Positions 1 to 64,000 of a stretch of DNA of 64,000 bases are shown here, piece after piece. The position numbers were made by a program, and so were the translations under genes. How positions within the stretch are numbered: the stretch's first letter is position 1; every line of letters begins with the position of its first letter. The stretch is from a virus (taxonomy: Duplodnaviria > Heunggongvirae > Uroviricota > Caudoviricetes), in IMG/VR virus record IMGVR_UViG_3300043436_003321, positions 26,530 through 90,529 of that record. One strand, written 5' to 3'. A model generated the notes under the pieces. It was given only the letters and a program-made list of their open reading frames with translations. It ran no database searches and was not told the DNA's origin.

Positions 1-288
1 GTTTCTATCCACCATAGTAAATAAAGGAATTGTGACATCACGTTTATCAATACCATTTACATTTAAAACATTAATCAGATAGTGCATTGTTTGTAATGTT
101 CTAAAGTAAACACTACCGAAAGTATATGTGTAAAATCCAACTAGTTTAGAATCATCGTGTGCTAAAATAATTCGACCACCATGAATAGAATAGTATCGCA
201 AAAGTACGTTAAGATTAGGTGGTACACCAATAAACTTGGAGGCTATGCTGACCATAGCCTCCTTATTTTCATAATCCGCTAAATTCAT
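1..288 (-). CDS. hypothetical protein (partial; continues beyond the window start)
   Basis: ATG at 288-286 (minus strand) and the frame stays open to position 1. Translation begins MNLADYENKEAMVSIASKF. No recognised motif. Confidence 0.35.
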   Translation of the reverse strand, partial: MNLADYENKEAMVSIASKFIGVPPNLNVLLRYYSIHGGRIILAHDDSKLVGFYTYTFGSVYFRTLQTMHYLINVLNVNGIDKRDVTIPLFTMVDRN

Positions 289-307
289 AACAGAATATTG
301 TATTAGA

Positions 308-757
308 TTAGAATTCAATTCTTTTAGCCTCTTCAAAAAGATTATCCAAGTCTTCATCTGTAATCGGAGTATCATCAACCCAAGTTAACTGAGTTTTTAA
401 CATTTCAATAAGAGGACTGGCTCTCTTTATAACCTGAGCCTCCTTCCACGCAAGTTGAACCAAAAAGTCAGAATTTGCAACCAAAGCATCTACCTGATCA
501 AGGATGCCATTTTGGTATAAAATTGCCTTGGCCTGTAGTCTAGAACATTCCAATGTTTTTCTATAGATAATCAATGGATCAGTTTCAATATCAAGACCTG
601 AGTCATCAAAGTTTTCTATGAATCCATATGCACCAGATACACAATCGTTGAATAATTCCAAATTAACATTCTGTTCAATAAGAATGTGATTATTTTCTTC
701 ATTCAGAGCTTGTATTGCTGTTTTTTCACGATTTAGATATTTTAGATTTATTAACAT
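308..757 (-). CDS. hypothetical protein downstream of the tail fibre (possible fibre assembly or accessory protein)
   Basis: 149-aa ORF packed tightly after the tail-fibre genes. No recognised motif. Confidence 0.45.
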   Translation of the reverse strand: MLINLKYLNREKTAIQALNEENNHILIEQNVNLELFNDCVSGAYGFIENFDDSGLDIETDPLIIYRKTLECSRLQAKAILYQNGILDQVDALVANSDFLVQLAWKEAQVIKRASPLIEMLKTQLTWVDDTPITDEDLDNLFEEAKRIEF

Positions 758-769
758 TTTTATATATCC

Positions 770-1312
770 TTATACTATGATTACTGTGTCAGTAGTACTC
801 CAGCCAGGAATATATACGTCAGTAGTCCCCGCGCGCAATTCAGACTGTGTAATGGTAGCTGCATAGGTTACAAGTGATTTACCAGATCCAGTTGAGGTAC
901 CCGATACCTGTATATCGTATTCATCGCCAAATTCTACTGTCTGATCAGTAGTATATACGGTACTGGTAGTAGTAAGACTTGAACTAAACACTGATGTTGA
1001 TGTTCCAGCTCTGTTTCTCATAACCCGAATGAGTCCTTGACCATTCGAGATGGCAACAGAAGCAGTTATTGCAAATCTTACGGATCCAGATTGAATCATT
1101 GTATATTGACATTGCAATTGATAACCTGCGGCGGCGCTAGCACTACTGACTGTAGCGGTACGTCTAGCTTTTGCAGTAGCTCCAGCTGTAATACTAGTAT
1201 TCAGATCAAATGCTTTAACTATGGATGTAGCTGACGCAGTGTCTAATGATGCAATATTATTAAGCGCTAAAGCATCACTTATAACAGTACTGCTAGAAAT
1301 TTTTATAGCCAT
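770..1312 (-). CDS. Ser/Thr-rich beta-type structural protein (tail-fibre-associated candidate)
   Basis: 180 aa, low-complexity S/T/A-rich composition typical of fibre or distal-tip proteins. Directly downstream of the large fibre gene. Confidence 0.5.
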   Translation of the reverse strand: MAIKISSSTVISDALALNNIASLDTASATSIVKAFDLNTSITAGATAKARRTATVSSASAAAGYQLQCQYTMIQSGSVRFAITASVAISNGQGLIRVMRNRAGTSTSVFSSSLTTTSTVYTTDQTVEFGDEYDIQVSGTSTGSGKSLVTYAATITQSELRAGTTDVYIPGWSTTDTVIIV

Positions 1313-1330
1313 CTTCGTATCTCCTTACTA

Positions 1331-4300
1331 TTAGCTATTTTTCATCATATCAATTTCGGCTTTCAGCTCTTTGATAGCTTCAATCAGGAGGCCAACCATA
1401 TTTGCATATGCAACTGATTTCATTCCTTCAGAATCTGAATTGACAACCTCTGGGATAATTGCTTCGACTTCTTGGGCGATAACACCAAGTTTACGTTCTG
1501 TTTCACCAATCTTATTATAATAAACACCGCGTAGATTTGAAACCTTATTAAGAGCGGAATCAATAGTTGCCACATTTTCTTTAACTCGAACATCTGATAC
1601 CGATGTAATATCACCAGTTACAGTAAGATCACCACCAGCACTGACAGTACCCCCATCGGTATTTAAATTAAGGGTAGCAGTAGCACCATTATTTCTTGCC
1701 ATAATTTCATTGGTATCGATGATTAAATTAGTTGAAGTACTAAGCCCAATTTGGAAAGCATGACCAGTAGAAGTGGTATTCGCCGCCGCTGTAGCAGTTA
1801 ATCTCAATGTTGGAGAAGTCACATCTCCGGTAAATGTTGGTGAAGCTAGATTAGCCTTAGTTGCAATATCATTAGCAATTTCTGCATTTACAAAGGCTGT
1901 AGTCGCTAGTTGAGTATTGTTTGTGCCTACGGATGCAGTAGGAGCTAGAGGTACTCCGGTAAATGTTGGTGAATCCAGATCGGCCTTGCCAGTAATGTCA
2001 TTAGCAATTTCCGCATTTACAAAGGCTGTAGTCGCTAGTTGTGTGGTATTTGTTCCCACAGCAGCAGTCGGCGCCAAAGGAACTCCAGTAAAGGTAGGTG
2101 AAGCCAGATCGGCCTTACCTGTAATGTCGTTGGCAATCTCGGCATTTACAAATGCGGTAGTTGCTAGTTGTGTAGTATTTGTTCCAACAGCGGCGGTTGG
2201 TGCTAGAGGCACTCCAGTAAATGTTGGTGAAGCTAGATTAGCCTTAGATGCAATGTCATTAGCAATCTCTGAGTTAACAAAAGCAGTGGTAGCAATCTGT
2301 GTAGTATTTGTGCCCACCGCAGCAGTCGGAGCCAGAGGAGTTCCTGTAAAGGTCGGTGATGCACTGAATACCAACGAACCAGTACCAGTTTCATCTGAAA
2401 TAATACCAGCTAATTGAGACGATGTAGTTGCAGCAAATTGAGCCAGAGTGCCTGTAGTTAAGGCACCATTGGTGACAGCACCAGCGATAGTACTGGTAAA
2501 TGTTTTAACACCTGCAATGGTCTGTGCTTCAGCTGTTAACACGCCAGCAGTGGTAGCGTTTGCGGCAAGAATAGTAACGTCAGTACCAGTATCTGAGTTA
2601 ACGGATACAGTTGAACCGTTAGATGTCAATGAAAGATTTGTTCCAGCTGGTGAAGGAGCGTTAACAACTATGTGAGTAGCGTTTGATGATACTGTGACAA
2701 TACCAGATCCAGTGACCAACACATCATCATTTGCACTTGCACTGTCTCGTAGTCGTATAATACCAGCATTTGCAGCAGTATTTGCCACCGCTAGAAGATC
2801 ATATGTGGTATTGGTATTGTCACTTGCAGGTATTGTGACTGTTTTAACATTTACTGCTGTAACGTGACCAGTCGCGTTAGTAGTGACACTATCAATAGCA
2901 GTAAATGTACCGCCATAACTTGGTGCCGCCGTACTTGTGGCATCAGTTCTTGTCGTATTATTATGGGCTACAGTAATTTCGTCGGCAGTAGCGTTTGCCG
3001 TGATAGTAACATAAGCGCCATTTACAAGTGTAAGTGTATCATCATTCGAGTCGGCTACTACGGTCGACTGTCCAGAGATAGCAATGTTTTTAAAGATATT
3101 CTGTGATGACCCACGATCGGTATTCGTAATTGTTAGTACATCATCAGCTGTAAAGTTTGAAGTAATACCAGTACCAGAAGCAATCTGTAGTGTATCGCCA
3201 GAAGTAATAGTATACGTTGTGGTATCACCATCCTGAATAGTCCAAGAAGAGTAGTTGTCATACTCACTTGATATAGGGATGTTGAAATAATTGGTACCAT
3301 CGTTTGTAAATGTCCAGCGATCATTTGTTTCATTCCAAAGCAGTGCAGTATTTGCAAGAGTACCACGTCTGACTTCAATACCAGCATTCTCACTTGGTGT
3401 AGTACCAGTATAATCGGCATTGAGTGTAACGATATTATCGCCAATGTTGAGAGTTGTAGTATTGATATATGTCGTAGTACCCGATACAGTAAGGTTACCA
3501 GAGATAACAACATTATTTGCATTAATATCATTTACTGTAATACTATTTGTGGTGGTATTACCTCTTGATGTCACTGTGGCAAGAGTATCCGCCTCAGTTG
3601 CGGTAATTGTGATTGTATCTGTTGTAGCATTCGTGGTGATTGAAGCGATACCAGCACCTACAAGAGTAAGTGTATCTGTAAGACTGTCAGAGACAACTGT
3701 TGTCTGTCCAGCGACAGCAATATTTGTAAATGCCGACTGTGGGTATCTCAGATCAAGGTTAACAGAAGCTGAACTGGTGCCTGTAACGTGACCAAATGTA
3801 TCGAATGTAAGACTTAAATCCTGCAGAACGTTACCGTTTGAGTTATCAATCGCTAGATTTGAAACTGATGATGTATCAGCGTGAGCAATTGTCGCCGCTG
3901 TGCCTTCACCTGCAGCTGCAGTAATTGTAAGACCTGAGGTACCGGTTTGCGTTGATGGTGTCCCATCTGCCATGGTAGCGACATAGTTACCAGTGGTATC
4001 AGTACCGAGGGCAACAGCATTTGATGCAATGGTTGTTGTGATTGATATAGTACCATTTGCAAGATCGGTAAGAGTAGCATTGGCCGTACCAGTTACATCA
4101 CCGGTAAGAGTAACAACGATGTTGGGATCTGGTTTATCGGTAACACTTGCCCAAGCTACGTTTGCAACAATATTATTTGCATATACTGTGCGCCAAACTT
4201 TTAGACCACCGCCAATATCTTGTGCATTATTTGAGGATGGGATTAAATTGCCGGTTACTGTAGCAGCCGTATCAAAAGTAAGATTACCAGTAACTGAGGC

Positions 4301-6841
4301 TGTGGTAAATGCTGCAGTATTCACAGTAAGCGTTATGGATGAGGATAGAGTAGTAGTACCAGTAATGGTCAGGTTATTAACTGATGTATTACCACCGACA
4401 ACCAAATCTGTGGTTACGTTAGCATATGGCGTGGTTAAATATTTACCAGCACCAATTGTGGTGTTACCTGCCAGAACAGCTTCCGTGCCGACATAAAGTT
4501 TCTTAGCAACAGCAAGACCACCTGCAGTTTTAATAGCCGCAGCGGTCGTCGATGTGGCATCAGTAGTATTTGTTAAGTCAATAAGACCGCTAGCAGTAAT
4601 AGCTGCGGCAGTAGTAGTGCCAGTAATACCAACAGTGTTGCTAAATGTAGCAGCACCTGTGACAGCAATGGTATTTGCAAAGGTTGAAGCCCCAGTGACA
4701 GCAAGAGTACCACCGACTGTTTCATTGCCAGATACAGCAAGTATACCAGTTACCGAGGCGCCAGTTGCAGTTGTAGCAATTCTTGCAGTGTTATCATGGA
4801 ATAGTGTTACGGCGCCATCGCGAACAAACGTCGCCATAGTTTCTGTAGCGGTGGAATTAGATGTCTGAATATCAAGTTGTGATGCATCAAGTTTTAAGTT
4901 TCCAGTTCCAAGATCCGAAACATAACTATGTGATCCATCGTGATAAATCATAAAGTCTTGTGAGTCACCCATAATAATTGTTCTGTTATCAGCCATAACA
5001 ATGTTATTAGAGAATGTAGCAACACCAGTGACACCAACGGTGTTAGCAAAAGTGGTTGCTCCAGTAACCCCAAGAGTGCTTGAGAGTGTAGCGGCGCCTG
5101 TGACTCCAACCGTATTTGCAAAAGTAGCCGCTCCGGTAACACCAACAGTATTTGCGAAGGTTGAGGCCCCAGTAACACCTAGAGTACCAGCAACAGTTTC
5201 ATTTGACGATACCGCTAGAATACCGGTCACCGAAACGCCTGTACCGCTTGTTGCTAATCTGGCCGTATTATCATGGAAGAGTGTTACGGCGCCTTCGCGG
5301 ACGAATGTTGCCATTGTCTCAGTGACAGTTGTGTTCGATGTCACAATATCTAATTGAGAAGCATCAATCTTAAGATTACCAGTTCCAGAATCAGTAATAT
5401 AACTATGAGTGCCGTCATGATAGATTAATAGATCTGCTCCAGTACCAAGAACAAGATAATCACTATCAGAGAAGACTGCGTTGGAACTAAATGTGGCAAT
5501 TCCGGTAACAGCAAGTGTGCTAGAAAGAGTTGTTGCACCAGTGACACCAAATGTTCCACCTACGTTAGCATTTGTAGTCACATTGGCAGTACCAATAATG
5601 TTAAGACCAGTGCCAGAAAATACTAGGTTTGCGCTATCAACGATTTCACCTGCAGTTCCAATATATGGAACTCGTGTTGCGGTAAGATCGCGAACCATAA
5701 GAGATGCGGTGTTCGCCTGTGAATTGATAGTCAGAACGTTTGTAATTACAGCTGAGTTGGCAATTGCTGCATCTTTTACATATAGGTTACGCCAATTGAT
5801 ACCGGTCGAACCAAGATCGTATGTAGTATTTGCGCCGCTGTGTACACCTGAGGTGTTTGCGACAATAGGAGTAAAGGTTGCAGCTGCACTATTTTCAAGA
5901 ACGACATTAAGTGTCTGTTGGGTGGTTGTGGTACTTAGAGTTTTAAGTGTTCTGGTAGTAGAACCTTTAATGACCACATCACCTTGTGATTCAATATTAT
6001 TATCTGACCAAACATAGGTTGTATGAACGTTGCCATAAGGCTTTGCGTCAGTACCAAGATCAATGGTTGTAGCATTTGGTATCAGATCTGAGTTCAGATA
6101 AGCGTTTACCACGACCAAATCAGTTGTCGCATTACCGATTGTGGTAAGGGCACTATCAATCTGAACATTAGCGCCAGTGAATACAGCATTGGCAGTCTGT
6201 GTTAAAATACCGTCAATATTAACGTTTGCGTTGAAGTCCGCCACAGCATTGACATTGAGCACATCTGTACCAGCATTACCGATAGTGGTATTTGTGCTAG
6301 TAATATAAACGTTAGCACCAGAGAATGTAGAGTTTGCGGTGACATTGAGCGTGGTAGTACCGACGTTGGCACTGGTGCCAGTAAACTCAGTGTTTGATCT
6401 TACAAATAGTGAACCAGTGTTGATTGTAGTATTTGCAGCATCAATTAGAATTTTCTTTGTGGAACCACCATCGAAGGTGACATTCGATGAGATAACAACG
6501 TTATTTGCATCAACATCAAATAGATTCGTATTTGCACTGATCTGAACAAGAGCAGATTCATTAAAAATTGTATTGGTAGTGATCACAAGATTCGCTGGAG
6601 TACTTACAGTACCGCCTCTTAATGCTGTCGCAGCAATTAAAGTATTAGCCGAAAATCTACCTTCGATATGTGAGTTACCGGTGGTTTGTGCACCATTGGT
6701 CGTATTAGGTTGTGCCACATCAGCTACGGTAACTACAACAGTTCCCATATCATTGATAATCAAGTTTGTTTTATTAATCCAGCCGCCAAAACTATCTGTA
6801 GTTACTTCTACGTTAGCGCTTAAATATGATGACTTTGACAT
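1331..6841 (-). CDS. tail fibre protein with C-terminal intramolecular chaperone (peptidase S74) domain
   Basis: 1836 aa, Thr/Gly/Ala/Ser-rich. Four tandem 43-aa repeats (ASPTFTGVPLAPTAAVGTNTTQLATTAFVNAEIANDITGKADL, phage tail-fibre-repeat type). A duplicated module of about 110 aa (IYHDGSHSY..GTGNLK..TETMATFVR.GAVTLFHDNTAR). C-terminus SDVRVKEN...GVIAQEVEAIIPEVV...LIEAIKELKAEI matches the self-cleaving S74 intramolecular chaperone signature. Confidence 0.85.
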   Translation of the reverse strand: MSKSSYLSANVEVTTDSFGGWINKTNLIINDMGTVVVTVADVAQPNTTNGAQTTGNSHIEGRFSANTLIAATALRGGTVSTPANLVITTNTIFNESALVQISANTNLFDVDANNVVISSNVTFDGGSTKKILIDAANTTINTGSLFVRSNTEFTGTSANVGTTTLNVTANSTFSGANVYITSTNTTIGNAGTDVLNVNAVADFNANVNIDGILTQTANAVFTGANVQIDSALTTIGNATTDLVVVNAYLNSDLIPNATTIDLGTDAKPYGNVHTTYVWSDNNIESQGDVVIKGSTTRTLKTLSTTTTQQTLNVVLENSAAATFTPIVANTSGVHSGANTTYDLGSTGINWRNLYVKDAAIANSAVITNVLTINSQANTASLMVRDLTATRVPYIGTAGEIVDSANLVFSGTGLNIIGTANVTTNANVGGTFGVTGATTLSSTLAVTGIATFSSNAVFSDSDYLVLGTGADLLIYHDGTHSYITDSGTGNLKIDASQLDIVTSNTTVTETMATFVREGAVTLFHDNTARLATSGTGVSVTGILAVSSNETVAGTLGVTGASTFANTVGVTGAATFANTVGVTGAATLSSTLGVTGATTFANTVGVTGVATFSNNIVMADNRTIIMGDSQDFMIYHDGSHSYVSDLGTGNLKLDASQLDIQTSNSTATETMATFVRDGAVTLFHDNTARIATTATGASVTGILAVSGNETVGGTLAVTGASTFANTIAVTGAATFSNTVGITGTTTAAAITASGLIDLTNTTDATSTTAAAIKTAGGLAVAKKLYVGTEAVLAGNTTIGAGKYLTTPYANVTTDLVVGGNTSVNNLTITGTTTLSSSITLTVNTAAFTTASVTGNLTFDTAATVTGNLIPSSNNAQDIGGGLKVWRTVYANNIVANVAWASVTDKPDPNIVVTLTGDVTGTANATLTDLANGTISITTTIASNAVALGTDTTGNYVATMADGTPSTQTGTSGLTITAAAGEGTAATIAHADTSSVSNLAIDNSNGNVLQDLSLTFDTFGHVTGTSSASVNLDLRYPQSAFTNIAVAGQTTVVSDSLTDTLTLVGAGIASITTNATTDTITITATEADTLATVTSRGNTTTNSITVNDINANNVVISGNLTVSGTTTYINTTTLNIGDNIVTLNADYTGTTPSENAGIEVRRGTLANTALLWNETNDRWTFTNDGTNYFNIPISSEYDNYSSWTIQDGDTTTYTITSGDTLQIASGTGITSNFTADDVLTITNTDRGSSQNIFKNIAISGQSTVVADSNDDTLTLVNGAYVTITANATADEITVAHNNTTRTDATSTAAPSYGGTFTAIDSVTTNATGHVTAVNVKTVTIPASDNTNTTYDLLAVANTAANAGIIRLRDSASANDDVLVTGSGIVTVSSNATHIVVNAPSPAGTNLSLTSNGSTVSVNSDTGTDVTILAANATTAGVLTAEAQTIAGVKTFTSTIAGAVTNGALTTGTLAQFAATTSSQLAGIISDETGTGSLVFSASPTFTGTPLAPTAAVGTNTTQIATTAFVNSEIANDIASKANLASPTFTGVPLAPTAAVGTNTTQLATTAFVNAEIANDITGKADLASPTFTGVPLAPTAAVGTNTTQLATTAFVNAEIANDITGKADLDSPTFTGVPLAPTASVGTNNTQLATTAFVNAEIANDIATKANLASPTFTGDVTSPTLRLTATAAANTTSTGHAFQIGLSTSTNLIIDTNEIMARNNGATATLNLNTDGGTVSAGGDLTVTGDITSVSDVRVKENVATIDSALNKVSNLRGVYYNKIGETERKLGVIAQEVEAIIPEVVNSDSEGMKSVAYANMVGLLIEAIKELKAEIDMMKNS
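1830..2420. repeat. tandem direct repeat array, about 4.5 x 129 bp, inside the tail-fibre gene
   Basis: Near-identical 129-bp units (e.g. ...tacaaaggctgtagtcgctagttg...) encode the four 43-aa fibre repeats. The plus-strand antisense ORF 1917..2417 shows the same periodicity. Confidence 0.8.
4540..5440. repeat. diverged tandem duplication of about 440 bp (x2) inside the tail-fibre gene
   Basis: Two consecutive modules of about 75% nucleotide identity encode ...IYHDG(T/S)HSY..GTGNLK..TETMATFVR(E/D)GAVTLFHDNTAR... Confidence 0.65.
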
Positions 6842-6847
6842 TCTGCT

Positions 6848-7051
6848 TTACCTATTTGCTATCTGAATTAATAATTCGCGAATATAACCGAGTTCACTTT
6901 TAATATTATCTATTTCGCTTTCCAAGTTTGCCACCTTATTTGATTGCTCTTTTGTTTTACGATACTTCTCTAAGGCGCCCTTATTCTTATTTATAAGAGC
7001 ACCTGTAGATAAGTCCTTAGCAAAATCTTCATTGTCTGTGTTAACTATCAT
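6848..7051 (-). CDS. small coiled-coil protein
   Basis: 67-aa ORF. Its start overlaps the stop of the upstream 1890-aa gene by 4 nt. Heptad-like K/E-rich sequence. Confidence 0.45.
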   Translation of the reverse strand: MIVNTDNEDFAKDLSTGALINKNKGALEKYRKTKEQSNKVANLESEIDNIKSELGYIRELLIQIANR

Positions 7052-10000
7052 ACTGTTAATGCAAGTGCCCTCATATCTTTGACTCTAGGTATTCTGTGTG
7101 GCCCAGTTGAAGTCATAACTATTTTTACCGCAAAATATTTATAGTTAGTGTAGATAGCACCAGCAGAATCAAGATATTTAAAGGTTGTGCCACTTTCGAG
7201 AATAGCAGAACCACCAGCAGTTGCACTAGAGGTCACTGTTGTACCATCAGATTGGAATCCTGTAGTGCCCAATGAGTATTGGAACTCCTTAAAGTCAAAA
7301 CGATCATTGTTTGCTGATGTAAAGTTAGTTCTATCTTCTGCAAGTAGTTTAGTCCACGGGATTTGATCAAACGGTGTCGAATCAGCCGAATTCTTAAACT
7401 TACCATAAACAGTAATATCAGAACCTGGCGGTTTATATGCAGTCAACCAAATCTTTAAATCATCAGCATCAAGACCATCGGCAAGTTGGACAGTTCTTGA
7501 GATATACTTAGATGATGCAGCTCCGGCAATATTTCTATTTTCGTCAGCAATATCATTGTTGATAAGATGTTCATAGATATCCACGGTTGAAATTTCATGG
7601 TCAATAAACGGAGACGTATCACGAGTAGTTGTCGAATCATTTGATAAACTCATTCTTAAGACAAACGAATTTTCAGTAGGAGCCGCAGATTTACTCTTAA
7701 TGTAAGTTGCGGTTCCATTGAAATACTTGTTATTATCAAAGTCAATAGGTGAAGTTCCACCACCAAGATAATCACTCGAGCCGTTAGAAAGTGCAGTTGC
7801 GGCAAGAATTGATTTTGTTCTTGTAAAGTTTGATCTGTAGAATTGTGGTTGCAGATAACTTACTGGAATTGAATCAATAGATCCAATAGTGGCAGTTGCG
7901 GCTGAATCAGCACCGGTAACAACATCATTAGCCGCAAATACCAATCCAGTTTTAGCGCTAGATTCCTCAAGAATGAGTCTTACAGGATCACCAGAGGCAT
8001 TGAAGTAATCAACCTTACCGCTTACTGTTTTAAAGTAGTTTGCGGCAGTATTGGCAGCCGATGGGAATTCTTTTACAGTCAGTGATATATTATTAGCGAC
8101 ATTGGTGACCTCAAGGACTTGATAATCAGTTCCAGCAATATAGACAAGATGTTCACCTACAGCAAACGTTGACGTAAATGACGTGCCAGAACCTGTAATT
8201 GTTCTACTTGTAGTATTAGCAGAAATTGTTCCAGCAGAATTCGCACTAGTTACAAAAACGCTTTCACCACGTTTAAATTGACCCGCATATGATGAAACAG
8301 TAAAGAATTCATGGCTATTATTTGTCATCTGGAAAGAACCAGTGGCACTGCTAAACTGTGCTTTGTATAGTTTAAACTTCAGATTTTCATCATTATGTGG
8401 TGTCCATGCACGGTTATTTGTAGAAGTAAATAATGTACCGCTAGCCGCGTCCATAGTAACTTTAACCCCTGTTGCAACATCCGCTAATCCTGTCTTACAT
8501 ACCCAAATTAAATAGTCTGGATTATCTTGATCTGGAATTGTTACTACGCAATATTCCTGTCCAACTTTTAATGCAACCGGTGCGTCAAATGTTACAGTAG
8601 TCGCTACTGTTCCATCGTTTGACACACTAACATCGGCTGAATCCAGGTGAATAGATGCGAAAGGCATAGTATCTGGGCCGGGATATCCATTGACTGAGTT
8701 TCTTAATTGAACAGTAACACCCAATGTCGGACTTTTCTCTTTAAAGAATAGGTCAATCTTAGTCACCATTACAGCCGTATCAGAAGACATATCAGATTCT
8801 ATCTTGAAAGTTTGAGCAATAGGATCATTGCCAGGTGGACTAGGTTCACGGCCTCGATCGCCGGTATCCTGCGGTGGTGGGAGTGTCACAGAAGTCACAC
8901 TCGTGGTAGAACTTGTGCTTTGGGTTTGTGTGGTTACCTTTTTGAAACTAGCTTCACGGGTTGTGACTTCAAGTGGTGTTTTCTCTATTGAGAAGTTATA
9001 ACCTCTATAAGTTGCCGTTGTAGTGGAAGTTGCGGCAGCAATAGATTGTAGATCATCAACATCGGCAATAATAAGTTCTCTATCGCCGACAAAGAAGGTA
9101 TTGGCTGGAATTCTAAAAATTGCTCTTAATGTACCATTGGCATCAGATTTAATTTCATGAGTAACACCAAATTTACCTACTCTTCTCAGATCTGATACGC
9201 GTTTTGTATCACCCACATTTGCAGGAATAACACTAGTATTCACATCTACACCATCAAAGAAGAAATAGAATCTAGTATTTGGTCTTAGACCTTCTGATAG
9301 GATTCTAACATCTCTTTCTCTCAAGAAAGGTTTAAAATCAAAGTCTGTGACAAAATCACCGACAGGATTTTGTTTCTCCTTACCTGGCACTACCTGTAAC
9401 GAATTTTTTGTGGTCTGAGTAGTAGTATTTGTTGTGGTCGTAGTGGTCGTAGTTCTACCTCGAGTAACTGAAGAACTATTGGTGGTCTGACCAATAACCG
9501 CAGTTGAGACATTAGATAATGGTACAAACTCACCGATTGCGGCAACAATATCTTGTACCATCGCGGTTTGATCAAATGTAATATTTACAGCTGGAGCAGT
9601 TACTACTTCAGGTGCACCATCATATTCTGGGAATAAAACCGTAGTACCTGAGAATTTCCAGAAATCCGTAACACAGTTTCTGAATGTTGTTGCATAAGGT
9701 TGATCAATAAACTTTTTATCTGTTTTTGATAAAGTAATACCTTCGCCAAAATCTGTGACATTTGTCAGTGATCCCGATACAATCTTCATATCTAGATTGT
9801 ATTTTCTAAATCTAGGAGTCAATTCGCTATATGAAGGATCAATAGCGGCAGCAAAGTTAGTATCTTTGAGATTCGCAATTTGTAATGTATCAAAATTATC
9901 GACAAGAATACCATTTTTAAACCGATCAAGACCGCTAGAATCTGTAACGACTAGATCTGTTGCTGATTTTTCAAGTGCATTTAGAACAGTGTAGTATTCA

Positions 10001-12720
10001 ATATTATTAAGACGCTTTTCGATCTTACCAATATCATCCATGGTATAACGTCTATGATTTTCTTTTGAAATAATAACACCATAATCAGGTTTACCTGCTC
10101 TATTTGCGACAATAGGTGGTAGTGATGGGAATGGTGGGATATTAAATGTGGCAAGAGTCATTCCGACATTTGGTGGATTTGGCGCCTTTGGATCCTCTGA
10201 TGGTTCGCCCTGAAGTAATGTAAATCTACCTTCACCGTCAATGATGAATCTATCCTGACGACCAAGATAGTAACTGTATGTAGCCTCAAGTGTTTTATTT
10301 GGTGCAATCAAATTGAGTGCAGTAGAACCAAATGTCATACCTGCAGTTATCGTAGCAATTGAACTTGCCTGTACTGTTGCAGTACCAGAAGTTGTCGCAT
10401 ATGCAACTGTATTTGCTGCATAAGGTCTGAAGTCGATTTGATCTCTGAGATAAAGAATCGTGCCATTATTCGTTGTGAAGGTTGGTATGCCTTCAGTACG
10501 AATTTTATCTGCAGGTAAAGTTGCGGTGGTATCATCAACCGGATAACTGTCTACCGAGAAGTAAGATTGACTAAACGCGCCTGTTGTAAGTTTCTTAAAT
10601 ACTTTCATTTTGACAAGAACATAACGACGACCACTAGAACCTGGGGTGAATGATCTTATCTTTTCAATATACGAATGTCCGTAATATTCTTCGGTATCGT
10701 TTCTTTTCAGTAAGTATTTGTTTGTGATGTCGACAGCACCTGTAGTATAGTCGGCATTTGTAGTCTCTGTAATCTGCTCAATGGAATATACATCTGGTAA
10801 ACCGAGAGAATATGTACCAGCAGTACCAAGTGTATTCGTATCAAACTTTACATATACTGTTTCGAGCGTTTTACCAATAGGTTTTACATCAGCCACCTTT
10901 ACGTTGTAATAAACAGTGGTGCTAAGCGTACCACCTAAAGTGGTATCCGCTAATTGAATAGTAAGAGTTGCAGCATCAGCCGATGTGGTAATGGTCGCTG
11001 TTGACATTACCAGTGATGTACCCTGAAGATATTCGCCTGAGGTGGATGTTGCATTACATATAACCATAATCTCAGATTTAGCGTCTGTGCCAAGAGTTGC
11101 ACTTGCACCGTATGGGAAAACAAAACCTGCACCTAATGCAATAGTAGCTAGACCTCCAGCGCTAAATGTCACAGTGGTTGAGGACGTTCTATAAATGTAA
11201 TCGGTGCCGGTTGATGCAACTGATTTAATTGCATTTTTGCCGACTGGGAAAATAAGATTTCTAAACGAACCATCCTTAAGGACAGCTTTACTATCTTCAA
11301 GAATTAAGTTTGCAACTGCAGCTGGGCTTGAATCGTAAATTGATCTGACAGTGGCAAAACTTTTGGCGGCGGCCATTTTGATATCAAATAGATAAATTCT
11401 AAAGATTGTATTTGACGTACCGTCACGAGTTACAGCGCGAACCTTTGCGGTTCCCCAAACGTCACCACTAGGAGCAGATAATCCGACTGTGGATGTGGCT
11501 GCTGTGGTTGCACCATAAAGAGTTAATGTCTGCTGAGTAGTAAAGTCAAAGTTGCCGAGGTAGTTATCTACAAGAATGTAATTACCATAGTTGGCAAGAA
11601 TATCCTGTTGTTCGGCAGTCTCGAATGTAATTGCCTTTGCCATATTAACAGTAAAATCAGAGAGAATTTGAACTCTTTTACCTTCAACATAAGCGGTACC
11701 TGCGCCAGCAATAGCTTCAAGTAAGGCGGTATTCGAGGTTTTTTGTTGAACGCCAATTCGGAATTCTTGTAGCGAATAATTGCCTGATTCTTCGGCAGTT
11801 CTTTGCGCCATCATTTTTTCAATACTGTTAAATTGCGTAGTATTGTTACGTCTTACAAGACGGCCGTTATCATATTCTTGAATTGCAAAGAATGTTTCAT
11901 CTGCTTCCGCTTGGGCAAGAGTGAACGCAGTGAGAATAGGAGTTAACTTTAAGCGATCAGCACCTGGTGCATTATAGTTATTATACCCATTTGCATTATC
12001 AAGTAACGTTGTATCATTATTACTATTGACAATAGATTCTTGTGTTTGGAATCCAACAACCAGACCATCAGGTTCTGTATTGTATTTGCTTACTACAACT
12101 TGCTGTGCATCAAAGCGAACAAAATGTCCTTTTTGGAAAATTACACCATCAGTACATCTAGTAGAATAGCAGTAACCGACGGGTGCCGATGCACCCGAGA
12201 TTGCTGTTGTCGCGACAGTCACAGTATAGACAAGAGATGCTAATGCACTATCTGAATAGAGTTCAATGTTTTCACCAGCTTGGAATGATTTTACCCCAAT
12301 CTGACCTGCTTTTGTACTTGACCCAAGATACTTTACAAACAGAGTATTTAGATTTGGCGCCTGTGATTCAAGTCCAGTTGCGACTAATTCGACAAAGGCC
12401 TTAACACCTGTAACGGCACCCACAGCATATAGATTCTTATAATTGGACATGACAACCGGTTGGCCGTTTGCCTGTAGATCAAGGAGCTTTATGTAAGCTA
12501 ATTTGGTACTTTCTACAAAGTTACCACCTTTGACAATACTACCTTCCTTTAGAATATTTGAGCCAAATCTTTCAACTTGAGCTTGAAGAATAGTCTGAAG
12601 TTGTGTCAATTCTCTCGCTTGAACACCAACTGCCGGTTTGAATAGAACTCTATGAAAGTTTTTATCTTCTTCAAAATCGTCATAGTATGGCGCTACGTTG
12701 AAATCTGTATTAAGACCCAT
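7048..12720 (-). CDS. very large virion structural protein (baseplate or fibre associated)
   Basis: 1890-aa ORF. Conserved-looking N-terminus (FNVAPYYDDFEEDKNFHRVLFKPAVGVQARELTQLQ) of the kind seen at the N-termini of giant structural proteins of marine T4-like phages. Poly-Thr linker (TTTTTTTTNTTTQTT) in the middle. Lies in the baseplate gene block. Confidence 0.7.
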   Translation of the reverse strand: MGLNTDFNVAPYYDDFEEDKNFHRVLFKPAVGVQARELTQLQTILQAQVERFGSNILKEGSIVKGGNFVESTKLAYIKLLDLQANGQPVVMSNYKNLYAVGAVTGVKAFVELVATGLESQAPNLNTLFVKYLGSSTKAGQIGVKSFQAGENIELYSDSALASLVYTVTVATTAISGASAPVGYCYSTRCTDGVIFQKGHFVRFDAQQVVVSKYNTEPDGLVVGFQTQESIVNSNNDTTLLDNANGYNNYNAPGADRLKLTPILTAFTLAQAEADETFFAIQEYDNGRLVRRNNTTQFNSIEKMMAQRTAEESGNYSLQEFRIGVQQKTSNTALLEAIAGAGTAYVEGKRVQILSDFTVNMAKAITFETAEQQDILANYGNYILVDNYLGNFDFTTQQTLTLYGATTAATSTVGLSAPSGDVWGTAKVRAVTRDGTSNTIFRIYLFDIKMAAAKSFATVRSIYDSSPAAVANLILEDSKAVLKDGSFRNLIFPVGKNAIKSVASTGTDYIYRTSSTTVTFSAGGLATIALGAGFVFPYGASATLGTDAKSEIMVICNATSTSGEYLQGTSLVMSTATITTSADAATLTIQLADTTLGGTLSTTVYYNVKVADVKPIGKTLETVYVKFDTNTLGTAGTYSLGLPDVYSIEQITETTNADYTTGAVDITNKYLLKRNDTEEYYGHSYIEKIRSFTPGSSGRRYVLVKMKVFKKLTTGAFSQSYFSVDSYPVDDTTATLPADKIRTEGIPTFTTNNGTILYLRDQIDFRPYAANTVAYATTSGTATVQASSIATITAGMTFGSTALNLIAPNKTLEATYSYYLGRQDRFIIDGEGRFTLLQGEPSEDPKAPNPPNVGMTLATFNIPPFPSLPPIVANRAGKPDYGVIISKENHRRYTMDDIGKIEKRLNNIEYYTVLNALEKSATDLVVTDSSGLDRFKNGILVDNFDTLQIANLKDTNFAAAIDPSYSELTPRFRKYNLDMKIVSGSLTNVTDFGEGITLSKTDKKFIDQPYATTFRNCVTDFWKFSGTTVLFPEYDGAPEVVTAPAVNITFDQTAMVQDIVAAIGEFVPLSNVSTAVIGQTTNSSSVTRGRTTTTTTTTNTTTQTTKNSLQVVPGKEKQNPVGDFVTDFDFKPFLRERDVRILSEGLRPNTRFYFFFDGVDVNTSVIPANVGDTKRVSDLRRVGKFGVTHEIKSDANGTLRAIFRIPANTFFVGDRELIIADVDDLQSIAAATSTTTATYRGYNFSIEKTPLEVTTREASFKKVTTQTQSTSSTTSVTSVTLPPPQDTGDRGREPSPPGNDPIAQTFKIESDMSSDTAVMVTKIDLFFKEKSPTLGVTVQLRNSVNGYPGPDTMPFASIHLDSADVSVSNDGTVATTVTFDAPVALKVGQEYCVVTIPDQDNPDYLIWVCKTGLADVATGVKVTMDAASGTLFTSTNNRAWTPHNDENLKFKLYKAQFSSATGSFQMTNNSHEFFTVSSYAGQFKRGESVFVTSANSAGTISANTTSRTITGSGTSFTSTFAVGEHLVYIAGTDYQVLEVTNVANNISLTVKEFPSAANTAANYFKTVSGKVDYFNASGDPVRLILEESSAKTGLVFAANDVVTGADSAATATIGSIDSIPVSYLQPQFYRSNFTRTKSILAATALSNGSSDYLGGGTSPIDFDNNKYFNGTATYIKSKSAAPTENSFVLRMSLSNDSTTTRDTSPFIDHEISTVDIYEHLINNDIADENRNIAGAASSKYISRTVQLADGLDADDLKIWLTAYKPPGSDITVYGKFKNSADSTPFDQIPWTKLLAEDRTNFTSANNDRFDFKEFQYSLGTTGFQSDGTTVTSSATAGGSAILESGTTFKYLDSAGAIYTNYKYFAVKIVMTSTGPHRIPRVKDMRALALTV
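7136..7143 (-). promoter_or_regulatory. candidate internal late promoter TATAAATA upstream of the tail-fibre genes
   Basis: Exact TATAAATA on the minus strand inside the 3' end of the 1890-aa gene, about 85 nt upstream of ATG 7051. Confidence 0.3.
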
Positions 12721-12732
12721 TTAATTTACCTT

Positions 12733-15033
12733 TTAGAATTCAATGACAAGTTTAATCTTTTCAGTTTGATCTGAATTGCGTGTAATTGGCGAGAAGTTTT
12801 CAACAAATAGGAATTCACCCGATCCATCTACTAATGAGTTGTAATCGTAAACTCTACCAGTTATTTTTGTTTCTGCCTTATTCGTTTGACCTACAAATGT
12901 ATTTATAGTGCCTGAAGCATCATCCGATATGGAAAAGAAGCCTTTTGTTCCAGTCAATCCGATTACAGTACTGTTAGCAGCTGCAGAATTTAAACTGTGA
13001 ACATAACCTAAAGCACTAGCTTGGAAAGTATTATCCACACTTTGTACTGTAGATGGAACACTAGATGTTTGACCAGTAATATAATTGACAGTACTATTGC
13101 CTGTTGCAAATTCACCACTTACGCTATACAGTGTTATGGTATTATCAAATCTATTACTTATGACGCCTGTCGCTCCAGTATTTGCTTGTACCACCACTTC
13201 AGCATCGTTATACAAATATGCAGATTGATTCAGTGTTAGCGATATTACATTAGATGAAAGTTGTTGCAATCCGACTTGAATGACTAATTCATCCAATGCA
13301 AATCCGTTATCATTTGGTCCTGCATAGATGGTTTCAACTTGATATATTTCTCTTTGATCAAATGTAGTAAATGATTTATCAATGGATGTTACGTTTGCAC
13401 TATATAAGCTGGTCGCGCCGGCGACGTTTGCACTAGTTGCAAAGAATCCTCTAATGTTTGTGAGTCTCAGAACGTCCCCATCACGATTTGTAATAATGCC
13501 TGTAGCACCAGTGCTTGGCTGTGTCACAATCTCACCTGCATTAAAGCTGGCCGCAACACTACTTGCAAGAGTTAATTCAACGTTAGCGAATAACGGATCC
13601 TTAATCAGCGTAATTTTTCGATAATCGTTTGTTGCTGGAATAGTACTTGATTCAGTGTTAGCAATTTGCATACCAATGCCAACTCTATTTGCATACAGTT
13701 CATTGATCACATCGGATCCATGACCGCCTGGCGGCGCTATAATTGCTCTAGCTGAGGCTGATGTTGTACTAATAGCCAAACCTGATGTAAGATCAATAAG
13801 TCCAGTATTTGCAATGATAGTAATATCTGCATAGGTATAACCTGATCCAGAATCAATAATTTCAATATCAGCTATAGAGTTAGCACTTGCACTTACCGTA
13901 GCAATAGCCTTTGCATCAACTCCGTCGCCAGTAATAATAACTCTAGGCCCAATTTCAAATTCTGATGCTGAATCTGGTAAAGGATTTAAGGCTGCATTAA
14001 GCAGGACACGTCTTTCATCACCGGTGACAATATATTCAGTAATGGTTCTTAACTGTCCAGCACCACGACCGGAGCGAATATAGAATGCATTATTCTTATA
14101 GAAGTCAGTATCATTTGATAGTGCAGTAGTTAATTTTTGAAACGATGCAATTGTAGATGTAGTATTGCTGCTTACGCCTCTAATAGTTTGACCAACAACA
14201 AAAGCTCTATTGACATTTGTGACTCTTATGGTATTATTAGCTGAATACACTGCTAGTGTAACACCATTTGCATATCTGCCATCTGGGTTCTGTGATGTTA
14301 CTTTTTCTTCAACAAATCCTGCAACACTACTTAAAGTAAGTTCGTAATCCAAAAATTTATCACTGTTTAGAGAATATAGTAAAGTATTTCCGTTGACGGC
14401 AGAAGCCTTAACAGTACCAGAAGCATAACTGTTATAATTAGATCCAGCAGTTTCAATTAGAATAGTTTCAATACTACCCGATATCGCATTACCCGTAACG
14501 TCTGCATTAACAAAAACTGGTGCATAATCTGCTGTGGCAAATTTTGAATATTCATTATTAGTAATGCTATACATATATTTCCACTGATAACCGTCTGTGG
14601 TTAGATAAAGTTCATCATCAGCAGAAGTTTCAGAGAATAGTGGTTGGTCAGTGGATGCAACACCACCATTATTATTCAAGCATTTAAACACATGATATGA
14701 ACTAGATTCAGGTGATATTACGTAGAAATTTTTGGTCTCTAGTTCTTCTACGGTATTGTCATACATGTCATATACAGTACCAGATACCCATTGCTCATTT
14801 CGAATCATATGTGCAACGTCAGCTGGAGTTACATGTTTACCTAAAATAAGTTCATCATATAGAGTATAATGTGTATCGCTTACATTTGTAGTTGGATCTG
14901 GTGGGCTATTATCGTCAATAAAAGGTGTGCTTTTATGTGCGCCGATGTAGTAAATCGTGTTTGATGTTTCGTTAAATGACTCAACGAACTGTCTTGCAGC
15001 ATGTGTTTTAAAGTTTTGTGTAATCAGTTTCAT
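12733..15033 (-). CDS. virion structural protein (baseplate/short-fibre region)
   Basis: 766-aa ORF between the wedge proteins and the giant structural protein. Beta-rich S/T/N composition. No specific motif recognised. Confidence 0.55.
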   Translation of the reverse strand: MKLITQNFKTHAARQFVESFNETSNTIYYIGAHKSTPFIDDNSPPDPTTNVSDTHYTLYDELILGKHVTPADVAHMIRNEQWVSGTVYDMYDNTVEELETKNFYVISPESSSYHVFKCLNNNGGVASTDQPLFSETSADDELYLTTDGYQWKYMYSITNNEYSKFATADYAPVFVNADVTGNAISGSIETILIETAGSNYNSYASGTVKASAVNGNTLLYSLNSDKFLDYELTLSSVAGFVEEKVTSQNPDGRYANGVTLAVYSANNTIRVTNVNRAFVVGQTIRGVSSNTTSTIASFQKLTTALSNDTDFYKNNAFYIRSGRGAGQLRTITEYIVTGDERRVLLNAALNPLPDSASEFEIGPRVIITGDGVDAKAIATVSASANSIADIEIIDSGSGYTYADITIIANTGLIDLTSGLAISTTSASARAIIAPPGGHGSDVINELYANRVGIGMQIANTESSTIPATNDYRKITLIKDPLFANVELTLASSVAASFNAGEIVTQPSTGATGIITNRDGDVLRLTNIRGFFATSANVAGATSLYSANVTSIDKSFTTFDQREIYQVETIYAGPNDNGFALDELVIQVGLQQLSSNVISLTLNQSAYLYNDAEVVVQANTGATGVISNRFDNTITLYSVSGEFATGNSTVNYITGQTSSVPSTVQSVDNTFQASALGYVHSLNSAAANSTVIGLTGTKGFFSISDDASGTINTFVGQTNKAETKITGRVYDYNSLVDGSGEFLFVENFSPITRNSDQTEKIKLVIEF

Positions 15034-15043
15034 CTATTATCCC

Positions 15044-15844
15044 TTACGCCATCGCTACAGTTCTACTTGCTTCGATCATAGTTGTGCCATCTGAAATGAA
15101 TTCAATCACAAATGTTCTTGCCGTTGTTGTGCCAGTTGCTAACGTTCCGGTAGTCTGGAAGCCGGTGCCAAATGTGATGGTGTATGACGTTGTACCGCTT
15201 GTTACAATGATGACCGATGCTCTTGATCCGGCCGCCGCCACGGTCGTAGTGAAGGTAGCAGTAGCAGTCGGTGTTACTTTGACTACAGTATTAGTTCCAA
15301 GTGCCATTGCAGTTGTGCCATTTGCATGAGCAGTATATGCACCTGCGATCTGGCCCGCGACTTGAAGTCTAGATGCCGGCGTGGTTGTGCCGATGCCTAC
15401 GTTGCCTGAGGCGTCGATCCGCATGCGTTCTGCAATAGTACCAGCGGTTATTGTCCGGAATCCAAGCCACCCAGCCTCGGCAGTGTTAGTGGGACTACTG
15501 ATTGCAGTATAAATTGAGGCGTAGTCTCTATCTACACCGGTTGAACTTTTACCTCTAAACAATATATTACCGATTGCATCAGAAGCAGCAGGCGATGCAC
15601 TGTTTCTGTAGAATACAATATCTGGTGCGGCAGACGCGTCTGCGTCTGTGCTCGTGACAACCAGCGCGTCAGTCACACCAGAGGTAGTAAAGGTGAACGC
15701 ACCGTTGCCGATCATATTCTTGAGTTCAGCGGTCGTAATGCTTTTCTCAGCCACAGCACTTGCATCATACACCAGGAACAGATCATTACTGGCAACAGAT
15801 GTTCCAGTAAGTGATGCTAATTGATCAATCGTAGTGTTTGCCAT
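15044..15844 (-). CDS. virion structural protein (gp8-position baseplate wedge candidate)
   Basis: 266 aa, Thr/Ala/Gly-rich. Follows the gp7-like gene as gp8 does in T4. Called on synteny only. Confidence 0.4.
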   Translation of the reverse strand: MANTTIDQLASLTGTSVASNDLFLVYDASAVAEKSITTAELKNMIGNGAFTFTTSGVTDALVVTSTDADASAAPDIVFYRNSASPAASDAIGNILFRGKSSTGVDRDYASIYTAISSPTNTAEAGWLGFRTITAGTIAERMRIDASGNVGIGTTTPASRLQVAGQIAGAYTAHANGTTAMALGTNTVVKVTPTATATFTTTVAAAGSRASVIIVTSGTTSYTITFGTGFQTTGTLATGTTTARTFVIEFISDGTTMIEASRTVAMA

Positions 15845-18800
15845 TATACCGCTCCTTCAGTGCGAATCGTCAGATACGATCCAGATTTAGTTATTATGTT
15901 TGTTCCAGTTTCCGTTACTAGATATTCTGTTACTATTTCGACAGGTTGAATACTGCTATTAGCAATTCGCAATGGTGAATCAATTTTTGTATTTTTGGAT
16001 ACACTACCAAATAATTCATTACCGGATACGTGAAGTACACTTCTTACAATTTCTTCATATCTATTTATTGAAAGATTAGAAATGACATCATATGAATATT
16101 CTTGATAATATCTATTATCTTGTATCTTCTTCTCTGAATTAAGGTGTGAGGTAGTTGTGCGCCAGTATCCACTTCCAACACCAGTGCTGATTACATTAGC
16201 GGTGGCTGTAATAATGAATTGGAAACCTTCGCGCTGTAGTTCGACTGTTTCACCATTGACATATCCAAATCCAGAATCGACGACCTCGACTGAAGTAGCA
16301 ATACCATTTGCGGCAATCACGTTACCAGTTACAATGGCATTATCGCCTAAAACTCTAGATGCAGGATCGCTAATAACGTCAATCACATCACCTCTAGCAT
16401 TTGAATCAGAACCGGTTATTACATATCCAGATTGGAATGCTATATTAAATGCATTTCTTTCCACATGGAGTACACCCGTGCCACCTCCTGCCGGAGTCCA
16501 GGATATTACTTTACCTTTTGCCGTGCTAGTGCCAGATATTATCTGTTCTAATGTTTCGCCGACACTGAATGTGCCGATAACGTTTTGCAGATTTACAAAG
16601 AAATCGCCTCGGCCATATGAAGCGGTATATTTATTATATACAGAGATAAACGGATCAGCATTATAATCAGCACCTGGATTGATTCTTGTAAGTGAAGCAA
16701 TAGAACCCATTATAAAGTTTTCAGATGTGAGTGCATCGACCAAAAGTGTACCGCTATCTGCATTTGGAAGTTTCACAAAACCATAACCAAAGTCCATATT
16801 AACTGTAACAGTAGCAACTACTCCAGATGTTGCCGGAAGATTAATTGTCGGCGTAGCATAGTAACCTTCACCTGGTGTGCCTACAGTGATGGTAGTTATG
16901 CCTCCAGTTGTATTTGTGGTAATGAGTCCTGAGGCTACAACATATGGGTCACCACTGCCATAACCACCGCCAGTAAATGTGACTACTCCACCATTTGAAT
17001 AAAGTGTACCGCCAGTGTTAATCGTAATGCTGTCAACGAATCCGACCCCAGATCCTTCACCAGAAAGCATGACGTCAATAAAAGGTACATTGGCGCTATT
17101 GTTAGCCCCTACCATATCGGTATTTAATGTAACAGTTTCAGTATTTTCAAGTAAACCGACTTTAAATGTAGCAGATGAACCTGTTTTAATGCCTAAAATT
17201 GGCCGATTTATCTCAATGATAGTGCTGTTTGCATATCTTGGAGGCGATACAAGATTCTCACGAGTTGTTTCAATGTAAAAGTTGCCACTCGCATTAAAAT
17301 AGAATGGGGACGTGTTTCCATAGATGCCTATGGCACTTGTATTCTGTCCGACTATGATACCGGTAGCATATGCATTTGAAACAGTATCAACAGCACCATT
17401 AGAAGTATTAATGCCATTTAAGTAAATATTAGCAGCGCCTGTAGTACCCACCGACGATACGGTAGCAATAAGTCTTGACCGATCGCCGCGTACCTTATTG
17501 GAAACATCATATGTACCATATACACCACGAACACTAACGTTAGCGCCAGTTACCGAAGTAACTATAGCTCTAGCTCCGGAATTAGCCACACTAACAGAAT
17601 CAACACTGGCCGTAACGGTTGGATTAGAATCTAAAGTTAATACAACACCATTTATAAAACTTCCCCAGGCCTCTTCCAAAACAATAACAGTCGAGTTAGC
17701 AGACTGAACCTTTCCGATAGATTTAGCAACAATCGTATTGGCTACTGCTTCACGGATAATTTGTGAAACATTAGCACCAACACTAAATGTTCCTGAATCG
17801 CTTACCTGTAAGGTAATCTCGCTTTCTTCTTCTAAATATTCACCCACTGTAAATGGCGTTGCAGTGCCTACTATGACCATTTCTTGATCTGTAAAGGTTG
17901 TGTCACCTATACACTGCACAGTAATAATCGAATTTGCAGATGCAGTTGATATAATAGATCCATTCGAATCGGTATTTGCAACTGATATAATAACGCCGTT
18001 TGCAACCGCAGTACCAGCGCCGTTCTTACCTACAAGATAATCACCGACGACATAAGAAGAATTGATATTCGTTGCTGATAATGCACTAATTCTTTCTATT
18101 CTCTGTACGACATTTTCAAATTGGATAAAATCTTGATTTGCATTATTTACAGTTAATAATGCCGTGGATACATATACTGATGTGGTATTTGCTACAAAAT
18201 CACTAGTACCATCTACAAAGGCCGACGTATAACCATACCCACCTTCTACAATATCAAAGTCTACGCGGCCAGTCGCGTTTTCAGTTGTGACAACACGTAC
18301 TAAACCGTCCTTACCTTGAGGCGTAACAACTTCAAAGATATCACCAACTGTGTTATTTCTACCGCCAAGTTCAACTGTAAGTGTTGTTAGAGATCCTACA
18401 ATCTTAGGTGCATTTTTTAGATTGCCATCTGACGTTACACGTTCATCTCTTCTAAAAGAACCACGAACATTACTTAGATAAACGATATCAATAAGTTTAC
18501 CGTCGACGCGTTTTGTGACAATGCCTTCTACAAAAGCTTTTGCACCAGATATAGAACCAGTAATCTCACGATTTAAAAAGCCCCTTGTCCTTGCAGACTT
18601 TGTGACTTCGATATATCGTGGGCGGTACCATTCAGAATCAGATGGTTTTAATATGTCTTGAGCTGGATAATATACGTCTACTTCTTCATTAAATAACATA
18701 CGCATCAAAAGTTCTAAAGATCTTTTTGAACCTTTAGATGAATACATATCCATGATATGCTTAATCATAAATCGTTTATCAGTAGCGGCAATAAACGGAA

Positions 18801-19029
18801 AATCAACTAAAAACTTTTTCTGGAAATGTACTAGAAAGTCATTTAACGAATCATCAATATCATTTGCGTTAAACATTTGTCTACTAAGTTTAGTAGAATA
18901 TCTATCAGTTTCTTCTAAAAACTCATAATATGCTTTTACGAATGCAATTAATTCATCGCCTTCTTCTCGGTAAAGACTTGGGAATTGCGATTCAATTGCA
19001 TATGATATTTTCTGTATAATGTCTGTCAT
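15844..19029 (-). CDS. baseplate wedge protein, gp7-like (by size and synteny)
   Basis: 1061 aa (T4 gp7 is about 1030 aa), immediately downstream of the gp6-like gene. 4-nt start overlap with the upstream gene. Confidence 0.45.
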   Translation of the reverse strand: MTDIIQKISYAIESQFPSLYREEGDELIAFVKAYYEFLEETDRYSTKLSRQMFNANDIDDSLNDFLVHFQKKFLVDFPFIAATDKRFMIKHIMDMYSSKGSKRSLELLMRMLFNEEVDVYYPAQDILKPSDSEWYRPRYIEVTKSARTRGFLNREITGSISGAKAFVEGIVTKRVDGKLIDIVYLSNVRGSFRRDERVTSDGNLKNAPKIVGSLTTLTVELGGRNNTVGDIFEVVTPQGKDGLVRVVTTENATGRVDFDIVEGGYGYTSAFVDGTSDFVANTTSVYVSTALLTVNNANQDFIQFENVVQRIERISALSATNINSSYVVGDYLVGKNGAGTAVANGVIISVANTDSNGSIISTASANSIITVQCIGDTTFTDQEMVIVGTATPFTVGEYLEEESEITLQVSDSGTFSVGANVSQIIREAVANTIVAKSIGKVQSANSTVIVLEEAWGSFINGVVLTLDSNPTVTASVDSVSVANSGARAIVTSVTGANVSVRGVYGTYDVSNKVRGDRSRLIATVSSVGTTGAANIYLNGINTSNGAVDTVSNAYATGIIVGQNTSAIGIYGNTSPFYFNASGNFYIETTRENLVSPPRYANSTIIEINRPILGIKTGSSATFKVGLLENTETVTLNTDMVGANNSANVPFIDVMLSGEGSGVGFVDSITINTGGTLYSNGGVVTFTGGGYGSGDPYVVASGLITTNTTGGITTITVGTPGEGYYATPTINLPATSGVVATVTVNMDFGYGFVKLPNADSGTLLVDALTSENFIMGSIASLTRINPGADYNADPFISVYNKYTASYGRGDFFVNLQNVIGTFSVGETLEQIISGTSTAKGKVISWTPAGGGTGVLHVERNAFNIAFQSGYVITGSDSNARGDVIDVISDPASRVLGDNAIVTGNVIAANGIATSVEVVDSGFGYVNGETVELQREGFQFIITATANVISTGVGSGYWRTTTSHLNSEKKIQDNRYYQEYSYDVISNLSINRYEEIVRSVLHVSGNELFGSVSKNTKIDSPLRIANSSIQPVEIVTEYLVTETGTNIITKSGSYLTIRTEGAV

Positions 19030-20804
19030 TCTTTAACACCGACCACATTAAGTCTAATATCTTCTTCGCGAATGGTAATGATTCTAGTCTTAGGTGCAGT
19101 AATATCTTGTATATCAGTTCTGGCATAAATTTTAAGTTCACTGCCACCATAAGCTGACAGATTTAAGTTTGTTATAATAACACGACCGGTATCATAATTA
19201 ACACTTCCAATATTTCTATTTAAATATACAAATCCAGTAGATGTTGTTCTAACAATTTGTAATACGCCTAGACCATCATCAACTATAAATGCGTTAGATC
19301 CATTATATGTAAACGTTGATGATTTAATCGCCGATTTATGTGACGATACTAATTCAGCTTCTGTTAACTTGTGATCTTTAATGAGTTTATTTCTAAAACT
19401 AAAGTCATAGCTATTATTGACATTTAGGATTGGATTTAAAGGAATGATTGCAAGTATTTCAGTTTCGTTTGAGACGATACTTGGGTCTGAGTTGTCAATT
19501 GCATAAGCAAATTTAGAACCTCTAAATGTTTTCTTAAAGTCAGATAGATTTTGGTTACTGTAATTTACTATAGAGTTTAAAACTTTAGTTCGAATCTGCG
19601 GCGGTGACTGATCAGTAACACTTATATTATAGTTAACCTGTGTATTGACATCAAGATACATAAATTCTGGTGAAACGATAATAGGTTCAATACCAATTGG
19701 TGAACGATCCTTTAAATAATTGTAATATTTCGTTTTATCATTTTCGGATACACCGCTGGCATTTTGCACATCAACAGCAATTATAACACGACCGTATTGA
19801 GGCGGAGTAGCTTCTTCACCGCCGTATACAGACACTGCTTGAATTTCTGGGAATCTATTCTTCAATAGAATCTCATAATCAGATTCGGTTACGGCTCTAT
19901 CTTGTACCTGGATTGACTTTGGTGCGAAATATCGAATTGACTCAATGTCTTCCGCATCTGAAGCACCAGATGATTTTGCATTCAGTGTAACAGCTGTGCT
20001 ATATCCCGAGATAGGGCTTTCAGTTGCAAAACTTGTGACACCATTTGCTTCAGTTCCAGCGGTTATTCTATATTCTACAATAATTACATTGCCAGTGCTT
20101 GGATTCAATCCAAATCTATTCAGACCAAATGTTATTTCATACTTATTGTCTGCGGCAGGTTGGATATAGAAAACTGGATCAGTATCGGTGACACCAAAGA
20201 TGTTTTGCTTATAGATGTATTCGACACTAGTAGTATCTGTGGCTGTCTGTTTAACAGTGACTTTAATACTGTCAGTATCTACATCGGCATTCGATAAGAT
20301 ATATCTCTGTCCAGCAGTACCTGTGACTTCAAATGCCTCAGTAACATATCTACCTTCGTATATGTCTAGTCCAAAAAATTCAAAGCGATTGTTCGATGGT
20401 GTAATAATCTCTGCAGTTTCATTATAGAATGCAAAGGTTCTATTTCCACATCGTGCTATAAACTTTGTTTTGGCTGGAATCGTAACTGTGGTCGGATAAG
20501 GAGCTGCAACAGTGAGAGATAGATTGACCTTTGCTCTTGCCGACGTTTTGGATCTAGGAGTATAGTTTAATTCTTTAGCGTGAGAAATAACCGAGTCACG
20601 AAGTTGTGCGCTGTCAAGAAACATTTCTGACATTGCCATGTTTGTGTAGAAGTTATTCTGATAGGTGTTATACGCCAAAACATCTAATAGGACATTAATA
20701 TTTGACCCTTCAAAATCATAATCAAGAAACCTACTTTGAGCTTTTAAATAGTTCTTGAGAGAAGTTTTAATCTCATTGAAATCTAATTCTGTTACGCTGG
20801 TCAT
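19026..20804 (-). CDS. baseplate wedge protein gp6 / baseplate J-like
   Basis: 592 aa, immediately downstream of the gp25-like gene with a 1-nt overlap. N-terminal region resembles the baseplate J/gp6 family (LDYDFEGSNINVLLDVLAYNTYQNNFYTNM). Confidence 0.65.
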   Translation of the reverse strand: MTSVTELDFNEIKTSLKNYLKAQSRFLDYDFEGSNINVLLDVLAYNTYQNNFYTNMAMSEMFLDSAQLRDSVISHAKELNYTPRSKTSARAKVNLSLTVAAPYPTTVTIPAKTKFIARCGNRTFAFYNETAEIITPSNNRFEFFGLDIYEGRYVTEAFEVTGTAGQRYILSNADVDTDSIKVTVKQTATDTTSVEYIYKQNIFGVTDTDPVFYIQPAADNKYEITFGLNRFGLNPSTGNVIIVEYRITAGTEANGVTSFATESPISGYSTAVTLNAKSSGASDAEDIESIRYFAPKSIQVQDRAVTESDYEILLKNRFPEIQAVSVYGGEEATPPQYGRVIIAVDVQNASGVSENDKTKYYNYLKDRSPIGIEPIIVSPEFMYLDVNTQVNYNISVTDQSPPQIRTKVLNSIVNYSNQNLSDFKKTFRGSKFAYAIDNSDPSIVSNETEILAIIPLNPILNVNNSYDFSFRNKLIKDHKLTEAELVSSHKSAIKSSTFTYNGSNAFIVDDGLGVLQIVRTTSTGFVYLNRNIGSVNYDTGRVIITNLNLSAYGGSELKIYARTDIQDITAPKTRIITIREEDIRLNVVGVKE

Positions 20805-21214
20805 TATCTTACCCTATTGAGGATTACGTTATAACTTATTGGTTCAGATCTATTTATTATACTAAAAACAATATTGACTGTTATACTATTGTAATCAGGT
20901 GAACCTATAGCTTTAATGGATAATATATTGCATCTTGGTTCGTAAGCCTCTAATGCATTTTGAATTGTTTGTTGAATGCCATATTCAGTATCGGGTGTGA
21001 TATGATCAAAGAATAAAGCTCTTAAATCTGAACCAAGATTCGGATTGAAAAGTCTTTCGCCTCTATCAGTCAGTAAAATATTACGAATGGATTCTTTAAT
21101 CGAAGCTTCATCCACTTTTCTAGCGACATCAAAGTTGACTGGGCTAAGTTGTAAATCTTTCCCAAAGTCAGAATATGTGACGGTCTGCCCGCGAGTTAAT
21201 GGAGTGATTGCCAT
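20804..21214 (-). CDS. baseplate wedge protein gp25 (GPW/gp25 lysozyme-like family)
   Basis: 136 aa. Family motifs ILLTDRGERLFNPNLGSDLRALFF and EAYEPRCNI are present. Confidence 0.8.
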   Translation of the reverse strand: MAITPLTRGQTVTYSDFGKDLQLSPVNFDVARKVDEASIKESIRNILLTDRGERLFNPNLGSDLRALFFDHITPDTEYGIQQTIQNALEAYEPRCNILSIKAIGSPDYNSITVNIVFSIINRSEPISYNVILNRVR

Positions 21215-21236
21215 CTTAGTATCCTTTTGGTATTAT

Positions 21237-22808
21237 TTATCCGTTTCTAAAGCGATCCGCAACGTGCAATGCAATAGCTTCTGCATGACGCATCGAAGTC
21301 CCATTAGCATCAGTGGGCCATGTCCGTCTTGTTCCAACGTCAATGTGGATAAATGTCGGATATGTACTCATGCCGCCAACGCCTTCCTGACTTGCAATTG
21401 CAATAAATCGTTCACGTTCATCCGAGGTTGTAATACCACTTCCAGTCCATGAAATATCAAATGCTAATCCCGTCATATGCAGAGAATCTTTAGCTGCACC
21501 CTCAGTATTTGCATTCTTTTCAGGCGATCTATAAGCAGAGATAATATAAAGTTTTCTACCCATTCTTTTTGCTATACGTAATGCGACTATAATAATGTCA
21601 ATCCTTAACATCGTAACCGTTTTATCACCATCAGATTCAGCAAGGACATCAGAGAAATCGAAATATGGCGAGCTAAAATTGCCGCCAATAATACTTAAAG
21701 CGGCTTGAATCTCACTCTGCTCAAACGGTTTTGTATAATATACTGAAGGCTTTACAGTAGAACCTCTGGTCTGATCGGCCTGTCTATTTGCAAGATCAGT
21801 GATCTTTTGTTTATTTGCTTGTATTGTTGCTTCATCCATTCTAAAAGCACCAGCTGCAATTGCGGCCAGTTTGGCTGAGTCTGACATATTGGTAAATATC
21901 GACATTGCCTGAGTATGTCTAAGCATCATATCCTGCACACCTTGGATAGGTGACCTCATGAACGATTCAATAGCGCTTGTTAACTGACAGAATCTAAAAA
22001 GTAGATATGCTAATACTTCTGGCGTAATCTGTTCGAATTTGGAACCAATGCCAGAAATGAGTGCTGAAATTTTATCCTTTAGTTTTTGCATATTTAAATC
22101 ACTAAAGAAATTGGCGGCATCACGTATTGCATCACTAAATTGTTTTGCCATATTTACAAAGCCTGATACAGCTGATCTTATTCCATCTAAAACGGACAAC
22201 ATCTTTTCTTTAATAGTATCAACCAATCCTTGAAGCAGAGTGATAATAGATCCAAATTTACCTAATATACCATTAATAAAACTTTGTGCTGCTGAAAAGG
22301 CTCCCATGAGTCCTGCAAGACCCGTCAGAATGCCACTAAATGTTGCGCAGAATCCATTACTGATACTAGATCCAAAACTTTCAGTGTAATAGATGTCCAG
22401 TTGCTCTAATAGATTAGATACTACGATTGACATAACTGAATTGGCGGAATCTATACCATTGGATGTTTGATTACTATTATTAAATACTTGAATTGCAAAC
22501 GTAATTGATTCTACTGTATTGCCGGTCGTGTCAATAAAATCTGCTATTTCAGAAGCAGTAATTGGTGCTGCTTCTACTCGGTTGACCAATTGTGTATAAC
22601 TACCAGGACTTGTATTATTAATAACTCGAGTCATTGCAGTAATACCTACAATGGCTGAACTTAAAAAGGCTGAATCATATTTTAAAGCTGGGTTCTTTTC
22701 CTCAGCCAATAGTTCACCGAATGTTTTAATTCTAGAAGCTAATTGATCTGTGGTGAGAGCTGAAGTAGAATACTTTGTGCTTGGTGAGTCGAATGTATTA
22801 CAAGTCAT
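21237..22808 (-). CDS. virion-associated protein with C-terminal M15-family (VanY/D-Ala-D-Ala carboxypeptidase-like) peptidoglycan peptidase domain
   Basis: 523 aa. The C-terminus carries the zinc-peptidase M15 signature SAYRSPEKNANTEGAAKDSLHMTGLAFDIS...FIHIDVG (His-Asp-His ligands). The N-terminal 350 aa is an alpha-helical Gly/Ser-rich hydrophobic region like ejected or tape-measure proteins. Confidence 0.7.
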   Translation of the reverse strand: MTCNTFDSPSTKYSTSALTTDQLASRIKTFGELLAEEKNPALKYDSAFLSSAIVGITAMTRVINNTSPGSYTQLVNRVEAAPITASEIADFIDTTGNTVESITFAIQVFNNSNQTSNGIDSANSVMSIVVSNLLEQLDIYYTESFGSSISNGFCATFSGILTGLAGLMGAFSAAQSFINGILGKFGSIITLLQGLVDTIKEKMLSVLDGIRSAVSGFVNMAKQFSDAIRDAANFFSDLNMQKLKDKISALISGIGSKFEQITPEVLAYLLFRFCQLTSAIESFMRSPIQGVQDMMLRHTQAMSIFTNMSDSAKLAAIAAGAFRMDEATIQANKQKITDLANRQADQTRGSTVKPSVYYTKPFEQSEIQAALSIIGGNFSSPYFDFSDVLAESDGDKTVTMLRIDIIIVALRIAKRMGRKLYIISAYRSPEKNANTEGAAKDSLHMTGLAFDISWTGSGITTSDERERFIAIASQEGVGGMSTYPTFIHIDVGTRRTWPTDANGTSMRHAEAIALHVADRFRNG

Positions 22809-22818
22809 TTAAGTACCT

Positions 22819-24579
22819 TTATTGTGCTGTTATGGATTCATCCAATGAACCCATGCTTACGCCTTCTGGTGTTGGATCTGATAGGTCAACACTATCATCT
22901 GGTGGTGATGCAGCTCCAGCTACTGGAGGTTCTGGAGCTCTTGTGGCAAGTGCCGCAGGGATATCAGATGGTGTTCCGGCCTCATCATTCAGATAGATCT
23001 TTTCGCCGCCAACATTAATATTTCCAACTGCTTTAAGACCAATACCATCGCTTTGAAGTCCGATAGTAGTATCACTCTTTAATCCAATTGATGTTTTAGC
23101 TTGCACTGTAATTTTATTCGCGGCTGCAATATCAATATTATCAACTCTGGCATGCATACCAATACGACCACTAGCAAAATCCATGGATGATCCAGAGTTT
23201 AATAGAAGATCACCAGCGGCTTGAAGTCTAATATTACCACCCGATGTTAAATTGATATCAGAATCAGAATCAATTGTAACACCACCGGCGCTAACACTGA
23301 TTGTATATCCTTTATCTGATATTACAGTTGACGAACCCTTCACCGCCAATTCATAGTTGTTTTCTGACGAGGTATGAGTACGACCCGAGGATTTAATTAT
23401 GACATTACCTTGTTGGTCAAGTCTTACACTGGATCCAGATGAATGCATAATTGTAATAAACTCTGCTGCAGTACCTTGTCCTGCATGCATTTCAATATAT
23501 GATCCATTACGCCGTGCCGTCCACACAGAAGATCGTTTACTGCCACCGACTTGTACACCAGGCTCGTTAATTGTTCTGCTGCCCGATCTGGTTGAAGAAG
23601 ATCTTCGCATAGTTTCAGCTGCAACAACTGGTGTAAGATGGATATCCTCTCCGGTAACCTGAGCTGGTAACGCGCCATTTCCATATGCACCATATGTCGC
23701 ATGCATTGCGGCTAAATACGCATTAGGATTTTCTGGTAGTAAATCTGATGCAGCAGATCCATTAGCATAAGCCCCAAGAGAGTTTTGAAACTGACCGATA
23801 ATATCGCCGTGACTTCCGGAATTGGAAAATGCCTCCCAGGTAGGACCGAGACTAGAGAGAACTGATGGTGTAAGTCCCTGAGTTTGCAATTGTGAGTTTA
23901 AATCGCCGCCAGTATAAGATCTATAGCGATCTTGGGCTAGTTTCCATGCTGCAGCATCCTGATTTGCTGCTGTCATGGGAGCATTAACACCGCCGTTAAG
24001 TTCAAGCCAAGTGTCATACGTAAATTGATATCGCCCGGATGCGCTACTAGTGCCGCCAGGCCCGGGAGAATATCCAGGGTGCCCCTGATTAATATCATAT
24101 GTGCCTCCGCCATTTCTGATATCATATCTACCATTCACGGATTCTTTCAATGCTGTAGCATCTAAAAATGCTCGAGCATGAGGCGCCAGATCGGCCGAGG
24201 CGTTATATCCAATATCGCCCGGACTATTGCCACCAGAACTACCTACATCCGAACTAAAACCAGCAACTGATGGCGCCATGGCTGGAATGCCATATCTTGA
24301 AGTATTAATCACACCGAGTACTACTGGATGTTGAGCGTCTCTGCCATCTAGGAAGAAGCCAAAGGCCAAATCGCCTTCATTAAATGGTGTATATACATCA
24401 GTACTTTGGCGAATAACAGATGCCCATGGTAAATCATCCTTAGGTACTTCGCCAGATGTCACAGTTGGATGGAAACCAAATGCGCGAACTTTGACTCTAT
24501 CATTGTTTGAAGCATCATTCGATACTTCGATATAACCCATGAACCAAGTTAAATTATTAAGCCCTTGTGTACCTATCAT
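22819..24579 (-). CDS. gp5-like baseplate hub/cell-puncturing spike with lytic-transglycosylase-like domain
   Basis: 586 aa. The N-terminus (RVKVRAFGFHP...DDLPWASV) matches the gp5 OB-fold. The middle carries an E-S ... SASGRYQF motif resembling SLT/GH23 catalytic-Glu and GLMQ-type motifs. The C-terminus has repetitive beta-helix-like segments (SDKGYTISVSAGGVTIDSDSDINLTSGGNIRLQAAGDL). Confidence 0.7.
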   Translation of the reverse strand: MIGTQGLNNLTWFMGYIEVSNDASNNDRVKVRAFGFHPTVTSGEVPKDDLPWASVIRQSTDVYTPFNEGDLAFGFFLDGRDAQHPVVLGVINTSRYGIPAMAPSVAGFSSDVGSSGGNSPGDIGYNASADLAPHARAFLDATALKESVNGRYDIRNGGGTYDINQGHPGYSPGPGGTSSASGRYQFTYDTWLELNGGVNAPMTAANQDAAAWKLAQDRYRSYTGGDLNSQLQTQGLTPSVLSSLGPTWEAFSNSGSHGDIIGQFQNSLGAYANGSAASDLLPENPNAYLAAMHATYGAYGNGALPAQVTGEDIHLTPVVAAETMRRSSSTRSGSRTINEPGVQVGGSKRSSVWTARRNGSYIEMHAGQGTAAEFITIMHSSGSSVRLDQQGNVIIKSSGRTHTSSENNYELAVKGSSTVISDKGYTISVSAGGVTIDSDSDINLTSGGNIRLQAAGDLLLNSGSSMDFASGRIGMHARVDNIDIAAANKITVQAKTSIGLKSDTTIGLQSDGIGLKAVGNINVGGEKIYLNDEAGTPSDIPAALATRAPEPPVAGAASPPDDSVDLSDPTPEGVSMGSLDESITAQ

Positions 24580-25916
24580 GTTCCAACTCCATATCTAGTC
24601 AATGTAAGAGTTTGCGTATATTTCTTATCTACAAAATTATTAGATACAGACTCTACAATATATCTTCCACTTTTTTCTTTATCAAATTTAGTACTTCCAG
24701 GAACACGTTCCAATAACTGTATGTCAACCAAACTGCCGGCAAAGATTGTATTACGACCGTAAATTGTAAGAGACATACTATTCTGTGCATAGTGATAGAA
24801 GTAAGCCGGCTTTTTAGTATACAGTTCACTATAGAATTGATCGTCACGGATATTTGGCCCAGTAACACCACCTACAGAAGAATAATCTTTAAAAACAAAT
24901 TGGACATGCTCATTCTGTAACATATCTTGGATATATTCATTACTGTGTGGGAGTTTTACTCCAGCCTTTGTAAACTCAGCAGCGTGATCATATTCTTTTC
25001 TTGTGCTTGTGCCATTTAAAACATCAATCTCATATATGGCCTTTTTATAACCAGAATAATTAAGATCTTCGACCGTGTTTACTTTTTTTCCTACAGCAAT
25101 ATCAATAATTTCATACATAAGTTCGTCTTGTCTTTCTGGCCCAATACCAGGTTTATATGACTTAGTAAAGACTGGTACTGCACCGCCGGTAGTTGGAATT
25201 TTAGCAGCTCGAGCTAACTTTGGATCAACCAAACCGCTACCAAAACCTACAAAGTTTTTATTTGCATCCTCGACATATTCGACAGTTGAAAAGTAATACT
25301 TATCTCGGTTTTCGAAGAATCTATATGTCTGTGTTTTACTGGCACTGTTGTAAGCTCTTCGCGAAAAGAATATAATTGCTTCCTCGGGTGACAGATTAGG
25401 CACGACTAGTGTTTGTTGACCATCAGTTGATTCTATTACTAACTCTTTTGCTTTTAACTTATTCGCGGTGACAGCTTCTTTATAATATTGGTTATAAATG
25501 TCTTTAACATAATCACTAATCACGCCATTCTTATACGATCGCATAATATATTCTTTACTTGCCAATAGTTTACCAGGCGAAACAAAATTAAGAGTGTATT
25601 GCAAAATGGCTTGGTTATTAGGATCCGGATATTTAATATTGTTTATAGAGTAGACCATAAAGGTGTCGACACGTTCAATACCAAAGTAGTCAACGTATGT
25701 AAACTCGATACTTTCCTCACCATTTAAGGGAAACGTTTCTAGTATATTGGATCCATCAAATACGGTGGTGCTACCGCGAACGGATGTAGTCGACATAGAC
25801 TCGACTATTTCAAAACCTACGATTAGGTTTTTGACATCGAGCTGTTTACTGCCGTCATAACTTTTTAATTTGGCACTCTTAAGCTCGTATGACCCCGCCT
25901 GTTTAATATCAGCCAT
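24576..25916 (-). CDS. baseplate hub protein, gp27-like candidate
   Basis: 446 aa, immediately upstream of and 4-nt overlapping the gp5-like gene, as gp27 partners gp5. Called on synteny and size only. Confidence 0.4.
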   Translation of the reverse strand: MADIKQAGSYELKSAKLKSYDGSKQLDVKNLIVGFEIVESMSTTSVRGSTTVFDGSNILETFPLNGEESIEFTYVDYFGIERVDTFMVYSINNIKYPDPNNQAILQYTLNFVSPGKLLASKEYIMRSYKNGVISDYVKDIYNQYYKEAVTANKLKAKELVIESTDGQQTLVVPNLSPEEAIIFFSRRAYNSASKTQTYRFFENRDKYYFSTVEYVEDANKNFVGFGSGLVDPKLARAAKIPTTGGAVPVFTKSYKPGIGPERQDELMYEIIDIAVGKKVNTVEDLNYSGYKKAIYEIDVLNGTSTRKEYDHAAEFTKAGVKLPHSNEYIQDMLQNEHVQFVFKDYSSVGGVTGPNIRDDQFYSELYTKKPAYFYHYAQNSMSLTIYGRNTIFAGSLVDIQLLERVPGSTKFDKEKSGRYIVESVSNNFVDKKYTQTLTLTRYGVGT

Positions 25917-26466
25917 TCATTATGCTCTCTAGTTCTTTTTCCATTTGGTCGGCATATACTCTGTTAACCAAAAAGATAGTTCTTTTAGCTTCATTCTTTT
26001 CAGATTCGTATTGATAATAACTGACTGATCGCCATTCGCCAGCTTGAATAAGGCCTAGTGATCCATTGAGGGTATACGTTTTGGTAGTAATTTTAACTGT
26101 AGGATCTGCTATATTCTCGTAGTGAATCACATTGTTTTGTGTCCAGGCAATAACTGCCGAAGGTATTGTATTAGACAATGTGGTATATTTGGTAATAAGC
26201 ATTCGTTCAAAGTCTGCATTCGAAAGAGGCCACTGAGTATATGGATCAATAATATTGTTTGCCAGATATACCAACCAAACTTTGCCGATATCATTATAGT
26301 AATAGTATGCGATATCTTCGGCACGTTCACCTTCTTTAACTGTATAGTTAAGAAAGGCTATGGTATTACCTTTTATAGATTCAAGTATATTTGCTCGAGC
26401 GGTGATATCAACGACTTCCATGTCGTCATATGTTACCTTAGGCAAGTAAGTAAAATATCTAGACAT
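25909..26466 (-). CDS. baseplate assembly protein with LysM-like motif
   Basis: 185 aa. The YTVKEGERAEDIAYYYY segment resembles a LysM-type peptidoglycan-binding motif. Confidence 0.35.
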   Translation of the reverse strand: MSRYFTYLPKVTYDDMEVVDITARANILESIKGNTIAFLNYTVKEGERAEDIAYYYYNDIGKVWLVYLANNIIDPYTQWPLSNADFERMLITKYTTLSNTIPSAVIAWTQNNVIHYENIADPTVKITTKTYTLNGSLGLIQAGEWRSVSYYQYESEKNEAKRTIFLVNRVYADQMEKELESIMNG

Positions 26467-26472
26467 GTATTA

Positions 26473-27381
26473 TTACCTATAATCTTCTGAAGTGTGAATC
26501 GAAGCTTCTAATAAATTCAATTGCAATGTAAGTACAACTGGTTTACCACCTTCGAATAAGTGAAGTTGATTGCCTTCGTTAAATCTAACGTTGAATGATT
26601 GTATCATTGACGGCTTAAATTTATAATAGTACTCATCATTAATACCCAAGAACTTAATATTTACTAGATTTGGATATTTTAACAAGGCCTTTGTTTGCGC
26701 TATGGCACTAGTGCCGCCATATTCTGGTAACATAGCACCTTTTATAACCTTTATAATATCTCTTATTGTATTAGATTCTTCTTGTGATTTTGGCGAAACC
26801 GTCCACACGAAGTTGTGAAATTTAAGTCTTACCCCAGAAAAATCCACCGTAGTGTATGGATTTACGGCGCTGCCTGTATATAAGTCTGCTGCCAATCCAG
26901 CACCAGGCACTATAGAATCTAAAGCGCTTCGGCCTAACAGTTTGGCATATAGTTTATAATTCTCTAGTGATGCTTGAATTTCAGGGTTGCCTCCAAAACC
27001 AAGAGCCTCACCACTTGCACTTACCACATCTTTGGCAATATTATAAGCTCCTTCGGCGAAGGCGTCGACACCGCCAGAACCAATTGTTTGCATTGTTTGC
27101 AGTGCTAAAGCTCCAGTCACACCCAATTGCGCTTGATTAGAATCTATAGCAGTATCGTCAGATAAACTTGGTGGAATTGGAAGATATACGGTTTTAGTCC
27201 CACCAGATACATTTGCAAACCCGAACGTGCTACTATAACTATACGGAGTAAAGGACATAACCATACGAATCGCCCCAAGATCCTCGGGAAATACATAACT
27301 AGCTGATCTGGAATTTGACCGATTAATATCCATTACCTGTGAAGGTGGGGTGGCATGATTCCTTGAATATGGATCCATCAT
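26473..27381 (-). CDS. tail-tube-like baseplate protein (gp48/gp54 family candidate)
   Basis: 302 aa. First gene of the minus-strand late unit, with a TATAAATA late promoter 39 nt upstream. Beta-rich protein of tail-tube-initiator size. Confidence 0.4.
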   Translation of the reverse strand: MMDPYSRNHATPPSQVMDINRSNSRSASYVFPEDLGAIRMVMSFTPYSYSSTFGFANVSGGTKTVYLPIPPSLSDDTAIDSNQAQLGVTGALALQTMQTIGSGGVDAFAEGAYNIAKDVVSASGEALGFGGNPEIQASLENYKLYAKLLGRSALDSIVPGAGLAADLYTGSAVNPYTTVDFSGVRLKFHNFVWTVSPKSQEESNTIRDIIKVIKGAMLPEYGGTSAIAQTKALLKYPNLVNIKFLGINDEYYYKFKPSMIQSFNVRFNEGNQLHLFEGGKPVVLTLQLNLLEASIHTSEDYR

Positions 27382-27389
27382 AAGTTCCC

Positions 27390-27397
27390 TATAAATA
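27390..27397 (+). promoter_or_regulatory. T4-type late promoter TATAAATA for the gp4-gp53-baseplate operon
   Basis: Exact TATAAATA 40 nt upstream of ATG 27437. Confidence 0.6.
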
Positions 27398-27419
27398 GAA
27401 TAGATAATATTGTTTTAAG

Positions 27420-27427
27420 TATTTATA
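27420..27427 (-). promoter_or_regulatory. T4-type late promoter TATAAATA (minus strand) for the baseplate/hub/wedge gene block
   Basis: Plus-strand tatttata reads TATAAATA on the minus strand, 39 nt upstream of ATG 27381. Arranged divergently and symmetrically with the plus-strand box. Confidence 0.6.
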
Positions 27428-27436
27428 TGGTGACAT

Positions 27437-27892
27437 ATGGCATATCAAGGAAAGTTCAAAGCAAAAAATCCTCAAAAGTATATTGGGGATTCAACTAATA
27501 TAATATATCGGTCAAGTTGGGAACTTAAACTTATGTCATATTTAGACACCCATCCAAATGTTTTGAGGTGGGGAAGTGAAGAAGTTATTATACCATATCG
27601 TAGTCCAATTGATGGGCGGATTCATAGATACTTTCCGGACTTTTTTGTTGAACAAATAAATAAGGATGGTATTAAGGATCGTATATTAATTGAAGTGAAG
27701 CCAAAACATCAAACTGTAGCACCGGATACTACTAAAAAATTAACACCACGTGGTATGATTAGCAAAAAATATCTAGCAGAAGTTTCAACGTGGGGTGTAA
27801 ATAAAGCAAAATGGGAAGCTGCAGATTCATTCTGTAAGGACAGAGGTTGGAAATTTCAAATAATGACGGAACAGGAACTGGGCATTAAGTAA
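27437..27892 (+). CDS. head completion protein gp4-like (PD-(D/E)XK-type)
   Basis: 151 aa. A TATAAATA late promoter lies 40 nt upstream. The motif YRSSWELKLMSYLD...RYFPDFFVE...IEVKP resembles the conserved gp4 head-completion family. Followed by a gp53-like gene, as in T4 (4-53-5 region). Confidence 0.55.
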   Translation: MAYQGKFKAKNPQKYIGDSTNIIYRSSWELKLMSYLDTHPNVLRWGSEEVIIPYRSPIDGRIHRYFPDFFVEQINKDGIKDRILIEVKPKHQTVAPDTTKKLTPRGMISKKYLAEVSTWGVNKAKWEAADSFCKDRGWKFQIMTEQELGIK

Positions 27893-28485
27893 TGGCAAAT
27901 TTATTCGATACGATATTGACCACTGGTGTTCGGGCAGGACAAATTCCAGCTCGTACAAATGATGCAAGGGAATGGTATCGTAATACTGCACAACAATACC
28001 GAAATGTACAAGAAGCCCAACTAATGAAAAGTGGTGGTGAGCGGCTGACAAATCAACCATTAGTCGGTCATATGTATATGTTCTACTATGATGCTAAACA
28101 CAAAGATACACTTCCATACTTTGATAAGTTTCCGTTAATTTTTCCATTTAAAAAAGTACCAGGTGGTTTTCTTGGCATAAACTTACACTATTTGCCTTTA
28201 CAGTATAGGGCAAAGTTAATGGATTCACTCTATGAAGTAACATCAAATGAAAGATATGATGAGACTACAAAACTTCAACTGAGTTATAGAATGTTAGATG
28301 GTGCAAGTAAATTTAAGTATTTTAAGCCGACCGTAAAACATTATTTAACAGATCAATTGCGATCTAGATTTTTATATGTATATCCTTCTGAGTGGGACAT
28401 TGCATTGTTTCTACCTACTGAAAGATTTAGTGGCGCTCGAAAACAAAAAGTCTGGGCTGATTCCAGAAATTCAATAGGAAGATAA
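27892..28485 (+). CDS. baseplate wedge protein gp53-like
   Basis: 197 aa. The motif GHMYMFYYDAKHKDTLPYFDKFPLIFPF...GFLGINLHYLP resembles the conserved gp53 core. 1-nt overlap with the gp4-like stop. Confidence 0.5.
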   Translation: MANLFDTILTTGVRAGQIPARTNDAREWYRNTAQQYRNVQEAQLMKSGGERLTNQPLVGHMYMFYYDAKHKDTLPYFDKFPLIFPFKKVPGGFLGINLHYLPLQYRAKLMDSLYEVTSNERYDETTKLQLSYRMLDGASKFKYFKPTVKHYLTDQLRSRFLYVYPSEWDIALFLPTERFSGARKQKVWADSRNSIGR

Positions 28486-28487
28486 TA

Positions 28488-29258
28488 ATGGCATTTAGCA
28501 TTACAGAGTTTAATAGCCACATAAACAAACATGGCGTTTCAAAGCAGAATATATTTGTGGTAACTATTACATTACCGCCAAAGCTTTCATCTATTGAGAA
28601 CTATATCCCTACTCGAGATTTAACTTTCCTATGCCGGCAGGTGACACTTCCAGGCTTTGATGTAAACGCTCCTATGATATATCCACAGTCACTTGGTGTC
28701 GGTGAACGTAGGGCAATCGGCATTAATGACTTTGAAGTTGTTCCGATGGTTTTCATGATGGATAGTAACTTCAATGTTTTAAAATTCTTCCATCGGTGGA
28801 TGCAATCGGTAGTTAACTATGATACTAAGGCCGGTTACAATTCGCAATTGCCTGGAACAACACAGGCTGTGTATCAGGTCGGATATAAAAAAGATTATGC
28901 TGCTACAATTACAATCGAGGTTTATTCTGGCAATAGTCCATTTGGCGGCAAATACACATATGTATTAAAGAATGCATATCCAGTTAATATTGGAAGTGTA
29001 TTGGAAAATTGGGAAGATACCAATACCATCATGACACTGAATGTCGGCATTAGTTTTGACGGACTCAATGTTGATGGTACCACACCGGGTCAGGTGTCCT
29101 CGAATCCATTTAACGGTGTGTATAACTTTCTGGATGGCCTTGAGGTTGTTGGTGGTCTGCTGGGCATAGCCGGCAATACTGGATTAAGCAATGATATTCA
29201 AAACTTCATTGATAAAGCAATTACCATTGGGACAATTGATAATTTATTTAACGTATAA
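28488..29258 (+). CDS. tail-tube-like baseplate protein (gp48/gp54 family candidate)
   Basis: 256 aa, beta-rich, tube-protein-like. Sits in the baseplate late operon. Confidence 0.45.
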   Translation: MAFSITEFNSHINKHGVSKQNIFVVTITLPPKLSSIENYIPTRDLTFLCRQVTLPGFDVNAPMIYPQSLGVGERRAIGINDFEVVPMVFMMDSNFNVLKFFHRWMQSVVNYDTKAGYNSQLPGTTQAVYQVGYKKDYAATITIEVYSGNSPFGGKYTYVLKNAYPVNIGSVLENWEDTNTIMTLNVGISFDGLNVDGTTPGQVSSNPFNGVYNFLDGLEVVGGLLGIAGNTGLSNDIQNFIDKAITIGTIDNLFNV

Positions 29259-29275
29259 TATTTGGAGTATATAAA

Positions 29276-29977
29276 ATGAGCGGTTTACCTAAACTTGACT
29301 TACCTTTATTTGAATTGGTATTACCTTCGACGGGAAAGAAAATACAATATAGGCCTTTTACTGTAAAAGAAGAAAAAATCCTTCTTATCGCACAAGAATC
29401 TAAGGACATTGATCAAATTGTTTTGGCTATTAAACAGATCATTGGCAATTGCGTAACGAATATTGATGTTGAAAGATTAGCCACCTTTGACTTTGAATAT
29501 ATTTTATTGCATATTAGAGGCAAATCAATTAACAATCTTATTGATTTAAAGATCAGGGATCCGGATACCCAAGAATCTATTTCACTCAGTATTAATATTG
29601 ATGAGGTAACACTTAAAAAAGACCCAGAGCATACCAATAGAATTCAAGTAAATGCGAATGCTGTTATTCTGATGCGATACCCGACACTGAATGAAGTATC
29701 CATTCTTGCTAAAGGTAAAGCAACCTCTGAGGTGCTTTTTAATGCTATGATATCATGTATTGATCAAATCGTTGTAGATGATTCTGTGTATAAAACTGAG
29801 GACTTTACCGAGAAAGAACTTCTGGATTTTGTGGATCAATTAACCCCTAACGTATTGGCAGATATTCAAAAGTTCTTTGAGACGATACCAGTATTAAGAA
29901 TGGAAATACCTTACAAGAATAAGAATGGTGAACAAAAGACATTCGTAATGGAGGGTATGGAGACTTTTTTTATGTAA
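29276..29977 (+). CDS. baseplate hub component candidate (gp26/gp28/gp51-position)
   Basis: 233 aa, in the operon between the tube-like and tape-measure-like genes. No motif recognised. Confidence 0.3.
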   Translation: MSGLPKLDLPLFELVLPSTGKKIQYRPFTVKEEKILLIAQESKDIDQIVLAIKQIIGNCVTNIDVERLATFDFEYILLHIRGKSINNLIDLKIRDPDTQESISLSINIDEVTLKKDPEHTNRIQVNANAVILMRYPTLNEVSILAKGKATSEVLFNAMISCIDQIVVDDSVYKTEDFTEKELLDFVDQLTPNVLADIQKFFETIPVLRMEIPYKNKNGEQKTFVMEGMETFFM

Positions 29978-29979
29978 GC

Positions 29980-30138
29980 ATGAGTCATTCTAGTTTGCAG
30001 CTTTATTATAAAACTGTATTTAGTTTGGCTCAACATCATAAATACCAAATAAGTGAAATTGAAAATCTATTACCTTATGAAAGAGATTTATATGTTGAAC
30101 TACTAATAGACTATATAGAAAGTCAGAAAAAGAGTTAA
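29980..30138 (+). CDS. small hypothetical protein (52 aa)
   Basis: Not in the ORF track (under 60 aa). Its ATG lies 2 nt after the upstream stop (TAAGCATGA) and its stop overlaps the next ATG (TAAAATG). This tight coupling suggests it is real. Confidence 0.3.
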   Translation: MSHSSLQLYYKTVFSLAQHHKYQISEIENLLPYERDLYVELLIDYIESQKKS

Positions 30139-30139
30139 A

Positions 30140-31819
30140 ATGGATCAAGATAGACAAAGTATTATAGACACTGAAAAGTTCAGTAAGGTATTTGGCTCAA
30201 TTGAAAAGCAAATGCTTATGCAATCTAGTTTTCTAGAGTCCATTTACAATATTAATACTCAACAACTTGATATGGAGCGCGATAGAGCAAAGAAAGAAGC
30301 AGCAAGACTGGCTGCCTTATCCGCTCAAGGTACTGAAGAAACAGTTGGTGGTGCAACAACCACCGGCGCTGGTAGTGTTGATCTGGGCGCTGCATCAGAT
30401 AAACAAAAAGAGTCTATTCTATCCAGTATTATCCCCGGTATAGGAAACTTTATAGGTTCTCTATTTGGTACTATTGGCGGTATAGGATTGGCTGGATTGG
30501 GATCTAAGGTTATAGGTGCCGGAGCCTTGGCCATTTTGGCACCAGCGGTGGGTAATTTTATAGCTGAATTTTCTAAATCTGCTTTAGAAGATTGGAATCC
30601 AGGTGCAACAGAATTTAATACTGGAGTATCTGCCGCATTAGGTAAAGCTACAACTTGGGGATTAATCGGAAATATTTTCGGCAAGAAGATGGGACTTATC
30701 TTTGCCGCAGGTGCTGCTGGCACATCACTTGGCGATACCATCTTTAACTCACTGGATAGTAATAAGGATGGTCTTTTAACTGCCTTTGGTTTAACTTTTG
30801 GTGATACTGAGTTTCAAGCTGTCGGTGGCGCTATCGGCGGAGCTCTAGGGTTATTTCTACCTGGAATGGTAAAGTCGGCTCTTGGCCCAGTTTTTGCTGC
30901 TATGACTCTTCCAGGTGTCGGTCTTGTGGCACTATCAGCTGCTGCACTGCTAACCGGTGCTTATCTAGTGGATAACTGGATGACTGAAAGACGAAAAGAG
31001 CTAATTGACGGTATTAATAATGAATTAGAAGAAGGCTTAAAGAATTTTAAGGCTGAGAAAGACAGATCTGTTTTAGAACAAATAGGTACAAGTATTTTTG
31101 GTGCTGATGAGGATGATCCTCTAGGTGCAAAACTAGATGTCCTTGATTCTAGACTGGCTGCAATGGGCGTACGCCAAGGTCGAGAAGCGGCGCGTGCCGG
31201 TAAAAAGTTTACAGGTTTGGATCTAAATGCTATTGAAGGCGAAGAGAAAGCACAACTTGAAGAAGTTAAACAAAATCTAAAGGCAGCGTTAAGTGGTGCA
31301 GATGTTTTAACAGGATTGTCTATACAAAAACTTGAACAACTTTCCAGAATTACTTCTTTATTCGATTTGGATACTGAAAATAAAAAGGTAAACGATCAGT
31401 TAAATATATTAAAAGCAGAGGCAGATGCTGCTGCAGATAAAGCTTTAATGGCCAAAACACGTTTGCCTCCGCGTCCTGGGTATGGGCCAGGTATAGTACC
31501 AATGGAATCTGCAGATGTAGGCCCGACAGTACTTACACCTGAAGATCAGGCCAGGGTCAATAGAGAATCTGAATATGGTATTGATAGAGACAGACAACGT
31601 GAAATAAGATATGACAGAAGTATGGCTGCACTCAGTAAAATAGAAAGTGCATCAAGTTCTACCCCAATAATTGTTCCAGTACCTATGGTAACACCTGCGC
31701 AGAATGCAGCTGCCGCTCCATCACAGATTGACCAAAGTACCATATCCAATTCGACTACAATTTTTGCCGGAAGATCAAAGTTTGATGAACTTGATACCTT
31801 TGTGATAGGCGCAAGATAA
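30140..31819 (+). CDS. tail tape-measure/baseplate hub protein gp29-like
   Basis: 559 aa (T4 gp29 is 590 aa). Long Gly/Ala-rich hydrophobic segments (GIGNFIGSLFGTIGGIGLAGLGSKVIGAGALAILAPAVGNFI) and a coiled-coil C-terminal half. Last gene of the late operon before the terminator. Confidence 0.5.
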   Translation: MDQDRQSIIDTEKFSKVFGSIEKQMLMQSSFLESIYNINTQQLDMERDRAKKEAARLAALSAQGTEETVGGATTTGAGSVDLGAASDKQKESILSSIIPGIGNFIGSLFGTIGGIGLAGLGSKVIGAGALAILAPAVGNFIAEFSKSALEDWNPGATEFNTGVSAALGKATTWGLIGNIFGKKMGLIFAAGAAGTSLGDTIFNSLDSNKDGLLTAFGLTFGDTEFQAVGGAIGGALGLFLPGMVKSALGPVFAAMTLPGVGLVALSAAALLTGAYLVDNWMTERRKELIDGINNELEEGLKNFKAEKDRSVLEQIGTSIFGADEDDPLGAKLDVLDSRLAAMGVRQGREAARAGKKFTGLDLNAIEGEEKAQLEEVKQNLKAALSGADVLTGLSIQKLEQLSRITSLFDLDTENKKVNDQLNILKAEADAAADKALMAKTRLPPRPGYGPGIVPMESADVGPTVLTPEDQARVNRESEYGIDRDRQREIRYDRSMAALSKIESASSSTPIIVPVPMVTPAQNAAAAPSQIDQSTISNSTTIFAGRSKFDELDTFVIGAR

Positions 31820-31820
31820 A

Positions 31821-31846
31821 AAAGGGGCGCCAAGCGCCCCTTTTCA
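31821..31846. terminator. bidirectional rho-independent terminator between convergent gp29-like and gene 32
   Basis: AAAAA-GGGGCGC-CAAG-GCGCCCC-TTTT. The stems are 31824-31830 and 31835-31841. Flanked by an A-run and a T-run, so it works on either strand. Confidence 0.8.
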
Positions 31847-31866
31847 GTTTATAGAACTTGTAGATC

Positions 31867-32781
31867 TTAATCGTCTGCAAGATCTTTGAAGAATGAAATA
31901 TCAGTATCATCTTCATCATAGGTCGGAGATGGAGTTTCATCCAGCTTTGGAGCTTTGCGCTCTTTAAAGTTGGGGGTGAAGTCCATCTCCCCATCGTTAT
32001 CCTCAGCAGCACTGGATGTGGGTGCGCGAGTGCTACCGTCAAGGCCAAGAACGCGATACATTTTAGCCTTGAGTTCTTCATACGTTTTGAAGTTTTTAGG
32101 ATCGACGATATCTTTGAGAGAGTGTTCCTGCTTCCAAATAGCCTCAAGAGCATCGTCGTCATTATGAAGAGGTGCGGCCGGACTGAAGTCCGATTTGTCG
32201 TAGTTACGATAACCTTCATAGTTACGGATCTTAAGTTGGAAGTTAGCACCTTCCCACATGTCAAAAGGATTGACTTTTGCCTCTCCTTCATATTGTGGAT
32301 TCATAAGATCATTGAGCTTCTCAAAGATCTTTTTACCATACTTGAAGAGGAATACCTTACCCTCATTCTCTGGGCGTGAAGGATCGCGAACGACATACAC
32401 GTTAGAGACATAAGATAGGCGGCGCTTTTGTTTGCGAACAATCTCCTTATTCGCCTCAATGCCTGAATTCCAAAGTTCTGAGTTATATTCAGAAACTGGA
32501 TCGGGCAAACCAATAGTGGTCAGAGAGTTTTCGATATACCACTGGCCACCAGGCCCTTGGAACCCATGGTCCCACATGCGAATGAATGGCATATCTTCAC
32601 CAGCTGGGGCTGGGAGAAAACGAAGAACGGCATAACCATTGCCAGCCTTATCAAGGTCGGGCTTCCAATATTTACCTTCATCTTCGTTTGAATAACCGCC
32701 CTGATTCATTTTTGAAAGTTGCTCATTGAGCTTATTGAAAGATGAATTGCGGTTCTTTTTGAGGTCTGCGAAATTAACCAT
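31867..32781 (-). CDS. 32: single-stranded DNA-binding protein gp32
   Basis: 304 aa. Clear matches to T4 gp32: LDKAGNGYAVLRFLP, HGFQGPGGQWYIE, DPSRPENEGKVFLFKYGKKIF, MWEGANFQLKI, EGYRNYDKSDF, and an acidic C-terminal tail. Confidence 0.9.
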   Translation of the reverse strand: MVNFADLKKNRNSSFNKLNEQLSKMNQGGYSNEDEGKYWKPDLDKAGNGYAVLRFLPAPAGEDMPFIRMWDHGFQGPGGQWYIENSLTTIGLPDPVSEYNSELWNSGIEANKEIVRKQKRRLSYVSNVYVVRDPSRPENEGKVFLFKYGKKIFEKLNDLMNPQYEGEAKVNPFDMWEGANFQLKIRNYEGYRNYDKSDFSPAAPLHNDDDALEAIWKQEHSLKDIVDPKNFKTYEELKAKMYRVLGLDGSTRAPTSSAAEDNDGEMDFTPNFKERKAPKLDETPSPTYDEDDTDISFFKDLADD

Positions 32782-32806
32782 TATAGTAGTCTCCTTATGC
32801 GATATA

Positions 32807-33394
32807 TTAGCGGAATGTTTCGAGTATTAAGTCTTTTACTTTAGTCTTATCAAAAGTCATGAAAGGTCTGTACTTAACACATTTGTTCTTTATATCAGGC
32901 CAAATGATTTTGTCAACCAATTTTTTATCCCAATAATCAAAAACTTTTGTCACTTCATTTATCATAATCAATGACTCAGTATGAATCTGTCTTGACAAAT
33001 ACATTCTGAGGAGTTTTGGATGGTGACCATCACTCGTTAACAATTGACCGTCAAAGTCACCATCCAAACTATTTATATCCTGTTTAAAGGTGTACATTAA
33101 AGATTGTTGGACTTTTTTCCAATCCTTATATACATTCTCAGCGCCATCATTAAATAAATTGCCAACCCAAATTCTCGGATCATGCATCACATTGGCCAGG
33201 ATAAATTCTTTACCATCACTACGCTTCGAAAGTTTGTAGAAATGGTACTTATCGTTACGATTCTCAAATGCATCTATTGATGCGCTCACTTTACCATTAT
33301 ATTTAAAGAAATCGTACGAACTTGTGAAATGCTTTTTCAGTGCCAAATAATAGATATAGATGGCAAAAGCATCTTTGGTTGAATATATGCTCAT
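32807..33394 (-). CDS. 59: gp59 helicase loader (loads the gp41-type replicative helicase)
   Basis: 195 aa. Matches T4 gp59 (YDFFKYNGKV, RNDKYHFYKLSKR). Adjacent to gene 32 as in T4. Confidence 0.8.
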   Translation of the reverse strand: MSIYSTKDAFAIYIYYLALKKHFTSSYDFFKYNGKVSASIDAFENRNDKYHFYKLSKRSDGKEFILANVMHDPRIWVGNLFNDGAENVYKDWKKVQQSLMYTFKQDINSLDGDFDGQLLTSDGHHPKLLRMYLSRQIHTESLIMINEVTKVFDYWDKKLVDKIIWPDIKNKCVKYRPFMTFDKTKVKDLILETFR

Positions 33395-33621
33395 AGCGGT
33401 AGCTTGGCTGTCTTTTCTTCCAATAAATTAAGCCTTTCGGCATCATCACGAACTTTTGATTTTAAAACTACCGAGCGCCGAATAATGTCTCCAAGTAATT
33501 CTATTTCAATGTCATGTTGTTCGGCATAATAAACGATTGCATCTATCAATGATACATCAGTATTTGTATATTTCTCAATTTCTCTGAGAATAAATTCAGG
33601 GGTTAATGTATTATTGTTCAT
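33391..33621 (-). CDS. late-transcription accessory protein, gp33-like candidate
   Basis: 76-aa acidic protein in the gene-33 position upstream of 59-32. Called on synteny only. Confidence 0.3.
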   Translation of the reverse strand: MNNNTLTPEFILREIEKYTNTDVSLIDAIVYYAEQHDIEIELLGDIIRRSVVLKSKVRDDAERLNLLEEKTAKLPL

Positions 33622-33641
33622 GCTATGCTTTCATTATAATC

Positions 33642-34277
33642 TTATTTCACCATAAAGCCCAACCGATAAACTGGGAGGTATCCATTTGAATCATCTGTGG
33701 CTTCTATATAACTATAACCCATTTTTGTATAAATGTCAACCATTTGTTGCTCATCACTCCAAATTGGGATCAGTTCATCATAGTCTGGATCTGGAGTATC
33801 ACGGAAGTGTATCTCTATTACCTTGTCGCCGATAAACTCGATGTTAATTACAGAAGCACTAGATAGGACTAATTCTTCTTCAATTTTAAATGGTACTGCG
33901 ATTTGTTTATCGGATCGAGTCCATCTTTTAAATCGAAACAATCTATCAACATCACGTTCTGCTTTAAAACAAGATGTTTGCTGAAGGTCGTAGAAGTCTG
34001 CCGGTTTATATGTTACAGAGTATTGATCACCATCGAACCACTCACACCAGAAGTATCCAGGTTCTACACCACTTCGATCACCAGCCTCAATCCATTGCTT
34101 TCTAGCGCCTACACCCATACCATCTAAGTTGTATATTGGTCGTACGCAGTAGTAGCCAGATGACTTTGGTGGAACGCCTCCAGGCCCACAGTGGTAACCC
34201 AATGACTCAGCGAGATATAGTTTATTGAACCATTGTCGCATATAAGGAAAGGATTGCCAGGCCTGGAAGTCGTCCAT
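33642..34277 (-). CDS. hypothetical protein
   Basis: 211 aa. No motif recognised. An AATAAATA late-promoter-like box sits about 25 nt upstream. Confidence 0.5.
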   Translation of the reverse strand: MDDFQAWQSFPYMRQWFNKLYLAESLGYHCGPGGVPPKSSGYYCVRPIYNLDGMGVGARKQWIEAGDRSGVEPGYFWCEWFDGDQYSVTYKPADFYDLQQTSCFKAERDVDRLFRFKRWTRSDKQIAVPFKIEEELVLSSASVINIEFIGDKVIEIHFRDTPDPDYDELIPIWSDEQQMVDIYTKMGYSYIEATDDSNGYLPVYRLGFMVK

Positions 34278-34305
34278 TTTTCACCTCAAGAAGTATTCCT
34301 TCTAT

Positions 34306-35271
34306 TTATTTAAGAGCGGAAACCTCAGCTTGAGTAGCTGCAAGTTCTGGATCTGGCACAAGACCGTAATCAGCCAACGGCCCGCCAGGACCGGCCATTT
34401 CGTCGCTCACGAAGAACTCGACATATTCCTTTAGACCAGGAATAACACCGATATGAGCATTCTTCACATAGAAGAACAATGGGCGGCTGATTGGATAGTC
34501 ACCGCTTGAGATGGTTTCTACGCTTGGTGCTACACCACTAACAGTCGCAACTTCTAACTTGTCAGTGTTGTTCTGATAGAAGCTAAGACCAAACACACCA
34601 AGCGATGTTTTATTAGCATCAAGACGAGCAAGTGTCTCAGTATAATCACCATCGATGTCGACAGCGGCACCATCAGTTCTTACCTTTACGCATGCCTTTT
34701 TTTGATCGTCATCAAGTTTCTCAACACCGAGTACCGATTTGCAACCTGCTTCCATGACCTTTACATCAAACACTTCACGTGTACCGTGTTTGGTACCTGG
34801 AATGTAAGCAAGAATCTCTACTTCTGGAAGAGTTGAGTCGACTTCACTCCAGAGTTTAGCAGTGCTCGACTCATGTAGTGCGCTATAGAGTTGTTCAACA
34901 GTCAAGTCTTTGATGTTGAGCTGACCGATGTTTGAAGCAAACACGATGCCATCATAACCAATACGAACCTCAGTCACTTCACCAACAACTTCTTCGCACT
35001 TAGCCCATTCTTCATCTTTCATCTTTGAAGAACTATTTGCGATATCAACGGTGTTTTCACCAACACCTTCACAGAGCTTTTTGCGACCTGCACCTGATCC
35101 GCCACCTTCAACTACTGGCGAAGGAAAGTCAAAATTTTCACCAAATGCTTCTGAAACAATGGTTGCATATGGCAGGACAGTAGACGATCCTGTGACTTGG
35201 ACATTATCTCTTGCAAATGCAGTAGATGCTGCAGCCAAGACCAATGTAGTGCTAAGTAAAAGTACTTTCAT
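34306..35271 (-). CDS. pstS: periplasmic phosphate-binding protein PstS (auxiliary metabolic gene)
   Basis: 321 aa. N-terminal signal peptide MKVLLLSTTLVLAAASTAFA. PstS-type motifs VQVTGSSTVLPYAT and DYPISRPLFFYV. Has its own upstream intrinsic terminator and a Pho-box-like direct repeat. Confidence 0.85.
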   Translation of the reverse strand: MKVLLLSTTLVLAAASTAFARDNVQVTGSSTVLPYATIVSEAFGENFDFPSPVVEGGGSGAGRKKLCEGVGENTVDIANSSSKMKDEEWAKCEEVVGEVTEVRIGYDGIVFASNIGQLNIKDLTVEQLYSALHESSTAKLWSEVDSTLPEVEILAYIPGTKHGTREVFDVKVMEAGCKSVLGVEKLDDDQKKACVKVRTDGAAVDIDGDYTETLARLDANKTSLGVFGLSFYQNNTDKLEVATVSGVAPSVETISSGDYPISRPLFFYVKNAHIGVIPGLKEYVEFFVSDEMAGPGGPLADYGLVPDPELAATQAEVSALK

Positions 35272-35323
35272 TCAATTTCTCCACAATAAGAGGCTTGCGG
35301 TTTGCTTCCTCATAGTGGTAATT

Positions 35324-35341
35324 TATAACACGATTGTAACA
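35324..35341 (-). promoter_or_regulatory. Pho-box-like direct repeat upstream of pstS (TGTTACA-atcg-TGTTATA)
   Basis: Two 7-bp direct repeats with 11-bp periodicity, about 50 nt upstream of the pstS ATG. This resembles the E. coli-type CTGTCAT-N4-CTGTCAT Pho box. Weak, by-eye call. Confidence 0.25.
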
Positions 35342-35380
35342 ATTAGGTTAAATCTATATTATAGTTTTGTAATAAATGAT

Positions 35381-35407
35381 AAAAAGTGGAGCTAACCATG
35401 GCTCCAC
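35381..35407 (-). terminator. rho-independent terminator after the OMP-like gene
   Basis: Minus strand reads GTGGAGC-CATGGTTA-GCTCCAC followed by TTTTT (7-bp perfect stem, 35386-35392 / 35401-35407). Confidence 0.7.
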
Positions 35408-35443
35408 GCGGGTTTATTACGTAACCACCCGATATCAGATAAC

Positions 35444-35833
35444 TTAGAAGCTAAGTGATAGACCAACAATGCTGTCAACATATCCGAAGTCACCATCAAA
35501 GTTATTCTCGATGTAAGCTTCTACACTTGCAGGACCTAGGTCAATGTTTGGCACATAGGTTGCACCAAGAACGGCACCTTCGAAAGCAGAACGATCAAAC
35601 GAGATAAACTCATCGCCATCATAGATAGCAAGATCGGTTTCGGCCCAGATGCCAAGACCTTCGATTGGTGCATATGCAAGACGTGGGGTTAGAACAGAAG
35701 TGAAGACGGTGGTGTCGGTGTTATATTCAGTAACAAGCTCAGTGTTAAGAGCAAGGCCGTTACCAAAATCAAGAGCGGATGCTGCAGAAGTCATAGCGAG
35801 CATAGCAGCAGTTGCAAGAAGAATCTTTTTCAT
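35444..35833 (-). CDS. small secreted beta-rich protein, outer-membrane-protein-like (C-terminal Phe)
   Basis: 129 aa. Signal peptide MKKILLATAAMLAMTSAASA. Alternating hydrophobic pattern and C-terminal ...GLSLSF, typical of beta-barrel OMP termini. RBS AAGGA. Confidence 0.45.
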   Translation of the reverse strand: MKKILLATAAMLAMTSAASALDFGNGLALNTELVTEYNTDTTVFTSVLTPRLAYAPIEGLGIWAETDLAIYDGDEFISFDRSAFEGAVLGATYVPNIDLGPASVEAYIENNFDGDFGYVDSIVGLSLSF

Positions 35834-35854
35834 ATTTGGATATCCTTAAAGGTT

Positions 35855-36140
35855 GAGTTACGGCCCGTTCTGTTTCTAGGTGGAACCATACCCAAGTGCT
35901 TATGCAGCTAGTGCGTAAGCCTGAGGAGCAAAGTTATCGTTTGCATTTGTATGTTTGGCTGAATAACGTAGGCCAACACGGTAATCTCCACTTGCTTTCA
36001 ACACCTGTCGATCCTAATTTCGACCCCAGCAAAAGTGGTCTGACTTCACAGACTGTAGACTGAACTAGGTCTAGCACTTATGGTGGAGTCGCTGGGTACC
36101 GCCCCCAGGTCCAGAATGTCTATCGTCTGTTTCAACGATT
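35855..36140 (-). ncRNA. ssrA: circularly permuted (two-piece) tmRNA, ssrA
   Basis: On the minus strand the coding piece starts at 36027. GGGGUCGAAAUUAGGAUCGACAGG closely matches the E. coli tmRNA 5' end GGGGCUGAUUCUGGAUUCGACGGG. The tag reading frame GCA AAC GAU AAC UUU GCU CCU CAG GCU UAC GCA CUA GCU GCA UAA (35944-35900) encodes ANDNFAPQAYALAA*. The acceptor piece lies upstream (36120-36081): T-arm-like CUGGG-GGCGGUA-CCCAG, then CGACUCC-A-CCA. The 3' strand CGACUCC pairs with the 5' GGGGUCG and gives a G3:U70 wobble, the AlaRS identity pair. A 53-nt intervening segment separates the two pieces, the order typical of alphaproteobacterial-type permuted ssrA. Promoter directly upstream. The 3' boundary is uncertain. 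Confidence 0.75.
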
Positions 36141-36180
36141 ACTAGTTATATATAAACCATGTTGAGCAAATGTCAACGAT
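36141..36180 (-). promoter_or_regulatory. sigma70-like promoter for the tmRNA (TTGACA-N17/18-TATATA)
   Basis: Minus strand atcgTTGACAtttgctcaacatggtttaTATATAac. The -35 box is 36176-36171 and the -10 about 36152-36147. Same -35 hexamer as the phage early promoter family. Confidence 0.55.
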
Positions 36181-36229
36181 AAAAATCCCAATTGTGAATT
36201 ATGTTACTTTTATGTCACACCACTTTAAG

Positions 36230-36367
36230 TTATCCTTTTTCGTAGCGTCTTTGTTTTTCTTCGTAACTCATTTTAGGTTCTGTCCGAACTGGGACTGGAG
36301 GTTCTTCTCCAACCTTAGCAGTTTCTTCAATTGCTTTATCTAATTTTGATATATCCCATTTTGCCAT
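36230..36367 (-). CDS. small charged hypothetical protein (45 aa, MAKWDISKLDKAIEE...)
   Basis: Internal ATG of the 62-aa track ORF, lying 2 nt after the hydrolase stop (TAAAATGG). The longer upstream start would overlap the hydrolase gene. Confidence 0.3.
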   Translation of the reverse strand: MAKWDISKLDKAIEETAKVGEEPPVPVRTEPKMSYEEKQRRYEKG

Positions 36368-36368
36368 T

Positions 36369-36866
36369 TTACGAATCCTTGTAGAAAATATGATCGCCAA
36401 TGCGAATAGTCCGTTCATATGACTTACGCCAATACGGTTTCACATAAGTTGCATGAAACATAATAGCGCCGTCTGTCGGGTCTTTATATGTTCGAGGATT
36501 ATAATATCGTGTATATACCAAACTAGCTAATTTTTTAGCTCTAATCCAATCCTCTTGGTTTTTAGGCGTGTCTGACTTTCCGTCATGTGTCCAACTAAAT
36601 TGTGAATCTTGCCAAACGACATCGCAAATAGTATTTGGATATCCTTTTGAATGTACTCTATTGAGAGTCACCCAGGCAATTGCTTTTTGCCCTAAATCAG
36701 ATTGATCTCTGGCTTCGAAGTAAATATTCTTGGCCAAACATTCAATTTGTTTATAGTGTTCATTATATACATTCCTTTGTTTATCAGTATTTTGAGCTTG
36801 AACACTAGTATAATCCAACCCTACCGTGAATAGTAAGGTTAGAATGAATAGAGTTTTCTTTTTCAT
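36369..36866 (-). CDS. secreted cell-wall hydrolase, SleB/CwlJ (Hydrolase_2) family; endolysin candidate
   Basis: 165 aa. Signal peptide MKKKTLFILTLLFTVGLDYTSVQAQ. Hydrolase_2 motifs ECLAKNIYFEARDQS, AIAWVTLNRV, ICDVVWQDSQFSW. Preceded by a perfect TTGACA-N17-TATAAT promoter. Confidence 0.75.
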   Translation of the reverse strand: MKKKTLFILTLLFTVGLDYTSVQAQNTDKQRNVYNEHYKQIECLAKNIYFEARDQSDLGQKAIAWVTLNRVHSKGYPNTICDVVWQDSQFSWTHDGKSDTPKNQEDWIRAKKLASLVYTRYYNPRTYKDPTDGAIMFHATYVKPYWRKSYERTIRIGDHIFYKDS

Positions 36867-36892
36867 ATTCCTTATTCCATATGATTGACCAT

Positions 36893-36931
36893 AGTACCAT
36901 TATACACGTATGCTATGGTAATGTCAACCAC
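36893..36931 (-). promoter_or_regulatory. sigma70-consensus promoter (TTGACA-N17-TATAAT) for the cell-wall hydrolase gene
   Basis: Minus strand tggTTGACAttaccatagcatacgtgTATAATggt. The -35 box is 36927-36922 and the -10 box 36904-36899. Confidence 0.6.
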
Positions 36932-38964
36932 TATTTTGTGGTTGCCCTGAAAATGCCATCCCAGTCGGCAGACAACGGTTGCGTTTTCATGAATTCACAG
37001 CGTTCGATCCACATCTTATAGTATCCTTCCATCTTACCATCGAAGTGATGCATAAGAAGTTCGCATAAAGTCTGGGCTTTTGTGAATTCCTGATTGCGAT
37101 ACATTCGAAGCATTTCATCATGCTTCTTTTTGGCTATATCCCAAGCCTGTTTTGGATCATCAAGTACCGTATAGATACGTAATCCAACTGTTTTACCTTT
37201 TACGGCTAGTTCATCTAGCTCAAGGTAGAAAAAATCATCCTTTGTTCGTTCATATGTGGTTGGCCCTATAATCAATAACACACCATACGACTTACACTGG
37301 CCTTCCAGTCGTGCCGTTGTCGATACGGCGTCGCCTAGAACGTCATAGCTGTGGCGTTGTGTTGACCCCATCTCACCGATATAACCCAACCCAGTATTGA
37401 TACCAGCACCCATGCCAACCTTTGGTCGCCCTTTGGCAATCAACTGTTCATTAAACTTTTCAACCGCCTTGATCATATTCAAGCCAGTTTGTACCGCTGA
37501 TTTAGGATGATCTGGATCATCAATAGGAGCGTTGTGGATATGCATTGATGCATCACCAATGTATTTAATGATCATACCTCTGGCGTCAAGAACTGGTTGT
37601 GTAATCGCATCCATATAACCATTCATCACCTCAGTCAGACCTTTCACATCATCGCCGAACGATTCCCCAAGTGGTGTAAAGCCGCGAAGGTCAGAGAAGC
37701 AAATAGATACCTCCTTCTTAATTCCATCCTTGACAAGTTCTGGATTTCGTTGTAATATTTCAACTACCTCAGGTGAAGCATAACCGCCAAATTGTTTCTT
37801 AATTCGCATTTTGGCAAAGTATTCTTGACCATACTTAAGTCCGTAGACGTGCGCAAAGATAAGAACCGCCAATGCACCAGAGATTGCAGTGTTTACCAAG
37901 ATATAACTTGTAGCAAACGCATAGAACGGATAGTAAATGGCAGCGCCGATGAGTAGGATAGGTGCCATCCAACCGAATCGCACATACGACGTAGCTACGA
38001 TGAGCAGACCGATTAGAACGATTGAGCCTAGTTTATATAGATCCGCCTCGAGTGGTGTAACGATGTTGTATTCGTTGACTACAGATGCAAAGGCCGAGGC
38101 TGTAATGTCATGTCCATACATTGGCCCAGTTGCGGTAGGCACTGGATTGGACAATCCTTCTGCCGTAAGGCCTACAAATACTGTAGCACCTTTCAGGTCG
38201 GGAAATTCATCGTCAAGATTATATCGCTGAAACTTATAGTTTGGATTGATCCAGATTCGACTTAGAGTGTCAGTATTGATTGTCGGGAATCCCTTTACTC
38301 GTACTGCTTCAACACCTAGGTCGCCAGTTTTTACCTGATACGTTTCGGTGTCCATATAGACTTTTAGAATCTCGAGTACAACAGATGGGTATAGAGTTTC
38401 ACCTACGGCTGATATCATAGGAAGACGACGGACAACTCCATCAATCTCTGGTACAGTGCTTGCAATGCCAATTCCGCTAGCCCTACGTTCATACTCGCCA
38501 ATATTAGCAGCAATGCCAGGATAGTTGGGAACATAACCAATAGCGCGATTACCAACTTCAGCGATGCCTGTAGTATAGGCTGCCCTCCCGTCAGTTTGTG
38601 TTGAAGGAAAGTGTGATATGATAACGCCTTGGCCCAATAGTTCTTTAAATAGTTCATCTTGTCCTGTCCTATCTTCTTCTGGGAAAGAAATGTTGAATAC
38701 GATTGCCCCAGCATTCGCTAGTCGTAAGTTTTGGATAAGTTCGCCATACACATTACGAGGGAATGGATACTGACCATGCTTTTCAAGCGTGTCTTCCGAT
38801 ATATCTATTAATGCAATATCATCAACTGATATTTGTTCTTGAACAATTAACTGGTCAAAGAATTTAAGTTCCACATTTTGCATAAATGTTGGGTTTAATA
38901 AGATTATCCAGGCGAGTAATACAGTGGTAACAAGCGCCCAAAGCGGAGATAATAGCCATTTCAT
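36931..38964 (-). CDS. CHASE2 sensor domain-containing class III adenylate/guanylate cyclase
   Basis: 677 aa. N-terminal TM helix, then a periplasmic domain of about 300 aa of CHASE2 type. Multi-TM region (residues 310-380). C-terminal cyclase catalytic domain with VSICFSDLRGFTPLGESF, KYIGDASMHIHNAP and GMGAGINTGLGYIGEMGSTQRHSYDVLGDAVSTTARLE motifs. 4-nt overlap (ATGA) with the upstream FecR-like gene. Confidence 0.85.
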   Translation of the reverse strand: MKWLLSPLWALVTTVLLAWIILLNPTFMQNVELKFFDQLIVQEQISVDDIALIDISEDTLEKHGQYPFPRNVYGELIQNLRLANAGAIVFNISFPEEDRTGQDELFKELLGQGVIISHFPSTQTDGRAAYTTGIAEVGNRAIGYVPNYPGIAANIGEYERRASGIGIASTVPEIDGVVRRLPMISAVGETLYPSVVLEILKVYMDTETYQVKTGDLGVEAVRVKGFPTINTDTLSRIWINPNYKFQRYNLDDEFPDLKGATVFVGLTAEGLSNPVPTATGPMYGHDITASAFASVVNEYNIVTPLEADLYKLGSIVLIGLLIVATSYVRFGWMAPILLIGAAIYYPFYAFATSYILVNTAISGALAVLIFAHVYGLKYGQEYFAKMRIKKQFGGYASPEVVEILQRNPELVKDGIKKEVSICFSDLRGFTPLGESFGDDVKGLTEVMNGYMDAITQPVLDARGMIIKYIGDASMHIHNAPIDDPDHPKSAVQTGLNMIKAVEKFNEQLIAKGRPKVGMGAGINTGLGYIGEMGSTQRHSYDVLGDAVSTTARLEGQCKSYGVLLIIGPTTYERTKDDFFYLELDELAVKGKTVGLRIYTVLDDPKQAWDIAKKKHDEMLRMYRNQEFTKAQTLCELLMHHFDGKMEGYYKMWIERCEFMKTQPLSADWDGIFRATTK

Positions 38965-39998
38965 TGTTGTATGATCCTCACGTTATTACTAGATCGTTCA
39001 TCTAAAGTTAGAATATTTATAGTAGTGCTACCCTGGTTTAAAATCATTCCAACCCCAACACTTTCATCAAATTTATAGTTGACAGATTGATTCGAGCCAA
39101 ATCTCACCACGTTCACAGTAGGAGCATCAATTACAGTAACGACACCAGTCACTGGATTCGCCCCAGCAATAACACCGTCCGGATTCTTTTCGAGTGCACT
39201 AATATCCAATTCATTTTCTAAAAGAACCGCTTCTAGCGAATTGATTGACAGATCATCAAACTTGAGTTCATCTACCTTAAGGTCACTAAAATCTAATAAA
39301 TCCTCGTCGAGTTCATTAATATCAAGAGGTGATGAATTTTCATATGCTTCTTTTTCTTCAAGTGATTTTGGTTTACTTACGATCAATAAATTGTTAATCT
39401 GGTCACCAGTAATATCAAGAACTTTTGGCTCACTTGGGGCACCTGATCTGCTAGTTACAAGAGTTGCTTGAAAGGCTCTATTAAGTAATACATAGCCCGC
39501 ATCGGTCGATACTATAATCGACCCAATACTTCCGTCAAGATTTGGGACCAAAATTACTAACGATTTACCAATTTCATCAACTGTCATATAGAAAGCAGTA
39601 CCGCGAACAGCAATAGTAGCCGAGGGTGTTTGTATGTCAACTGTGTCTGGATTATTGTGTGCGATGTTACCAGAGGCATACTTTACAGTACCCATTGCGA
39701 CCTTCAACCCCAATGAGCCTTGAGAGGTTGACGGATCGTACACAAAGTCGTCAATAACTAACTCAGAATGTTCACCAATGTGAACCTGAGTCTCGTCGTC
39801 AAATGTAATCCCTACTTCACCCTTGGCGGTTTGTACATAATCATCCATTTCGACGGCCAGGCTTAAGTCGGCGTCAAGTTTTTGTTTTTGACGCTCGACT
39901 AAACCTGACCCATTGAATTCTGTAATCGAACCTATTTCTGCATAAACTATAGTGGGATTAATCAGACTGAGTAATAGTAATAGTCTGATTAGAGCCAT
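38961..39998 (-). CDS. FecR-domain periplasmic protein (usual partner of CHASE2 cyclases)
   Basis: 345 aa. Signal peptide MALIRLLLLLSLINPTIVYA. The N-terminal half has a FecR-like pattern (GEVGITFDDETQVHIGEHSELVIDDFVYD...ATIAVRGTAFYMTV). The acidic C-terminal half is repetitive. Confidence 0.55.
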   Translation of the reverse strand: MALIRLLLLLSLINPTIVYAEIGSITEFNGSGLVERQKQKLDADLSLAVEMDDYVQTAKGEVGITFDDETQVHIGEHSELVIDDFVYDPSTSQGSLGLKVAMGTVKYASGNIAHNNPDTVDIQTPSATIAVRGTAFYMTVDEIGKSLVILVPNLDGSIGSIIVSTDAGYVLLNRAFQATLVTSRSGAPSEPKVLDITGDQINNLLIVSKPKSLEEKEAYENSSPLDINELDEDLLDFSDLKVDELKFDDLSINSLEAVLLENELDISALEKNPDGVIAGANPVTGVVTVIDAPTVNVVRFGSNQSVNYKFDESVGVGMILNQGSTTINILTLDERSSNNVRIIQQ

Positions 39999-40638
39999 CG
40001 GTCACCATATTGATATTAGAAGCTGCGAGAGTAGTCGATTGGTCAATAGTAACAGTATTGTCATTCCCAACCATAGTCATTGTAATTGTATGGCCGTCTA
40101 AGGATGAACCATACCCAGTTTGAGTAATATCGAAAGCATTTGTGTCACCGGTAACATTAACTGTATGTGTAGCTCCATCTGAATCAATAGCCATCGTAAA
40201 GGTATTATCCTCTCCGGCAATATTATATGTAAGCGTAGTATATTCAGCACTGGAATTTTGTCCCATTTCAAGATCAATCATGTTATAACTTCCAGTGATA
40301 TTAAACGTAAGTGTGCTGTATGAGCTCAACGTTGCTAACCAATCGAATTCGTTGCCGTCTCCGACCTGGTTAAGTGTATATGTAAGACTATCACCGCTGA
40401 CAGTCCCTCTTAGTTTGTTCAAATCGCCTTCTTGGTTGATTGTATATGTCTGATCGTCACCGTCAATTGTAAAGTATGGAGAAGGTGCTGATACGTCTCC
40501 AATCGCATTGCCATCACCAGATTTCTGTGTGATAGCCATAGTTAAGTTTTCGCCGGCCTGATCAATGTAAATTGATTGATCCGCCATAGTTGCAAAAGGC
40601 ACCATTACAAAAATACTTGTAATAGCTAAGTTTTTCAT
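39958..40638 (-). CDS. secreted curlin-repeat protein (CsgA/CsgB-like amyloid subunit candidate)
   Basis: 226 aa. Signal peptide MKNLAITSIFVMVPFATMA. At least six imperfect repeats of the form (I/L)(D/N/T)Q.G(D/E).N resembling the curlin repeat S-x5-Q-x-G-x-G-N (IDQAGEN, ITQKSGDGN, INQEGDLN, LNQVGDGN, ITQTGYGS, IDQS). Immediately downstream of csgG. Confidence 0.55.
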   Translation of the reverse strand: MKNLAITSIFVMVPFATMADQSIYIDQAGENLTMAITQKSGDGNAIGDVSAPSPYFTIDGDDQTYTINQEGDLNKLRGTVSGDSLTYTLNQVGDGNEFDWLATLSSYSTLTFNITGSYNMIDLEMGQNSSAEYTTLTYNIAGEDNTFTMAIDSDGATHTVNVTGDTNAFDITQTGYGSSLDGHTITMTMVGNDNTVTIDQSTTLAASNINMVTDGSNQTITITQSD

Positions 40639-40648
40639 TTTTCCCTCT

Positions 40649-41386
40649 CTACCAAAGTCCTTGTTTCTTGCCCTTTAAAGTTAACTCATATACTGCTTTT
40701 TCGATCGCAGTTTTAATGGCAAAACTAGAAGCTTCGTTTGTGTTTGTTCCTGTTTCCAATTCTAAGGTTTGCGTGTCCTGGTCAAAGAATTTCATGACAG
40801 TCATATTATCGCCGTAAGCCAAAACTTCTTTCTCGACGATAATAGTTGATACTACTTCTGTTGTTGCAACTGATACTGCCCTGAGAGCAATCGTAACAGT
40901 ATGTCTGCTATATTCTTTTGATGCACCGATGCCGAATATTCTGGCACCTATGCCACCAGATGTCGTATTGACATCATACCCAACGATACCACCTTCGATT
41001 ATGATTCCGGCGTAAAGCATTACTGGTAGATCGCTGTCCTTTATTCCAGGTTCTACAGTTTCTCTTGCCGATCTGATAATCTGTCGTTCACGTACTATAT
41101 TATCAATGCCTTTACGTTCAACTACTCGATACCATGTACCATTAGAGAATTCTTTTAAAGCATCAATAAGGAAATTTTCAGCGCCTTGTGTCACAGCTGT
41201 CGAGAGAGTCGTACCAGCCCTCTGACCTGTGAGATCATTATAACCATATACGGCAACAATCACTCTACCTCGCTCTGGCGGCGGTAGTACGTATGATGTA
41301 GGTTGTACAACCTCAGGAGCTGTCGTCTGAAGCGATTCTGTTGTTGCACATGCCGATAACAATATGAGAAGAATCAACCACTTCAT
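40649..41386 (-). CDS. csgG: curli production assembly/transport lipoprotein CsgG
   Basis: 245 aa. Lipoprotein signal with lipobox LLSAC. Strong alignment by eye to E. coli CsgG: RVIVAVYGYNDLTGQ vs KIFVSVYNIQDETGQ, LIDALKEFSNGTWYRVVERKGIDNIVRERQIIRSARE vs LVTALKDSRWFIPLERQGLQNLLNERKIIRAAQE, GIVGYDVNTTSGGIGARIFGIGAS vs SIIGYESNVKSGGVGARYFGIGAD. Confidence 0.85.
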   Translation of the reverse strand: MKWLILLILLSACATTESLQTTAPEVVQPTSYVLPPPERGRVIVAVYGYNDLTGQRAGTTLSTAVTQGAENFLIDALKEFSNGTWYRVVERKGIDNIVRERQIIRSARETVEPGIKDSDLPVMLYAGIIIEGGIVGYDVNTTSGGIGARIFGIGASKEYSRHTVTIALRAVSVATTEVVSTIIVEKEVLAYGDNMTVMKFFDQDTQTLELETGTNTNEASSFAIKTAIEKAVYELTLKGKKQGLW

Positions 41387-41862
41387 AGTCCGAAATCTCC
41401 TACCGGTACTTCAATAGTGGTTGTCTCGCCTTCAGGATTCGTAATAGTCAGCGTGATTGTATCGCCATTATTGTAGTACTCAATTGTATTGCCAAGAATT
41501 TCTATTATGCCCGAGTCGTTTCCGTCACCATTGAAGATGGCGTCCACCAACTCTTTTGATATCTGTGCATAAACCCTGGATTCAATGTTGCGTAGGAACT
41601 TATTCAAATTTGAATTCTCAAGTTCTCTTTCAATCTCTGCCGCCAAAGCCTCGGCCTTATCGTCAAGTCGTTGCTGATTCTTCTGCGTCATTTGATCTAG
41701 GGTCAGAACGTGCGAAGACCATCCGATCCCAGAGAAGGACGGATTTGAAAACTGATATCCTTCCTGTGCTACGACTCTACTTGGCGTCAGGTTTATAAGC
41801 GTTAGGATCACCAGTAGAGTTAAAAATTTTGCTTTTACTCTGATATTTTGTAATAATTGCAT
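41383..41862 (-). CDS. csgF: curli assembly protein CsgF
   Basis: 159 aa. Signal peptide, then EGYQFSNPSFSGIGWSS matching the CsgF N-terminal FQFRNPNFGG motif. C-terminus EGETTTIEVPVGDFGL matches CsgF TGQTSTIQVSGL. 4-nt overlap with csgG. Confidence 0.7.
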   Translation of the reverse strand: MQLLQNIRVKAKFLTLLVILTLINLTPSRVVAQEGYQFSNPSFSGIGWSSHVLTLDQMTQKNQQRLDDKAEALAAEIERELENSNLNKFLRNIESRVYAQISKELVDAIFNGDGNDSGIIEILGNTIEYYNNGDTITLTITNPEGETTTIEVPVGDFGL

Positions 41863-42127
41863 CCATCTCGGCCTTTTCGGTTGAATCTAGATGTGTTCTG
41901 TATTCTAAAACCATAGCCAATTTCATATTGAGACGAATCAAGTCGTTGTCAAGCATTCGAACGCGATCTACTAATTTAATAAGTGTACCCATAGCTTCAC
42001 CCAGAACTGGGTCAATTGTTTCAGTCACCCATTTCCATATAAAAAAGATAAAGTACCCCATACCAAAAGCGGCAATGATGGGAAAGCCATAATCCTTAAT
42101 GTACTGTGCTATATCTATATCCATCAA
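41777..42127 (-). CDS. BhlA/UviB-like holin-like membrane protein (paralog 2)
   Basis: 116 aa. N-terminus MMDIDIAQYIKDYGFPIIAAFGMGYFIFFIWKW has one TM helix, then a coiled region (LDNDLIRLNMKLAMVLEY). The pattern resembles BhlA-family holin-like proteins. Its 3' end overlaps the csgF start by 86 nt. Confidence 0.45.
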   Translation of the reverse strand: MMDIDIAQYIKDYGFPIIAAFGMGYFIFFIWKWVTETIDPVLGEAMGTLIKLVDRVRMLDNDLIRLNMKLAMVLEYRTHLDSTEKAEMDAIITKYQSKSKIFNSTGDPNAYKPDAK

Positions 42128-42402
42128 TCTCTCCTTGCATCGTCCTTGCCTTCATTTGCAGCCATACGATCTACGTTTGGCTTTACATTCAAAGCATAAC
42201 TAAGAAGAGCATCGATCTTGATCAAATCATTGTTCATTGTTTGGACTCTATTATCCAAACTGCTCATAATATTCTTTAAGGTGGCCACAGAACCAGTAAC
42301 ACTTGCCAGAATAAACTTCAGCGTAATAAACACAAAGGCCCCAGCCGCCAGAGCACTGGCTATCGGAAACCCGACTTCTGATACAAGAGATAAAAAGTCC
42401 AT
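42124..42402 (-). CDS. BhlA/UviB-like holin-like membrane protein (paralog 1)
   Basis: 92 aa. MDFLSLVSEVGFPIASALAAGAFVFITLKFI...LDNRVQTMNNDLIKIDALL. Same architecture as the downstream 116-aa gene. TATAAATA late promoter 21 nt upstream. RBS GAGGTG. Confidence 0.45.
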   Translation of the reverse strand: MDFLSLVSEVGFPIASALAAGAFVFITLKFILASVTGSVATLKNIMSSLDNRVQTMNNDLIKIDALLSYALNVKPNVDRMAANEGKDDARRD

Positions 42403-42422
42403 ATGTCACCTCACTTCCAATC

Positions 42423-42430
42423 TATTTATA
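42423..42430 (-). promoter_or_regulatory. T4-type late promoter TATAAATA (minus strand) for the holin-like/csgFG/curlin/fecR/cyclase operon
   Basis: Plus-strand tatttata at 42423-42430 reads TATAAATA on the minus strand. It is followed by gattggaaGTGAGGTGacatATG of the first holin-like gene. Confidence 0.5.
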
Positions 42431-42478
42431 CCTTAGAGCCGTGCTAAAATGTTTTAAAGATAAATAGTACGATGTGAC

Positions 42479-42507
42479 TTGAATCCTATACGTATGATTA
42501 TATTATA
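42479..42507 (+). promoter_or_regulatory. candidate sigma70-like promoter for the plus-strand EF-hand protein gene
   Basis: TTGAAT-N16-TATTAT about 20 nt upstream of the RBS AGGAGG and ATG 42526. Weak call. Confidence 0.3.
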
Positions 42508-42525
42508 GTTTATAGGAGGACGATC

Positions 42526-42852
42526 ATGGCAAGACAACCAAAAACACTACAACAAGATTCCAAATATAATGGATTCGATGCCGACGGCGATGGTGTGGTA
42601 AGTGACGAGGAAATGGCACAGGCCGAGAAGATCATAGACATTGAGAATCGCGATAAGAAAGAAGATCAACTTCGCCAAATGGCTTGGGTTGCAATGCTTT
42701 CTATGGTTGCATTTACCATCGGACTATTTCTTCCATTCCTGTCAGTCGAGCGTTTAATGGCACTCGACAATCTACTTTCAATGTTCTACATTGCTCAGGC
42801 TGGTGTAGTAGCATCATTCTTTGGCTCAAGCGCCTATATGAGCCGCAGCTAA
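42526..42852 (+). CDS. small membrane protein with EF-hand-like Ca-binding loop
   Basis: 108 aa. DADGDGVVSDEE matches the DxDxDG EF-hand loop. Two predicted TM helices (MAWVAMLSMVAFTIGLFLPFL; VVASFFGSSAYM). Strong RBS. Only plus-strand gene in this region. Confidence 0.5.
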   Translation: MARQPKTLQQDSKYNGFDADGDGVVSDEEMAQAEKIIDIENRDKKEDQLRQMAWVAMLSMVAFTIGLFLPFLSVERLMALDNLLSMFYIAQAGVVASFFGSSAYMSRS

Positions 42853-42853
42853 T

Positions 42854-42877
42854 AAAAAAAGGGAGCCCAAGGCTCCC
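42854..42877 (-). terminator. intrinsic terminator (possibly bidirectional) between convergent genes
   Basis: GGGAGCC-CAA-GGCTCCC hairpin (42861-42877) with an A7 run on the plus side, so U7 follows on the minus strand. A second hairpin GAAGCGGC-TTAG-GCCGCTTC overlaps the stop of the 316-aa gene. Confidence 0.65.
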
Positions 42878-42902
42878 CAAGTTAGGTTAAGGAGGAAGCG
42901 GC

Positions 42903-43853
42903 TTAGGCCGCTTCTGCCATTTCTAGGGCCAATTCAAGAGCCTCAGTCTTGAGTTTCCGATTGGTGCCATACCAGGCCGACTGCAGTCGAGTATCGGCCG
43001 ACCGACCAAGTTCGTGGTCAGTCATGAAGGTAATGGCATTGAAAGCCGACCACCAGCTACCTTCGGCAAATTCAGCACCGGGTTGTTCAACCAGGACTTC
43101 CATTGCCCGGTTGGCAGTGCGACTCAATTCGCCCTCATTCTTCTTGGACATACCGAGCAGGTGGCCGAAGTATTGCTTCACGGTCTCTTCCGTGGTGCGC
43201 TTGGAGCCAAGGAACGAAGCCATTTCCTTGTATTGAGCCATCTTGAAGTGGGCGATACCCATCATATCCTTAACGGCATCGGCATCAAACTTTTGGCGGT
43301 GGTTCAGTTTCACTGCATTTTGTGCCGATTGGTTCAGCGACAACGTCAGAGTGTTATTGCAGACCACACGGATGGGAGTGAAACGAATGTCAATCGTCTT
43401 GCCGTATTGGTGGGGGTTCGAGAAGAGCATGTAGCTCTCAACCTTGTCACCGTTGAAGAGTTCGAAATCATCCTCAACTTTAGCCAGAGCCCAGATGATT
43501 TCGCCATTCTTGAGCGAACCGGCAGTGTGCATTTTCATCTTACCGGCATCGGTGAAGTCTTTGAAGAAGTCAAAAGCTTCCTCGTTCTGCACCGGGTGCC
43601 AACCCTTACCCACCTGGGTCAGGACACGACCGTCAGTCTCACGGATAAGAGCCTTCATACCGGTGGGGACACGTTTGCCGTTAAACTCGGCGAAGGTTTC
43701 AACTTCCTGGACACGCCAGTCAACACCAGCAGCTGCCATCATTTCGGCCGGAGCCAAGTCATCGGAGACCTGCACGCCAAGACCGTGCCAGGGGAGATCG
43801 CCGGCATATGCCATTTGGGCTTTACCGTTGACGATTTCAAGTTCATGAGCCAT
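42903..43853 (-). CDS. DUF932 / phage-plasmid-like protein (TIGR03299-type)
   Basis: 316 aa. N-terminal GDLPWHGLGVQV motif typical of the DUF932 family. Noticeably GC-richer than the flanking DNA. Confidence 0.5.
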   Translation of the reverse strand: MAHELEIVNGKAQMAYAGDLPWHGLGVQVSDDLAPAEMMAAAGVDWRVQEVETFAEFNGKRVPTGMKALIRETDGRVLTQVGKGWHPVQNEEAFDFFKDFTDAGKMKMHTAGSLKNGEIIWALAKVEDDFELFNGDKVESYMLFSNPHQYGKTIDIRFTPIRVVCNNTLTLSLNQSAQNAVKLNHRQKFDADAVKDMMGIAHFKMAQYKEMASFLGSKRTTEETVKQYFGHLLGMSKKNEGELSRTANRAMEVLVEQPGAEFAEGSWWSAFNAITFMTDHELGRSADTRLQSAWYGTNRKLKTEALELALEMAEAA

Positions 43854-43870
43854 TTTGTAAGTTCCTCTGT

Positions 43871-43912
43871 TTTGTTTGGTTACATATACAATATAATCAA
43901 AGTTCTGGCAAT
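43871..43912 (-). promoter_or_regulatory. early promoter (divergent member of the conserved family)
   Basis: Minus strand aaaGGTTGACAttgccagaactttgatTATATTGTATATGTAACC. The -35 box is 43908-43903. Confidence 0.5.
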
Positions 43913-43913
43913 G

Positions 43914-44241
43914 TCAACCTTTATTTTGCATTTTTTTCAAAATATTTTCGACAGTCCAGGTAAACACCGACCACGCCTCTTCGAAGGAAGCATAGCTGCG
44001 ACTAGACAGACCTTCAAGAGCCGTGATGTCAACCACGAACCCATCAAGCACTTGCCCAAATTGGTAGCAGTTCTTACGACAATCCTCATCCTCGTAGAGT
44101 TCGTTAATCAGTGCGAACCCTTTATAGTGATAGACTTCATCAAAGCCGGACAGGTCATGGCGCAGAGTCTTTTCCACAGTCTTAAACTGTGTCTCCTTAC
44201 TTGGGTAAATCGTAATGAACCCATCATCTTCGATATCTGAC
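43914..44241 (-). CDS. hypothetical protein
   Basis: Track ORF 43914..44270. The likely start is ATG 44241 (MSDIEDDG) with RBS GAGG, 1 nt after the upstream stop. Confidence 0.5.
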
Positions 44242-44244
44242 ATC

Positions 44245-44652
44245 TTATACAACCTCGTAGAGCATTTCATTGATGGCTTTTTGGATTGGAAGTTCCTTTT
44301 CGGCCGAATAGTTCAGACCGAAGTGGAAGCAGAAGTAACTCGGGCCGTATTGAAGATCAATATCGCTGAACTCTTCAGCTTCCATAATCCACTTCAGAGC
44401 CTGAACTTCATCTTTGGCGCCAAGGATCATATTACCCTGAATCCGTTGATGCATGGCAATCATAGCCATATTTTCTGCATGACGCTCACGTTCCACGGTT
44501 TCATTGAACTCGCGCATCAGACCATCCCAAATAGCCTGGCGGTCAAAGTCGTTGCTGTTATTCCATTCGGACCAAAAGTATTCACGAGGGCGATAGCCAC
44601 GAGCATCTTTGTGAAGATCAGAAACGATGTTTTCGTCGAAGGTGTGAGTCAT
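44245..44652 (-). CDS. hypothetical protein
   Basis: 135 aa. Preceded by an early promoter and leader ending GGCAACAGAGGAACACATCATG. Confidence 0.55.
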   Translation of the reverse strand: MTHTFDENIVSDLHKDARGYRPREYFWSEWNNSNDFDRQAIWDGLMREFNETVERERHAENMAMIAMHQRIQGNMILGAKDEVQALKWIMEAEEFSDIDLQYGPSYFCFHFGLNYSAEKELPIQKAINEMLYEVV

Positions 44653-44666
44653 GATGTGTTCCTCTG

Positions 44667-44712
44667 TTGCCTACATTTACAATATAAACATTACTTTGGA
44701 AATGTCAACCCC
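44667..44712 (-). promoter_or_regulatory. early promoter, conserved family
   Basis: Minus strand GGGGTTGACAtttccaaagtaatgttTATATTGTAAATGTAGGCAA. The -35 box is 44708-44703. Confidence 0.65.
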
Positions 44713-45012
44713 TTATGCGACATTTTTTTGAAAAAATTTCACGACCATCTTATCCAGATCGGTCAGCGGTTTGACATAGGGAAGACCTTGCCGAGTCAGA
44801 AGATCACCGACACGAGCGAACTCGTTGGCAATCTTGTCATTCGGATAGGTTTGTGCAGCGGTCATCATTTTATCACCAAGAATTTGCATCGGACCCATCG
44901 TATTTCTCCTCAAGGATGGTATATTGGAACCCACTTTTATCACCATGGGCTTTGGCTTCTTCATAAGTATCAAAGTGAACTCGGTAACCGAAGTTATAAA
45001 AGACGCAGGCAA
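44713..45012 (-). CDS. hypothetical protein
   Basis: 99-aa ORF. Start uncertain; internal Met residues are possible. Confidence 0.4.
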   Translation of the reverse strand: MPASFITSVTEFTLILMKKPKPMVIKVGSNIPSLRRNTMGPMQILGDKMMTAAQTYPNDKIANEFARVGDLLTRQGLPYVKPLTDLDKMVVKFFQKNVA

Positions 45013-45018
45013 ACATCA

Positions 45019-45270
45019 TCAGTTCCACCCCATAGCCATACCGACCTCACATTCAGCTTCACGTTTGGCTTGTTCCCACGAAGTAAACGGTCCGGCAGAA
45101 TCTTTATTATCGTCAAGACGACCTTCGGGCGTGTAGACCATCCAGAAGTTACGATCATAGTCAAAGGGGTTGACACTACGGACAATCACAACTTTTTTGA
45201 GAGAGTTAGTAGCAACTGCAATGGTCTCACTCACGGCTTCGAACGTCATCATTGGATTTGTCTCCTTCAT
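45019..45270 (-). CDS. hypothetical protein
   Basis: 83-aa track ORF. The more likely start is MMTFEAV at about 45252, after RBS GAAGGAGA. Confidence 0.45.
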   Translation of the reverse strand: MKETNPMMTFEAVSETIAVATNSLKKVVIVRSVNPFDYDRNFWMVYTPEGRLDDNKDSAGPFTSWEQAKREAECEVGMAMGWN

Positions 45271-45315
45271 TGCCTACATTTACAATATAAACATTACGAG
45301 AACAATGTCAACCCC
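45270..45315 (-). promoter_or_regulatory. early promoter, conserved family
   Basis: GGGGTTGACAttgttctcgtaatgttTATATTGTAAATGTAGGCAA. The -35 box is 45311-45306. Confidence 0.65.
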
Positions 45316-45325
45316 AAAATGCATT

Positions 45326-45490
45326 TTATTCGACTAATTTATCACGAAGTATGTCGAATGTGATCCAGGCGGATCGTTCGAATTCTTCTTGGGAAGCTTC
45401 ACTGAAGTCAAGGCTCATATAATCCATGACCTGCCGAGCAAGCCCTTCATCGACGTTCAACAGCTGTTGAATTTGTTTTACCCAGTACAT
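45326..45490 (-). CDS. small hypothetical protein (54 aa, MYWVKQIQQLL...)
   Basis: Distal part of the 134-aa track ORF. Its N-terminal part overlaps the 79-aa gene out of frame. ATG 45490 is preceded by RBS GAGGAG. Confidence 0.35.
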   Translation of the reverse strand: MYWVKQIQQLLNVDEGLARQVMDYMSLDFSEASQEEFERSAWITFDILRDKLVE

Positions 45491-45500
45491 AGTCAGCTCC

Positions 45501-45740
45501 TCAGTAGGAATATTTGTCAGAAAAGACTGCATTCGGAAAAATTTGTTTGAGCGCCGTGACGATATGAGCATCAACAACAGACATATCCTCATAGGCTTCA
45601 TAACTAATTCCGGAGCGATGAGCAATGGCCCAAGCTTCAGACCCGAGTTTAACGTCAGATAGATCATAACCATTACGACCAAGATAATCTGCAGCCATAA
45701 CGGTCCAACGAGCGATAGTAGCAGAGTCAAATTTAGCCAT
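45501..45740 (-). CDS. hypothetical protein
   Basis: 79 aa. Confidence 0.5.
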   Translation of the reverse strand: MAKFDSATIARWTVMAADYLGRNGYDLSDVKLGSEAWAIAHRSGISYEAYEDMSVVDAHIVTALKQIFPNAVFSDKYSY

Positions 45741-45742
45741 GA

Positions 45743-46108
45743 TTAAGCTGCCTCTCCGATAACTTCAATTTCGTCATTGAACAAATAAAGTTCCTCAAAG
45801 CCGAACGAATCGACCATGAAGAACCGACCATCACGAGCAAAGATATCACCAACCGAAGTCGAGGACATGCGACCGAACTTGTCGACCATCTCTGGAGCGT
45901 TCCAAAGGTTGGTCACCTCGAAAGCAACTTCCAAATCATTGGTGCGAACATCAGCAACAGCCGTAAAGTACCGAAGCATATCCGGGGTGAAGTTTTTAGA
46001 ACCACGGACCATCAACTTACGCTTGGCTTCAATTGCAGGGACCGAAGCACCGGCATTGAAAGCATCAATCTGAGCATTGGACATTTTGATTTGGAAGATG
46101 GTAATCAT
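45743..46108 (-). CDS. hypothetical protein
   Basis: 121 aa, downstream of an early promoter. Confidence 0.5.
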   Translation of the reverse strand: MITIFQIKMSNAQIDAFNAGASVPAIEAKRKLMVRGSKNFTPDMLRYFTAVADVRTNDLEVAFEVTNLWNAPEMVDKFGRMSSTSVGDIFARDGRFFMVDSFGFEELYLFNDEIEVIGEAA

Positions 46109-46122
46109 GAGGACCTCCGTTG

Positions 46123-46168
46123 TTGCCTACATTTACAATATAAACATTCTGAAGGAGATGTCAACCCC
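46123..46168 (-). promoter_or_regulatory. early promoter, conserved family
   Basis: GGGGGTTGACAtctccttcagaatgttTATATTGTAAATGTAGGCAA. The -35 box is 46164-46159. Confidence 0.65.
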
Positions 46169-46189
46169 CTTCAGACATCTTTTTGCTTT

Positions 46190-46468
46190 TTATGCAACTT
46201 TTTTCAGAAGAGTCGGCGAGACTTTCCAGGTGACGCCCAAACCATCGGTCTGCTTTACCTGGATTGTTTTTGAATTGATCTTCATGATGGAACCTTTGAT
46301 GTAACCACGGCGGCCAGCATCAAACTCGACTTTTTCACCGATAACAAACGATACAGCTTTTTCACGCTGCAGGGATTTCTGGCGTTCTTTGATAAGGTTG
46401 ATAATGAGGGTCAGTTCAGACGAGGTGGCGTTACGGATTGCTTTAGCTACTTCACGATCAATAATCAT
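46190..46468 (-). CDS. hypothetical protein (possible small beta-barrel/SH3-like)
   Basis: 92 aa. A GEKVEFDAGRRGYIKGSIMKINSKTIQVK pattern. Confidence 0.45.
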   Translation of the reverse strand: MIIDREVAKAIRNATSSELTLIINLIKERQKSLQREKAVSFVIGEKVEFDAGRRGYIKGSIMKINSKTIQVKQTDGLGVTWKVSPTLLKKVA

Positions 46469-46483
46469 AGGTGTTTCCTTTTG

Positions 46484-46529
46484 TTGCCTACATATACAAT
46501 ATAAACATTACTAAGCAAATGTCAACCCC
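46484..46529 (-). promoter_or_regulatory. early promoter, conserved family
   Basis: GGGGGTTGACAtttgcttagtaatgttTATATTGTATATGTAGGCAA. The -35 box is 46525-46520. Confidence 0.65.
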
Positions 46530-46560
46530 CAAAATGCAATTATTGCAAATCTTTTTGCAC

Positions 46561-47121
46561 TTAGGCGGCTGTCACCTTGAACCATTCTGGGACTTGACGC
46601 TTCGACCAAGCCATCTTGAACCGAGTCTGCTTTGTCTGGTAGAACTCACGATACGATCGAACTGGATCATTCGGATGCATGCACTCTGGATTTGCTTTCA
46701 TTGCAAGTGGCTGCTGAGTGAGATAGCCGACCGGGATGTTACGTGGCGGCGTTTTCAGCTTTTCACGAAGTAGGGTATCGGTCGAATGGACCTTGCCATA
46801 ACGATACGTGTACTCGTCGCAGAGAGCCGCAAAGTGAATCCAATGCCACGTATAGTTATTATTGGATTGCATAGTCCAGACTGTGCAAGGATGCGCAGTA
46901 TGAACTGCTTTGTAGAGAACGTCCTCACGATCGTCAGGGAGAGTCCAGTGTCGAACAGACGTCTTGCCAGATTTAGATGGTGCGCGTTTGAGGTGACCGT
47001 CGAGCATACGATGAGCGGTTGAGAGCATTTGAGCTGACTCGACGATCATCTTAACGACATGCTTGTCGCACTGAAGCTGTGCTGCGACAACTGGGTCCTT
47101 GTCAAGGATGAAAAGATTCAT
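46561..47121 (-). CDS. conserved hypothetical protein
   Basis: 186 aa. N-terminus MNLFILDKDPVVAAQLQCDKHVVKMIVESAQML looks like a conserved phage family I cannot name with confidence. Confidence 0.5.
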   Translation of the reverse strand: MNLFILDKDPVVAAQLQCDKHVVKMIVESAQMLSTAHRMLDGHLKRAPSKSGKTSVRHWTLPDDREDVLYKAVHTAHPCTVWTMQSNNNYTWHWIHFAALCDEYTYRYGKVHSTDTLLREKLKTPPRNIPVGYLTQQPLAMKANPECMHPNDPVRSYREFYQTKQTRFKMAWSKRQVPEWFKVTAA

Positions 47122-47163
47122 AATATATCCTATTTGTAATGGGTTTGGCCAACGCCAAGGATG

Positions 47164-47208
47164 CCTAACTGAACTGATTTTATATGGTTACACACGTATG
47201 TCAATCGT
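47164..47208 (-). promoter_or_regulatory. early promoter (simple TTGACA-N16-TAAAAT type)
   Basis: Minus strand aaacgaTTGACAtacgtgtgtaaccataTAAAATcag. The -35 box is 47204-47199. Confidence 0.55.
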
Positions 47209-47326
47209 TTTCGGCATGTACAAGAAAATCCTTCCTTGTGCATCTCGACTTGGGCTTCTCTGAATTTCCAGATCGTTCCAAGCATATAATTGTTTTCAGT
47301 ATTGATGTGGCGATTCTGCATATAAT

Positions 47327-47515
47327 TCATTCGAATTCACACACCAAATCTTCATGATGATAGCAGTCGGCAATATATTCAGGATCATAGATTGACTGGA
47401 GATATTGCTGATGGCGGGCAAAGTCAGCCTCAGCTTCAAGATGATCTTGCAACTCACGATCCATGGTACTACATGCCGAGAGAATGGCAAGAGCGAACAG
47501 CATAGCATATTTCAT
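47327..47515 (-). CDS. small lipoprotein (about 62 aa)
   Basis: MKYAMLFALAILSAC has a lipobox ILSAC. RBS GGAG. Downstream of an early promoter. Confidence 0.5.
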   Translation of the reverse strand: MKYAMLFALAILSACSTMDRELQDHLEAEADFARHQQYLQSIYDPEYIADCYHHEDLVCEFE

Positions 47516-47534
47516 AGTACACTCCAAGAAAGAT

Positions 47535-47578
47535 TTTACATGTACAATATAATAAAAGGGAGTTGAAATGTCAACCCC
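47535..47578 (-). promoter_or_regulatory. early promoter, conserved family (partial leader block)
   Basis: GGGGGTTGACAtttcaactcccttttattATATTGTACATGTAAAATC. The -35 box is 47574-47569. Confidence 0.55.
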
Positions 47579-48247
47579 CTAAATGCCTTTTTCTGAAAAA
47601 TATTGCTTTCGCAGTGAAATGAAGTCATGAATGTGACTGTCTCGATCCTCTATGAATACTTGAGGTGAGTCATCATCGACCATCACGACTGTCACCAATT
47701 GTTTGATGGGTTTCTTTGTTCTCTCCTCAAACGCCACGGCATAGAATGATTCCTGCATGAAGTAGTTTTTGATCCATTCTTTCTTCTTAGGCTTGCGAGA
47801 TGTTTTAAAGTCAATGATTGACAACTTGCCTTGCCATTCTCCGATCAAATCGACTCGGCCGGCCACCTTAATATAGTCCGAATACAGTGGTGCTTCCTGG
47901 AACCAGATATTATCCAGGTTCTCATCTAGCAAGGATTTGATCTGATTAAATGTGAACATATTTGCCGGCATCTTGCCTCGAGCATAATGTGGCATATTAT
48001 TGATGTACTCTTCGGCGATTAGGTGAACCTCAGTCCCACGAGTCCCAGCTTGAGTAAGAACACGTTTGGCTTCTTCCTCACCGACACGCTTCTTCCAATC
48101 TTCAATGCCAGACTTTTCCTGGATGGAAAGAACTGTGGTAACCGATGGGTATTTTTTATTAGGTTCTGGGTAGTAAAAGCGGCCATTCTCGGTTGTATCG
48201 CAGTGAATGTCCTTGAGCACAATGCCGTGCTGCACATGATGAAACAT
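47579..48247 (-). CDS. PD-(D/E)XK family nuclease (RecB/Cas4/YqaJ-like fold)
   Basis: 222 aa. GRVDLIGEWQGKLSIIDFKTSRK matches the D...(D/E)xK catalytic signature. Confidence 0.55.
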   Translation of the reverse strand: MFHHVQHGIVLKDIHCDTTENGRFYYPEPNKKYPSVTTVLSIQEKSGIEDWKKRVGEEEAKRVLTQAGTRGTEVHLIAEEYINNMPHYARGKMPANMFTFNQIKSLLDENLDNIWFQEAPLYSDYIKVAGRVDLIGEWQGKLSIIDFKTSRKPKKKEWIKNYFMQESFYAVAFEERTKKPIKQLVTVVMVDDDSPQVFIEDRDSHIHDFISLRKQYFSEKGI

Positions 48248-48256
48248 TATATAAAC

Positions 48257-48559
48257 TTATCCTATGATTACAGTTGCTAATCCAGATGTAATGCTACCAT
48301 CATCACACGCATCACCTTTTCTGGCTGCACGAGCACCAGAAATAAACACAGTTTCACTGGCGGCACTGATTGGCGCTGTATGAGATACACATGAATCGCC
48401 TACTAGTATTTCGTGACTTACTGTTAGATCGCCAAGTCGTGCAATTAACTGACCACCAGCGAATACTGTGCTGTTACCTGTAGGCGCATCCAATGTGGTA
48501 GTCGCATCGCATGCATGCCCGGTGGCTACGGTATCAGTTTCTCGTGCAACTTCAGGCAT
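48257..48559 (-). CDS. PAAR-repeat protein (gp5.4-like spike tip)
   Basis: 100 aa, with repeated G..GH.C / ARxGD / HxxxxC motifs typical of PAAR domains. Confidence 0.8.
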   Translation of the reverse strand: MPEVARETDTVATGHACDATTTLDAPTGNSTVFAGGQLIARLGDLTVSHEILVGDSCVSHTAPISAASETVFISGARAARKGDACDDGSITSGLATVIIG

Positions 48560-48652
48560 TATCGAATTACTTTTAACTCGGGATTTGCCGCCACGTACTC
48601 ATTAAATTGCTCTTGAGTGAATTGCAAGACAAATCTAGTCCCATCAGCAGCT

Positions 48653-48838
48653 TCAAATACTCTCAGTCTCCGTGCCATCTTTGACCTCTTTTATTGATAC
48701 AGAACCATCATCGCCAACTAACCATTCAATTAGCGTATCCTCATGCCATCCCATCTGATTCAGAAGTTCGGCTGGAAACTCAATGAATAACTGTCCGTCC
48801 TTATCCTCTTGGACCTCAACTGTATATTTATCTTTCAT
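48653..48838 (-). CDS. small AbrB/MazE-like (swapped-hairpin) DNA-binding protein candidate
   Basis: 61 aa. GQLFIEFPAELLNQMGWHEDTLIEWLVGDDGSVSIKEV resembles the SpoVT-AbrB/MazE pattern. Immediately downstream of phoH. Confidence 0.35.
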   Translation of the reverse strand: MKDKYTVEVQEDKDGQLFIEFPAELLNQMGWHEDTLIEWLVGDDGSVSIKEVKDGTETESI

Positions 48839-48839
48839 C

Positions 48840-49595
48840 TCATAATCCTAGGTTATCTCGAGCGATGATGTATGATTTCACCAAATCGCTTCTTACAATA
48901 TCATCAACAAAGAATTCTACGAATTCGAACTCTTTCATTGTATTAATGATTCGCATAAAGTCAGCAACACCTGACTGTTCATTGAATCGTTTGCTTGTTA
49001 GATCATCCTGTTTAATGTCACCGGCAAAGATGATCTTACAGTTCTGACCTACACGTGTCATAATAGTATGAAGTTCACCATCATTCATGTTTTGCATTTC
49101 ATCGACGACAATCACACAATCATCAAATGTCACACCACGTAGGAACGAAGTGGATCTAAATTCAACCATATTTCTTTGTTTTAAAATTGAATATGCATCA
49201 CCACGGTCGAAAAGTTTATCACAGATAGGTGGATATGGTTCTTCATATACGGCTTCCTTCTGTGCCTTGGTCCCCGGCATAAATCCTTGATCGCGTGTAG
49301 CGACAGTAGAGCGAACAATCCAGACCTTTTCATATGGACTATTCTTGGCAAAAATGTCACTCAAGGCAAAATAGAGTGCCAGAAATGTTTTACCCGTGCC
49401 GGCAATGCCGTGAAGCATTAGATTATAGTTATCAGCCCAAGCTTTAAAAGCCAATCTTTGATTCTCGGTCATAGGGCCAATATCACGTGATATATCAAAC
49501 GATGTTGATAGAACGTTTCCGGTCTCTAATACGCCTTGCTGCTTTAAAACCCGTTTCTGTCTCTTTGTTAATCTTTGTTGTCTTTGGACAGTCAT
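48840..49595 (-). CDS. phoH: PhoH-like ATPase (phosphate-starvation-inducible protein family; common marine-phage AMG)
   Basis: 251 aa. Walker A GIAGTGKTF, Walker B VIVVDEMQN, and the PhoH motif FAGDIKQDDL. Confidence 0.9.
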   Translation of the reverse strand: MTVQRQQRLTKRQKRVLKQQGVLETGNVLSTSFDISRDIGPMTENQRLAFKAWADNYNLMLHGIAGTGKTFLALYFALSDIFAKNSPYEKVWIVRSTVATRDQGFMPGTKAQKEAVYEEPYPPICDKLFDRGDAYSILKQRNMVEFRSTSFLRGVTFDDCVIVVDEMQNMNDGELHTIMTRVGQNCKIIFAGDIKQDDLTSKRFNEQSGVADFMRIINTMKEFEFVEFFVDDIVRSDLVKSYIIARDNLGL

Positions 49596-49603
49596 GATTA
49601 CCC

Positions 49604-49840
49604 TTAATTTCTAGTTTGAATGGTGCTTTTCCAATGAGCAGCTTTTGCTTTCTTGAGCACATCGTTAAATCCATCATCAATTCGTCTAACGCCAAGACGG
49701 ACTGAATCGCCAAATGCCACTACCGGTGGTACTTGTATGTAATCTGGATTTTCTTCTAGAAATTGTTCTCGGGAGGCAAGAGATAGGATCGTAGTAACTT
49801 CCTCACCAGTCTCTTTGTGTCTAAACGTATAGGTCGGCAT
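49604..49840 (-). CDS. hypothetical protein
   Basis: 78 aa. RBS AAGGAG. Confidence 0.5.
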   Translation of the reverse strand: MPTYTFRHKETGEEVTTILSLASREQFLEENPDYIQVPPVVAFGDSVRLGVRRIDDGFNDVLKKAKAAHWKSTIQTRN

Positions 49841-49855
49841 TTCATTCTCCTTAAC

Positions 49856-49881
49856 AAAAAAGCGGCCCGTAGCCGCTTTTT
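49856..49881. terminator. bidirectional intrinsic terminator / stabilising hairpin
   Basis: AAAAAA-GCGGC-CCGTA-GCCGC-TTTTT at 49856-49881, 36 nt downstream of the HAD gene stop. Confidence 0.6.
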
Positions 49882-49911
49882 CACTTCTACCATGAAGATA
49901 TTTATATGGAG

Positions 49912-50502
49912 TTATGCCATCATCTCATAAATTTCACGCCAGTTGTTGACGCGAGGAATATGTTTGATTACAGGATGTTCATAATCCTCGTTGTGATCAT
50001 GACGGATCAGAACTGAATGTAGACCTGCCTGAAAACCAGCCAAAGCATTTTCCTTCTTATCCTCAACCCAGAGACAACCACTGTCCTTATATTCGGCCAG
50101 GGCTTCATCCTTATCAGCGCCGGTATCAAGGCACAGGATACGTTCAAAGGTTGTAGTACCGAACAGAGCTTCGATGTTCTTGACACGAGCCTTTTGAGCA
50201 AATGGATCAAGCGACAATGAGGTAATACAGTGGAAAATGTAACCATATTCCTCATGAAGCTTTTTCACATATTTTACAGCATCACGGAGAGGCGGCAAAT
50301 ATTCGATGTTGGCACTTTCGTTGAACATTTTGACAAAGTTTTTAGCTTCAGCCCGTGAGATGCCGTAACATTCACCAAGGTCGTATACATCATCACGGAT
50401 CTTTGTATGTCCGTGCCGTTCCATCCAACGGTCAAAGGAATACATCCAATCAACCAAAACACCATCACAGTCAACAAGGATAAGTTTATCACTCAATTTC
50501 AT
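49912..50502 (-). CDS. HAD-superfamily hydrolase (5'-nucleotidase/phosphatase-like)
   Basis: 196 aa. LILVDCDGVLVDW matches HAD motif I (DxDG). Confidence 0.65.
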   Translation of the reverse strand: MKLSDKLILVDCDGVLVDWMYSFDRWMERHGHTKIRDDVYDLGECYGISRAEAKNFVKMFNESANIEYLPPLRDAVKYVKKLHEEYGYIFHCITSLSLDPFAQKARVKNIEALFGTTTFERILCLDTGADKDEALAEYKDSGCLWVEDKKENALAGFQAGLHSVLIRHDHNEDYEHPVIKHIPRVNNWREIYEMMA

Positions 50503-50503
50503 A

Positions 50504-50887
50504 TTATGCAGCCTTCAGATTCATTTCAATTTCTTCAAAGCGGTTATCAGCCGCAGAACGGCTAGCGTAGAACCAGGCATCGCCGTCGAATAGGTAGAGG
50601 TAGTCAGCGCCGGCATGATCATAACCATTGGTCATATAATCTTCAACTGATTCAAATTCTACAACCGGTTGATTTTTATGGGCCGAATTGGCAATAGAGT
50701 CGTGAATGTTCGGTTCAAGCGCCGACAAATAACCAACAAGAGAAACAGAGACCGCCTCAATAGCACTATTGTAATGGTCAATAAGAGTACGACCGACACC
50801 TTCAAGGTAGCCGTCGTAGTGGACATAGGTGGCTTCAACCGAGCCGTCTTCCAAGTTATAGAAACCGATCATTGCATGAGTACCCAT
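50504..50887 (-). CDS. hypothetical protein
   Basis: 127 aa, downstream of an early promoter. Confidence 0.5.
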   Translation of the reverse strand: MGTHAMIGFYNLEDGSVEATYVHYDGYLEGVGRTLIDHYNSAIEAVSVSLVGYLSALEPNIHDSIANSAHKNQPVVEFESVEDYMTNGYDHAGADYLYLFDGDAWFYASRSAADNRFEEIEMNLKAA

Positions 50888-50902
50888 AGGTGTTTCCTTT
50901 CA

Positions 50903-50948
50903 TTGCCTACATTTATAATATAAACACTACTAAGCGGTTGTCAACCCC
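50903..50948 (-). promoter_or_regulatory. early promoter, conserved family
   Basis: aaGGGGTTGACAaccgcttagtagtgttTATATTATAAATGTAGGCAA. The -35 box is 50944-50939. Confidence 0.65.
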
Positions 50949-51196
50949 TTTTGATAATATTTTTTCACTCCTTCGAGAAAAAGTTCTTTCGAAATGATAA
51001 GATCATATGGTTCGCCCACCAATTTGTTGACGGTTTTATCAAATTTAGCTGCTGTCAGAACAAGACTCAGATGTATAGGTTCACCCGCATCAACCTCATA
51101 CACAATATAGTCGCTATACTGTGGTCGAAGTTCACGGAAGTACTGAGTGAAATTTCTAAATTCGTGAAATGATTCTTCGCTGATCTCAATTTTCAT
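50930..51196 (-). CDS. hypothetical protein
   Basis: 88 aa. Confidence 0.5.
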   Translation of the reverse strand: MKIEISEESFHEFRNFTQYFRELRPQYSDYIVYEVDAGEPIHLSLVLTAAKFDKTVNKLVGEPYDLIISKELFLEGVKKYYQKGLTTA

Positions 51197-51197
51197 A

Positions 51198-51368
51198 TCA
51201 GATACCGAACATCTCAGTTATAATCTCTCCTGCACGTTTTAGATCCACGGCAGATCCATATTCATCGCGGATGAGTTTCATAGCAGCGCCTTTATTTTTA
51301 GGTGCTTCATCACCAAAAAATTCATCCAACAAATCTCGAATATCAGCTTCAGAAACATGTTCATTCAT
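51198..51368 (-). CDS. small hypothetical protein (56 aa, MNEHVSEADIRDLLDEFF...)
   Basis: Not in the track. Start overlaps the upstream stop (TAAAATG) and its stop is 1 nt before the next ATG (TGATATG). Confidence 0.35.
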   Translation of the reverse strand: MNEHVSEADIRDLLDEFFGDEAPKNKGAAMKLIRDEYGSAVDLKRAGEIITEMFGI

Positions 51369-51369
51369 T

Positions 51370-51537
51370 TTAGTCATCCTCTTGAACTTTTATAAAGGTA
51401 TGAGTACCGGCCAGGATATCCTGATCCCAGTAAGCAAGCAACAGTGAATAGTCGGTGTAGTAAGCGACTGGCCGTCTGACTTTCAGAGCCTTCGTGGGAT
51501 CCCGTGAGGTCGTTTCATAGACGATGTATTGAGTCAT
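51370..51537 (-). CDS. small hypothetical protein (55 aa, MTQYIVYETTSRDPTK...)
   Basis: Not in the track. First ORF downstream of the promoter at 51594. Confidence 0.35.
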   Translation of the reverse strand: MTQYIVYETTSRDPTKALKVRRPVAYYTDYSLLLAYWDQDILAGTHTFIKVQEDD

Positions 51538-51559
51538 TTGTAATCCAGTATTGTGTTAC

Positions 51560-51598
51560 ATTATTAGTATACATTGATCACAAACGAATGTCAACAAA
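51560..51598 (-). promoter_or_regulatory. early promoter (TTGACA-N17-TATACT) whose -35 overlaps the U-tract of the upstream terminator
   Basis: Minus strand GCGCTCTTTTTTGTTGACAttcgtttgtgatcaatgTATACTaat. The -35 box is 51594-51589 and the -10 box 51571-51566. Confidence 0.55.
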
Positions 51599-51618
51599 AA
51601 AGAGCGCCGAAGCGCTCT
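51595..51618 (-). terminator. intrinsic terminator after the SPFH gene
   Basis: AGAGCGC-TTCG-GCGCTCT stem-loop (51601-51618) followed by TTTTTT on the minus strand. Also A-rich upstream and T-rich downstream on the plus strand (bidirectional potential). Confidence 0.7.
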
Positions 51619-51639
51619 TTTCTATTTTTTTATAAGGAA

Positions 51640-52587
51640 TTACTTCACTACATCCATGAACGGAACAGTCGAGTCTGGGATCATAGTGGTAGGAAGAGCA
51701 CCATTCCACTTCTCAGCCTGAACTAGAGCAATCAGACCAGCGTTATCCTTAAGAGCCTCTGCTTTCGCCTTAATGGCAGATGCCTCTGCTTCACCACGGA
51801 TGCGAGTTGCTTCAGCTTCTGCGGTTGCTCGAGCGAGTTGAGCATCAGCTTCTGCTTGAGCCTGGATTACGGTAATCTCAGCAGTGACCTTTTCACGCTC
51901 AGCGTTCTGACGAACTTTCTGCACTTCAACCTCTGCAAGCATACGAGCTTCAATCGAGTTCTCATAAGCATCAGAGAAGTCAATGTTCTCGATCTGAACT
52001 GATTCAACAATGATAGGACCGATTACAGCCTTCTGAATTGCCATCTGAACTTCTGCGGCGAGACGTTCACGCTCCTGAATAGCAGTCGAAGCGTTAAACT
52101 TACCAAAGACGTTCTTGACTTCTTCAAGAACCTGGCGATCGAGCAAACGAGAAATTACACCAGCTTCGCCACCATATTCACGATAGATTGTCTCGACTTG
52201 ATCTGCAGGGAAGCGATAGTTAACGGATAGGTTCAGACCCGCAGTCTGTTGATCACGAGAATAAGCAAGGATATTCTCATAAAGTTGAGCCTGCGATTGG
52301 ACGCTAATGTCGACTACACTTTCAATCAAAGGCAGTTTAAAACCAAGACCAGGATCGGCAGTGCCAATAACTGCACCGTTACGCAATTGCACACCACGAT
52401 AGCCTTCATTCACAGTGTACCACGAACCACCAATCACAGTCAGCGCGGTAAGACCAACAAGAGCAGCAAAAGTACCACCAACGACAACATTCATTTTCAT
52501 TTTCCTTTTATATTCATCATATTGTTTCAAAGCATCCGTATATTCGCGCTGTGTTCCAAAATCCCACTTATCAGGCCTTTTCATCAC
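51640..52587 (-). CDS. SPFH/band-7 (prohibitin/HflKC-like) domain protein
   Basis: 315 aa. N-terminal TM helix, then the SPFH core (YTVNEGYRGVQLRNGAVIGTADPGLGFKLPLIESV), then an Ala/Glu-rich coiled coil. Confidence 0.8.
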   Translation of the reverse strand: MMKRPDKWDFGTQREYTDALKQYDEYKRKMKMNVVVGGTFAALVGLTALTVIGGSWYTVNEGYRGVQLRNGAVIGTADPGLGFKLPLIESVVDISVQSQAQLYENILAYSRDQQTAGLNLSVNYRFPADQVETIYREYGGEAGVISRLLDRQVLEEVKNVFGKFNASTAIQERERLAAEVQMAIQKAVIGPIIVESVQIENIDFSDAYENSIEARMLAEVEVQKVRQNAEREKVTAEITVIQAQAEADAQLARATAEAEATRIRGEAEASAIKAKAEALKDNAGLIALVQAEKWNGALPTTMIPDSTVPFMDVVK

Positions 52588-52765
52588 GCTTGCCCTTCAA
52601 TTTAACCGTGTTATCTTGAACATAATCAGTACCGTCCGTCGTATCTGTCATATACGTATAGCGTTCGGGTTGTCGTTTAAACGTGATATTTGACACCACC
52701 CAATATACACCAACAGCAATTACAGCAGCAACGATCGTTAGACCAATCATAGTATAAAAAGCCAT
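52571..52765 (-). CDS. small membrane protein (possible NfeD-like partner of the SPFH protein)
   Basis: 64 aa with an N-terminal TM helix. 17-nt overlap with the SPFH gene start. Confidence 0.45.
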   Translation of the reverse strand: MAFYTMIGLTIVAAVIAVGVYWVVSNITFKRQPERYTYMTDTTDGTDYVQDNTVKLKGKRDEKA

Positions 52766-52791
52766 TATCTTATCCTATCCTTTAACAAGTT

Positions 52792-52968
52792 TTAATTTGT
52801 TGAGAAGTCACGATCGTCGAATAACTCATCGCGCTTTTGGTATTTGTCACGCCGTTTTTCACGAATGCCGTTTTTCTGTCGTTTGCGGCCATAATCATTT
52901 TCGTCCCATTCATCTTCATCATCAAATGAGTTCCAGCGTTTGTCGTAACGACTATCCTTCTTGGACAT
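52792..52968 (-). CDS. small highly charged protein (58 aa, MSKKDSRYDKRWNSFDDEDEWDE...)
   Basis: Internal start of the 71-aa track ORF with strong RBS GAGGAG. The longer form would overlap the upstream gene by 56 nt. Confidence 0.4.
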   Translation of the reverse strand: MSKKDSRYDKRWNSFDDEDEWDENDYGRKRQKNGIREKRRDKYQKRDELFDDRDFSTN

Positions 52969-53395
52969 TTTTCTCCTCAACGTTGATAATATTACCAAAA
53001 GCTTCATTAATTGCCTTGGCGGTAAGTCCTTTATAACCCTTCTGTTTAATCATGTCAACCAAAATTTTGGCATCATCACGATGAACAGTCTCGAGCATTT
53101 CAATGAAAATGTGCTCACGCTTGACTTTGGAAATAGCATCACCACCAAAACCTGCTACAATATACTTGAGTTTACGGGCTTCACGATATAGTGCGCCTTG
53201 ATTCTCATGTGCTTGCGAAGGGTTATATGGGGGTTCTGTATTTGGAACCAAAAACTTAATTTTGTTCTTATCATAGGCGGCGATAAGAATATTGCGAAGA
53301 GGGCCAGAATCATTCTTTCGAAGCCATTCTACCTTTTCTTCATGCGACTTAAGTGATATCGCCTTGTTAATAATTTCAGATATCATAATTACCAT
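52952..53395 (-). CDS. hypothetical protein
   Basis: 147 aa. Confidence 0.5.
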   Translation of the reverse strand: MVIMISEIINKAISLKSHEEKVEWLRKNDSGPLRNILIAAYDKNKIKFLVPNTEPPYNPSQAHENQGALYREARKLKYIVAGFGGDAISKVKREHIFIEMLETVHRDDAKILVDMIKQKGYKGLTAKAINEAFGNIINVEEKNVQEG

Positions 53396-53396
53396 A

Positions 53397-54245
53397 TTAG
53401 AATTCCTGTAGGTGTTCCATTAGATTACGTAGCTTGTTGGCCATGAAATAGTTGAAAAGTTGCGACTTATCCTTTGGATTTTCTTCCTCGAGCTTATCAA
53501 CAACCTGTTGTGTGATATGAGGAGGAATCTGGGATAAGTCAATGAGGGCCTGATTGCGTTTGAAGTTACGAAGAATCTGTTCATTAGTAATCGTACCTGT
53601 AAACTCAGTCATGCGTTTTTGTGTAATCGGCTTTTGACGTTCACCAACCACAAAGCAATTATCACTGGAGAGAATATTAGGGATGCCATCCCCAGTATCA
53701 CCTTTGATGATATGCTCTAACAGATATTTATCCGGATCGGAATGTGTAATCCAACGCTTACGAATAGGGTCGAATTGTTTGACGTTTGCATACTTATGAA
53801 GCTGAATGTAATCCTTATCTGACGAGAGGATCAGAATGGGATCGCCACTGTTGAGAATAGTACCACACCGATGCGCAATTGTACCGATGATGTCGTCGGC
53901 CTCGGCGGTCTCGATTTGAATGACTTTGTAGGGGAAGAATGTCTTGAGTTCCTCACGAATACGATTCAGTGCAGTAAAGATTGCATTCCAATCGAGTTCG
54001 GATTCGTCACGATTCTTTTTGCGCATTGCCTTGTAGTAAGGGAATGTCGTGCGGCGCCAATAGTTCTTATCATCGGCACAGATAATCATTTCGCCAAATT
54101 CCTTTTCGAACTTGACTTTGTTGGCACGAAGTGAGTTGAGAACCATATGACGAATCATATTCTCGTCAATAGCTGCGTTGTGGTGGTTACCAATATTTGC
54201 CATAAGGTTGGCAATCATTACTTGGTTTAGGTCGACTAGGATCAT
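53397..54245 (-). CDS. rnh: RNase H / 5'-3' flap exonuclease (T4 rnh, FEN-1 family)
   Basis: 282 aa. Matches T4 RNase H: MIRHMVLNSL, YWRRTTFPYYKAMRKKNR, ETAEADDIIG, ILSSDKDYIQLHKYANVKQFDP, KGDTGDGIPNI. Confidence 0.85.
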   Translation of the reverse strand: MILVDLNQVMIANLMANIGNHHNAAIDENMIRHMVLNSLRANKVKFEKEFGEMIICADDKNYWRRTTFPYYKAMRKKNRDESELDWNAIFTALNRIREELKTFFPYKVIQIETAEADDIIGTIAHRCGTILNSGDPILILSSDKDYIQLHKYANVKQFDPIRKRWITHSDPDKYLLEHIIKGDTGDGIPNILSSDNCFVVGERQKPITQKRMTEFTGTITNEQILRNFKRNQALIDLSQIPPHITQQVVDKLEEENPKDKSQLFNYFMANKLRNLMEHLQEF

Positions 54246-54265
54246 GTGTTACTCCAAATTTAATA

Positions 54266-54308
54266 CAACATAATATATGTATACCACCTAGTGAAATGTG
54301 TCAACCAA
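54266..54308 (-). promoter_or_regulatory. candidate early promoter (TTGACA with weak -10) for rnh
   Basis: Minus strand ggTTGACAcatttcactaggtggtaTACATAt. The -35 box is 54304-54299. Confidence 0.35.
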
Positions 54309-54671
54309 TTTCTGCAAATATTCGCGTAAAAAGTCGGGCATTTCTTCATCCTTGAAGTCACCTAACTGATCTGTAATCTTATGCCAAGAGTATGGGTCAC
54401 GTTTTGTTCTATAAATGATGGCTTTAATTGCTTCAATCAGTGATAGGATGTCACGAAACACTTTTGGATCCGTTTCGATATTGATTCCGAACTCCCCGAG
54501 AGTGTCGACTAAATCGAACGACACTAGCAAGGCAAATTCAGTAATATCATCATCGTTATCAAACAGTGTTGCTTCATTCAGATTGGCCGGCAAAGGATCG
54601 TCGGTACTTTTCATCCGATCCTTTGCCGACTGGAAATTAATGACATTGGTAAAATTGATTACGTTACTCAT
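54288..54671 (-). CDS. hypothetical protein
   Basis: 127 aa, acidic. Confidence 0.5.
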   Translation of the reverse strand: MSNVINFTNVINFQSAKDRMKSTDDPLPANLNEATLFDNDDDITEFALLVSFDLVDTLGEFGINIETDPKVFRDILSLIEAIKAIIYRTKRDPYSWHKITDQLGDFKDEEMPDFLREYLQKLVDTFH

Positions 54672-55840
54672 TTGAATGCTTTCAGAATGATTGTATCCTC
54701 GTTAATGCGACCATTGAACTCACTTGGTACTGTTTTGATGTCAGTATAAACACGGCCGATCTTAGCCTTAGTACAAGACATGAGTTCCTTCAAAGTCTCC
54801 TCGGGCTTTCGAAGCTTTTTCTTACTGGTGTTATGCTCATCCATACCTTGAAGTGTAGTACCCTTGAGCATAAAGCCAGCTGCAGCCTGAGTCACACACC
54901 GAATAAGTGTTCGGTATTTCACATTGAAGAGCCAAATCTCTCCAGCGCCAATGATATTTGCAGGGTCGATACTGGTGAGTTTAAACTCTGCACTCTCTTT
55001 CATATATTTGATTTTGGCAACTTGTTGAGTGGCAGACTTAGGCTTGACCACACGAGTTTTACGGACGGCCTTCTTAGAGTCAAGATATCTCTCGGCGTCG
55101 TCAATGATCGCCATGATAAGCTTGAGGTATTCCTTGCGTCGTGCGAGAGGCATATTCCGATAACCCTCGACAAGATCGGGAGTCTTCTTACCGATAAGCT
55201 CTTGAAGTTCTTCCTTGAGTGGTGTGTAATACTCTACAGTAGCCTTTGCAATATTGCTAGGGGCATCAATCTTTTTCATTTCATTGTAAACTGAATAGTT
55301 CTCAATGTCGAGCCAGACACCATCCAGCCACGTATCAATTACATGTTCGATCTCGGCAATAAAGTCATGCGTCTTCTGTTTAATAACATCGGCCGGAGTC
55401 TTCTTGACAAAATCAACAACCACTGTATCATCTTGTAGTTTCTTCTGTAAATTTTGTCGGCCGGAATTAATGGCTTCTTGAAGTTTATTCTTGATCCATT
55501 CCATCCGACTTGATGTAAAGGGAGCTCCGTTCATATGCATACGGCACATACCAGCCGCAGTCATACTTGTACGCCAGGGTTCAGCTGCCATATATGCACG
55601 AAGATCTTCCTTCGACATATTCTTTTTCATCCAGGCAGCAACCCACTTGACGCCTTCTTTGTTATCATAGAAATAGTTTAGGTGCCGCAAGGTTTCATAT
55701 ACTGCGGCTTCAACATCTCGAACCTTAGTCCAATCTTTGGTTTCATACCCAACGTGTTTTTCCTCGGTAGCCACTGAGGACTTCCGAGGAACTTTGACTT
55801 CGACAGGTTTCTTTTTTGCAATAGTACGACGAGCGACCAT
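54668..55840 (-). CDS. hypothetical protein (390 aa; possible DNA-metabolism accessory protein)
   Basis: Basic N-terminus. No ATPase or nuclease motif recognised. Preceded by a promoter. Confidence 0.5.
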   Translation of the reverse strand: MVARRTIAKKKPVEVKVPRKSSVATEEKHVGYETKDWTKVRDVEAAVYETLRHLNYFYDNKEGVKWVAAWMKKNMSKEDLRAYMAAEPWRTSMTAAGMCRMHMNGAPFTSSRMEWIKNKLQEAINSGRQNLQKKLQDDTVVVDFVKKTPADVIKQKTHDFIAEIEHVIDTWLDGVWLDIENYSVYNEMKKIDAPSNIAKATVEYYTPLKEELQELIGKKTPDLVEGYRNMPLARRKEYLKLIMAIIDDAERYLDSKKAVRKTRVVKPKSATQQVAKIKYMKESAEFKLTSIDPANIIGAGEIWLFNVKYRTLIRCVTQAAAGFMLKGTTLQGMDEHNTSKKKLRKPEETLKELMSCTKAKIGRVYTDIKTVPSEFNGRINEDTIILKAFK

Positions 55841-55857
55841 GTTATCCTCACTGTGAT

Positions 55858-55897
55858 TTAATAGTATACTATCACACTTCTATACTATGTCAACAGA
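55858..55897 (-). promoter_or_regulatory. early promoter (TTGACA-N16-TAGTAT)
   Basis: Minus strand aagtctgTTGACAtagtatagaagtgtgaTAGTATact. The -35 box is 55893-55888. Confidence 0.5.
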
Positions 55898-56814
55898 CTT
55901 TTTAGAAGTGTTTCCCATTCACGCGAACGAGTATCCCATGCATACACAGAGTCAGTCAAAGATTTTTTAACTGCAGCATTATTTACAAAACCTGTATGCT
56001 CACTATACTCACGACGAAGGGTAATTGCATTATGAAGCTGATTATAGAATCTTTGAGCATGGACATTTGGATTTTCATGGTATTCGTACATCATGGTGAG
56101 ATTCATAGATGTCTCAGGTAGGGCAGCTAACGATGAATGCACACACGTAAGTCCAGCGCTCATTGCTTCAATGAGAACAAGGCATGAAGTCTCCTGCCAT
56201 GTTGATGGATATGCAAGAATATGATTCCGCTTAAGCTCTTCGCGGATCTTATCATTCGATACAGATTTGCTGTAGTTAATCTGAGGATGATCTTCAAGTT
56301 TTTTAAACAAATCCTGGTATTGTACATCACGTTCTGGCCAAGCATATAGATCAAATGAGCTAAATACGTTGAGTTCAATATCAGAAAATTGTTTGGTAAG
56401 ATGATCGAATACCGGATATAGAATATCCAAGCCCCGATGAGGGGTTGAGTAATACATCAACCGAATCTTGTCCATAGGTTTGGCATGTTCTTCGATTGGT
56501 GTAATAGCATTTCTGAGCACAACACCCGCCGAGGGTGGAACCCCAAGCCAATCTTGAAATTGTTGTTTCTGCCAATGACTCACAAACACAAGTTTATCAA
56601 ATTGCCGCCAACCCTCATCCTTAAAATAAGAATACATTGGGTCCTGAGCCAAATCGTGAATAACAAGAATATTTTTCTTGGTGACATCAATACCACTATT
56701 GCGCGAATGAATGATATTAAAGTGGCTTAAAAGATCTTGAGGCAGAGAGTTAATCCTCCCTGCCATCAATTCAGTCCCACCTCTAGCAATTAAATTAGTC
56801 AAAAGCGACTCCAT
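55885..56814 (-). CDS. GT-B fold glycosyltransferase (GT1/GT4-like)
   Basis: 309 aa. The C-terminal STWQETSCLVLIEAMSAGLTCV matches the E-x7-E-type donor-binding motif. Confidence 0.65.
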   Translation of the reverse strand: MESLLTNLIARGGTELMAGRINSLPQDLLSHFNIIHSRNSGIDVTKKNILVIHDLAQDPMYSYFKDEGWRQFDKLVFVSHWQKQQFQDWLGVPPSAGVVLRNAITPIEEHAKPMDKIRLMYYSTPHRGLDILYPVFDHLTKQFSDIELNVFSSFDLYAWPERDVQYQDLFKKLEDHPQINYSKSVSNDKIREELKRNHILAYPSTWQETSCLVLIEAMSAGLTCVHSSLAALPETSMNLTMMYEYHENPNVHAQRFYNQLHNAITLRREYSEHTGFVNNAAVKKSLTDSVYAWDTRSREWETLLKSLLT

Positions 56815-57052
56815 TTACAGTTTTAAGACTATCCCAACGGAAACTACGCCAACCTTGATTGATCAAATCAAACACAGCCATGACATCAGGATTCTGAGCC
56901 TTTTTCTGAACAGCCTCCTCAAGATCAATTTGAGTAGGAAGTTTGTCAGCTCTCAATGTAGCAGTCATAACTCGGACCGATCCATCCTTCTTGATGAATT
57001 CAAGATCAACGGTCTCATTATGCAAAAGTTCAAGTACTTCAGATTTTCCCAT
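56795..57052 (-). CDS. hypothetical protein (86 aa from MGKSEVLELL...)
   Basis: Internal start of the 123-aa track ORF with strong RBS GGAGGA. The longer form overlaps the glutaredoxin gene. Confidence 0.45.
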   Translation of the reverse strand: MGKSEVLELLHNETVDLEFIKKDGSVRVMTATLRADKLPTQIDLEEAVQKKAQNPDVMAVFDLINQGWRSFRWDSLKTVNGVAFD

Positions 57053-57299
57053 CACCAAATCCTCCAATGGTATTTTCAACTTCGGCGGCAAAATCAGTAT
57101 AGCCGCCAATATAACGATCGTCCCACCAAATCTGAGGTAGGGTTTTAACATCAGGCTTGAGAGCACTCAATTCAAGAATAAATTGCACATTGGTATCTAC
57201 ATTACGATACTCAACTCTATGCCCCAAGGTATCGGCCAAATCTTTAGCCTTTGTGCACCATCCACAATTATTTTTAGAGTAAATGGTAATCATAATCAA
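57039..57299 (-). CDS. glutaredoxin/NrdC-like thiol-disulfide oxidoreductase
   Basis: 86 aa. TIYSKNNCGWCTKAK has the CxxC active site. The C-terminal IGGYTDF is typical of the glutaredoxin fold. Confidence 0.7.
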   Translation of the reverse strand: MIMITIYSKNNCGWCTKAKDLADTLGHRVEYRNVDTNVQFILELSALKPDVKTLPQIWWDDRYIGGYTDFAAEVENTIGGFGDGKI

Positions 57300-57565
57300 T
57301 CCTCATCAAAATTGATTTTCTTCTTCCGATCAATGCCTTTATAGCGCTCGTACCAAGCTTTGCCATTCACACGAACCTTGATAAACCGCTTATTGGTTTC
57401 ATTCTTGTTCGGATTCTCCATGGTAAATACGACATCTTTACCGTTTCGCAGAGCAGCAATTTTATTGAGCATACGCCGACCAGAATCTGTGTTGCGAGTG
57501 CTAATTGAACTTTGACGTTCCCCTTTTGAGGTGTAATGTTTGCCCGAACCTTTACCTTTAGCCAT
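57296..57565 (-). CDS. small basic protein (possible nucleic-acid binding)
   Basis: 89 aa, Lys/Arg-rich. Confidence 0.45.
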   Translation of the reverse strand: MAKGKGSGKHYTSKGERQSSISTRNTDSGRRMLNKIAALRNGKDVVFTMENPNKNETNKRFIKVRVNGKAWYERYKGIDRKKKINFDED

Positions 57566-57728
57566 TATTTAGTCTCCCATTTAAAATTTTCATTAATAGT
57601 ATGATCATGATCTTCTATACATTTAATAATATGATTTAGAAGTGTAGCACCATTCACTCTAGAATATATATCGTAGCCATGGTTTGTCAACAAATATTTT
57701 AATTCGGCGCGAAGTTGATTACTTATCA

Positions 57729-58073
57729 TTATAAAGAAAAGCCCAGTTCTTTCCAGTTACGAACGTATTGGATCTTCTTCTCACGAGTCCAATCAATCAG
57801 ATAGTCATTATCAGTGTCAAACTTCTCGAGCATCTGCTCTTCCGTAAGAATCTCTGTGTCAATAATACTCTCACCAACGTGCTTCTGAGAGAATTCCTTT
57901 ATCTCGTTACAGGTAACGCAATCATTAGCCCATTCAATCTCATGGCCTTCGACAGGAACCTCAGTGTTCAGTTGTTGCAGCTCATCTACGGGAATGCAGT
58001 AACGCATACGGTAAGACGAGATAGCAGTTACGATTACATATTTGGTCATTTTACTCTCCTTCAATCTCGGCAA
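57729..58073 (-). CDS. hypothetical protein
   Basis: 114 aa. Likely start MTKYVIV about 24 nt inside the ORF. Confidence 0.5.
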   Translation of the reverse strand: MPRLKESKMTKYVIVTAISSYRMRYCIPVDELQQLNTEVPVEGHEIEWANDCVTCNEIKEFSQKHVGESIIDTEILTEEQMLEKFDTDNDYLIDWTREKKIQYVRNWKELGFSL

Positions 58074-58088
58074 TGATGCCCGCGGGCG

Positions 58089-58466
58089 TCACGCTGGTTC
58101 AGCTTTGACCACCGCAGCCCCCCCCATCGCCTTCGCCAGCTTGTCTTCTGCGGCAATAAGTTGACGGCACAACTCGGTTAGATCGCCCTGCAACTCCTCC
58201 GCATAAGCCTCGGCCTCCTTGGCGTCAGCACGGGCGGCTTCATTAATCGCAACAAGTTGCTCGAGTTGCTCGGTCAGGGCTTCGATGCGGTCGGCCATCG
58301 CCAAAATGAGCAACCCGGTTGAATAAAAAGGCGGCGTTGGAGGGCCATTTTCGCTCCACTCCCTAGCCAGCTTCACCAGTTCTTCGTCAGTCATTTTACT
58401 TCCTTTGCAATACAGTATCCTCGCAAGGTGTGAACAGGTTCGAGTTGTGTAATAGCAGCTTTGCAA
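58089..58466 (-). CDS. hypothetical coiled-coil protein in a GC-rich patch
   Basis: Track ORF of 125 aa. Probable start MTDEELVKLAREW. Local GC clearly higher than the genome background. Confidence 0.4.
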   Translation of the reverse strand: MQSCYYTTRTCSHLARILYCKGSKMTDEELVKLAREWSENGPPTPPFYSTGLLILAMADRIEALTEQLEQLVAINEAARADAKEAEAYAEELQGDLTELCRQLIAAEDKLAKAMGGAAVVKAEPA

Positions 58467-58560
58467 GAGTCATAATTAGGAAACTCCTGCATTGCTACAC
58501 CACCTTCTTGATAACCATTAAATACTAGAACAAGAATATATGCTCCTGCCGTGTTAATCA

Positions 58561-59004
58561 TCAAAAGTCCTCCTCACCTTGGTAGACGTTAAACACAAAG
58601 ATGCCAGCATCACGCCACATGCGAACCACACGAGGACGATCGTCAAACACCATGTCTGGCTTTTTACCGTAGTCAGAGATGATGTCGTCAAGGATTTCAC
58701 GCTTTACGATATCGTCACTGCGGAAGTCATCTGCGGGTCGCATGTAGAGTTTTTCGTATTCATAAAACCCATTGCTCTGTAGCCACTTTTCAGTAGCAGA
58801 GCGACTACGCTCATTCCGCCCACTCGCAAGAATGATAGTGTTAAATGCAGACAGCGAGCGGAATGCTTCTGCAACAGGCTCATTCACTTTATCATTCGGA
58901 ATGCTAGCATCAAACGCAGCCCAGTTCTTAGGCTTGCTACGAACATAATCCAAACGATGCTCGATGTTAGCGAGCGTTCCGTCAATATCAAATACGATCA
59001 GCAT
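58561..59004 (-). CDS. HAD-family phosphatase (polynucleotide 3'-phosphatase-like)
   Basis: 147 aa. The N-terminal LIVFDIDGTLA matches HAD motif I. Confidence 0.65.
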   Translation of the reverse strand: MLIVFDIDGTLANIEHRLDYVRSKPKNWAAFDASIPNDKVNEPVAEAFRSLSAFNTIILASGRNERSRSATEKWLQSNGFYEYEKLYMRPADDFRSDDIVKREILDDIISDYGKKPDMVFDDRPRVVRMWRDAGIFVFNVYQGEEDF

Positions 59005-59353
59005 TTTTAATCCTCAGATAGTTGTTCAGCAAGCCTTCGATGTTTGCTTTGCCGATAGGGTTTTGCGAGTGGACGTAGAAGTCAAAGTTGTCTGGAAGTG
59101 GGTAGTGTTTATCATTCATATCCCAGTCAACAATATGTTTAGCGATATCGTGACCGGTGGGTTGATCTTGACCAAGATCATGATCAAATGAAATATATGC
59201 CGGCATTCCTCTCGTCCCAACAGCTATAACAACGTCATAGCGAGTGCGGCAGATCACCCACTTTTCATTACGATACTTCTCGCGGACCTGCCAAGGTGCC
59301 CAAGTGACATCCTCGAGGTTACGTTCGTCATCAAGAAACAAGTTCCAGGTCAT
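58988..59353 (-). CDS. conserved hypothetical protein
   Basis: 121 aa. Motifs NLFLDDERN and ISFDHDLG look like a conserved family I cannot name. Confidence 0.45.
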   Translation of the reverse strand: MTWNLFLDDERNLEDVTWAPWQVREKYRNEKWVICRTRYDVVIAVGTRGMPAYISFDHDLGQDQPTGHDIAKHIVDWDMNDKHYPLPDNFDFYVHSQNPIGKANIEGLLNNYLRIKNADRI

Positions 59354-59547
59354 TATTGCGTTTCCTTTACACGAATTTCTTTTTCAGCGATCATATACCA
59401 ATCAGGAGCAAAGTCTTCGGTATTATACGAGTTGATCTTGTCACGGTACTCTGCGGCTTCTCGATAAGTATCAAAAAGTGCATACTCGCGCTTCTGACCC
59501 CAACCACGTTCAGACTCAATTGTGCAGACTTCGTATTGAATTTTCAT
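59353..59547 (-). CDS. hypothetical protein
   Basis: 64 aa. Confidence 0.45.
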   Translation of the reverse strand: MKIQYEVCTIESERGWGQKREYALFDTYREAAEYRDKINSYNTEDFAPDWYMIAEKEIRVKETQ

Positions 59548-59548
59548 C

Positions 59549-59710
59549 TCAGATCACCTTTGCGATTTCAATAAAAACATAGTACTCTTTGTCGAGACCT
59601 TCGACAATCTTCTCAGCCTCTTCTTGCGTGTCTGCCCGAAACATGTCGTAAGACTCGAGTCGATCGCCGTAACGATCGAACTCTTCGTAGTGTGCATAGA
59701 CCTTGTACAT
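59549..59710 (-). CDS. small acidic hypothetical protein (53 aa, MYKVYAHYEEFDRYGDRLESYDMF...)
   Basis: Not in the track. RBS GGAG. Possibly paralogous to the adjacent 61-aa gene (both MxxxxxAxYEg...). Confidence 0.3.
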   Translation of the reverse strand: MYKVYAHYEEFDRYGDRLESYDMFRADTQEEAEKIVEGLDKEYYVFIEIAKVI

Positions 59711-59720
59711 CTAATTCTCC

Positions 59721-59906
59721 TTAGAAGCGATATTCTGCAGGCGCATCAACTGCGACTTCACGAACAACGAACTGCTCATAAGATGGCAGATCACGTTCAG
59801 AATCAACCAGATACTGTTGCGAAGCAGCTTCTGCGAGTTCGCGAGTCGAGTATACGCCGAGAAGGGTTTCACCTTCGTAGTCAGCAGCAACAGTGAGTAC
59901 AAACAT
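59721..59906 (-). CDS. small acidic hypothetical protein
   Basis: 61 aa, downstream of an early promoter. Confidence 0.45.
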   Translation of the reverse strand: MFVLTVAADYEGETLLGVYSTRELAEAASQQYLVDSERDLPSYEQFVVREVAVDAPAEYRF

Positions 59907-59923
59907 TGGATGTTCCTTTCGTT

Positions 59924-59967
59924 CCTTACATATACAATATAAACACTACTAAGGAAATGTCAACCCC
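59924..59967 (-). promoter_or_regulatory. early promoter, conserved family
   Basis: GGGGGTTGACAtttccttagtagtgttTATATTGTATATGTAAGGAAC. The -35 box is 59963-59958. Confidence 0.65.
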
Positions 59968-60153
59968 CATTTTTAAAAAATTAAATCTATATCGCTCATC
60001 GAAAATCTTCTATAAGGTTTTTTACAAATAAAAACAAATGTGTACCGGTGCCAAGCCCGAGAGCCATTGAAACAATAGGTTGACTAATGCCATCGGCCAA
60101 ATTGGTATATATTGCAAAACCACCGATAACACTAAAGATACCATATACTATAC

Positions 60154-60420
60154 TCATTCTTCAATATCCTCAAAAATTTTATTAAAAGTAATTTCACCAT
60201 ATTCCCCACGGCCAGTCATGCCGAGTTCATATAGCCGAGCCATCATCTTTGCATCGTGTTCAGTCTTGATGTACATCGACGTATCAAGATCGCCGTGCAA
60301 CATACCTACTTCGGTTCTAAAGAAGTCAACAACATACATTGTTTTGGTATAGGAGCTGTCAAAGTCGCCGTAGCAGACATCAACATCAACTTCTTCTGGA
60401 GTGACGATCGCGATAGCCAT
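60154..60420 (-). CDS. hypothetical protein
   Basis: 88 aa. Confidence 0.5.
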   Translation of the reverse strand: MAIAIVTPEEVDVDVCYGDFDSSYTKTMYVVDFFRTEVGMLHGDLDTSMYIKTEHDAKMMARLYELGMTGRGEYGEITFNKIFEDIEE

Positions 60421-60435
60421 GATGTAACCTCTGTT

Positions 60436-60479
60436 TGTTATAGTTATAATATAAACACTGGCTGCAAAATGTCAACCCC
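60436..60479 (-). promoter_or_regulatory. early promoter, conserved family (partial leader block)
   Basis: aGGGGTTGACAttttgcagccagtgttTATATTATAACTATAAC. The -35 box is 60475-60470. Confidence 0.55.
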
Positions 60480-60489
60480 TTTTTTAAAT

Positions 60490-60819
60490 TTAGTTGATTA
60501 AATTGCTCCAAGTCATGAGTTTGTTGCGCTTTACATGTATTCTAGCACTCAACTCTTTGTCAGTCAGGATCCCATGCTCAACCATCAATTCGATCATACA
60601 CAGAACATCGCCGGCTTCTTCGATCAACAAATCTCTATACTTGTCGTTCTGGATTTCCTCGAGTGTCGTGTACTTACGCATAACTTTCATGCATACTTGT
60701 GTCAGTTCGCCACATTCTTCTGATGTAATTGCCATAAGTTGTTGTATGGCATTCAGTGGTGATTCTAGTTCTTCGTTACTTACCATGTTCTTGCCTTTTT
60801 CTAACGCTACAATAGTCAA
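60490..60819 (-). CDS. mazG: MazG-like nucleotide pyrophosphohydrolase
   Basis: 109 aa. EECGELTQV ... EEAGDVLCMI matches the MazG EExxE...E..D signature. Likely start MVSNEEL at about 60786. Confidence 0.75.
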   Translation of the reverse strand: MTIVALEKGKNMVSNEELESPLNAIQQLMAITSEECGELTQVCMKVMRKYTTLEEIQNDKYRDLLIEEAGDVLCMIELMVEHGILTDKELSARIHVKRNKLMTWSNLIN

Positions 60820-60976
60820 CAGTCCAGAGAGAGTACGTTAATCCTGCTAGTAGACCGTATAAAATATTCACCCAAAAGTTATCACCAGTTATACTGACTA
60901 TACAAAAAGCAACTATTAAGTCTGCTGTTAGGATAGCAACTACCCAATCATACCAACGTATCATTGTCAATCCCAC
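60776..60976 (-). CDS. small membrane protein
   Basis: 66 aa with two hydrophobic helices. Confidence 0.4.
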   Translation of the reverse strand: MGLTMIRWYDWVVAILTADLIVAFCIVSITGDNFWVNILYGLLAGLTYSLWTVDYCSVRKRQEHGK

Positions 60977-61626
60977 AAAGAAAAGTAGTAGCGGCCAAAA
61001 AGTCTGTGGCCATTCTTGATGCGGTCGTAGTGAGCTTTCTTACCTTCTTCGTCCACCTTGAACGTATGGTTAGGCCCATATTCCATTCTAGAGTATTTGT
61101 CGTCTTCTTTCACAAACTTCCAATCCACTTCACCAGAGTAGAATTGATCGTCACCAGTGTCGTCCTTTGCGCACTGCTCGAAGGCCCAGATCATTTCGTC
61201 AAGAACCCAGTCCCAACGTGCTTCGTGGTTATCATCAATATCCCATTCATCCTTTTTTGGTGGTGCAGCAGTGCTACGAAGATGCTCAGGAACGTCCTCG
61301 TCGTCTACATATGGTGCACCGTGCTTGTTCTCTTTCAGCTTCAATAGCAAAGGATGAACAAGCATTGCAATCGTATGGTCTGCACCCCAAACATCGTATC
61401 CGTCAACGTGGATCTTAACTTTGCGCTGAGCTTTGTCAAGATACTTATTAATGGTTTTGTTGTAGAGAGTTTGAAGTGCACCCTCGAGTTTGTAGGTAAA
61501 CTTGTCCATCCAAGTATACTTGTTTTCATCCATATCCCACCAAGTCTCAGCGTACTTTCTATCCATCCAACGATCATGGACTTTAGAAACCCAACGGTAG
61601 CGGTAAGGTCCTAGGTATACTTTCAT
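60967..61626 (-). CDS. hypothetical protein
   Basis: 219 aa, Trp/Asp-rich. Preceded by a promoter. Confidence 0.5.
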   Translation of the reverse strand: MKVYLGPYRYRWVSKVHDRWMDRKYAETWWDMDENKYTWMDKFTYKLEGALQTLYNKTINKYLDKAQRKVKIHVDGYDVWGADHTIAMLVHPLLLKLKENKHGAPYVDDEDVPEHLRSTAAPPKKDEWDIDDNHEARWDWVLDEMIWAFEQCAKDDTGDDQFYSGEVDWKFVKEDDKYSRMEYGPNHTFKVDEEGKKAHYDRIKNGHRLFGRYYFSLWD

Positions 61627-61646
61627 TTTCTTTCCTTAATAATTTT

Positions 61647-61688
61647 TATAGAATTACTATAATCGGTTCAGAAGCAAATGTCAACTAT
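61647..61688 (-). promoter_or_regulatory. early promoter (TTGACA-N17-TATAGT)
   Basis: Minus strand TTGACAtttgcttctgaaccgatTATAGTaattc. The -35 box is 61684-61679. Confidence 0.5.
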
Positions 61689-62058
61689 AATGAATCAGGT
61701 TTATCAGTTTGAAGTCTTTACCTTCGAGAAGATAAACATGATCTGGATACAACCGAGCAAACTGTTCTTTGTATTCTAACTCAAGGTTCAAAAAATTACT
61801 GGTGTCAATTTCTTGATAGTCGTTCATGTCATCACAGTAACGGAAGTCACCAGAGTCGTAGATTTTGTGGCCAAGAATTATGTAATTACCCATCATACCA
61901 TCGATGACGGCTTCGACCTGTCGATCTGCTGGTTGTGGTTTACCCCATCCAAATTCATCTAAAAGTGCTTCTTCGATTTCTTCATATGCTTCGTAGAAAG
62001 CATTATCCCAATCTAATTTTACGCCATAGACGGTATATACATGTGTGTTGATACCCAT
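61681..62058 (-). CDS. hypothetical protein
   Basis: 125 aa. Confidence 0.5.
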   Translation of the reverse strand: MGINTHVYTVYGVKLDWDNAFYEAYEEIEEALLDEFGWGKPQPADRQVEAVIDGMMGNYIILGHKIYDSGDFRYCDDMNDYQEIDTSNFLNLELEYKEQFARLYPDHVYLLEGKDFKLINLIHYS

Positions 62059-62246
62059 TAATTCAAGCCCTCGTATTTTGCTTTTAGTCGAGCGAGTTCG
62101 GCTCGTTCTTTACGTTCTTTGTCTTTACGCAGCCATCTGATATAGATATCTTGGTCGTATGTGCGATCCTTGTTGCAGCATTCCCATCCGATAGGACCGC
62201 AATCGGTAAGTGGTTGTTTACACCCTTCACATACTAACTCAGTCAT
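62058..62246 (-). CDS. small Cys-rich (zinc-ribbon-like) protein
   Basis: 62 aa. CEGC...C...CC pattern. Confidence 0.45.
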   Translation of the reverse strand: MTELVCEGCKQPLTDCGPIGWECCNKDRTYDQDIYIRWLRKDKERKERAELARLKAKYEGLN

Positions 62247-62767
62247 TCGATTACCTCGTTTGGAAACTTTTCTGTTGGTACAAACACGTATTCAGGTTTA
62301 TCCGGCTGTGTCCAAGGAAACTCGATAAACACTCGGCTTTCACGACCCGTATAGTAGTCCTTATATGGTTTACCTTCGTCAATATCTGGCGACGAATACC
62401 ATTCCCAGAACACTCGTCCGTCCATCCAGTATGGTCGACCATCTTCATCCTTAAAGACAGAACTGTTACGTTTGTTCTGCCATACATCAGGACCTACTTC
62501 AGTCCACTCGTCAGATTCGCCAGTCAAAGGCGCAATAGGTTTCCATGATGCAAGCTTCTCAAACAGAGCTACTGCATACGGCGCTGACATACCGCTGTGA
62601 CCTTGTTCTGAGAACACTTTCAGAAGTTCGAGCGTTCCTTCTGCTAGCCAACGGTTAGGTCCATCTTCTGGATCATTAATATCATATCCAGCCAGTTTAA
62701 GTTCGGCTTCCGCCCATTTCAACATGTTGCTCATTTGCTTTCCTCTATTAGATTTTTCAAGCGCCAC
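62243..62767 (-). CDS. hypothetical protein
   Basis: 174 aa. Confidence 0.5.
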   Translation of the reverse strand: MALEKSNRGKQMSNMLKWAEAELKLAGYDINDPEDGPNRWLAEGTLELLKVFSEQGHSGMSAPYAVALFEKLASWKPIAPLTGESDEWTEVGPDVWQNKRNSSVFKDEDGRPYWMDGRVFWEWYSSPDIDEGKPYKDYYTGRESRVFIEFPWTQPDKPEYVFVPTEKFPNEVIE

Positions 62768-62919
62768 ATAACGAAGTCATAGTCGCCATCTTCATTTTTA
62801 TACATTTGGTCATAAGCAGTTTGAAGCCCTGCGATGTATGCTTTCTTCATAAGGTCAAGCGAGTCTTCACCTGTATCAATATCCATACTGTGATAACCAA
62901 GCCATTCATACCAGTTCAT
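62731..62919 (-). CDS. hypothetical protein
   Basis: 62 aa. Confidence 0.4.
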   Translation of the reverse strand: MNWYEWLGYHSMDIDTGEDSLDLMKKAYIAGLQTAYDQMYKNEDGDYDFVMWRLKNLIEESK

Positions 62920-63239
62920 TCTTTAGGCTTCTCATTATATGATTGCCAGGGAGTGTACCCTGTGGTGACAATTTTCGTGCCGTAATACGGTCTCATAAAC
63001 GTAGGACAGTGAATATCAGCACAGACATATCCCATTACTCCTCTAAACTCCATTCCACACTTTGAACATTTCACTGGAGGAGTTGGAATACCGTCACGAG
63101 GATATGGAACATGAGGAGGAATTGGATTAGGTTCATCTTTCTTAAGGAGGTGCTGAATGATCAAAGCAACATCATGCTTGATATCTTCAACATCAGACTG
63201 AATCTTCTCGATTGCCTTATTGCGTTCTTCTTTATTCAT
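62916..63239 (-). CDS. zinc-ribbon-containing hypothetical protein
   Basis: 107 aa. CSKCG...CADIHC. Confidence 0.5.
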   Translation of the reverse strand: MNKEERNKAIEKIQSDVEDIKHDVALIIQHLLKKDEPNPIPPHVPYPRDGIPTPPVKCSKCGMEFRGVMGYVCADIHCPTFMRPYYGTKIVTTGYTPWQSYNEKPKE

Positions 63240-63601
63240 TAGTTAATATCCTCATCTTCCCATTCTTTGGTGTATATCACATTTGAAGGTCGGTTGTACT
63301 TTTCAATCAGTGGCTTGATCTGGTCACGACGATAGCCAGCAAGACCACAACCAATAGGAGTCAGTAGAAACTCATCATCAGGATTAGCATATGCATACTT
63401 GATAAAGTCAGCGATGTGTTGCTCAATTGCTTCAAGAGTAAGAGTCTTAAGACTAAAGTCTTTGGTGGGAATGGCATATGAACAGCCAGTCCGACCAACA
63501 CCTACACCATACTCTGCGCCGTAGCGCTCGTGTGCATACTTAGCTGCCCCGGCACCGTGGCGACCAGCAAGGTTAGAACCAAAGACAAAGATCTTAGTCA
63601 T
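63239..63601 (-). CDS. small Rossmann-like protein with SLOG/LOG-type Gly-rich motifs
   Basis: 120 aa. Two motifs, IFVFGSNLAGRHGAGAA and LLTPIGCGLAGY, resemble the paired glycine motifs of LOG/SLOG nucleotide-binding domains. Tentative. Confidence 0.4.
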   Translation of the reverse strand: MTKIFVFGSNLAGRHGAGAAKYAHERYGAEYGVGVGRTGCSYAIPTKDFSLKTLTLEAIEQHIADFIKYAYANPDDEFLLTPIGCGLAGYRRDQIKPLIEKYNRPSNVIYTKEWEDEDIN

Positions 63602-63750
63602 TTGCGTTCCTCCGCAATTCGAATTAACTCAGCCAATAGCAACAGACCAGCAGTTACTTCGGCAACCAGAAACCCTGCAGCCAATCCACCAAATGCGATG
63701 ACTCGAAGCACGCTCTTGGCGTATGATAGATACAGAGTAGGTATTTTCAT
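63598..63750 (-). CDS. small membrane protein (50 aa)
   Basis: Not in the track. ATGA start/stop overlaps with both neighbours. One hydrophobic helix. Confidence 0.35.
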   Translation of the reverse strand: MKIPTLYLSYAKSVLRVIAFGGLAAGFLVAEVTAGLLLLAELIRIAEERK

Positions 63751-64000
63751 TTCTGCACCGCGGTAAATCGTTTCATCCAGTCCGAATGAATTGACTTTTG
63801 ACCCAAACCAGAAACTCTGAAGTGTGTTACTCTCATAGATTTTTGATTGGTGTATTGTTCTATGTAAATTTCGCCGTTTTCATCTTCAACAAGTTCTATG
63901 GTTCTTTCTTCAATACCATCTACGAGTGCTGGATATACTAGATTAAATGTTGGGTGTGGCCAATCCCTAGTGTCTCCGGGTTTTTCTATTAGATAGAGTT
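63748..64000 (-). CDS. hypothetical protein (partial; start is beyond the window end)
   Basis: Open minus-strand frame from the window edge, ending ...DWMKRFTAVQK* with its stop overlapping the next ATG. Confidence 0.35.

Follow-up and report, generated by a model that had tools for sequence, protein, structure and literature searches.

A two-piece tmRNA gene of the alphaproteobacterial type in a T4-like phage

The outlines of tmRNA biology are well established: as PMC3985003 describes, RNase P generates the 5′ end of the molecule, and the RNA accepts alanine, is bound by EF-Tu, and acts jointly with SmpB. In the permuted form of the gene, tRNA-processing enzymes convert the transcript into two base-paired pieces (PMC11915505), and the two-piece tmRNA of Caulobacter crescentus was characterised experimentally (Keiler, Shapiro & Williams 2000, cited in PMC9004378 and PMC11915505). 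Such genes are also carried by phages. An alpha-type ssrA, for which an early promoter was noted, has been described in the phage Melnitz, which infects OM43 Methylophilales, and in the pelagimyophages, and the same study, searching 18,146 phage genomes with ARAGORN, found 53 two-piece tmRNAs, 50 of them aquatic (Buchholz et al. 2022, PMC9004378); a tmRNA database of 2025 comprises 11,946 permuted entries and 79 bacteriophage tmRNAs (PMC11915505). One-piece and CDS-less tmRNAs (e.g., that of DS6A) are likewise phage-borne; however, these have the standard form or lack a tag frame, whereas the gene described here is permuted and carries a complete tag. Our copy is itself new and represents a phage two-piece type that is already published and catalogued (PMC9004378, PMC11915505).

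The gene lies on the minus strand of a 64-kb stretch of viral DNA, which was analysed as a whole and is referred to here as the window. An earlier note on this DNA had proposed a circularly permuted tmRNA and named ARAGORN and the Rfam tmRNA models as the way to check it, and both returned a positive result. Over the entire 64 kb, ARAGORN reported one RNA gene only, a permuted tmRNA with the tag ANDNFAPQAYALAA. The Rfam model RF01849 (alpha_tmRNA) aligned over model positions 1-355 of 355 and reached 118.8 bits, its gathering score being 50 (E value of 8.8e-32), and RF04321 (tmRNA_permuted) over positions 1-213 of 213 with 123.2 bits against a gathering score of 47 (E value of 1.4e-23). Both scores exceed twice their own gathering score, fall within the same range as those of the relatives, and are higher than those of Melnitz. 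In the alpha_tmRNA alignment, approximately 45 consensus positions 3′ of the stop codon are deleted in the window copy, and the 5′ hairpin of the model overlaps the promoter. The outcomes that had been named as speaking against a tmRNA, namely, no model match or no P2/pseudoknot structure, did not arise, because the Rfam matches are full-length and the P2 helices, the pseudoknot PK1, and the 3′ pseudoknot can all be drawn in the window. Taken with the comparative data given below, the locus very probably constitutes an intact, functional ssrA of the alphaproteobacterial two-piece type that resides in a T4-like (Kyanoviridae-like) phage of marine type.

The order of the gene is permuted, with the T-arm, the 3′ acceptor strand, and the CCA preceding the 5′ acceptor strand and the tag frame (all coordinates of the RNA refer to the minus strand). 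The acceptor piece of about 63 nt (36081..36143), delimited by the Rfam alignments and covariation (helices 1-4), comprises the distal P2 5′ strand GUAAUC (36142-36137), the proximal P2 5′ strands CAU (36118-36116) and CUG (36114-36112), which were placed by Rfam and covariation, the T-arm CUGGG-GGCGGUA-CCCAG with 5 bp and a 7-nt loop (36108-36092), and the acceptor 3′ strand CGACUCC (36091-36085), followed by the discriminator A (36084) and the CCA (36083-36081). The loop GGCGGUA had previously been taken as a sign of possible divergence, but it is the exact consensus of the alpha_tmRNA model and is common to more than 120 viral contigs. Within the acceptor piece, a local hairpin of AUCGU (36139-36135) with ACGAU (36125-36121) competes with two distal P2 pairs, and at the corresponding position the relatives carry a hairpin formed with the conserved GUUGAAGCAA; this region may form a three-way junction or the 4-bp inter-piece helix of the Rfam model.

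A gap of 53 nt (36080-36028) separates the acceptor 3′ strand, which on re-reading ends in A-CCA as had been claimed, from the 5′ strand. According to direct reading and a minimum free energy (MFE) fold, this intervening segment (IVS; 36028..36080) contains a closing stem AAGUG/CACUU, two hairpins, and, just ahead of G1, the leader UUGCU. The closing stem is short in the window, having only 5 bp. The intervening segments of some other phage copies contain small ORFs. The coding piece starts at 36027 with GGGGUCGAAAUUAGGAUCGACAGG, as the earlier note had correctly read; its description as nearly identical to the 5′ end of E. coli ssrA did not hold, since blastn with the gene as the query yielded nothing at an E value of ≤0.01 in 5,426 E. 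coli genomes, and the resemblance is generic only.

The coding piece has a length of about 170-172 nt (35856..36027), its predicted 3′ end being the end of the alpha_tmRNA alignment at 35856. Its acceptor 5′ strand GGGGUCG (36027-36021) forms seven pairs with CGACUCC, and the stem includes the G3:U70 wobble, in agreement with the original reading. G3:U70 is the alanine identity element. The proximal P2 3′ strands CAG (36007-36005) and GUG (36004-36002) and the distal P2 3′ strand GAUUAC (35986-35981), the partner of GUAAUC, were again assigned by Rfam and covariation. Direct reading then places PK1 at 35955..35980, with stem 1 formed by CGUG (35980-35977) and UACG (35970-35967) and stem 2 by UUGGC (35976-35972) and GCCAA (35959-35955). 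The tag frame (35900..35944) opens with the GCA resume codon and reads GCA AAC GAU AAC UUU GCU CCU CAG GCU UAC GCA CUA GCU GCA UAA; the re-read frame and ARAGORN gave the same tag, ANDNFAPQAYALAA, followed by UAA, which bears out the frame proposed before. The 3′ pseudoknot (35862..35893), also read directly, consists of stem 1 (GGGU 35893-35890 with ACCU 35881-35878) and stem 2 (GGUUC 35887-35883 with GGGCC 35866-35862), and these stems flank the conserved AACAGAA (35874-35868), a motif that 74 of 90 homologues share.

The window copy thus resembles the alphaproteobacterial tmRNAs of the RF01849 type in its permuted order, GGCGGUA T-loop, G3:U70 pair, and encoded CCA, as well as in P2, a putative PK1, the ANDN...AA tag, and the 3′ pseudoknot around AACAGAA. 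It differs from them in being viral, in having no smpB of its own within the 64 kb, and in its acceptor piece, which appears to begin at P2 and to measure about 63 nt; the acceptor RNA of Caulobacter is approximately 82 nt long.

The closest described system is the SsrA of Melnitz (MZ577097.1, 45984-46436), which is, like the gene in the window, an alpha-type two-piece tmRNA within a T4-like Kyanoviridae genome. In both phages, the gene, annotated as a tmRNA SsrA in Melnitz, lies directly upstream of the gp33 coactivator, then gp59 and, further on, gp32, and in both a promoter of the form TTGACA...TATA(A/T)ATA precedes it. The two also share a rare module of CsgF/CsgG, curlin, FecR, and adenylate/guanylate cyclase genes together with an SleB-type cell-wall hydrolase; among 50,697 phage records, CsgG was found only in Pelagibacter phage HTVC008M, four Melnitz isolates, and one 1.5-kb Salmonella fragment. 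Nevertheless, DNA similarity between Melnitz and the window is confined to two short blocks, and the genes themselves differ. The tag is ANDNYVPVDYALAA in Melnitz and ANDNFAPQAYALAA in the window, the T-loop reads GGCAGUA instead of GGCGGUA, and the Melnitz IVS of about 145 nt contains a small ORF, whereas that of the window, at 53 nt, has none. Furthermore, a glutamine riboswitch (RF01739, 52.8 bits) follows immediately downstream in Melnitz, whereas in the window its place is taken by a secreted-protein gene and pstS: no such riboswitch was detected in the window with the gathering threshold or, over 35200-36900, at an E value of ≤1, and no other Rfam family was found around the tmRNA gene. 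Downstream of the tmRNA gene, differing regulatory RNAs, or none, were observed among the phage copies.

The roseophage DSS3_MAL1 (MN602268.1, with an annotated ssrA), Phaeobacter phage MD18, and Sinorhizobium phage Phosso, all unrelated to the phage in the window, show partial DNA similarity to the tmRNA, which extends over no more than a part of the tRNA-like domain (42 nt, 90.7%) or a stretch of 173 nt (71.5%). No near-identical phage was found in INPHARED, where the matches were restricted to 256 nt of the gp32 gene, in two Synechococcus phages, and to short blocks of the tmRNA gene, in three phages. Among the metagenomic matches listed, the viral contig nearest to the window copy, L033, has 75% identity.

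The whole of the window has a T4-like character, as the earlier note had supposed. Downstream of the tmRNA gene follow, in this order, the gene of a 129-amino-acid secreted protein, pstS, an unknown ORF, and the genes of the late-transcription coactivator gp33 (33391-33621), the loader gp59 (32807-33394), and the single-stranded DNA-binding protein gp32 (31867-32781). Genes encoding CsgF, CsgG, a curlin-like and an FecR-like protein, a CHASE2-cyclase, and an SleB-type hydrolase lie upstream on the coding strand, and further T4-type genes in the window encode the baseplate proteins gp6, gp8, gp25, and gp53, a member of the T4_baseplate family, RNase H, and PhoH. A Pfam survey, in which 57 ORFs of the window matched 37 families, revealed no SmpB among the best 25 of the 37 families, and tblastn with E. 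coli SmpB as the query detected none in the 64-kb window or the 120 viral loci listed. In the absence of smpB from the 64 kb, the function of the RNA would require compatibility with the SmpB of the host, on which phage copies are expected to rely. The tmRNA gene adjoins gp33/gp59/gp32 in seven metagenomic contigs as well (L099, L021, L049, L118, L075, L086, and L121), and because the same placement recurs in these contigs and in Melnitz, the gene is a stable resident of this T4-like phage lineage and not host DNA or an attachment-site remnant.

A scan of IMG/VR with a motif combining the alpha-type T-loop and the acceptor matched at least 120 contigs, and in 65 of the 120 matches listed ARAGORN recognised permuted tmRNAs with in-frame tags. 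We removed the IVS from 48 distinct viral copies among the matches listed, aligned them with MAFFT, and tallied the base pairs of a structure that was specified explicitly. Paired cells amounted to 86.6% in these 48 homologues, compared with 37-45% after the partners were slid by 1-3 columns, and 206 cells were changed on both sides versus 67.5 ± 9 in shuffled data, a value reached in 0 of 500 shuffles. Both-side changes occurred in 12 of the 12 pairs of P2 helices 1 and 2, of which 88.7% and 90.3% of cells, respectively, were paired, and all four Watson-Crick forms were seen across the 48 homologues both for the acceptor pair 5:68 and for the second pair of the T-stem. The other acceptor and T-arm pairs were invariant in this set; this invariance is no evidence either way, because it is partly imposed by the search pattern.

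The pseudoknots and the IVS were additionally examined without an alignment by asking whether a segment pairs better with the partner from its own sequence than with partners taken from the other sequences. The closing stem of the IVS scored 9.7 with its own partner versus 5.3 with others', so that complementary IVS ends are a feature of the family, and stem 2 of the 3′ pseudoknot scored 6.3 versus 4.5. For PK1, whose architecture varies between subgroups, the values over all viral copies were nearly level, at 3.62 versus 3.30. Stem 1 of PK1 was paired in 46% of cells in the MAFFT alignment, in which PK1 (helix 5) is misregistered, and the stem-2 pairs 130:157 and 131:156 covaried in alignment A2 of the 48 homologues, so that PK1 has partial support. 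The MFE fold of the 294-nt precursor predicted the IVS hairpins and the acceptor stem and did not recover the T-arm or the pseudoknots; its stability was no better than that of shuffled sequences (z = -1.14), which is weak counter-evidence because the structure is pseudoknotted and bimolecular. The compensatory changes found in the phage lineage demonstrate that selection acts on the structure.

A sigma70-like promoter had been reported directly upstream of the gene, and its elements were found again as TTGACA-N16-TATATATA on the minus strand. The −35 hexamer TTGACA (36171..36176) is present at the same place with at most one mismatch in 68 of 89 loci, these being the distinct viral homologues among the matches listed, and the −10 region TATATATA (36147..36154), separated from the first hexamer by a spacer of 16, deviates by one mismatch from the octamer TATAAATA, which occupies the −10 place exactly in 62 of the 89 homologues. 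Perfect 14/14 matches to TTGACA-N15-19-TATAAATA, mostly with N17, were found in 46 of the 89 loci but in only 3 of 445 random windows from the same loci; with at most two mismatches, the counts were 63 of 89 versus 5 of 445. In this comparative sense, the promoter is real and conserved at homologous loci. A near-perfect composite promoter is seen in about half of the phage copies. A generic promoter scanner did not list the tmRNA promoter in the window because its −10 element lacks the final T. In 48 of the 63 loci, 4-5 nt lie between the end of the octamer and the start of P2, and in the window this distance is 4 nt, from which transcription should start at approximately position 36142; the primary 5′ end would then equal the mature 5′ end of the ~63-nt acceptor piece.

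The octamer TATAAATA is also the consensus of T4 late promoters (Geiduschek & Kassavetis 2010, as cited in PMC9004378), and it occurs eight times on the coding strand of the window and once on the other strand. Because of this identity, the family promoter could serve both host sigma70 and the late machinery of the phage, while the variant in the window looks more purely sigma70-like. Downstream, the gene of the 129-amino-acid protein with a signal peptide (35833-35444, minus strand) has a ribosome-binding site (AAGGA) and starts with ATG 23 nt past the end of the tmRNA. No terminator was found between the two genes, and a terminator-like hairpin (35407-35386, minus strand) follows the second; the mRNA of the secreted protein therefore probably shares a primary transcript with the pre-tmRNA.

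The tags of the phage copies are preserved in frame. In the middle they are very diverse, with 49 distinct tags in all, of which 33 begin with ANDN and 33 have LAA at the end. The form ANDNFAP-xxx-ALAA is present in several phage copies. Across 185,579 genomes of bacterial and archaeal species, it gave a single match, in contig L121, which was rejected as a bacterial carrier of the tag, since the contig contains gp59, gp33, and the hydrolase and represents a mis-binned T4-like phage. The scan pattern was strict (GCA resume codon, TAA stop, fixed length) and similar host tags may escape it, and the absence of this form from sequenced bacterial species is suggestive only.

Going by the established biology of tmRNA, one would expect host factors to process the phage RNA, to charge it, and to put it to use. 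Host RNA polymerase would initiate at the sigma70-type promoter (TTGACA-N16-TATATA) and produce a single precursor, from which the tRNA-processing enzymes of the host would excise the 53-nt intervening segment, with RNase P cutting at G1 (36027) and 3′ trimming halting at the encoded CCA (36081). The resulting ~63-nt acceptor piece and ~170-nt coding piece would remain joined through pairing in the 7-bp acceptor stem and in P2. Host AlaRS would presumably charge the RNA with alanine through G3:U70, and the charged RNA, with EF-Tu and probably host SmpB, would enter stalled ribosomes, where translation would resume on GCA, add ANDNFAPQAYALAA as a degradation tag ending in ALAA, and terminate with release at UAA. 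The benefit to the phage might be that ribosomes are kept free during degradation of host mRNA and shut-off of host transcription.

The intact gene has to be weighed against other readings. The idea that the tmRNA is host DNA, be it a remnant of a prophage attachment site, contamination, or an assembly chimera, draws on the fact that tmRNA genes are common integration sites of prophages and genomic islands (PMC11915505, PMC9004378), and some of the 120 IMG/VR matches listed may be such cases. In the window, however, the gene is complete and no mere 3′ fragment, and it is flanked on both sides by T4-type genes within one co-oriented block. There is also no clear break in composition, as the GC content is about 40% overall and 35-47% in 2-kb segments, the one with most of the tmRNA gene having 44.0%. 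An integrase is absent among the Pfam matches seen in the window, and at least seven independent contigs, as well as four cultured Melnitz isolates, have the gene in the same position. The attachment-site and host-contamination reading was rejected on the T4-like genomic context, and we regard an origin of this kind as next to impossible. A gene acquired from a host and now decaying into a non-functional relic would fit with the missing SmpB partner in the 64-kb window, the region after the stop codon that falls ~45 model positions short of the alpha_tmRNA consensus, and the −10 element that is one mismatch away from the family motif TATAAATA. Against such decay stand a full-length covariance-model match with a score as high as that of any relative, undisrupted stems throughout, compensatory changes across the phage lineage, a conserved promoter and in-frame tag, and the same position in divergent phages, and we consider it very improbable.

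It is somewhat easier to imagine, though still unlikely, that the RNA is expressed and plays a non-canonical role, either out-competing or replacing the host tmRNA with a phage-specific tag whose recognition by adaptors or proteases is altered, or substituting for a host tmRNA that host defence has inactivated. The diversity of the tag middle among the 49 distinct tags and the lack of ANDNFAP-xxx-ALAA in the bacterial species representatives would suit this, as would the idea of amino-acid recycling raised by Buchholz et al. (PMC9004378) and, as reported in PMC11915505, the inhibition of endogenous tmRNA in E. coli by the CDS-less tmRNA of mycobacteriophage DS6A. Yet the tag has kept the canonical ANDN start and ALAA end, every element needed for ordinary trans-translation is intact and covarying, PK1 in part, and the genome scan for tags was so restrictive that host tags were possibly missed. 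With similar reserve, one could speculate that the tmRNAs of this lineage form a phage-specific system in which a composite of a sigma70 (early) and a T4-type TATAAATA (late) promoter would permit use throughout infection, and in which the ANDNFAP-xxx-ALAA tag would alter adaptor or protease recognition or the RNA would replace a host tmRNA lost or attacked during infection; we think this improbable as well. An ordinary two-piece tmRNA resident in the phage is the reading that we prefer.

The tag style had been taken to point to an alphaproteobacterial host. This inference is unsafe because Melnitz, which has an alpha-type ssrA at the same locus, infects a non-alphaproteobacterium, OM43 Methylophilales. 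The gp32 protein is closest to those of Sinorhizobium phages phiN3/phiM12 (57% amino acid identity), which is compatible with an alphaproteobacterial host and is no proof of it. The type of a tmRNA alone is therefore an unsafe guide to the host, and, equally, the T-loop of the alpha clade should not be taken as aberrant.

As an annotation, the tmRNA call is routine and adds one further well-supported example of a catalogued class. Its by-products include leads on the investment of large marine phages in ribosome rescue, none of which alone changes the picture. The call also confirms that the ssrA-gp33-gp59-gp32 arrangement is not confined to Melnitz and the pelagimyophages and is shared by a T4-like phage richer in GC.

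The promoter upstream of the tmRNA is a recurrent feature of these phages. Among the matches listed for the viral contigs carrying an alpha-type tmRNA (L001-L120), a perfect TTGACA-N17-TATAAATA element was located upstream of the tmRNA at 46 of the 89 distinct loci, that is, about half, and in 3 of 445 control windows. The corresponding promoter region in the window lies at positions 36147-36176, upstream of the tmRNA. The −10 sequence, TATAAATA, is also the T4 late-promoter motif; within the window, the minus strand has eight copies of it and the plus strand one.

Downstream of the tmRNA, the region 35386-35833 (minus strand) encodes a 129-amino-acid protein with a signal peptide, followed by a terminator-like hairpin 3′ of the gene. 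The protein had no match in Pfam or PHROG. This gene starts only 23 nt after the tmRNA on the minus strand, and no terminator was found between the two. Judged from this arrangement, the pre-tmRNA and the gene of the 129-amino-acid protein are probably carried on one transcript. A signal-peptide gene directly follows the tmRNA in several relatives as well. The second gene downstream of the window tmRNA (34306-35271, minus strand) matches PBP_like_2 (E value of 1.4e-50) and encodes a PstS-like protein that carries a signal peptide and binds phosphate in the periplasm; such genes are auxiliary genes typical of marine phages.

The type of cis-regulatory RNA directly 3′ of the tmRNA varies between phages. 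In Methylophilales phage Melnitz (L122), the tmRNA is directly followed by a glutamine riboswitch (4231-4279, plus strand; 52.8 bits), and in L121, a contig from the scan of bacterial genomes, by a manA RNA motif (2536-2743, minus strand; 63.2 bits), whereas neither of the two was found downstream of the window tmRNA. L121 (NYWG01000240.1; 6,096 nt) is assigned to a 'Verrucomicrobiales bacterium' MAG. However, it carries gp59, gp33, a SleB-type hydrolase, an alpha-type tmRNA, and two further homologues of window genes. Its gene content marks L121 as almost certainly a mis-binned fragment of a T4-like phage.

In some relatives, the intervening segment excised from the pre-tmRNA reaches 98-155 nt. 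Within these long segments lies a small ORF, whose product is often hydrophobic; some of the ORFs follow a ribosome-binding site. Such segments occur, for example, in L116 (approximately 4994-5148; identical sequence in L022), with an ORF of 47 amino acids, in L004 (within 6223-6596, minus strand), with one of 27, and in L117 (within 9141-9555, minus strand), with one of 35. Melnitz (approximately 3910-4055) also harbors such an ORF, in contrast to the 53-nt segment of the window, which has none.

A SleB-type cell-wall hydrolase gene (Hydrolase_2; 36369-36866, minus strand) lies near the tmRNA in the window, as in Melnitz, and within a few kilobases of it in approximately 30 of the 120 viral contigs with an alpha-type tmRNA, among the matches listed. 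One module on the minus strand (36931-41862) contains the genes for CsgF (41383-41862) and CsgG (40649-41386), followed by those for a curlin-repeat-like protein (39958-40638), a protein with a FecR domain (38961-39998), and a CHASE2-adenylate/guanylate cyclase (36931-38964). The same module is present in Melnitz and Pelagibacter phage HTVC008M, the only cultured phages with CsgG among 50,697 phage records searched, apart from one 1.5-kb Salmonella fragment. The window survey also revealed a protein with a TnsA-like endonuclease N-terminal domain (27437-27892, plus strand) and, on the minus strand, a DUF932 protein (42903-43853) and an SPFH/Band 7 protein (51640-52584). Finally, a candidate anti-defence gene (62243-62734, minus strand) encodes a homologue of Tad3, an inhibitor of Thoeris (Pfam PF25185, E value of 1.3e-38).

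Follow-up and report, generated by a model that had tools for sequence, protein, structure and literature searches.

The locus and its surroundings

Seven contiguous genes occupy positions 36931-42402 on the minus strand of the window, i.e., the whole 64,000-nucleotide stretch of viral DNA analysed here, and all of their open reading frames were found at the coordinates given in the first-pass annotation. They encode two small membrane proteins, CsgF, CsgG, a curlin-type subunit, a secreted FecR-domain protein and a class III cyclase with a CHASE2 sensor domain (Table 1). The Pfam search proposed in that annotation supports the identities it gave to the last five: CsgG, CsgF, FecR, CHASE2 and Guanylate_cyc matched, and Curlin_rpt fell marginally below its cut-off. 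The described 4-nt overlaps between csgF and csgG and between the FecR-like and cyclase genes are real.

Table 1. Genes, promoter-like boxes and boundaries of the block
Feature	Position	Strand	Evidence or remark
Small membrane protein, subfamily A, 92 aa	42124..42402	-	phrog_18771, E=1e-30
Small membrane protein, subfamily B, paralog of A, 115-116 aa	41777..42127	-	phrog_18771, E=7.5e-29
CsgF-like protein, 159 aa	41383..41862	-	Pfam PF10614, E=5e-15, model positions 6-132 of 132; phrog_35372
CsgG-like outer-membrane lipoprotein, 245 aa	40649..41386	-	Pfam PF03783, E=8.6e-42
Curlin-type beta-solenoid subunit, 226 aa	39958..40638	-	Curlin_rpt PF07012, 20.5 bits vs cut-off 20.7
Secreted FecR-domain protein, 345 aa	38961..39998	-	Pfam PF04773, E=6.8e-10
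CHASE2-class III cyclase fusion, 677 aa	36931..38964	-	CHASE2 PF05226, E=3.1e-36; Guanylate_cyc PF00211, E=4e-15
TATAAATA box (T4-type late-promoter consensus)	42423..42430	-	21 nt upstream of first-gene ATG at 42402
Second TATAAATA box	39014..39021	-	Within 3' end of FecR-like gene, 50 nt before cyclase ATG
Terminator-like hairpin (8 pairs, then T run)	42860..42878	-	Closes upstream DUF932 unit; 5' block boundary
Perfect sigma-70-type promoter (TTGACA-17-TATAAT)	36899..36927	-	Directly after cyclase stop, before cell-wall hydrolase gene; 3' block boundary

The phage context proposed for the block is genuine: gp32, gp59 and a gp33-like late coactivator (Pfam E=1.3e-11) are encoded at 31867-33621. 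The genes are not all on the same strand, as had been stated, since the block is separated from the DUF932 gene upstream of it by a plus-strand gene (42526-42852). Directly downstream of the block lies a gene for a secreted SleB-type cell-wall hydrolase; a phage PstS phosphate-binding protein is encoded 1.7 kb downstream, and a phage tmRNA is found nearby. By gp32, the phage backbone of the window is nearer to Sinorhizobium phages phiM12/phiN3 and to cyanomyophages (57% and 52%), and the carrier is an uncultured T4-like myovirus with distant cultured relatives.

Concern that the block is host DNA misassembled onto phage DNA would be understandable, considering that bacteria are the typical carriers of curli, FecR and CHASE2 genes and that the GC content of the block is slightly higher than that of parts of the flanks. 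However, four independent assemblies from different samples keep the same order (DUF932, a 108-aa gene, the seven genes, the hydrolase) and align collinearly with the window over both junctions (91-97% identity). The same synteny is observed in cultured phage genomes, and every block protein but the curlin subunit has a PHROG match. The suspicion of a chimera is thereby refuted, and we assign to misassembly a negligible probability.

The late box upstream of the first small gene was correctly reported. It is not the only promoter candidate for the block, as was believed, since a second TATAAATA precedes the cyclase gene, where it may act as an internal late promoter. Over the window as a whole, the motif shows no enrichment (9 found vs 5.8 expected). 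In related loci, the small-protein pair usually has a late-promoter box before its first gene: TATAAATA occurs there in 16 of 51 distinct regions vs 3.6% of other ORFs (Fisher p=1.3e-10), and NATAAATA in 25 of 51 vs 9.7%. Upstream of the cyclase in related loci the counts are 3/62 and 14/62, respectively, and the box is absent there upstream of csgG, curlin and fecR. As in T4-type late promoters, TATAAATA lies shortly upstream of a gene in a phage that encodes a late-transcription factor (gp33-like). This coactivator, together with the conservation of the box before the first small gene in related phages, makes late expression of the block plausible.

Proteins of the block

The identification of CsgF is sound at the level of the Pfam profile; the claim that it is unmistakable by alignment to E. 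coli is not, considering that a phmmer comparison with the solved E. coli CsgF gives no match at E<=1. The protein has a signal peptide, its mature N-terminus carries the motif YQFSNPSFSG, and a CsgF-like gene is present in 92/92 related loci. The resemblance of the lipoprotein to E. coli CsgG was rightly noted (E=5.7e-39 against the E. coli structures). Its lipobox is LSAC, with Cys13 invariant in the alignment of relatives; its constriction loop is 3 residues shorter than that of E. coli and is devoid of the E. coli Tyr/Asn/Phe, and its score is far below the NCBIfam equivalog cut-off (144.6 vs 505). Neither CsgE nor CsgC was matched among the 20 flanking and block proteins scanned. This agrees with the annotated lack of a CsgE homolog, and the seven genes leave no space for another.

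In the curlin-type subunit, a signal peptide is combined with about eight repeats of the strand-turn-strand form T-x-T-[ILV]-N-x-x-G-[DE]-x-N. The window does encode a secreted curlin-repeat protein with a beta-solenoid fold. Against the NCBIfam CsgA equivalog cut-off of 160 it scores 24.7, and no Gly-rich N22-like targeting segment can be read from its sequence. It is the only curlin gene of the block, which has no separate nucleator (CsgB). A curlin-like gene accompanies the module in 89/92 loci; the PA14/curlin second protein found in most other loci is not encoded in the window.

In the FecR-like protein, a signal peptide is followed by the FecR domain, an acidic linker and a small C-terminal domain ending in NNVRIIQQ, where Q344 is the sole nearly invariant residue of the C-terminal half. 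The C-terminal motif phi-x-phi-x-Q is found in 67/83 FecR-like proteins, 42/83 curlin and 40/67 second curlin proteins, compared with 33/688 other ORFs and 1/77 bacterial FecR homologs. The similarity between the FecR-like and curlin C-termini is short, and their HMMs barely cross-detect each other; hhalign of the FecR-like C-terminus with the last curlin repeat gives P=2.6e-4 at a probability of only 42%. The protein was also considered as a FecR-type anti-sigma regulator. This was rejected: as read by eye, the signal peptide runs straight into the FecR domain with no N-terminal anti-sigma domain, no sigma factor or TonB receptor is encoded in the block, and PF04773 is all that is common.

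The cyclase is composed of one TM helix, a periplasmic CHASE2 domain, a hydrophobic stretch (three TM helices, read by eye), a cytoplasmic cyclase domain and a helical C-terminal tail. Among PDB entries it is matched best by adenylate cyclases of the Cya2 and CyaB types (E down to 1.6e-23), and alignment to CyaB and Cya2 reveals the two metal-binding Asp, the Lys/Asp pair that specifies adenine and the transition-state Arg, within the signature stretches CFSD..., K-Y-I-G-D and Y-D-V-L-G-D...A-R-L-E. The canonical transition-state Asn (V-N-x-A-x-R) is replaced by Ser (A-V-S-T-T-A-R). This Ser is conserved across the clade of the window and Melnitz cyclases, whereas the HTVC008M-type and bacterial homologs keep Asn; given the replacement of this catalytic residue, the activity or product could differ. 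A Pycsar assignment was rejected: PycC models match at E=7.6e-14, but only over the class III cyclase domain (residues 416-555), and no protein with a cNMP-binding domain, as expected of an adjacent Pycsar effector, was detected in the block or among 10 others from the window.

The two small proteins have no Pfam match, and the PHROG family matched by both is annotated as of unknown function. Subfamily A, with more than 1347 metagenomic homologs, includes a GFPI motif, one TM helix and a long conserved helix ending in a DRIARADGKxDARRD-like sequence; AF2 models residues 3-91 as one helix (pLDDT 77.8). Subfamily B (115 aa in public gene calls) has a charged, variable tail, and the 3' end of its gene overlaps csgF by 86 nt out of frame. 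In a set of 50,697 phage records, the six with the module are also the only ones with the small proteins; the pair is specific to it. Proteins preceding csgF, which we take to be these, were labelled histidine kinase (PMC9599517). We reject this label: the first small protein contains no His and the family alignment has no conserved His column; the PDB profile search returned weak coiled-coil matches and no kinase; and the proteins are 61-157 aa long and stand alone in 605 clusters.

The same module in other phages and its bacterial counterparts

The statement that the combination is not part of any canonical phage module must be withdrawn. The same gene order (small pair, CsgF, CsgG, curlin-repeat, FecR-domain and CHASE2 cyclase) is annotated in HTVC008M and Melnitz, and the module is described in PMC7029224, PMC9004378 and PMC9599517. 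Its presence in marine phages has been reported since 2013, starting from the annotation of Pelagibacter phage HTVC008M (Zhao 2013); other carriers are pelagimyophage MAGs (PMC7029224), Methylophilales phage Melnitz (PMC9004378) and HTVC023P-type podophages (PMC9599517), the last paper also covering the FecR and cyclase components. The suggested synteny search found the order in many lineages. At least 588 IMG/VR contigs of several phage types encode a relative of the window CsgG, jumbo contigs and contigs with a T5-like terminase being among the carriers, and the order F-G-C-R-(C2)-Y with the small-protein pair recurs in 92 loci. The window block has the order of the pelagiphage-type viral T8SS (PMC9599517) without the optional second curlin, a form (ssFGCRY) observed in 5/92 loci. 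It is thus one more instance of the curli-like type VIII secretion module that was known in viruses from marine pelagiphages.

As in pelagiphages, the module adjoins gp32/gp59, and a phage tmRNA lies nearby, as in Melnitz. Its proteins are 35-50% identical to those of HTVC008M and 30-73% to those of Melnitz. Unlike the window, the pelagiphage modules have the second curlin/PA14 protein between FecR and cyclase, and the shorter constriction loop of the window CsgG is a further difference. With the E. coli curli system (csgBAC-csgDEFG) the block shares the CsgG lipoprotein, CsgF (by Pfam) and a secreted curlin-repeat beta-solenoid subunit. In contrast to that system, it has no CsgE, CsgC, CsgD or separate CsgB and no N22-like segment in its subunit, and it adds the FecR/CHASE2-cyclase genes and the two small membrane proteins. 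The bacterial loci examined contain none of these additions beside CsgG, and they are not part of bacterial T8SS operons (PMC9599517).

FecR and CHASE2 cyclase are nevertheless a pre-existing bacterial gene pair. A CHASE2 protein is encoded within 8 kb in 27/70 bacterial loci with a FecR homolog; in seven MAG loci (Myxococcota, deltaproteobacterial, spirochaete or unclassified proteobacterial) a CHASE2 cyclase is adjacent downstream on the same strand. In both phages and bacteria the gene directly before that of the CHASE2 transmembrane sensor codes for a secreted FecR-domain protein, and the bacterial cyclases align full length to the phage profile (positions 8-675). The bacterial pairs differ in being unlinked to CsgF/CsgG, in FecR partners devoid of the acidic linker and the phi-x-phi-x-Q ending, and in cyclases carrying K..S..N..R, as compared with K..D..S..R in the window clade. 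In Burkholderia, an operon of LysM-FecR and a CHASE2 histidine kinase, termed 'BiofilmReg', is linked to biofilm (PMC5192318). What the present analysis adds to the published descriptions is the bacterial FecR-CHASE2 pairing, the specificity of the small pair together with its late box, the shared phi-x-phi-x-Q ending and the Ser in the cyclase.

Possible function of the module

We presume that the block is a late module for the secretion of curli-like fibres coupled to FecR-CHASE2 cyclase signalling, and consider this reading of the sequence somewhat probable. Late in infection, the Sec and Lol pathways would place CsgG in the host outer membrane, where CsgF would cap it; the exported curlin subunit would polymerise into amyloid-like fibres on the infected cell. 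In the periplasm, the FecR-domain protein would pair with the CHASE2 domain, by analogy with the bacterial gene pairs, and through this protein the cyclase would convert an envelope cue into cytoplasmic cAMP. The phi-x-phi-x-Q strand common to the FecR-like and curlin proteins suggests that what is sensed may be the export or assembly of curlin itself. The small pair would supply accessory subunits specific to the module.

Several observations were counted against this reading: the single curlin gene, the lack of a nucleator, of the PA14/curlin second protein and of an N22-like segment, the altered CsgG loop, the Ser in place of the catalytic Asn and the shortness of the FecR-curlin similarity. 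In addition, Melnitz-infected cells exhibited no clumping in cytograms or TEM (Buchholz et al., PMC9004378).

It is tempting to propose a more specific mechanism, which we consider rather unlikely: the FecR-like protein would be a two-ended adaptor, binding CHASE2 by its FecR domain, like the bacterial pairs, and curlin subunits or fibres by an acquired curlin-type C-terminal strand, the cyclase would report export or assembly, and the small bitopic proteins would be obligatory subunits. The adaptor might also stand in for the missing CsgE. If so, the state of curlin export or assembly would be reported as cAMP by a virus-specific secretion-and-signalling machine with new membrane subunits.

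Alternatively, CsgG and CsgF could have been converted into an outer-membrane pore for the timing or assistance of lysis, with the small pair as holin and antiholin and the hydrolase as endolysin; a pinholin- or secretin-like idea was put forward for Melnitz (PMC9004378). The late-type promoter, the altered CsgG loop and the secreted hydrolase directly downstream are compatible with this, and the small proteins do have the general architecture of holins (short, one TM helix, charged C-terminal tail). Their annotation as holin-like is nonetheless not supported: searches of Pfam, PHROGs and NCBIfam relate them to no holin family, and their restriction to module-bearing phages among the 50,697 records implies that related phages lyse without them. 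In the 42 loci with all seven proteins, their conservation (median identity 50%) slightly exceeds that of the rest of the module, which is atypical of holins. Only 4/92 loci have the hydrolase close to the module, and in the window it has its own sigma-70-type promoter; a curlin substrate with a signal peptide is retained in 89/92 loci; and a nanometre-scale outer-membrane pore alone would presumably not lyse the cell. We therefore find the lysis function improbable.

Still less credit can be given to the proposal, discussed in PMC7029224 and PMC9599517, that CsgG without the CsgE gate is mainly an open outer-membrane conduit through which, during infection, more nutrients or cofactors would reach the periplasm of a host limited in nutrients. 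It would agree with the lack of a detected CsgE and with the phage PstS gene downstream, and a PBP_like_2 gene likewise follows the module in one other locus (L006). However, it leaves the conserved CsgF, curlin, FecR-like and cyclase genes unexplained; the alphaproteobacterial modules, which the viral ones resemble, are also devoid of CsgE, as well as of CsgC and CsgD (PMC9599517); and a phmmer-detectable PstS homolog is found in 1/92 loci, namely in the window itself.

A compact version of a known viral module

The viral module to which the seven minus-strand genes of the block belong is already known; they form a new and compact version of it, in a different T4-like lineage. The first-pass annotation held that such a combination belongs to no canonical phage module; this is wrong, since the module is annotated in Pelagibacter phage HTVC008M and in Melnitz, in the same order and adjoining gp32, and is treated in three papers. 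A curli cluster was reported in pelagimyophages, with “sibling capture” proposed (PMC7029224); Melnitz was described with a proposed lysis-timing pore and with clumping reported as absent (PMC9004378); and the full module was given as “HK”, CsgF, CsgG, CsgA/B, FecR, a second CsgA/B and adenylate cyclase, without CsgE, found at all 65 GOV2.0 stations and expressed in metatranscriptomes (PMC9599517).

The same synteny was sought in related phages and metagenomes and found in HTVC008M, Melnitz and metagenomic contigs. Megablast of the block against phage records gave no DNA-level match, and its relatives could be reached by protein-level searches only. CsgG, the cyclase and small1 (the first of two small membrane proteins) served as tblastn queries against 50,697 phage records; besides weak unrelated matches, they hit exactly HTVC008M and four Melnitz isolates. 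For IMG/VR an alignment-based scan was required, a single protein finding one locus only; it yielded at least 588 contigs with a relative of the window CsgG. Metagenome look-ups placed the module on contigs of 159 kb and 94 kb; it is also present on T5-like small-terminase contigs (L008 and L009) and on jumbo contigs of 204 kb (L006) and 340 kb (L011). Considering that jumbo-sized and T5-like contigs carry the full curli/FecR/cyclase module, its range is wider than the myo- and podo-pelagiphages of the papers cited. On the 340-kb contig it lies beside genes for HSP70, heme oxygenase and bilin reductase.

Family HMMs built from the window proteins were run on 92 related loci bearing the module. 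CsgF and CsgG were found in all of them, curlin-like proteins in 89, FecR in 83, and the cyclase and the small proteins in 63 each; genes are missing mostly because of contig ends. If s denotes a small protein, F CsgF, G CsgG, C curlin, R FecR, C2 a second curlin (PA14/curlin protein) and Y the cyclase, the order F-G-C-R-C2-Y with the small pair convergent downstream occurs in at least 18 loci, s-s-F-G-C-R-C2-Y in at least 15, and the order of the window, s-s-F-G-C-R-Y, without the second curlin/PA14 protein, in 5.

The possibility of an assembly chimera is refuted by near-identical phages assembled independently from at least four samples (L172-L175), all having DUF932, the 108-aa gene, the seven genes and the hydrolase in the same order. 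One of them (L174) is 96.7% identical to the window over 9.9 kb and the other three about 91%; all are collinear with it across both junctions.

Layout, boundaries and predicted late promoters

Seven contiguous ORFs fill 36931-42402 on the minus strand. The gene identities proposed earlier are correct by Pfam, with the curlin repeat slightly below its cut-off, and the ATGA overlaps of csgF/csgG and fecR-like/cyclase are real. The small2 and csgF genes overlap out of frame by 86 nt; comparable overlaps of 64-70 nt are seen in two related loci (L002 and L004). The CsgF, curlin and FecR-like proteins have N-terminal signal peptides, as read from the sequence. In public gene calls csgF starts at an internal Met (102 aa), and the signal peptide and a conserved N-terminal motif are lost.

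Features of the block and its surroundings (window coordinates)
Feature	Position	Strand	Evidence or remark
gp32, gp59, gp33-like late-transcription coactivator	31867-33621		
PstS-like phage phosphate-binding protein	34306-35271	-	PBP_like_2 E=1.4e-50
Secreted 129-aa protein	35444-35833	-	ends ...LSLSF
Permuted (two-piece) alphaproteobacterial-type tmRNA	35856-36195	-	Rfam RF01849 118.8 bits, RF04321 123.2 bits
SleB/Hydrolase_2 cell-wall hydrolase	36369-36866	-	Pfam E=2.1e-25, PHROG endolysin
Perfect TTGACA-17-TATAAT promoter	36927-36899	-	directly after cyclase stop, before hydrolase gene
CHASE2 + Guanylate_cyc	36931-38964	-	Pfam E=3.1e-36 and 4e-15
FecR domain protein	38961-39998	-	Pfam E=6.8e-10
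Second TATAAATA box	39014-39021	-	50 nt before cyclase ATG
Curlin repeat protein	39958-40638	-	Pfam 20.5 bits, cut-off 20.7
CsgG	40649-41386	-	Pfam E=8.6e-42
CsgF	41383-41862	-	Pfam E=5e-15
small2/csgF overlap	41777-41862	-	out of frame
TATAAATA box	42423-42430	-	21 nt before first ATG
108-aa membrane protein	42526-42852	+	phrog_27150
Terminator-like hairpin, strong	42878-42860	-	closes upstream DUF932 gene
SPFH/Band 7 protein	51640-52587	-	early region, E=1.2e-30
Tad3-like Thoeris inhibitor	62243-62767	-	early region, Pfam PF25185 E=1.6e-38

The box before the first gene, with a GGAAGTGAGGTGA ribosome-binding region between it and the ATG, had been taken for the only promoter of the block. 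The box is real, but “only” is not quite right, since a second TATAAATA stands upstream of the cyclase. Across the whole window the TATAAATA motif is not enriched (9 found, 5.8 expected), and within the block sigma-70-like matches are about as frequent as chance predicts (37, with 28 expected, sd 7). The unit ends at the TTGACA-17-TATAAT promoter after the cyclase stop. The flanks, described as lying all on one strand, include a plus-strand gene upstream.

Boxes at most 80 nt upstream of a gene were compared among the loci, with other ORFs of at least 100 aa as the background. The first small gene is preceded by TATAAATA in 16 of 51 distinct regions (background 3.6%, p=1.3e-10) and by NATAAATA in 25 of 51 (background 9.7%, p=6e-12); neither is found upstream of csgG (0/92), curlin (0/89), fecR (0/83) or the second small gene (0/60). 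The predicted late expression of the module is supported comparatively by this enrichment, which is present both with the small pair upstream and with the pair convergent downstream.

Proteins of the module and their presumed role

The gene at 39958-40638 encodes a true subunit of the curlin type, built of some eight strand-turn-strand repeats (T-x-T-[ILV]-N-x-x-G-[DE]-x-N) and lacking a Gly-rich N22-like segment; its AF2 model from a 56-sequence alignment has 17 strands (pLDDT 86.6), and its family profile matches 8c50 (E=4e-10). Foldseek with the model gave no significant match. CsgG has the lipobox LSAC, with Cys13 invariant among homologs; compared with E. coli CsgG, its constriction loop is three residues shorter, the position of Tyr51 is deleted, Asn55 is replaced by Thr and Phe56 by Leu (residue numbers of the E. 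coli structure).

The cyclase consists of one TM helix, CHASE2, a hydrophobic stretch (three TM helices by eye) and the catalytic domain. The catalytic domain has both metal-binding Asp, the Lys/Asp adenine pair and the Arg; the canonical Asn is replaced by Ser (A-V-S-T-T-A-R-L-E) throughout the window/Melnitz clade; HTVC008M-type phage cyclases and bacterial FecR-linked cyclases have K..S..N..R instead. The predicted enzyme likely synthesizes cAMP. A Pycsar reading was rejected: there is no effector, and the match is limited to the class III cyclase domain (residues 416-555). No cNMP receptor was found among 10 early-region window proteins scanned.

A FecR alignment was scanned against one genome per species. 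Ten matches lie on phage-like contigs that had been binned into MAGs, and CsgF and CsgG are encoded on eight of these; the other 70 loci encode bacterial FecR-domain proteins, none with CsgF or CsgG, and 27 of these have a CHASE2 protein at most 8 kb away. In seven MAG loci (Myxococcota, deltaproteobacterial, spirochaete or unclassified proteobacterial) the adjacent downstream same-strand gene is a CHASE2 cyclase that aligns over the full phage profile. In Burkholderia, a LysM-FecR and CHASE2 kinase operon is tied to biofilm (PMC5192318). In the window, the FecR-like protein opens with a signal peptide and lacks an anti-sigma domain; a periplasmic partner of CHASE2 is a better reading of it than an iron regulator.

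Pelagiphage hosts have a FecR/CHASE2 pair of their own: in SAR11 single-cell genomes (Pelagibacteraceae L108, L116, L119, L121, L123, L130 and L168) the gene for a CHASE2 protein of 685 aa, with a C-terminal half that is PP2C/SpoIIE-phosphatase-like by eye, is followed about 3.3 kb downstream by one for a FecR-domain protein of 190 aa. The phage versions might mimic this pair or interfere with it.

The motif [ILVMF]-x-[ILVMF]-x-[QN], ending at most 6 residues from the C-terminus, occurs in 67/83 FecR-like proteins, 42/83 first curlins and 40/67 second curlins, against 33/688 other ORFs of at least 150 aa and 1/77 bacterial FecR homologs; all nine full-length phage-like FecR proteins from MAGs have it. 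Of the C-terminal half of the aligned FecR-like proteins, only Q344 is nearly invariant. By hhalign the last 32 residues of the FecR-like protein align end to end with the final curlin repeat (P=2.6e-4, probability 42%). HMMs from the two C-termini barely cross-detect, and the curlin HMM has no match among FecR-like proteins at E<=10, so the link comes down to the motif, which is short, and to the hhalign match, which is weak. It is suggestive only; it motivates an adaptor hypothesis, in which the FecR domain would dock on CHASE2 and the C-terminal curlin-type strand would bind curlin.

No Pfam, NCBIfam or PADLOC model matches the small proteins (92 and 115-116 aa); both belong to phrog_18771, a function-unknown family. 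They form two orthologous subfamilies, A (92 aa, C-terminal DRIARADGKxDARRD) and B (100-130 aa, variable tail), which share a GFPI motif, one TM helix and a conserved L-x-D-R-x-R-M-L-D-N-D-L-I-R-L helix; AF2 predicts a single continuous helix. In 42 loci the set of seven proteins is complete, and there the small proteins are conserved slightly better than the others (median identity to the window 50%, vs 46% for CsgG and 30% for curlin). The GFPI motif suggests YvrJ or BhlA-like proteins; such an identity is unsupported by Pfam even at E<=10. The description “holin-like” finds no homology support. Among the 50,697 phage records these proteins are confined to module-bearing phages, and a hydrolase is near the module in 4/92 loci only. 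The label “histidine kinase” (PMC9599517) is likewise unsupported, because the alignment has no conserved His column (small1 of the window lacks His altogether), the 605 clusters at 50% identity all consist of stand-alone proteins 61-157 aa long, and a PDB profile search gave weak coiled-coil matches only.

We presume that the module most likely serves to export curlin fibres through CsgG/CsgF late in infection, coupled to a FecR-CHASE2 cAMP sensor; CsgG/CsgF as a pore for lysis, or as one for uptake, is less likely. Curli modules carried by phages abound in the ocean; should amyloid fibres indeed form on infected cells, there would be effects on aggregation, superinfection and carbon export. 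The window shows that the module is not confined to the cultured lineages of pelagiphages and OM43 phages, and its compact seven-gene version should be suited to heterologous expression. The hypotheses are narrowed by three leads: the FecR-CHASE2 pairing of bacteria, the C-terminal motif common to FecR-like and curlin proteins, and the findings that speak against calling the small proteins “histidine kinase” or “holin”.

The phage and the neighbouring genes

Among cultured phages, gp32 matches Sinorhizobium phages phiN3 and phiM12 best (57%) and cyanomyophages next (about 52%). The tag peptide of the tmRNA is ANDNFAPQAYALAA (ARAGORN); distant blastn gave partial matches only, to Sinorhizobium phage Phosso and to Phaeobacter and DSS3 phages, and close to the curli module of Melnitz there is a similar tmRNA gene. 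To judge from the tmRNA type and the gp32 relatives, the host may be an alphaproteobacterium.

The SleB hydrolase, under its own promoter (36899-36927), has an N-terminal signal-like segment. The secreted 129-aa protein, whose C-terminal Phe resembles that of outer-membrane beta-barrel proteins, has no match in Pfam, PHROG or NCBIfam; its gene is kept in the near-identical assemblies L172 and L173. The PstS-like gene lies 1.7 kb downstream of the module, and a PBP_like_2 gene likewise follows the module on the 204-kb jumbo contig. The 108-aa protein, encoded by the sole plus-strand gene of the neighbourhood, has an EF-hand-like DADGDGVVSDEE loop with weak EF-hand matches; the position of its gene is conserved in L172-L175. 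The early region also encodes the Tad3-like Thoeris inhibitor and the SPFH/Band 7 protein.

Follow-up and report, generated by a model that had tools for sequence, protein, structure and literature searches.

The window analysed here, a stretch of 64,000 nucleotides, derives from a T4-type marine myophage of the Melnitz/HTVC008M-like kind, with Melnitz as its closest cultured relative (48% identity for a 677-aa cyclase-domain protein). Confined to its non-structural half are nine near-identical minus-strand elements of about 46 bp, here called blocks and named after the first T of their TTGACA, with the layout A/T tract, GGGG, TTGACAT, 16–17 nt, TATATT, GTAAAT, GTAGGCAA. They occupy the entire stop-to-ATG gaps of the early hypervariable region, and the small genes behind them are mutually unrelated ORFs, many without homologues in relatives; for 7 of the 11 genes at 43.9–46.5 kb, 80 related loci contain no homologue, and the core genes are syntenic. 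The non-structural half of pelagimyophage genomes has been described as hypervariable (PMC7029224).

A two-block weight-matrix scan covering the window on both strands gave the nine members scores of 42–63 bits, the next-best site 7.6 and shuffles at most 0.2; a first-pass annotation had counted about nine sites with an extended block, and the scan gives exactly nine. P60475 (60434–60479; 50.7 bits) is a divergent member, GGGGTTGACAT-N9-AGTGTTTATATTATAACTATAACAAA, and heads genes of 88 and 53 aa, while P59963 (59922–59967; 59.1 bits) stands before an operon that comprises about 8 small genes and runs from 59906 to 57729. P50944 (50903–50948; 58.0 bits), with its GGGG and -35 inside the 3′ end of an upstream 88-aa ORF and a hairpin of −11.4 kcal/mol, precedes a 127-aa gene, an NT5C-like gene, PhoH and a PD-(D/E)XK exonuclease; its 5′UTR is identical through the ATG to that of P46525 (46484–46529; 62.2 bits), which heads a 92-aa ORFan. 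P47574 (47532–47578; 42.5 bits), with a 17-nt spacer, heads a 62-aa lipoprotein-like gene, and its -35 lies within a terminator-like hairpin, AGGGGGTTGACATTTCAACTCCCT (10 pairs, 47580–47557, −14.5 kcal/mol, z −3.4), followed by a T-rich tail. The -35 of P46164 (46123–46168; 63.0 bits), ahead of genes of 121, 79 and 54 aa, is likewise within a hairpin, TCTGAAGGGGGTTGACATCTCCTTCAGA (12 pairs, 46175–46148, −17.5 kcal/mol, z −4.35). P45311 (45270–45315) and P44708 (44667–44712), both at 63.0 bits, head genes of 77, 48 and 61 aa and of 135 and 109 aa, respectively, and the stop codon of the gene upstream of the latter abuts its GGGG. P43917 (43876–43921; 48.7 bits), also divergent (AAGG...AACCAA), heads a DUF932 gene, and its TTGACA contains the TGA with which the upstream ORF ends.

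Pattern searches returned seven minus-strand matches to TATATTGTAAATGTAGGCAA with up to three mismatches (0 expected), 12 matches to GGGGTTGACA with up to one mismatch (2.7 expected), and 12 matches to TTGACA-N16-18-TAWAWT, on the minus strand only (0.45 expected). A looser scan for TTGACA-N15-19-TAnnnT in the range 43860–61690 gave exactly 15 minus-strand sites, namely the nine blocks and those at 61684, 61439, 57690, 55893, 51594 and 47204. The earlier count of at least 15 sites is thus borne out; their description as intergenic applies to only about 12–13 of them, since 61439 lies in a 219-aa ORF, 47204 in a conserved 66-aa ORF and 57690 in a doubtful 54-aa ORF.

Besides the blocks, the window holds about seven ordinary promoters without the block. 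P61684 (61656–61684, minus strand as are all that follow; TTGACA-17-TATAGT), a generic sigma-70-like promoter, precedes the 219-aa gene; P57690 (57663–57690; TTGACA-16-TATATT) is a sigma-70-like site in or beside the 54-aa ORF; P55893 (55864–55893), sigma-70-like and with its -35 spanned by a hairpin of −12.6 kcal/mol (z −2.9), precedes a 390-aa gene; and P47204 (47177–47204; TTGACA-16-TAAAAT), also sigma-70-like, lies ahead of a 186-aa ‘DNA binding protein’ gene. At 51566–51621 a predicted intrinsic terminator (GAGCGCTTCGGCGCTC and a T-run, with a hairpin of −21.5 kcal/mol) is followed directly by TTGACA-17-TATACT of P51594. The -35 was also said to head the SleB-hydrolase and tmRNA genes, and in both cases, outside the range of the looser scan, we found this to hold: P36927 (36899–36927; TTGACA-17-TATAAT) heads a Hydrolase_2/SleB-type gene, and TTGACATTTGCTCAACATGGTTTATATA (36176–36149), with the layout TTGACATTT-N13-TATATA and then TAACTAGTAA, immediately precedes the permuted tmRNA gene. 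This putative tmRNA promoter is related to the block but has diverged from it.

Within the block, conservation depends on position: the spacer is free in its promoter-distal half, and all the rest is fixed. Among the six core copies, 9 of 9 columns of the 5′ spacer vary, compared with 6 of the 37 other columns (Fisher p = 4.5e-6), and pairwise mismatch is 60% there but 7% and 16% in the segments to either side. The earlier description of the block as almost invariant needs correcting, as the 20-mer TATATTGTAAATGTAGGCAA is exact in only three copies and has one mismatch in two more. Copies P60475, P47574 and P43917 diverge 3′ of the -10.

That the sites are early promoters of the sigma-70 type is well supported by their consensus hexamers, strand, place before the Shine-Dalgarno sequence (SD) and ATG and restriction to the non-structural half, and by the recurrence of this architecture in many relatives of the phage. 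Those relatives carry either the block style of the window or sister styles, and the styles fall into discrete sets: the window and L222 differ from L001, L227 and L228, and these from the AGAATCAG style of L004, L041, L068 and L230. The sister-style -10 is TATATC or TATAAC, without the usually essential final T, which weighs against the reading as promoter cassettes.

Cassette indels were found between the window and both L001 and L004. In L001 the unit of P46525 block and ORF is missing between the DNA-binding-protein gene and the homologue of the 121-aa gene, and a block is present at the position equivalent to P47574, after the exonuclease gene. In the close relative L227 (81–98% nucleotide identity to the window), synteny breaks at P61684, at P59963 between -10 and +1, and at P51594, where homology to the window stops exactly at the junction of terminator and -35. 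L227 has neither P61684 nor the 125-aa gene upstream of it, and the -35 and spacer of P61684 match the L227 promoter of a different gene. The L227 orthologue of the P59963 gene is 94% identical and has a swapped promoter core, homology beginning at the -10/+1 region, and its orthologue of the P60475 promoter is of the sister style. L206 and L222 carry the window's block style together with a homologue of the 77-aa gene (53% identical) beside the DNA polymerase region; in L222, where block and gene stand in a genomic context different from that in the window, DNA-level similarity to the window is limited to the block itself and a single hairpin element of 46 nt. These breakpoints, gene indels, swapped core and relocated block-plus-gene unit, all at the elements, support the proposal of the first-pass annotation that recombination-prone repeats organise the early region. 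The breakpoints themselves are observed, and their location suggests block recombination as the cause, although no relative close enough to catch one clean block-to-block event was found, and near-identical contigs showed zero variation.

The blocks look like the promoter-early stem-loops (PeSLs), mobile promoter/terminator cassettes known from the T4-type phages RB49/phi1, T4/PST and KVP40/nt-1 (Arbiol et al. 2010, PMC2839356; Comeau et al. 2014, PMC4122927), for which promoter and terminator activity has been shown experimentally (PMC2839356, PMC4122927), rather than like a new kind of RNA operator. PeSLs likewise combine an A/T-rich tract and a near-perfect sigma-70 -35/-10 with a following SD and ATG, include a G-run/C-run stem-loop, which can extend over the -35, cluster in hyperplastic regions beside ORFans and are tied to indels and replacements between related phages, their consensus details being lineage-specific. 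In relatives of the window phage the -35 lies in the loop of a strong terminator-like G-run/C-run hairpin that folds at −14 to −23 kcal/mol and has a T-run, whereas in the window this hairpin is intact and convincing in only 2–3 of the nine blocks, so that the stem-loop part of the PeSL is degenerate in the other 6–7. The blocks also differ from the described PeSLs in belonging to a phage of the marine Melnitz/pelagimyophage group and in being unusually identical, through the discriminator to about +8, and their promoter activity, terminator activity and start site are predicted from sequence.

T4 early promoters, too, depend on host sigma-70 and have a consensus that reaches past the E. coli -35/-10, with more conserved positions than host promoters, including the upstream A/T-rich region, the surroundings of the -10 and the start site. 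The window blocks similarly conserve the upstream A/T tract, the -10 and the start-site surroundings, but their -35 is a perfect TTGACA, not GTTTAC, and they are near-identical over about 46 bp, a much closer match than a consensus gives; the T4/PST consensus in the PeSL literature is TTTACW-N17-TAYWAT (PMC4122927). For Methylophilales phage Melnitz, 31 sigma-70-type early promoters and no middle promoters were predicted, some of the former ahead of the two-piece tmRNA and of the lysin gene (Buchholz et al. 2022, PMC9004378). The literature covered here on the marine Melnitz/pelagimyophage group reports BPROM-predicted promoters only, and the Melnitz paper describes no repeated extended block, terminator-in-promoter or cassette shuffling (PMC9004378).

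Of other possible explanations, one is that the fixed part from about −20 to +8 (AGTAATGTT-TATATT-GTAAAT-GTAGGCAA) is both a promoter and a DNA target for a factor that the phage encodes or injects (an early shut-off repressor, activator or polymerase modifier), whose co-evolution with its target would explain why the styles are discrete and internally consistent among related genomes. Conservation past +2 would fit, as would the block's 82–87% identity to its counterpart in L222, set against an amino-acid identity of only 53% for the gene beside it. We nevertheless consider this rather unlikely, as no candidate factor was found, inspection of the block revealed no convincing dyad symmetry and styles are swappable before the same gene; moreover, different styles coexist in L227 and the window's other seven promoters have no block, and a dedicated factor is therefore unnecessary for early transcription. 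That the blocks are chiefly recombination sites or selfish repeats that resemble promoters only incidentally is very improbable: breakpoints and indels do fall at blocks, and all four combinations of A/G at −17 and A/T at −3 occur among P59963, P50944, P46525 and P46164 (four-gamete condition), but every copy has a perfect TTGACA and TATATT 16–17 bp apart, a single orientation and a fixed place before SD/ATG, and the freely varying half of the spacer is exactly the one left unread by polymerase.

It had also been proposed that the conserved transcribed leader holds a shared post-transcriptional operator, and we regard an RNA signal at the early-mRNA 5′ end (GUARGCAA...), whether a site for a RegA-like translational repressor, a determinant of RNase processing or stability, or an enhancer of translation, as slightly less likely even than the DNA target. 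It would account for GTARG(G)CAA, which is fixed 6 nt past the -10 at 12 promoters of five related genomes with a varying discriminator between (background: 99 occurrences in 1.9 Mb), and which at +1 to +8 is not clearly explained by promoter cassettes, because standard base-specific polymerase contacts end at about +2; the distance from -10 to ATG is also fairly constant (27–31 nt in eight of nine copies). However, block conservation is strongest upstream of +1, and if transcription starts 7 nt past the -10, only about eight conserved bases, GUAGGCAA, would be transcribed, with most of the supposed leader upstream of the likely start and GTAAAT as untranscribed discriminator DNA. The predicted leaders (21–30 nt) are unstructured, all nine folding worse than shuffled controls (z +0.25 to +1.8), and 77 promoters from 21 related loci yielded no family-wide leader motif. 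T4 RegA operators, similarly cis elements common to many early mRNAs of a T4-type phage, are loosely conserved and overlap SD/AUG, whereas the block is -10-anchored, mostly untranscribed and ends 14–22 nt before the AUG; no RegA homologue was found in the window or in 80 related loci. The operator is thus not supported as stated.

We favour, as the probable explanation, that the nine blocks are strong sigma-70 early-promoter cassettes of the PeSL type, subject to both selection and exchange. Host sigma-70 RNA polymerase would read them right after infection, each cassette comprising an A/T-rich UP-like tract, a G-run forming the 5′ arm of a hairpin (intact in 2–3 copies) with the -35 in its loop, TTGACAT, a 16–17 bp spacer with a fixed promoter-proximal half, TATATT, an A/T-rich discriminator and a G start that opens about eight fixed transcribed bases, and driving 1–8 small genes through short open leaders. 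The extended identity would then have two causes. One is purifying selection on positions of polymerase contact, open-complex formation or escape, as suggested by the position-specific pattern and the conservation across diverged relatives. The other is homologous exchange, among the copies as well as among related phages, which may move promoter cores and block-plus-gene units.

The early-promoter cassettes of this phage are a real and well-delimited family. A two-block weight matrix set apart exactly nine extended members, all on the minus strand (with TTGACA beginning at 60475, 59963, 50944, 47574, 46525, 46164, 45311, 44708 and 43917; individual promoters are designated by this coordinate, as in P50944), at 42–63 bits, against 7.6 bits for the runner-up site and at most 0.2 for shuffled sequences. 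The first-pass annotation had counted about nine such copies among at least 15 promoter sites, and both figures proved accurate, as exactly 15 minus-strand sites are found in 43860–61690 when the -10 box is taken as TAnnnT and the spacer as 15–19. Its description of these sites as intergenic applies to most of them, but the one at 61439 lies inside a gene and those at 47204 and 57690 inside ORFs. Simpler searches of the window agree: the 20-mer TATATTGTAAATGTAGGCAA has 7 minus-strand matches at up to 3 mismatches (0 expected), GGGGTTGACA has 12 matches (2.7 expected), and TTGACA-N16-18-TAWAWT has 12 (0.45 expected), every one of them on the minus strand. All nine blocks carry TTGACA-N16/17-TATATT, corresponding to 11 of 12 consensus positions. 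Outside the extended family there are ordinary sigma-70-like promoters at 61684, 57690, 55893, 51594 and 47204, also on the minus strand. Two further assignments, which lie beyond this range, were likewise borne out: P36927 precedes a Hydrolase_2/SleB-type gene, and a diverged relative of the block (36176–36149) is located directly upstream of the permuted tmRNA. An exact 24-mer of the block had no match in IMG/VR and JGI metagenome contigs, and megablast of 43.8–51 kb against GenBank phages had none either, a distant search giving short gene-level matches only.

Alignment of the nine copies gives a consensus whose 5' part is aaaa(a/t)tgca-tttt-GGGG-TTGACAT-(9 variable nt)-AGTAATGTT-TATATT, and which continues as TATATT-GTAAAT-GTAGGCAA-(c/t)(a/g)-A-rich-GGAG/AAGGA-ATG. 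Conservation is not uniform along this block. Among the six core copies the promoter-distal spacer varies in every one of its 9 columns, with a pairwise mismatch of 60% that is near random, compared with variation in 6 of the 37 remaining columns (Fisher p = 4.5e-6), and the identity of the blocks can therefore not merely reflect young duplicated DNA. The variable part of the spacer is exactly what polymerase leaves unread. A purine (G) preceded by T stands 7 nt 3' of TATATT in 8 of the 9 copies, and the register from the -10 box to the end of the block is likewise free of indels in 8 of 9. If transcription starts at this distance, the predicted start is the G of GTAGG, with the T before it; GTAAAT would then be discriminator DNA, only about 8 conserved bases would be transcribed, and the 5'UTRs would be 21–30 nt long. 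The three neighbouring copies at 44.7–46.2 kb differ only in the variable spacer, the 5'UTRs of P46525 and P50944 are the same through the ATG of unrelated genes, and all four combinations of the four-gamete test occur among the block variants.

The blocks are fitted tightly between genes. Stop-to-next-start gaps of 42–92 nt consist essentially of the block alone; the upstream TGA stop of P43917 falls within TTGACA, that of P44708 adjoins the GGGG, and the -35 of P50944 lies within the upstream ORF. Blocks are confined to 43.9–60.5 kb, and promoters overall to the non-structural part of the window (36–62 kb), a region termed hypervariable in pelagimyophages (PMC7029224). The ORFs behind the blocks are mutually unrelated, and tandem duplication of whole cassettes is ruled out, as the downstream ORFs are not paralogous. 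For 7 of the 11 genes at 43.9–46.5 kb no homologue was found in 80 related viral contigs, while RNase H, NT5C, PhoH, the exonuclease and a 186-aa “DNA-binding” protein are syntenic in relatives.

The window is that of a T4-type marine myophage, with baseplate, tail-fibre and tail genes over 1–27 kb. For the 677-aa CHASE2/cyclase protein, identity is 48% with the protein of Methylophilales phage Melnitz and 35% with its counterpart in Pelagibacter phage HTVC008M. The window also encodes a T4 RNase H domain, PhoH, an exonuclease, curli-type CsgG/CsgF and a two-piece tmRNA, all of them known from the Melnitz/pelagimyophage group (PMC9004378; PMC7029224). The CsgF-/CsgG-like curli secretion proteins are clustered at 36369–41862 (minus strand) with a FecR-domain protein, the 677-aa protein (CHASE2 plus guanylate/adenylate cyclase) and the SleB-type hydrolase, a cluster also described for pelagimyophages (PMC7029224) and Melnitz. 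The tmRNA (35809–36195, minus strand) is of the permuted two-piece alphaproteobacterial type, carries the tag ANDNFAPQAYALAA and has a sigma-70-like promoter of its own; within the ARAGORN tmRNA call, a small ORF resembling a secreted protein begins at 35832. In the 1836-aa tail-fibre gene, three consecutive stretches of about 110–130 nt (1869–2237) match one and the same segment of a related locus (L001) at 74–77% identity, which indicates an internal tandem repeat. A 100-aa early-region protein (48257–48559, minus strand) has a weak PAAR-motif match. The 186-aa protein (46561–47121, minus strand) is a widely conserved “DNA binding protein” in PHROGs with over 1,500 close homologues, of which a few match Pfam PF03013, the pyrimidine-dimer excision (T4 endonuclease V-like) family, and one homologue, from an Aeromonas phage, is annotated as pyrimidine dimer DNA glycosylase/endonuclease V, so that the protein may be a DNA-repair glycosylase rather than a regulator.

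Among related loci (designated L plus a number) the promoters occur in discrete styles. The window and L222 share ...AATGTT-TATATT-GTAWAT-GTAGGCAA; a sister style, with C at the last -10 position, has ...TTGCT-TATATC-TAWMTA-GTAAGCAA (L001, L227 and L228); and a third has ...AGAATCAG-TATAGT... (L004, L041, L068 and L230). The first-pass annotation had raised the possibility of repeat-mediated shuffling of gene order among relatives, and the junctions of rearrangements do map to the elements. P46525 and the 92-aa ORF behind it are missing from L001 in the interval that runs from the DNA-binding-protein gene to the 121-aa gene homologue; L001 retains a block directly after the exonuclease gene. 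From the DNA-binding-protein gene to the 135-aa gene there is one cassette in L004 versus three in the window. The closest distinct relative, L227 (81–98% nucleotide identity in shared segments), is without the 125-aa ORF and P61684, and a P61684-like -35 and spacer precede a different gene there. The gene at 59906 has an orthologue in L227 that is 94% identical but stands behind another promoter core, homology setting in between the -10 and +1, and homology of L227 to the window is lost precisely where the 51594 terminator meets the -35. L222 has a block in the window's style (82–87% identity to the copies in the window) ahead of a homologue of the 77-aa gene with 53% identity, and the two adjoin the DNA polymerase gene as a relocated unit; apart from that block and a single 46-nt hairpin element, L222 has no similarity to the window at the DNA level. 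Contigs with an identical DNA-binding protein represent the same phage (99.97–100% identity) and are thus uninformative about variation. Among GenBank records that of phage C48C1 is closest for this protein (65% identity), and no promoter array of a comparable kind is seen in the 24.5 kb of it that were examined.

Some other differences and similarities were noted in these comparisons. The PstS-like phosphate-binding gene (PBP_like_2; window 34306–35271, L227 12302–13267) is 86% identical in the two and in L227 directly follows the 219-aa gene, about 26 kb from its window position. The sequence of a 120-aa protein (63239–63601, minus strand) recurs unchanged in 130 index blocks of the assembly collection, where its contigs reach the 0.2–1 Mb size class, and the L227 homologue of the neighbouring 163-aa protein (62243–62734, minus strand) matches Pfam Tad3, an anti-defence family.

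Hairpins at the -35 were found in the window at 46164 (-17.5 kcal/mol), 47574 (-14.5) and, of moderate strength, 50944 (-11.4), and in the other six blocks the G-run is kept and the hairpin absent. Many relatives have the -35 in the loop of a hairpin whose arms are a G-run and a C-run, with a T-run behind it (-14 to -23 kcal/mol), as in the L037-type element G7-TTGACA-C7-T6; as predicted from its sequence, this arrangement is a terminator built into the promoter. Two other hairpin-bearing gaps were observed. An intergenic 46-nt element with two hairpins, TCGGGTGGTTACGTAATAAACCCGCGTGGAGCCATGGTTAGCTCCAC (35387–35432, minus strand), is followed by a T-run and recurs in L001 (19330–19375), L002 (11912–11957) and L222 (2210–2255); the L222 copy is in a different genomic context and has compensatory changes in the second stem (GTGGAGC/GCTCCAC to GGGAGGC/GCCTCCC), and the element has no Rfam match. 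In the middle of the P50944 operon, the gap at 49841–49911 (minus strand) carries the T4-type late-promoter motif TATAAATA at 49899–49906 and then a terminator-like hairpin, AAAAAGCGGCTACGGGCCGCTTTTTT.

Other classes of phage promoter do not account for the blocks. A T4-type late promoter is ruled out, as none of the 9 window-wide matches to TATAAATA falls in a block; the shorter TATAAAT is present, among the blocks, in P50944 only. The MotA box of T4 middle promoters is located roughly 12 nt from the -10, and inspection rules out that GCTTAG in the spacer is such a box, being about 7 nt from it. A further explanation concerns the conserved leader, which had been proposed to be a shared RNA operator, for example for a RegA-like repressor. 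For the 8 transcribed bases we consider this unlikely. All nine predicted leaders, folded from the start to +47, came out worse than dinucleotide shuffles (z from +0.25 to +1.81), no conserved stable structure of a cis-regulatory RNA was found in them, and they look as if selected to be open. An Rfam scan returned the tmRNA only, with no family in the block region. T4 RegA found nothing better than E 2.2 by tblastn against the 64-kb window and had no matches in 80 related loci, so that within the window a RegA-type operator would have neither its regA gene nor the expected overlap with SD and AUG, the conserved block ending 14–22 nt upstream of the AUG.

The operator idea is favoured by one observation, namely that the distance from TATATY to GTARG(G)CAA is constant at 6 nt in 12 promoters from five genomes (the window, L001, L222, L227 and L228), although the discriminator between them differs; the background is 99 occurrences in 1.9 Mb, and +3 to +8 (RGCAA) is kept across the window's sub-clade. 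This does not extend further: 77 non-redundant promoters from 21 related loci are almost devoid of information downstream of the -10, so that the group as a whole shows no leader signal and a leader motif shared by all its phages is ruled out. It is conceivable, if rather improbable, that a dedicated phage factor recognises the stretch around the start site (the fixed half of the spacer, the -10 and GTARGCAA at +1 to +8) and co-evolves with it, giving rise to the discrete styles. The target of such a factor would be DNA or else the 5' end of early mRNAs, and “self” early transcripts would be marked for timed shut-off, protection or preferential translation.

The arrangement of -10, discriminator and start also recurs outside this group. 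At least 120 metagenome contigs and 15 viral contigs (together L086–L220) contain TTGACA-N16-TATATTRTAWATGTA, i.e. the design TTGACA-N16-TATATT-RTAWAT-GTA, a pattern picked from the window and with several of the matches being copies from few phage families; two permuted controls gave 1 and 0 matches. No homology to the window's early proteins was detected in 134 of the 135 loci. One recurrent family among them reads ...CAACATGTTATATTATAAATGTACAACAAAYGGAGGAAA-ATG. The design is thus present in other viral and metagenome contigs, from which neither common descent nor function follows, and given the origin of the pattern and the repeated copies it is only a hint that these phages generally favour the arrangement as a strong-promoter design.

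The promoter-early stem-loops (PeSLs) of T4-type phages are defined by an A/T tract with the upstream stop codon, a near-perfect TTGACA-N17-TATAAT, an SD and an ATG, with a G-run/C-run stem-loop that may overlap the -35 and can serve as terminator or attenuator; they are dense in hyperplastic regions, beside ORFans and indels, and have a lineage-specific consensus (PMC2839356; PMC4122927). The elements of the window match this definition almost point by point, the stem-loop only partly. The blocks have near-consensus sigma-70 -35 and -10 boxes at a spacing of about 17 bp, they flank ORFans in a hyperplastic T4-type region, and indel or replacement junctions occur at the elements, in relatives that are too distant for single events to be reconstructed. 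PeSLs are further characterised by recombination of neighbouring copies into mini-circles or deletions and by demonstrated promoter and terminator activities; for the window, the one hint in this direction is the four-gamete pattern of the block variants. PeSLs have been judged sparse in cyanophage S-PM2 (PMC4503421), and for the Melnitz/pelagimyophage group the promoters reported in PMC9004378 and PMC7029224 are BPROM predictions only. The blocks are best filed as a further member of the known PeSL/T4-type early-promoter kind.

At the level of DNA, the blocks present correctly placed and oriented consensus sigma-70 elements, a constraint that differs by position, short open leaders, hairpins in some copies and, in relatives, breakpoints at the elements. 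We envisage that, as soon as infection has taken place, the host holoenzyme would initiate at the G located 7 nt downstream of the -10, from a promoter made very strong by its fixed UP-like tract, -35, -20 to -13 segment, -10, discriminator, start context and first bases. Hairpins would insulate the cassettes from each other's transcription. Homologous recombination between the repeats of about 46 bp, within or between phages, would insert, delete and move units of block plus gene, and the same process may homogenise the promoter cores.

These results provide a predicted early-transcription map (promoters, operons and terminators) for an uncultured phage related to the Melnitz/pelagimyophage group, which is abundant in the sea, and extend the PeSL idea to this group. 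The block is a candidate strong promoter for marine Proteobacteria. As portable promoter/terminator cassettes, the elements would allow small accessory genes to be inserted, deleted and moved while neighbouring genes are left undisturbed, and this portability is a possible mechanism for the “hypervariable” early region of the group.
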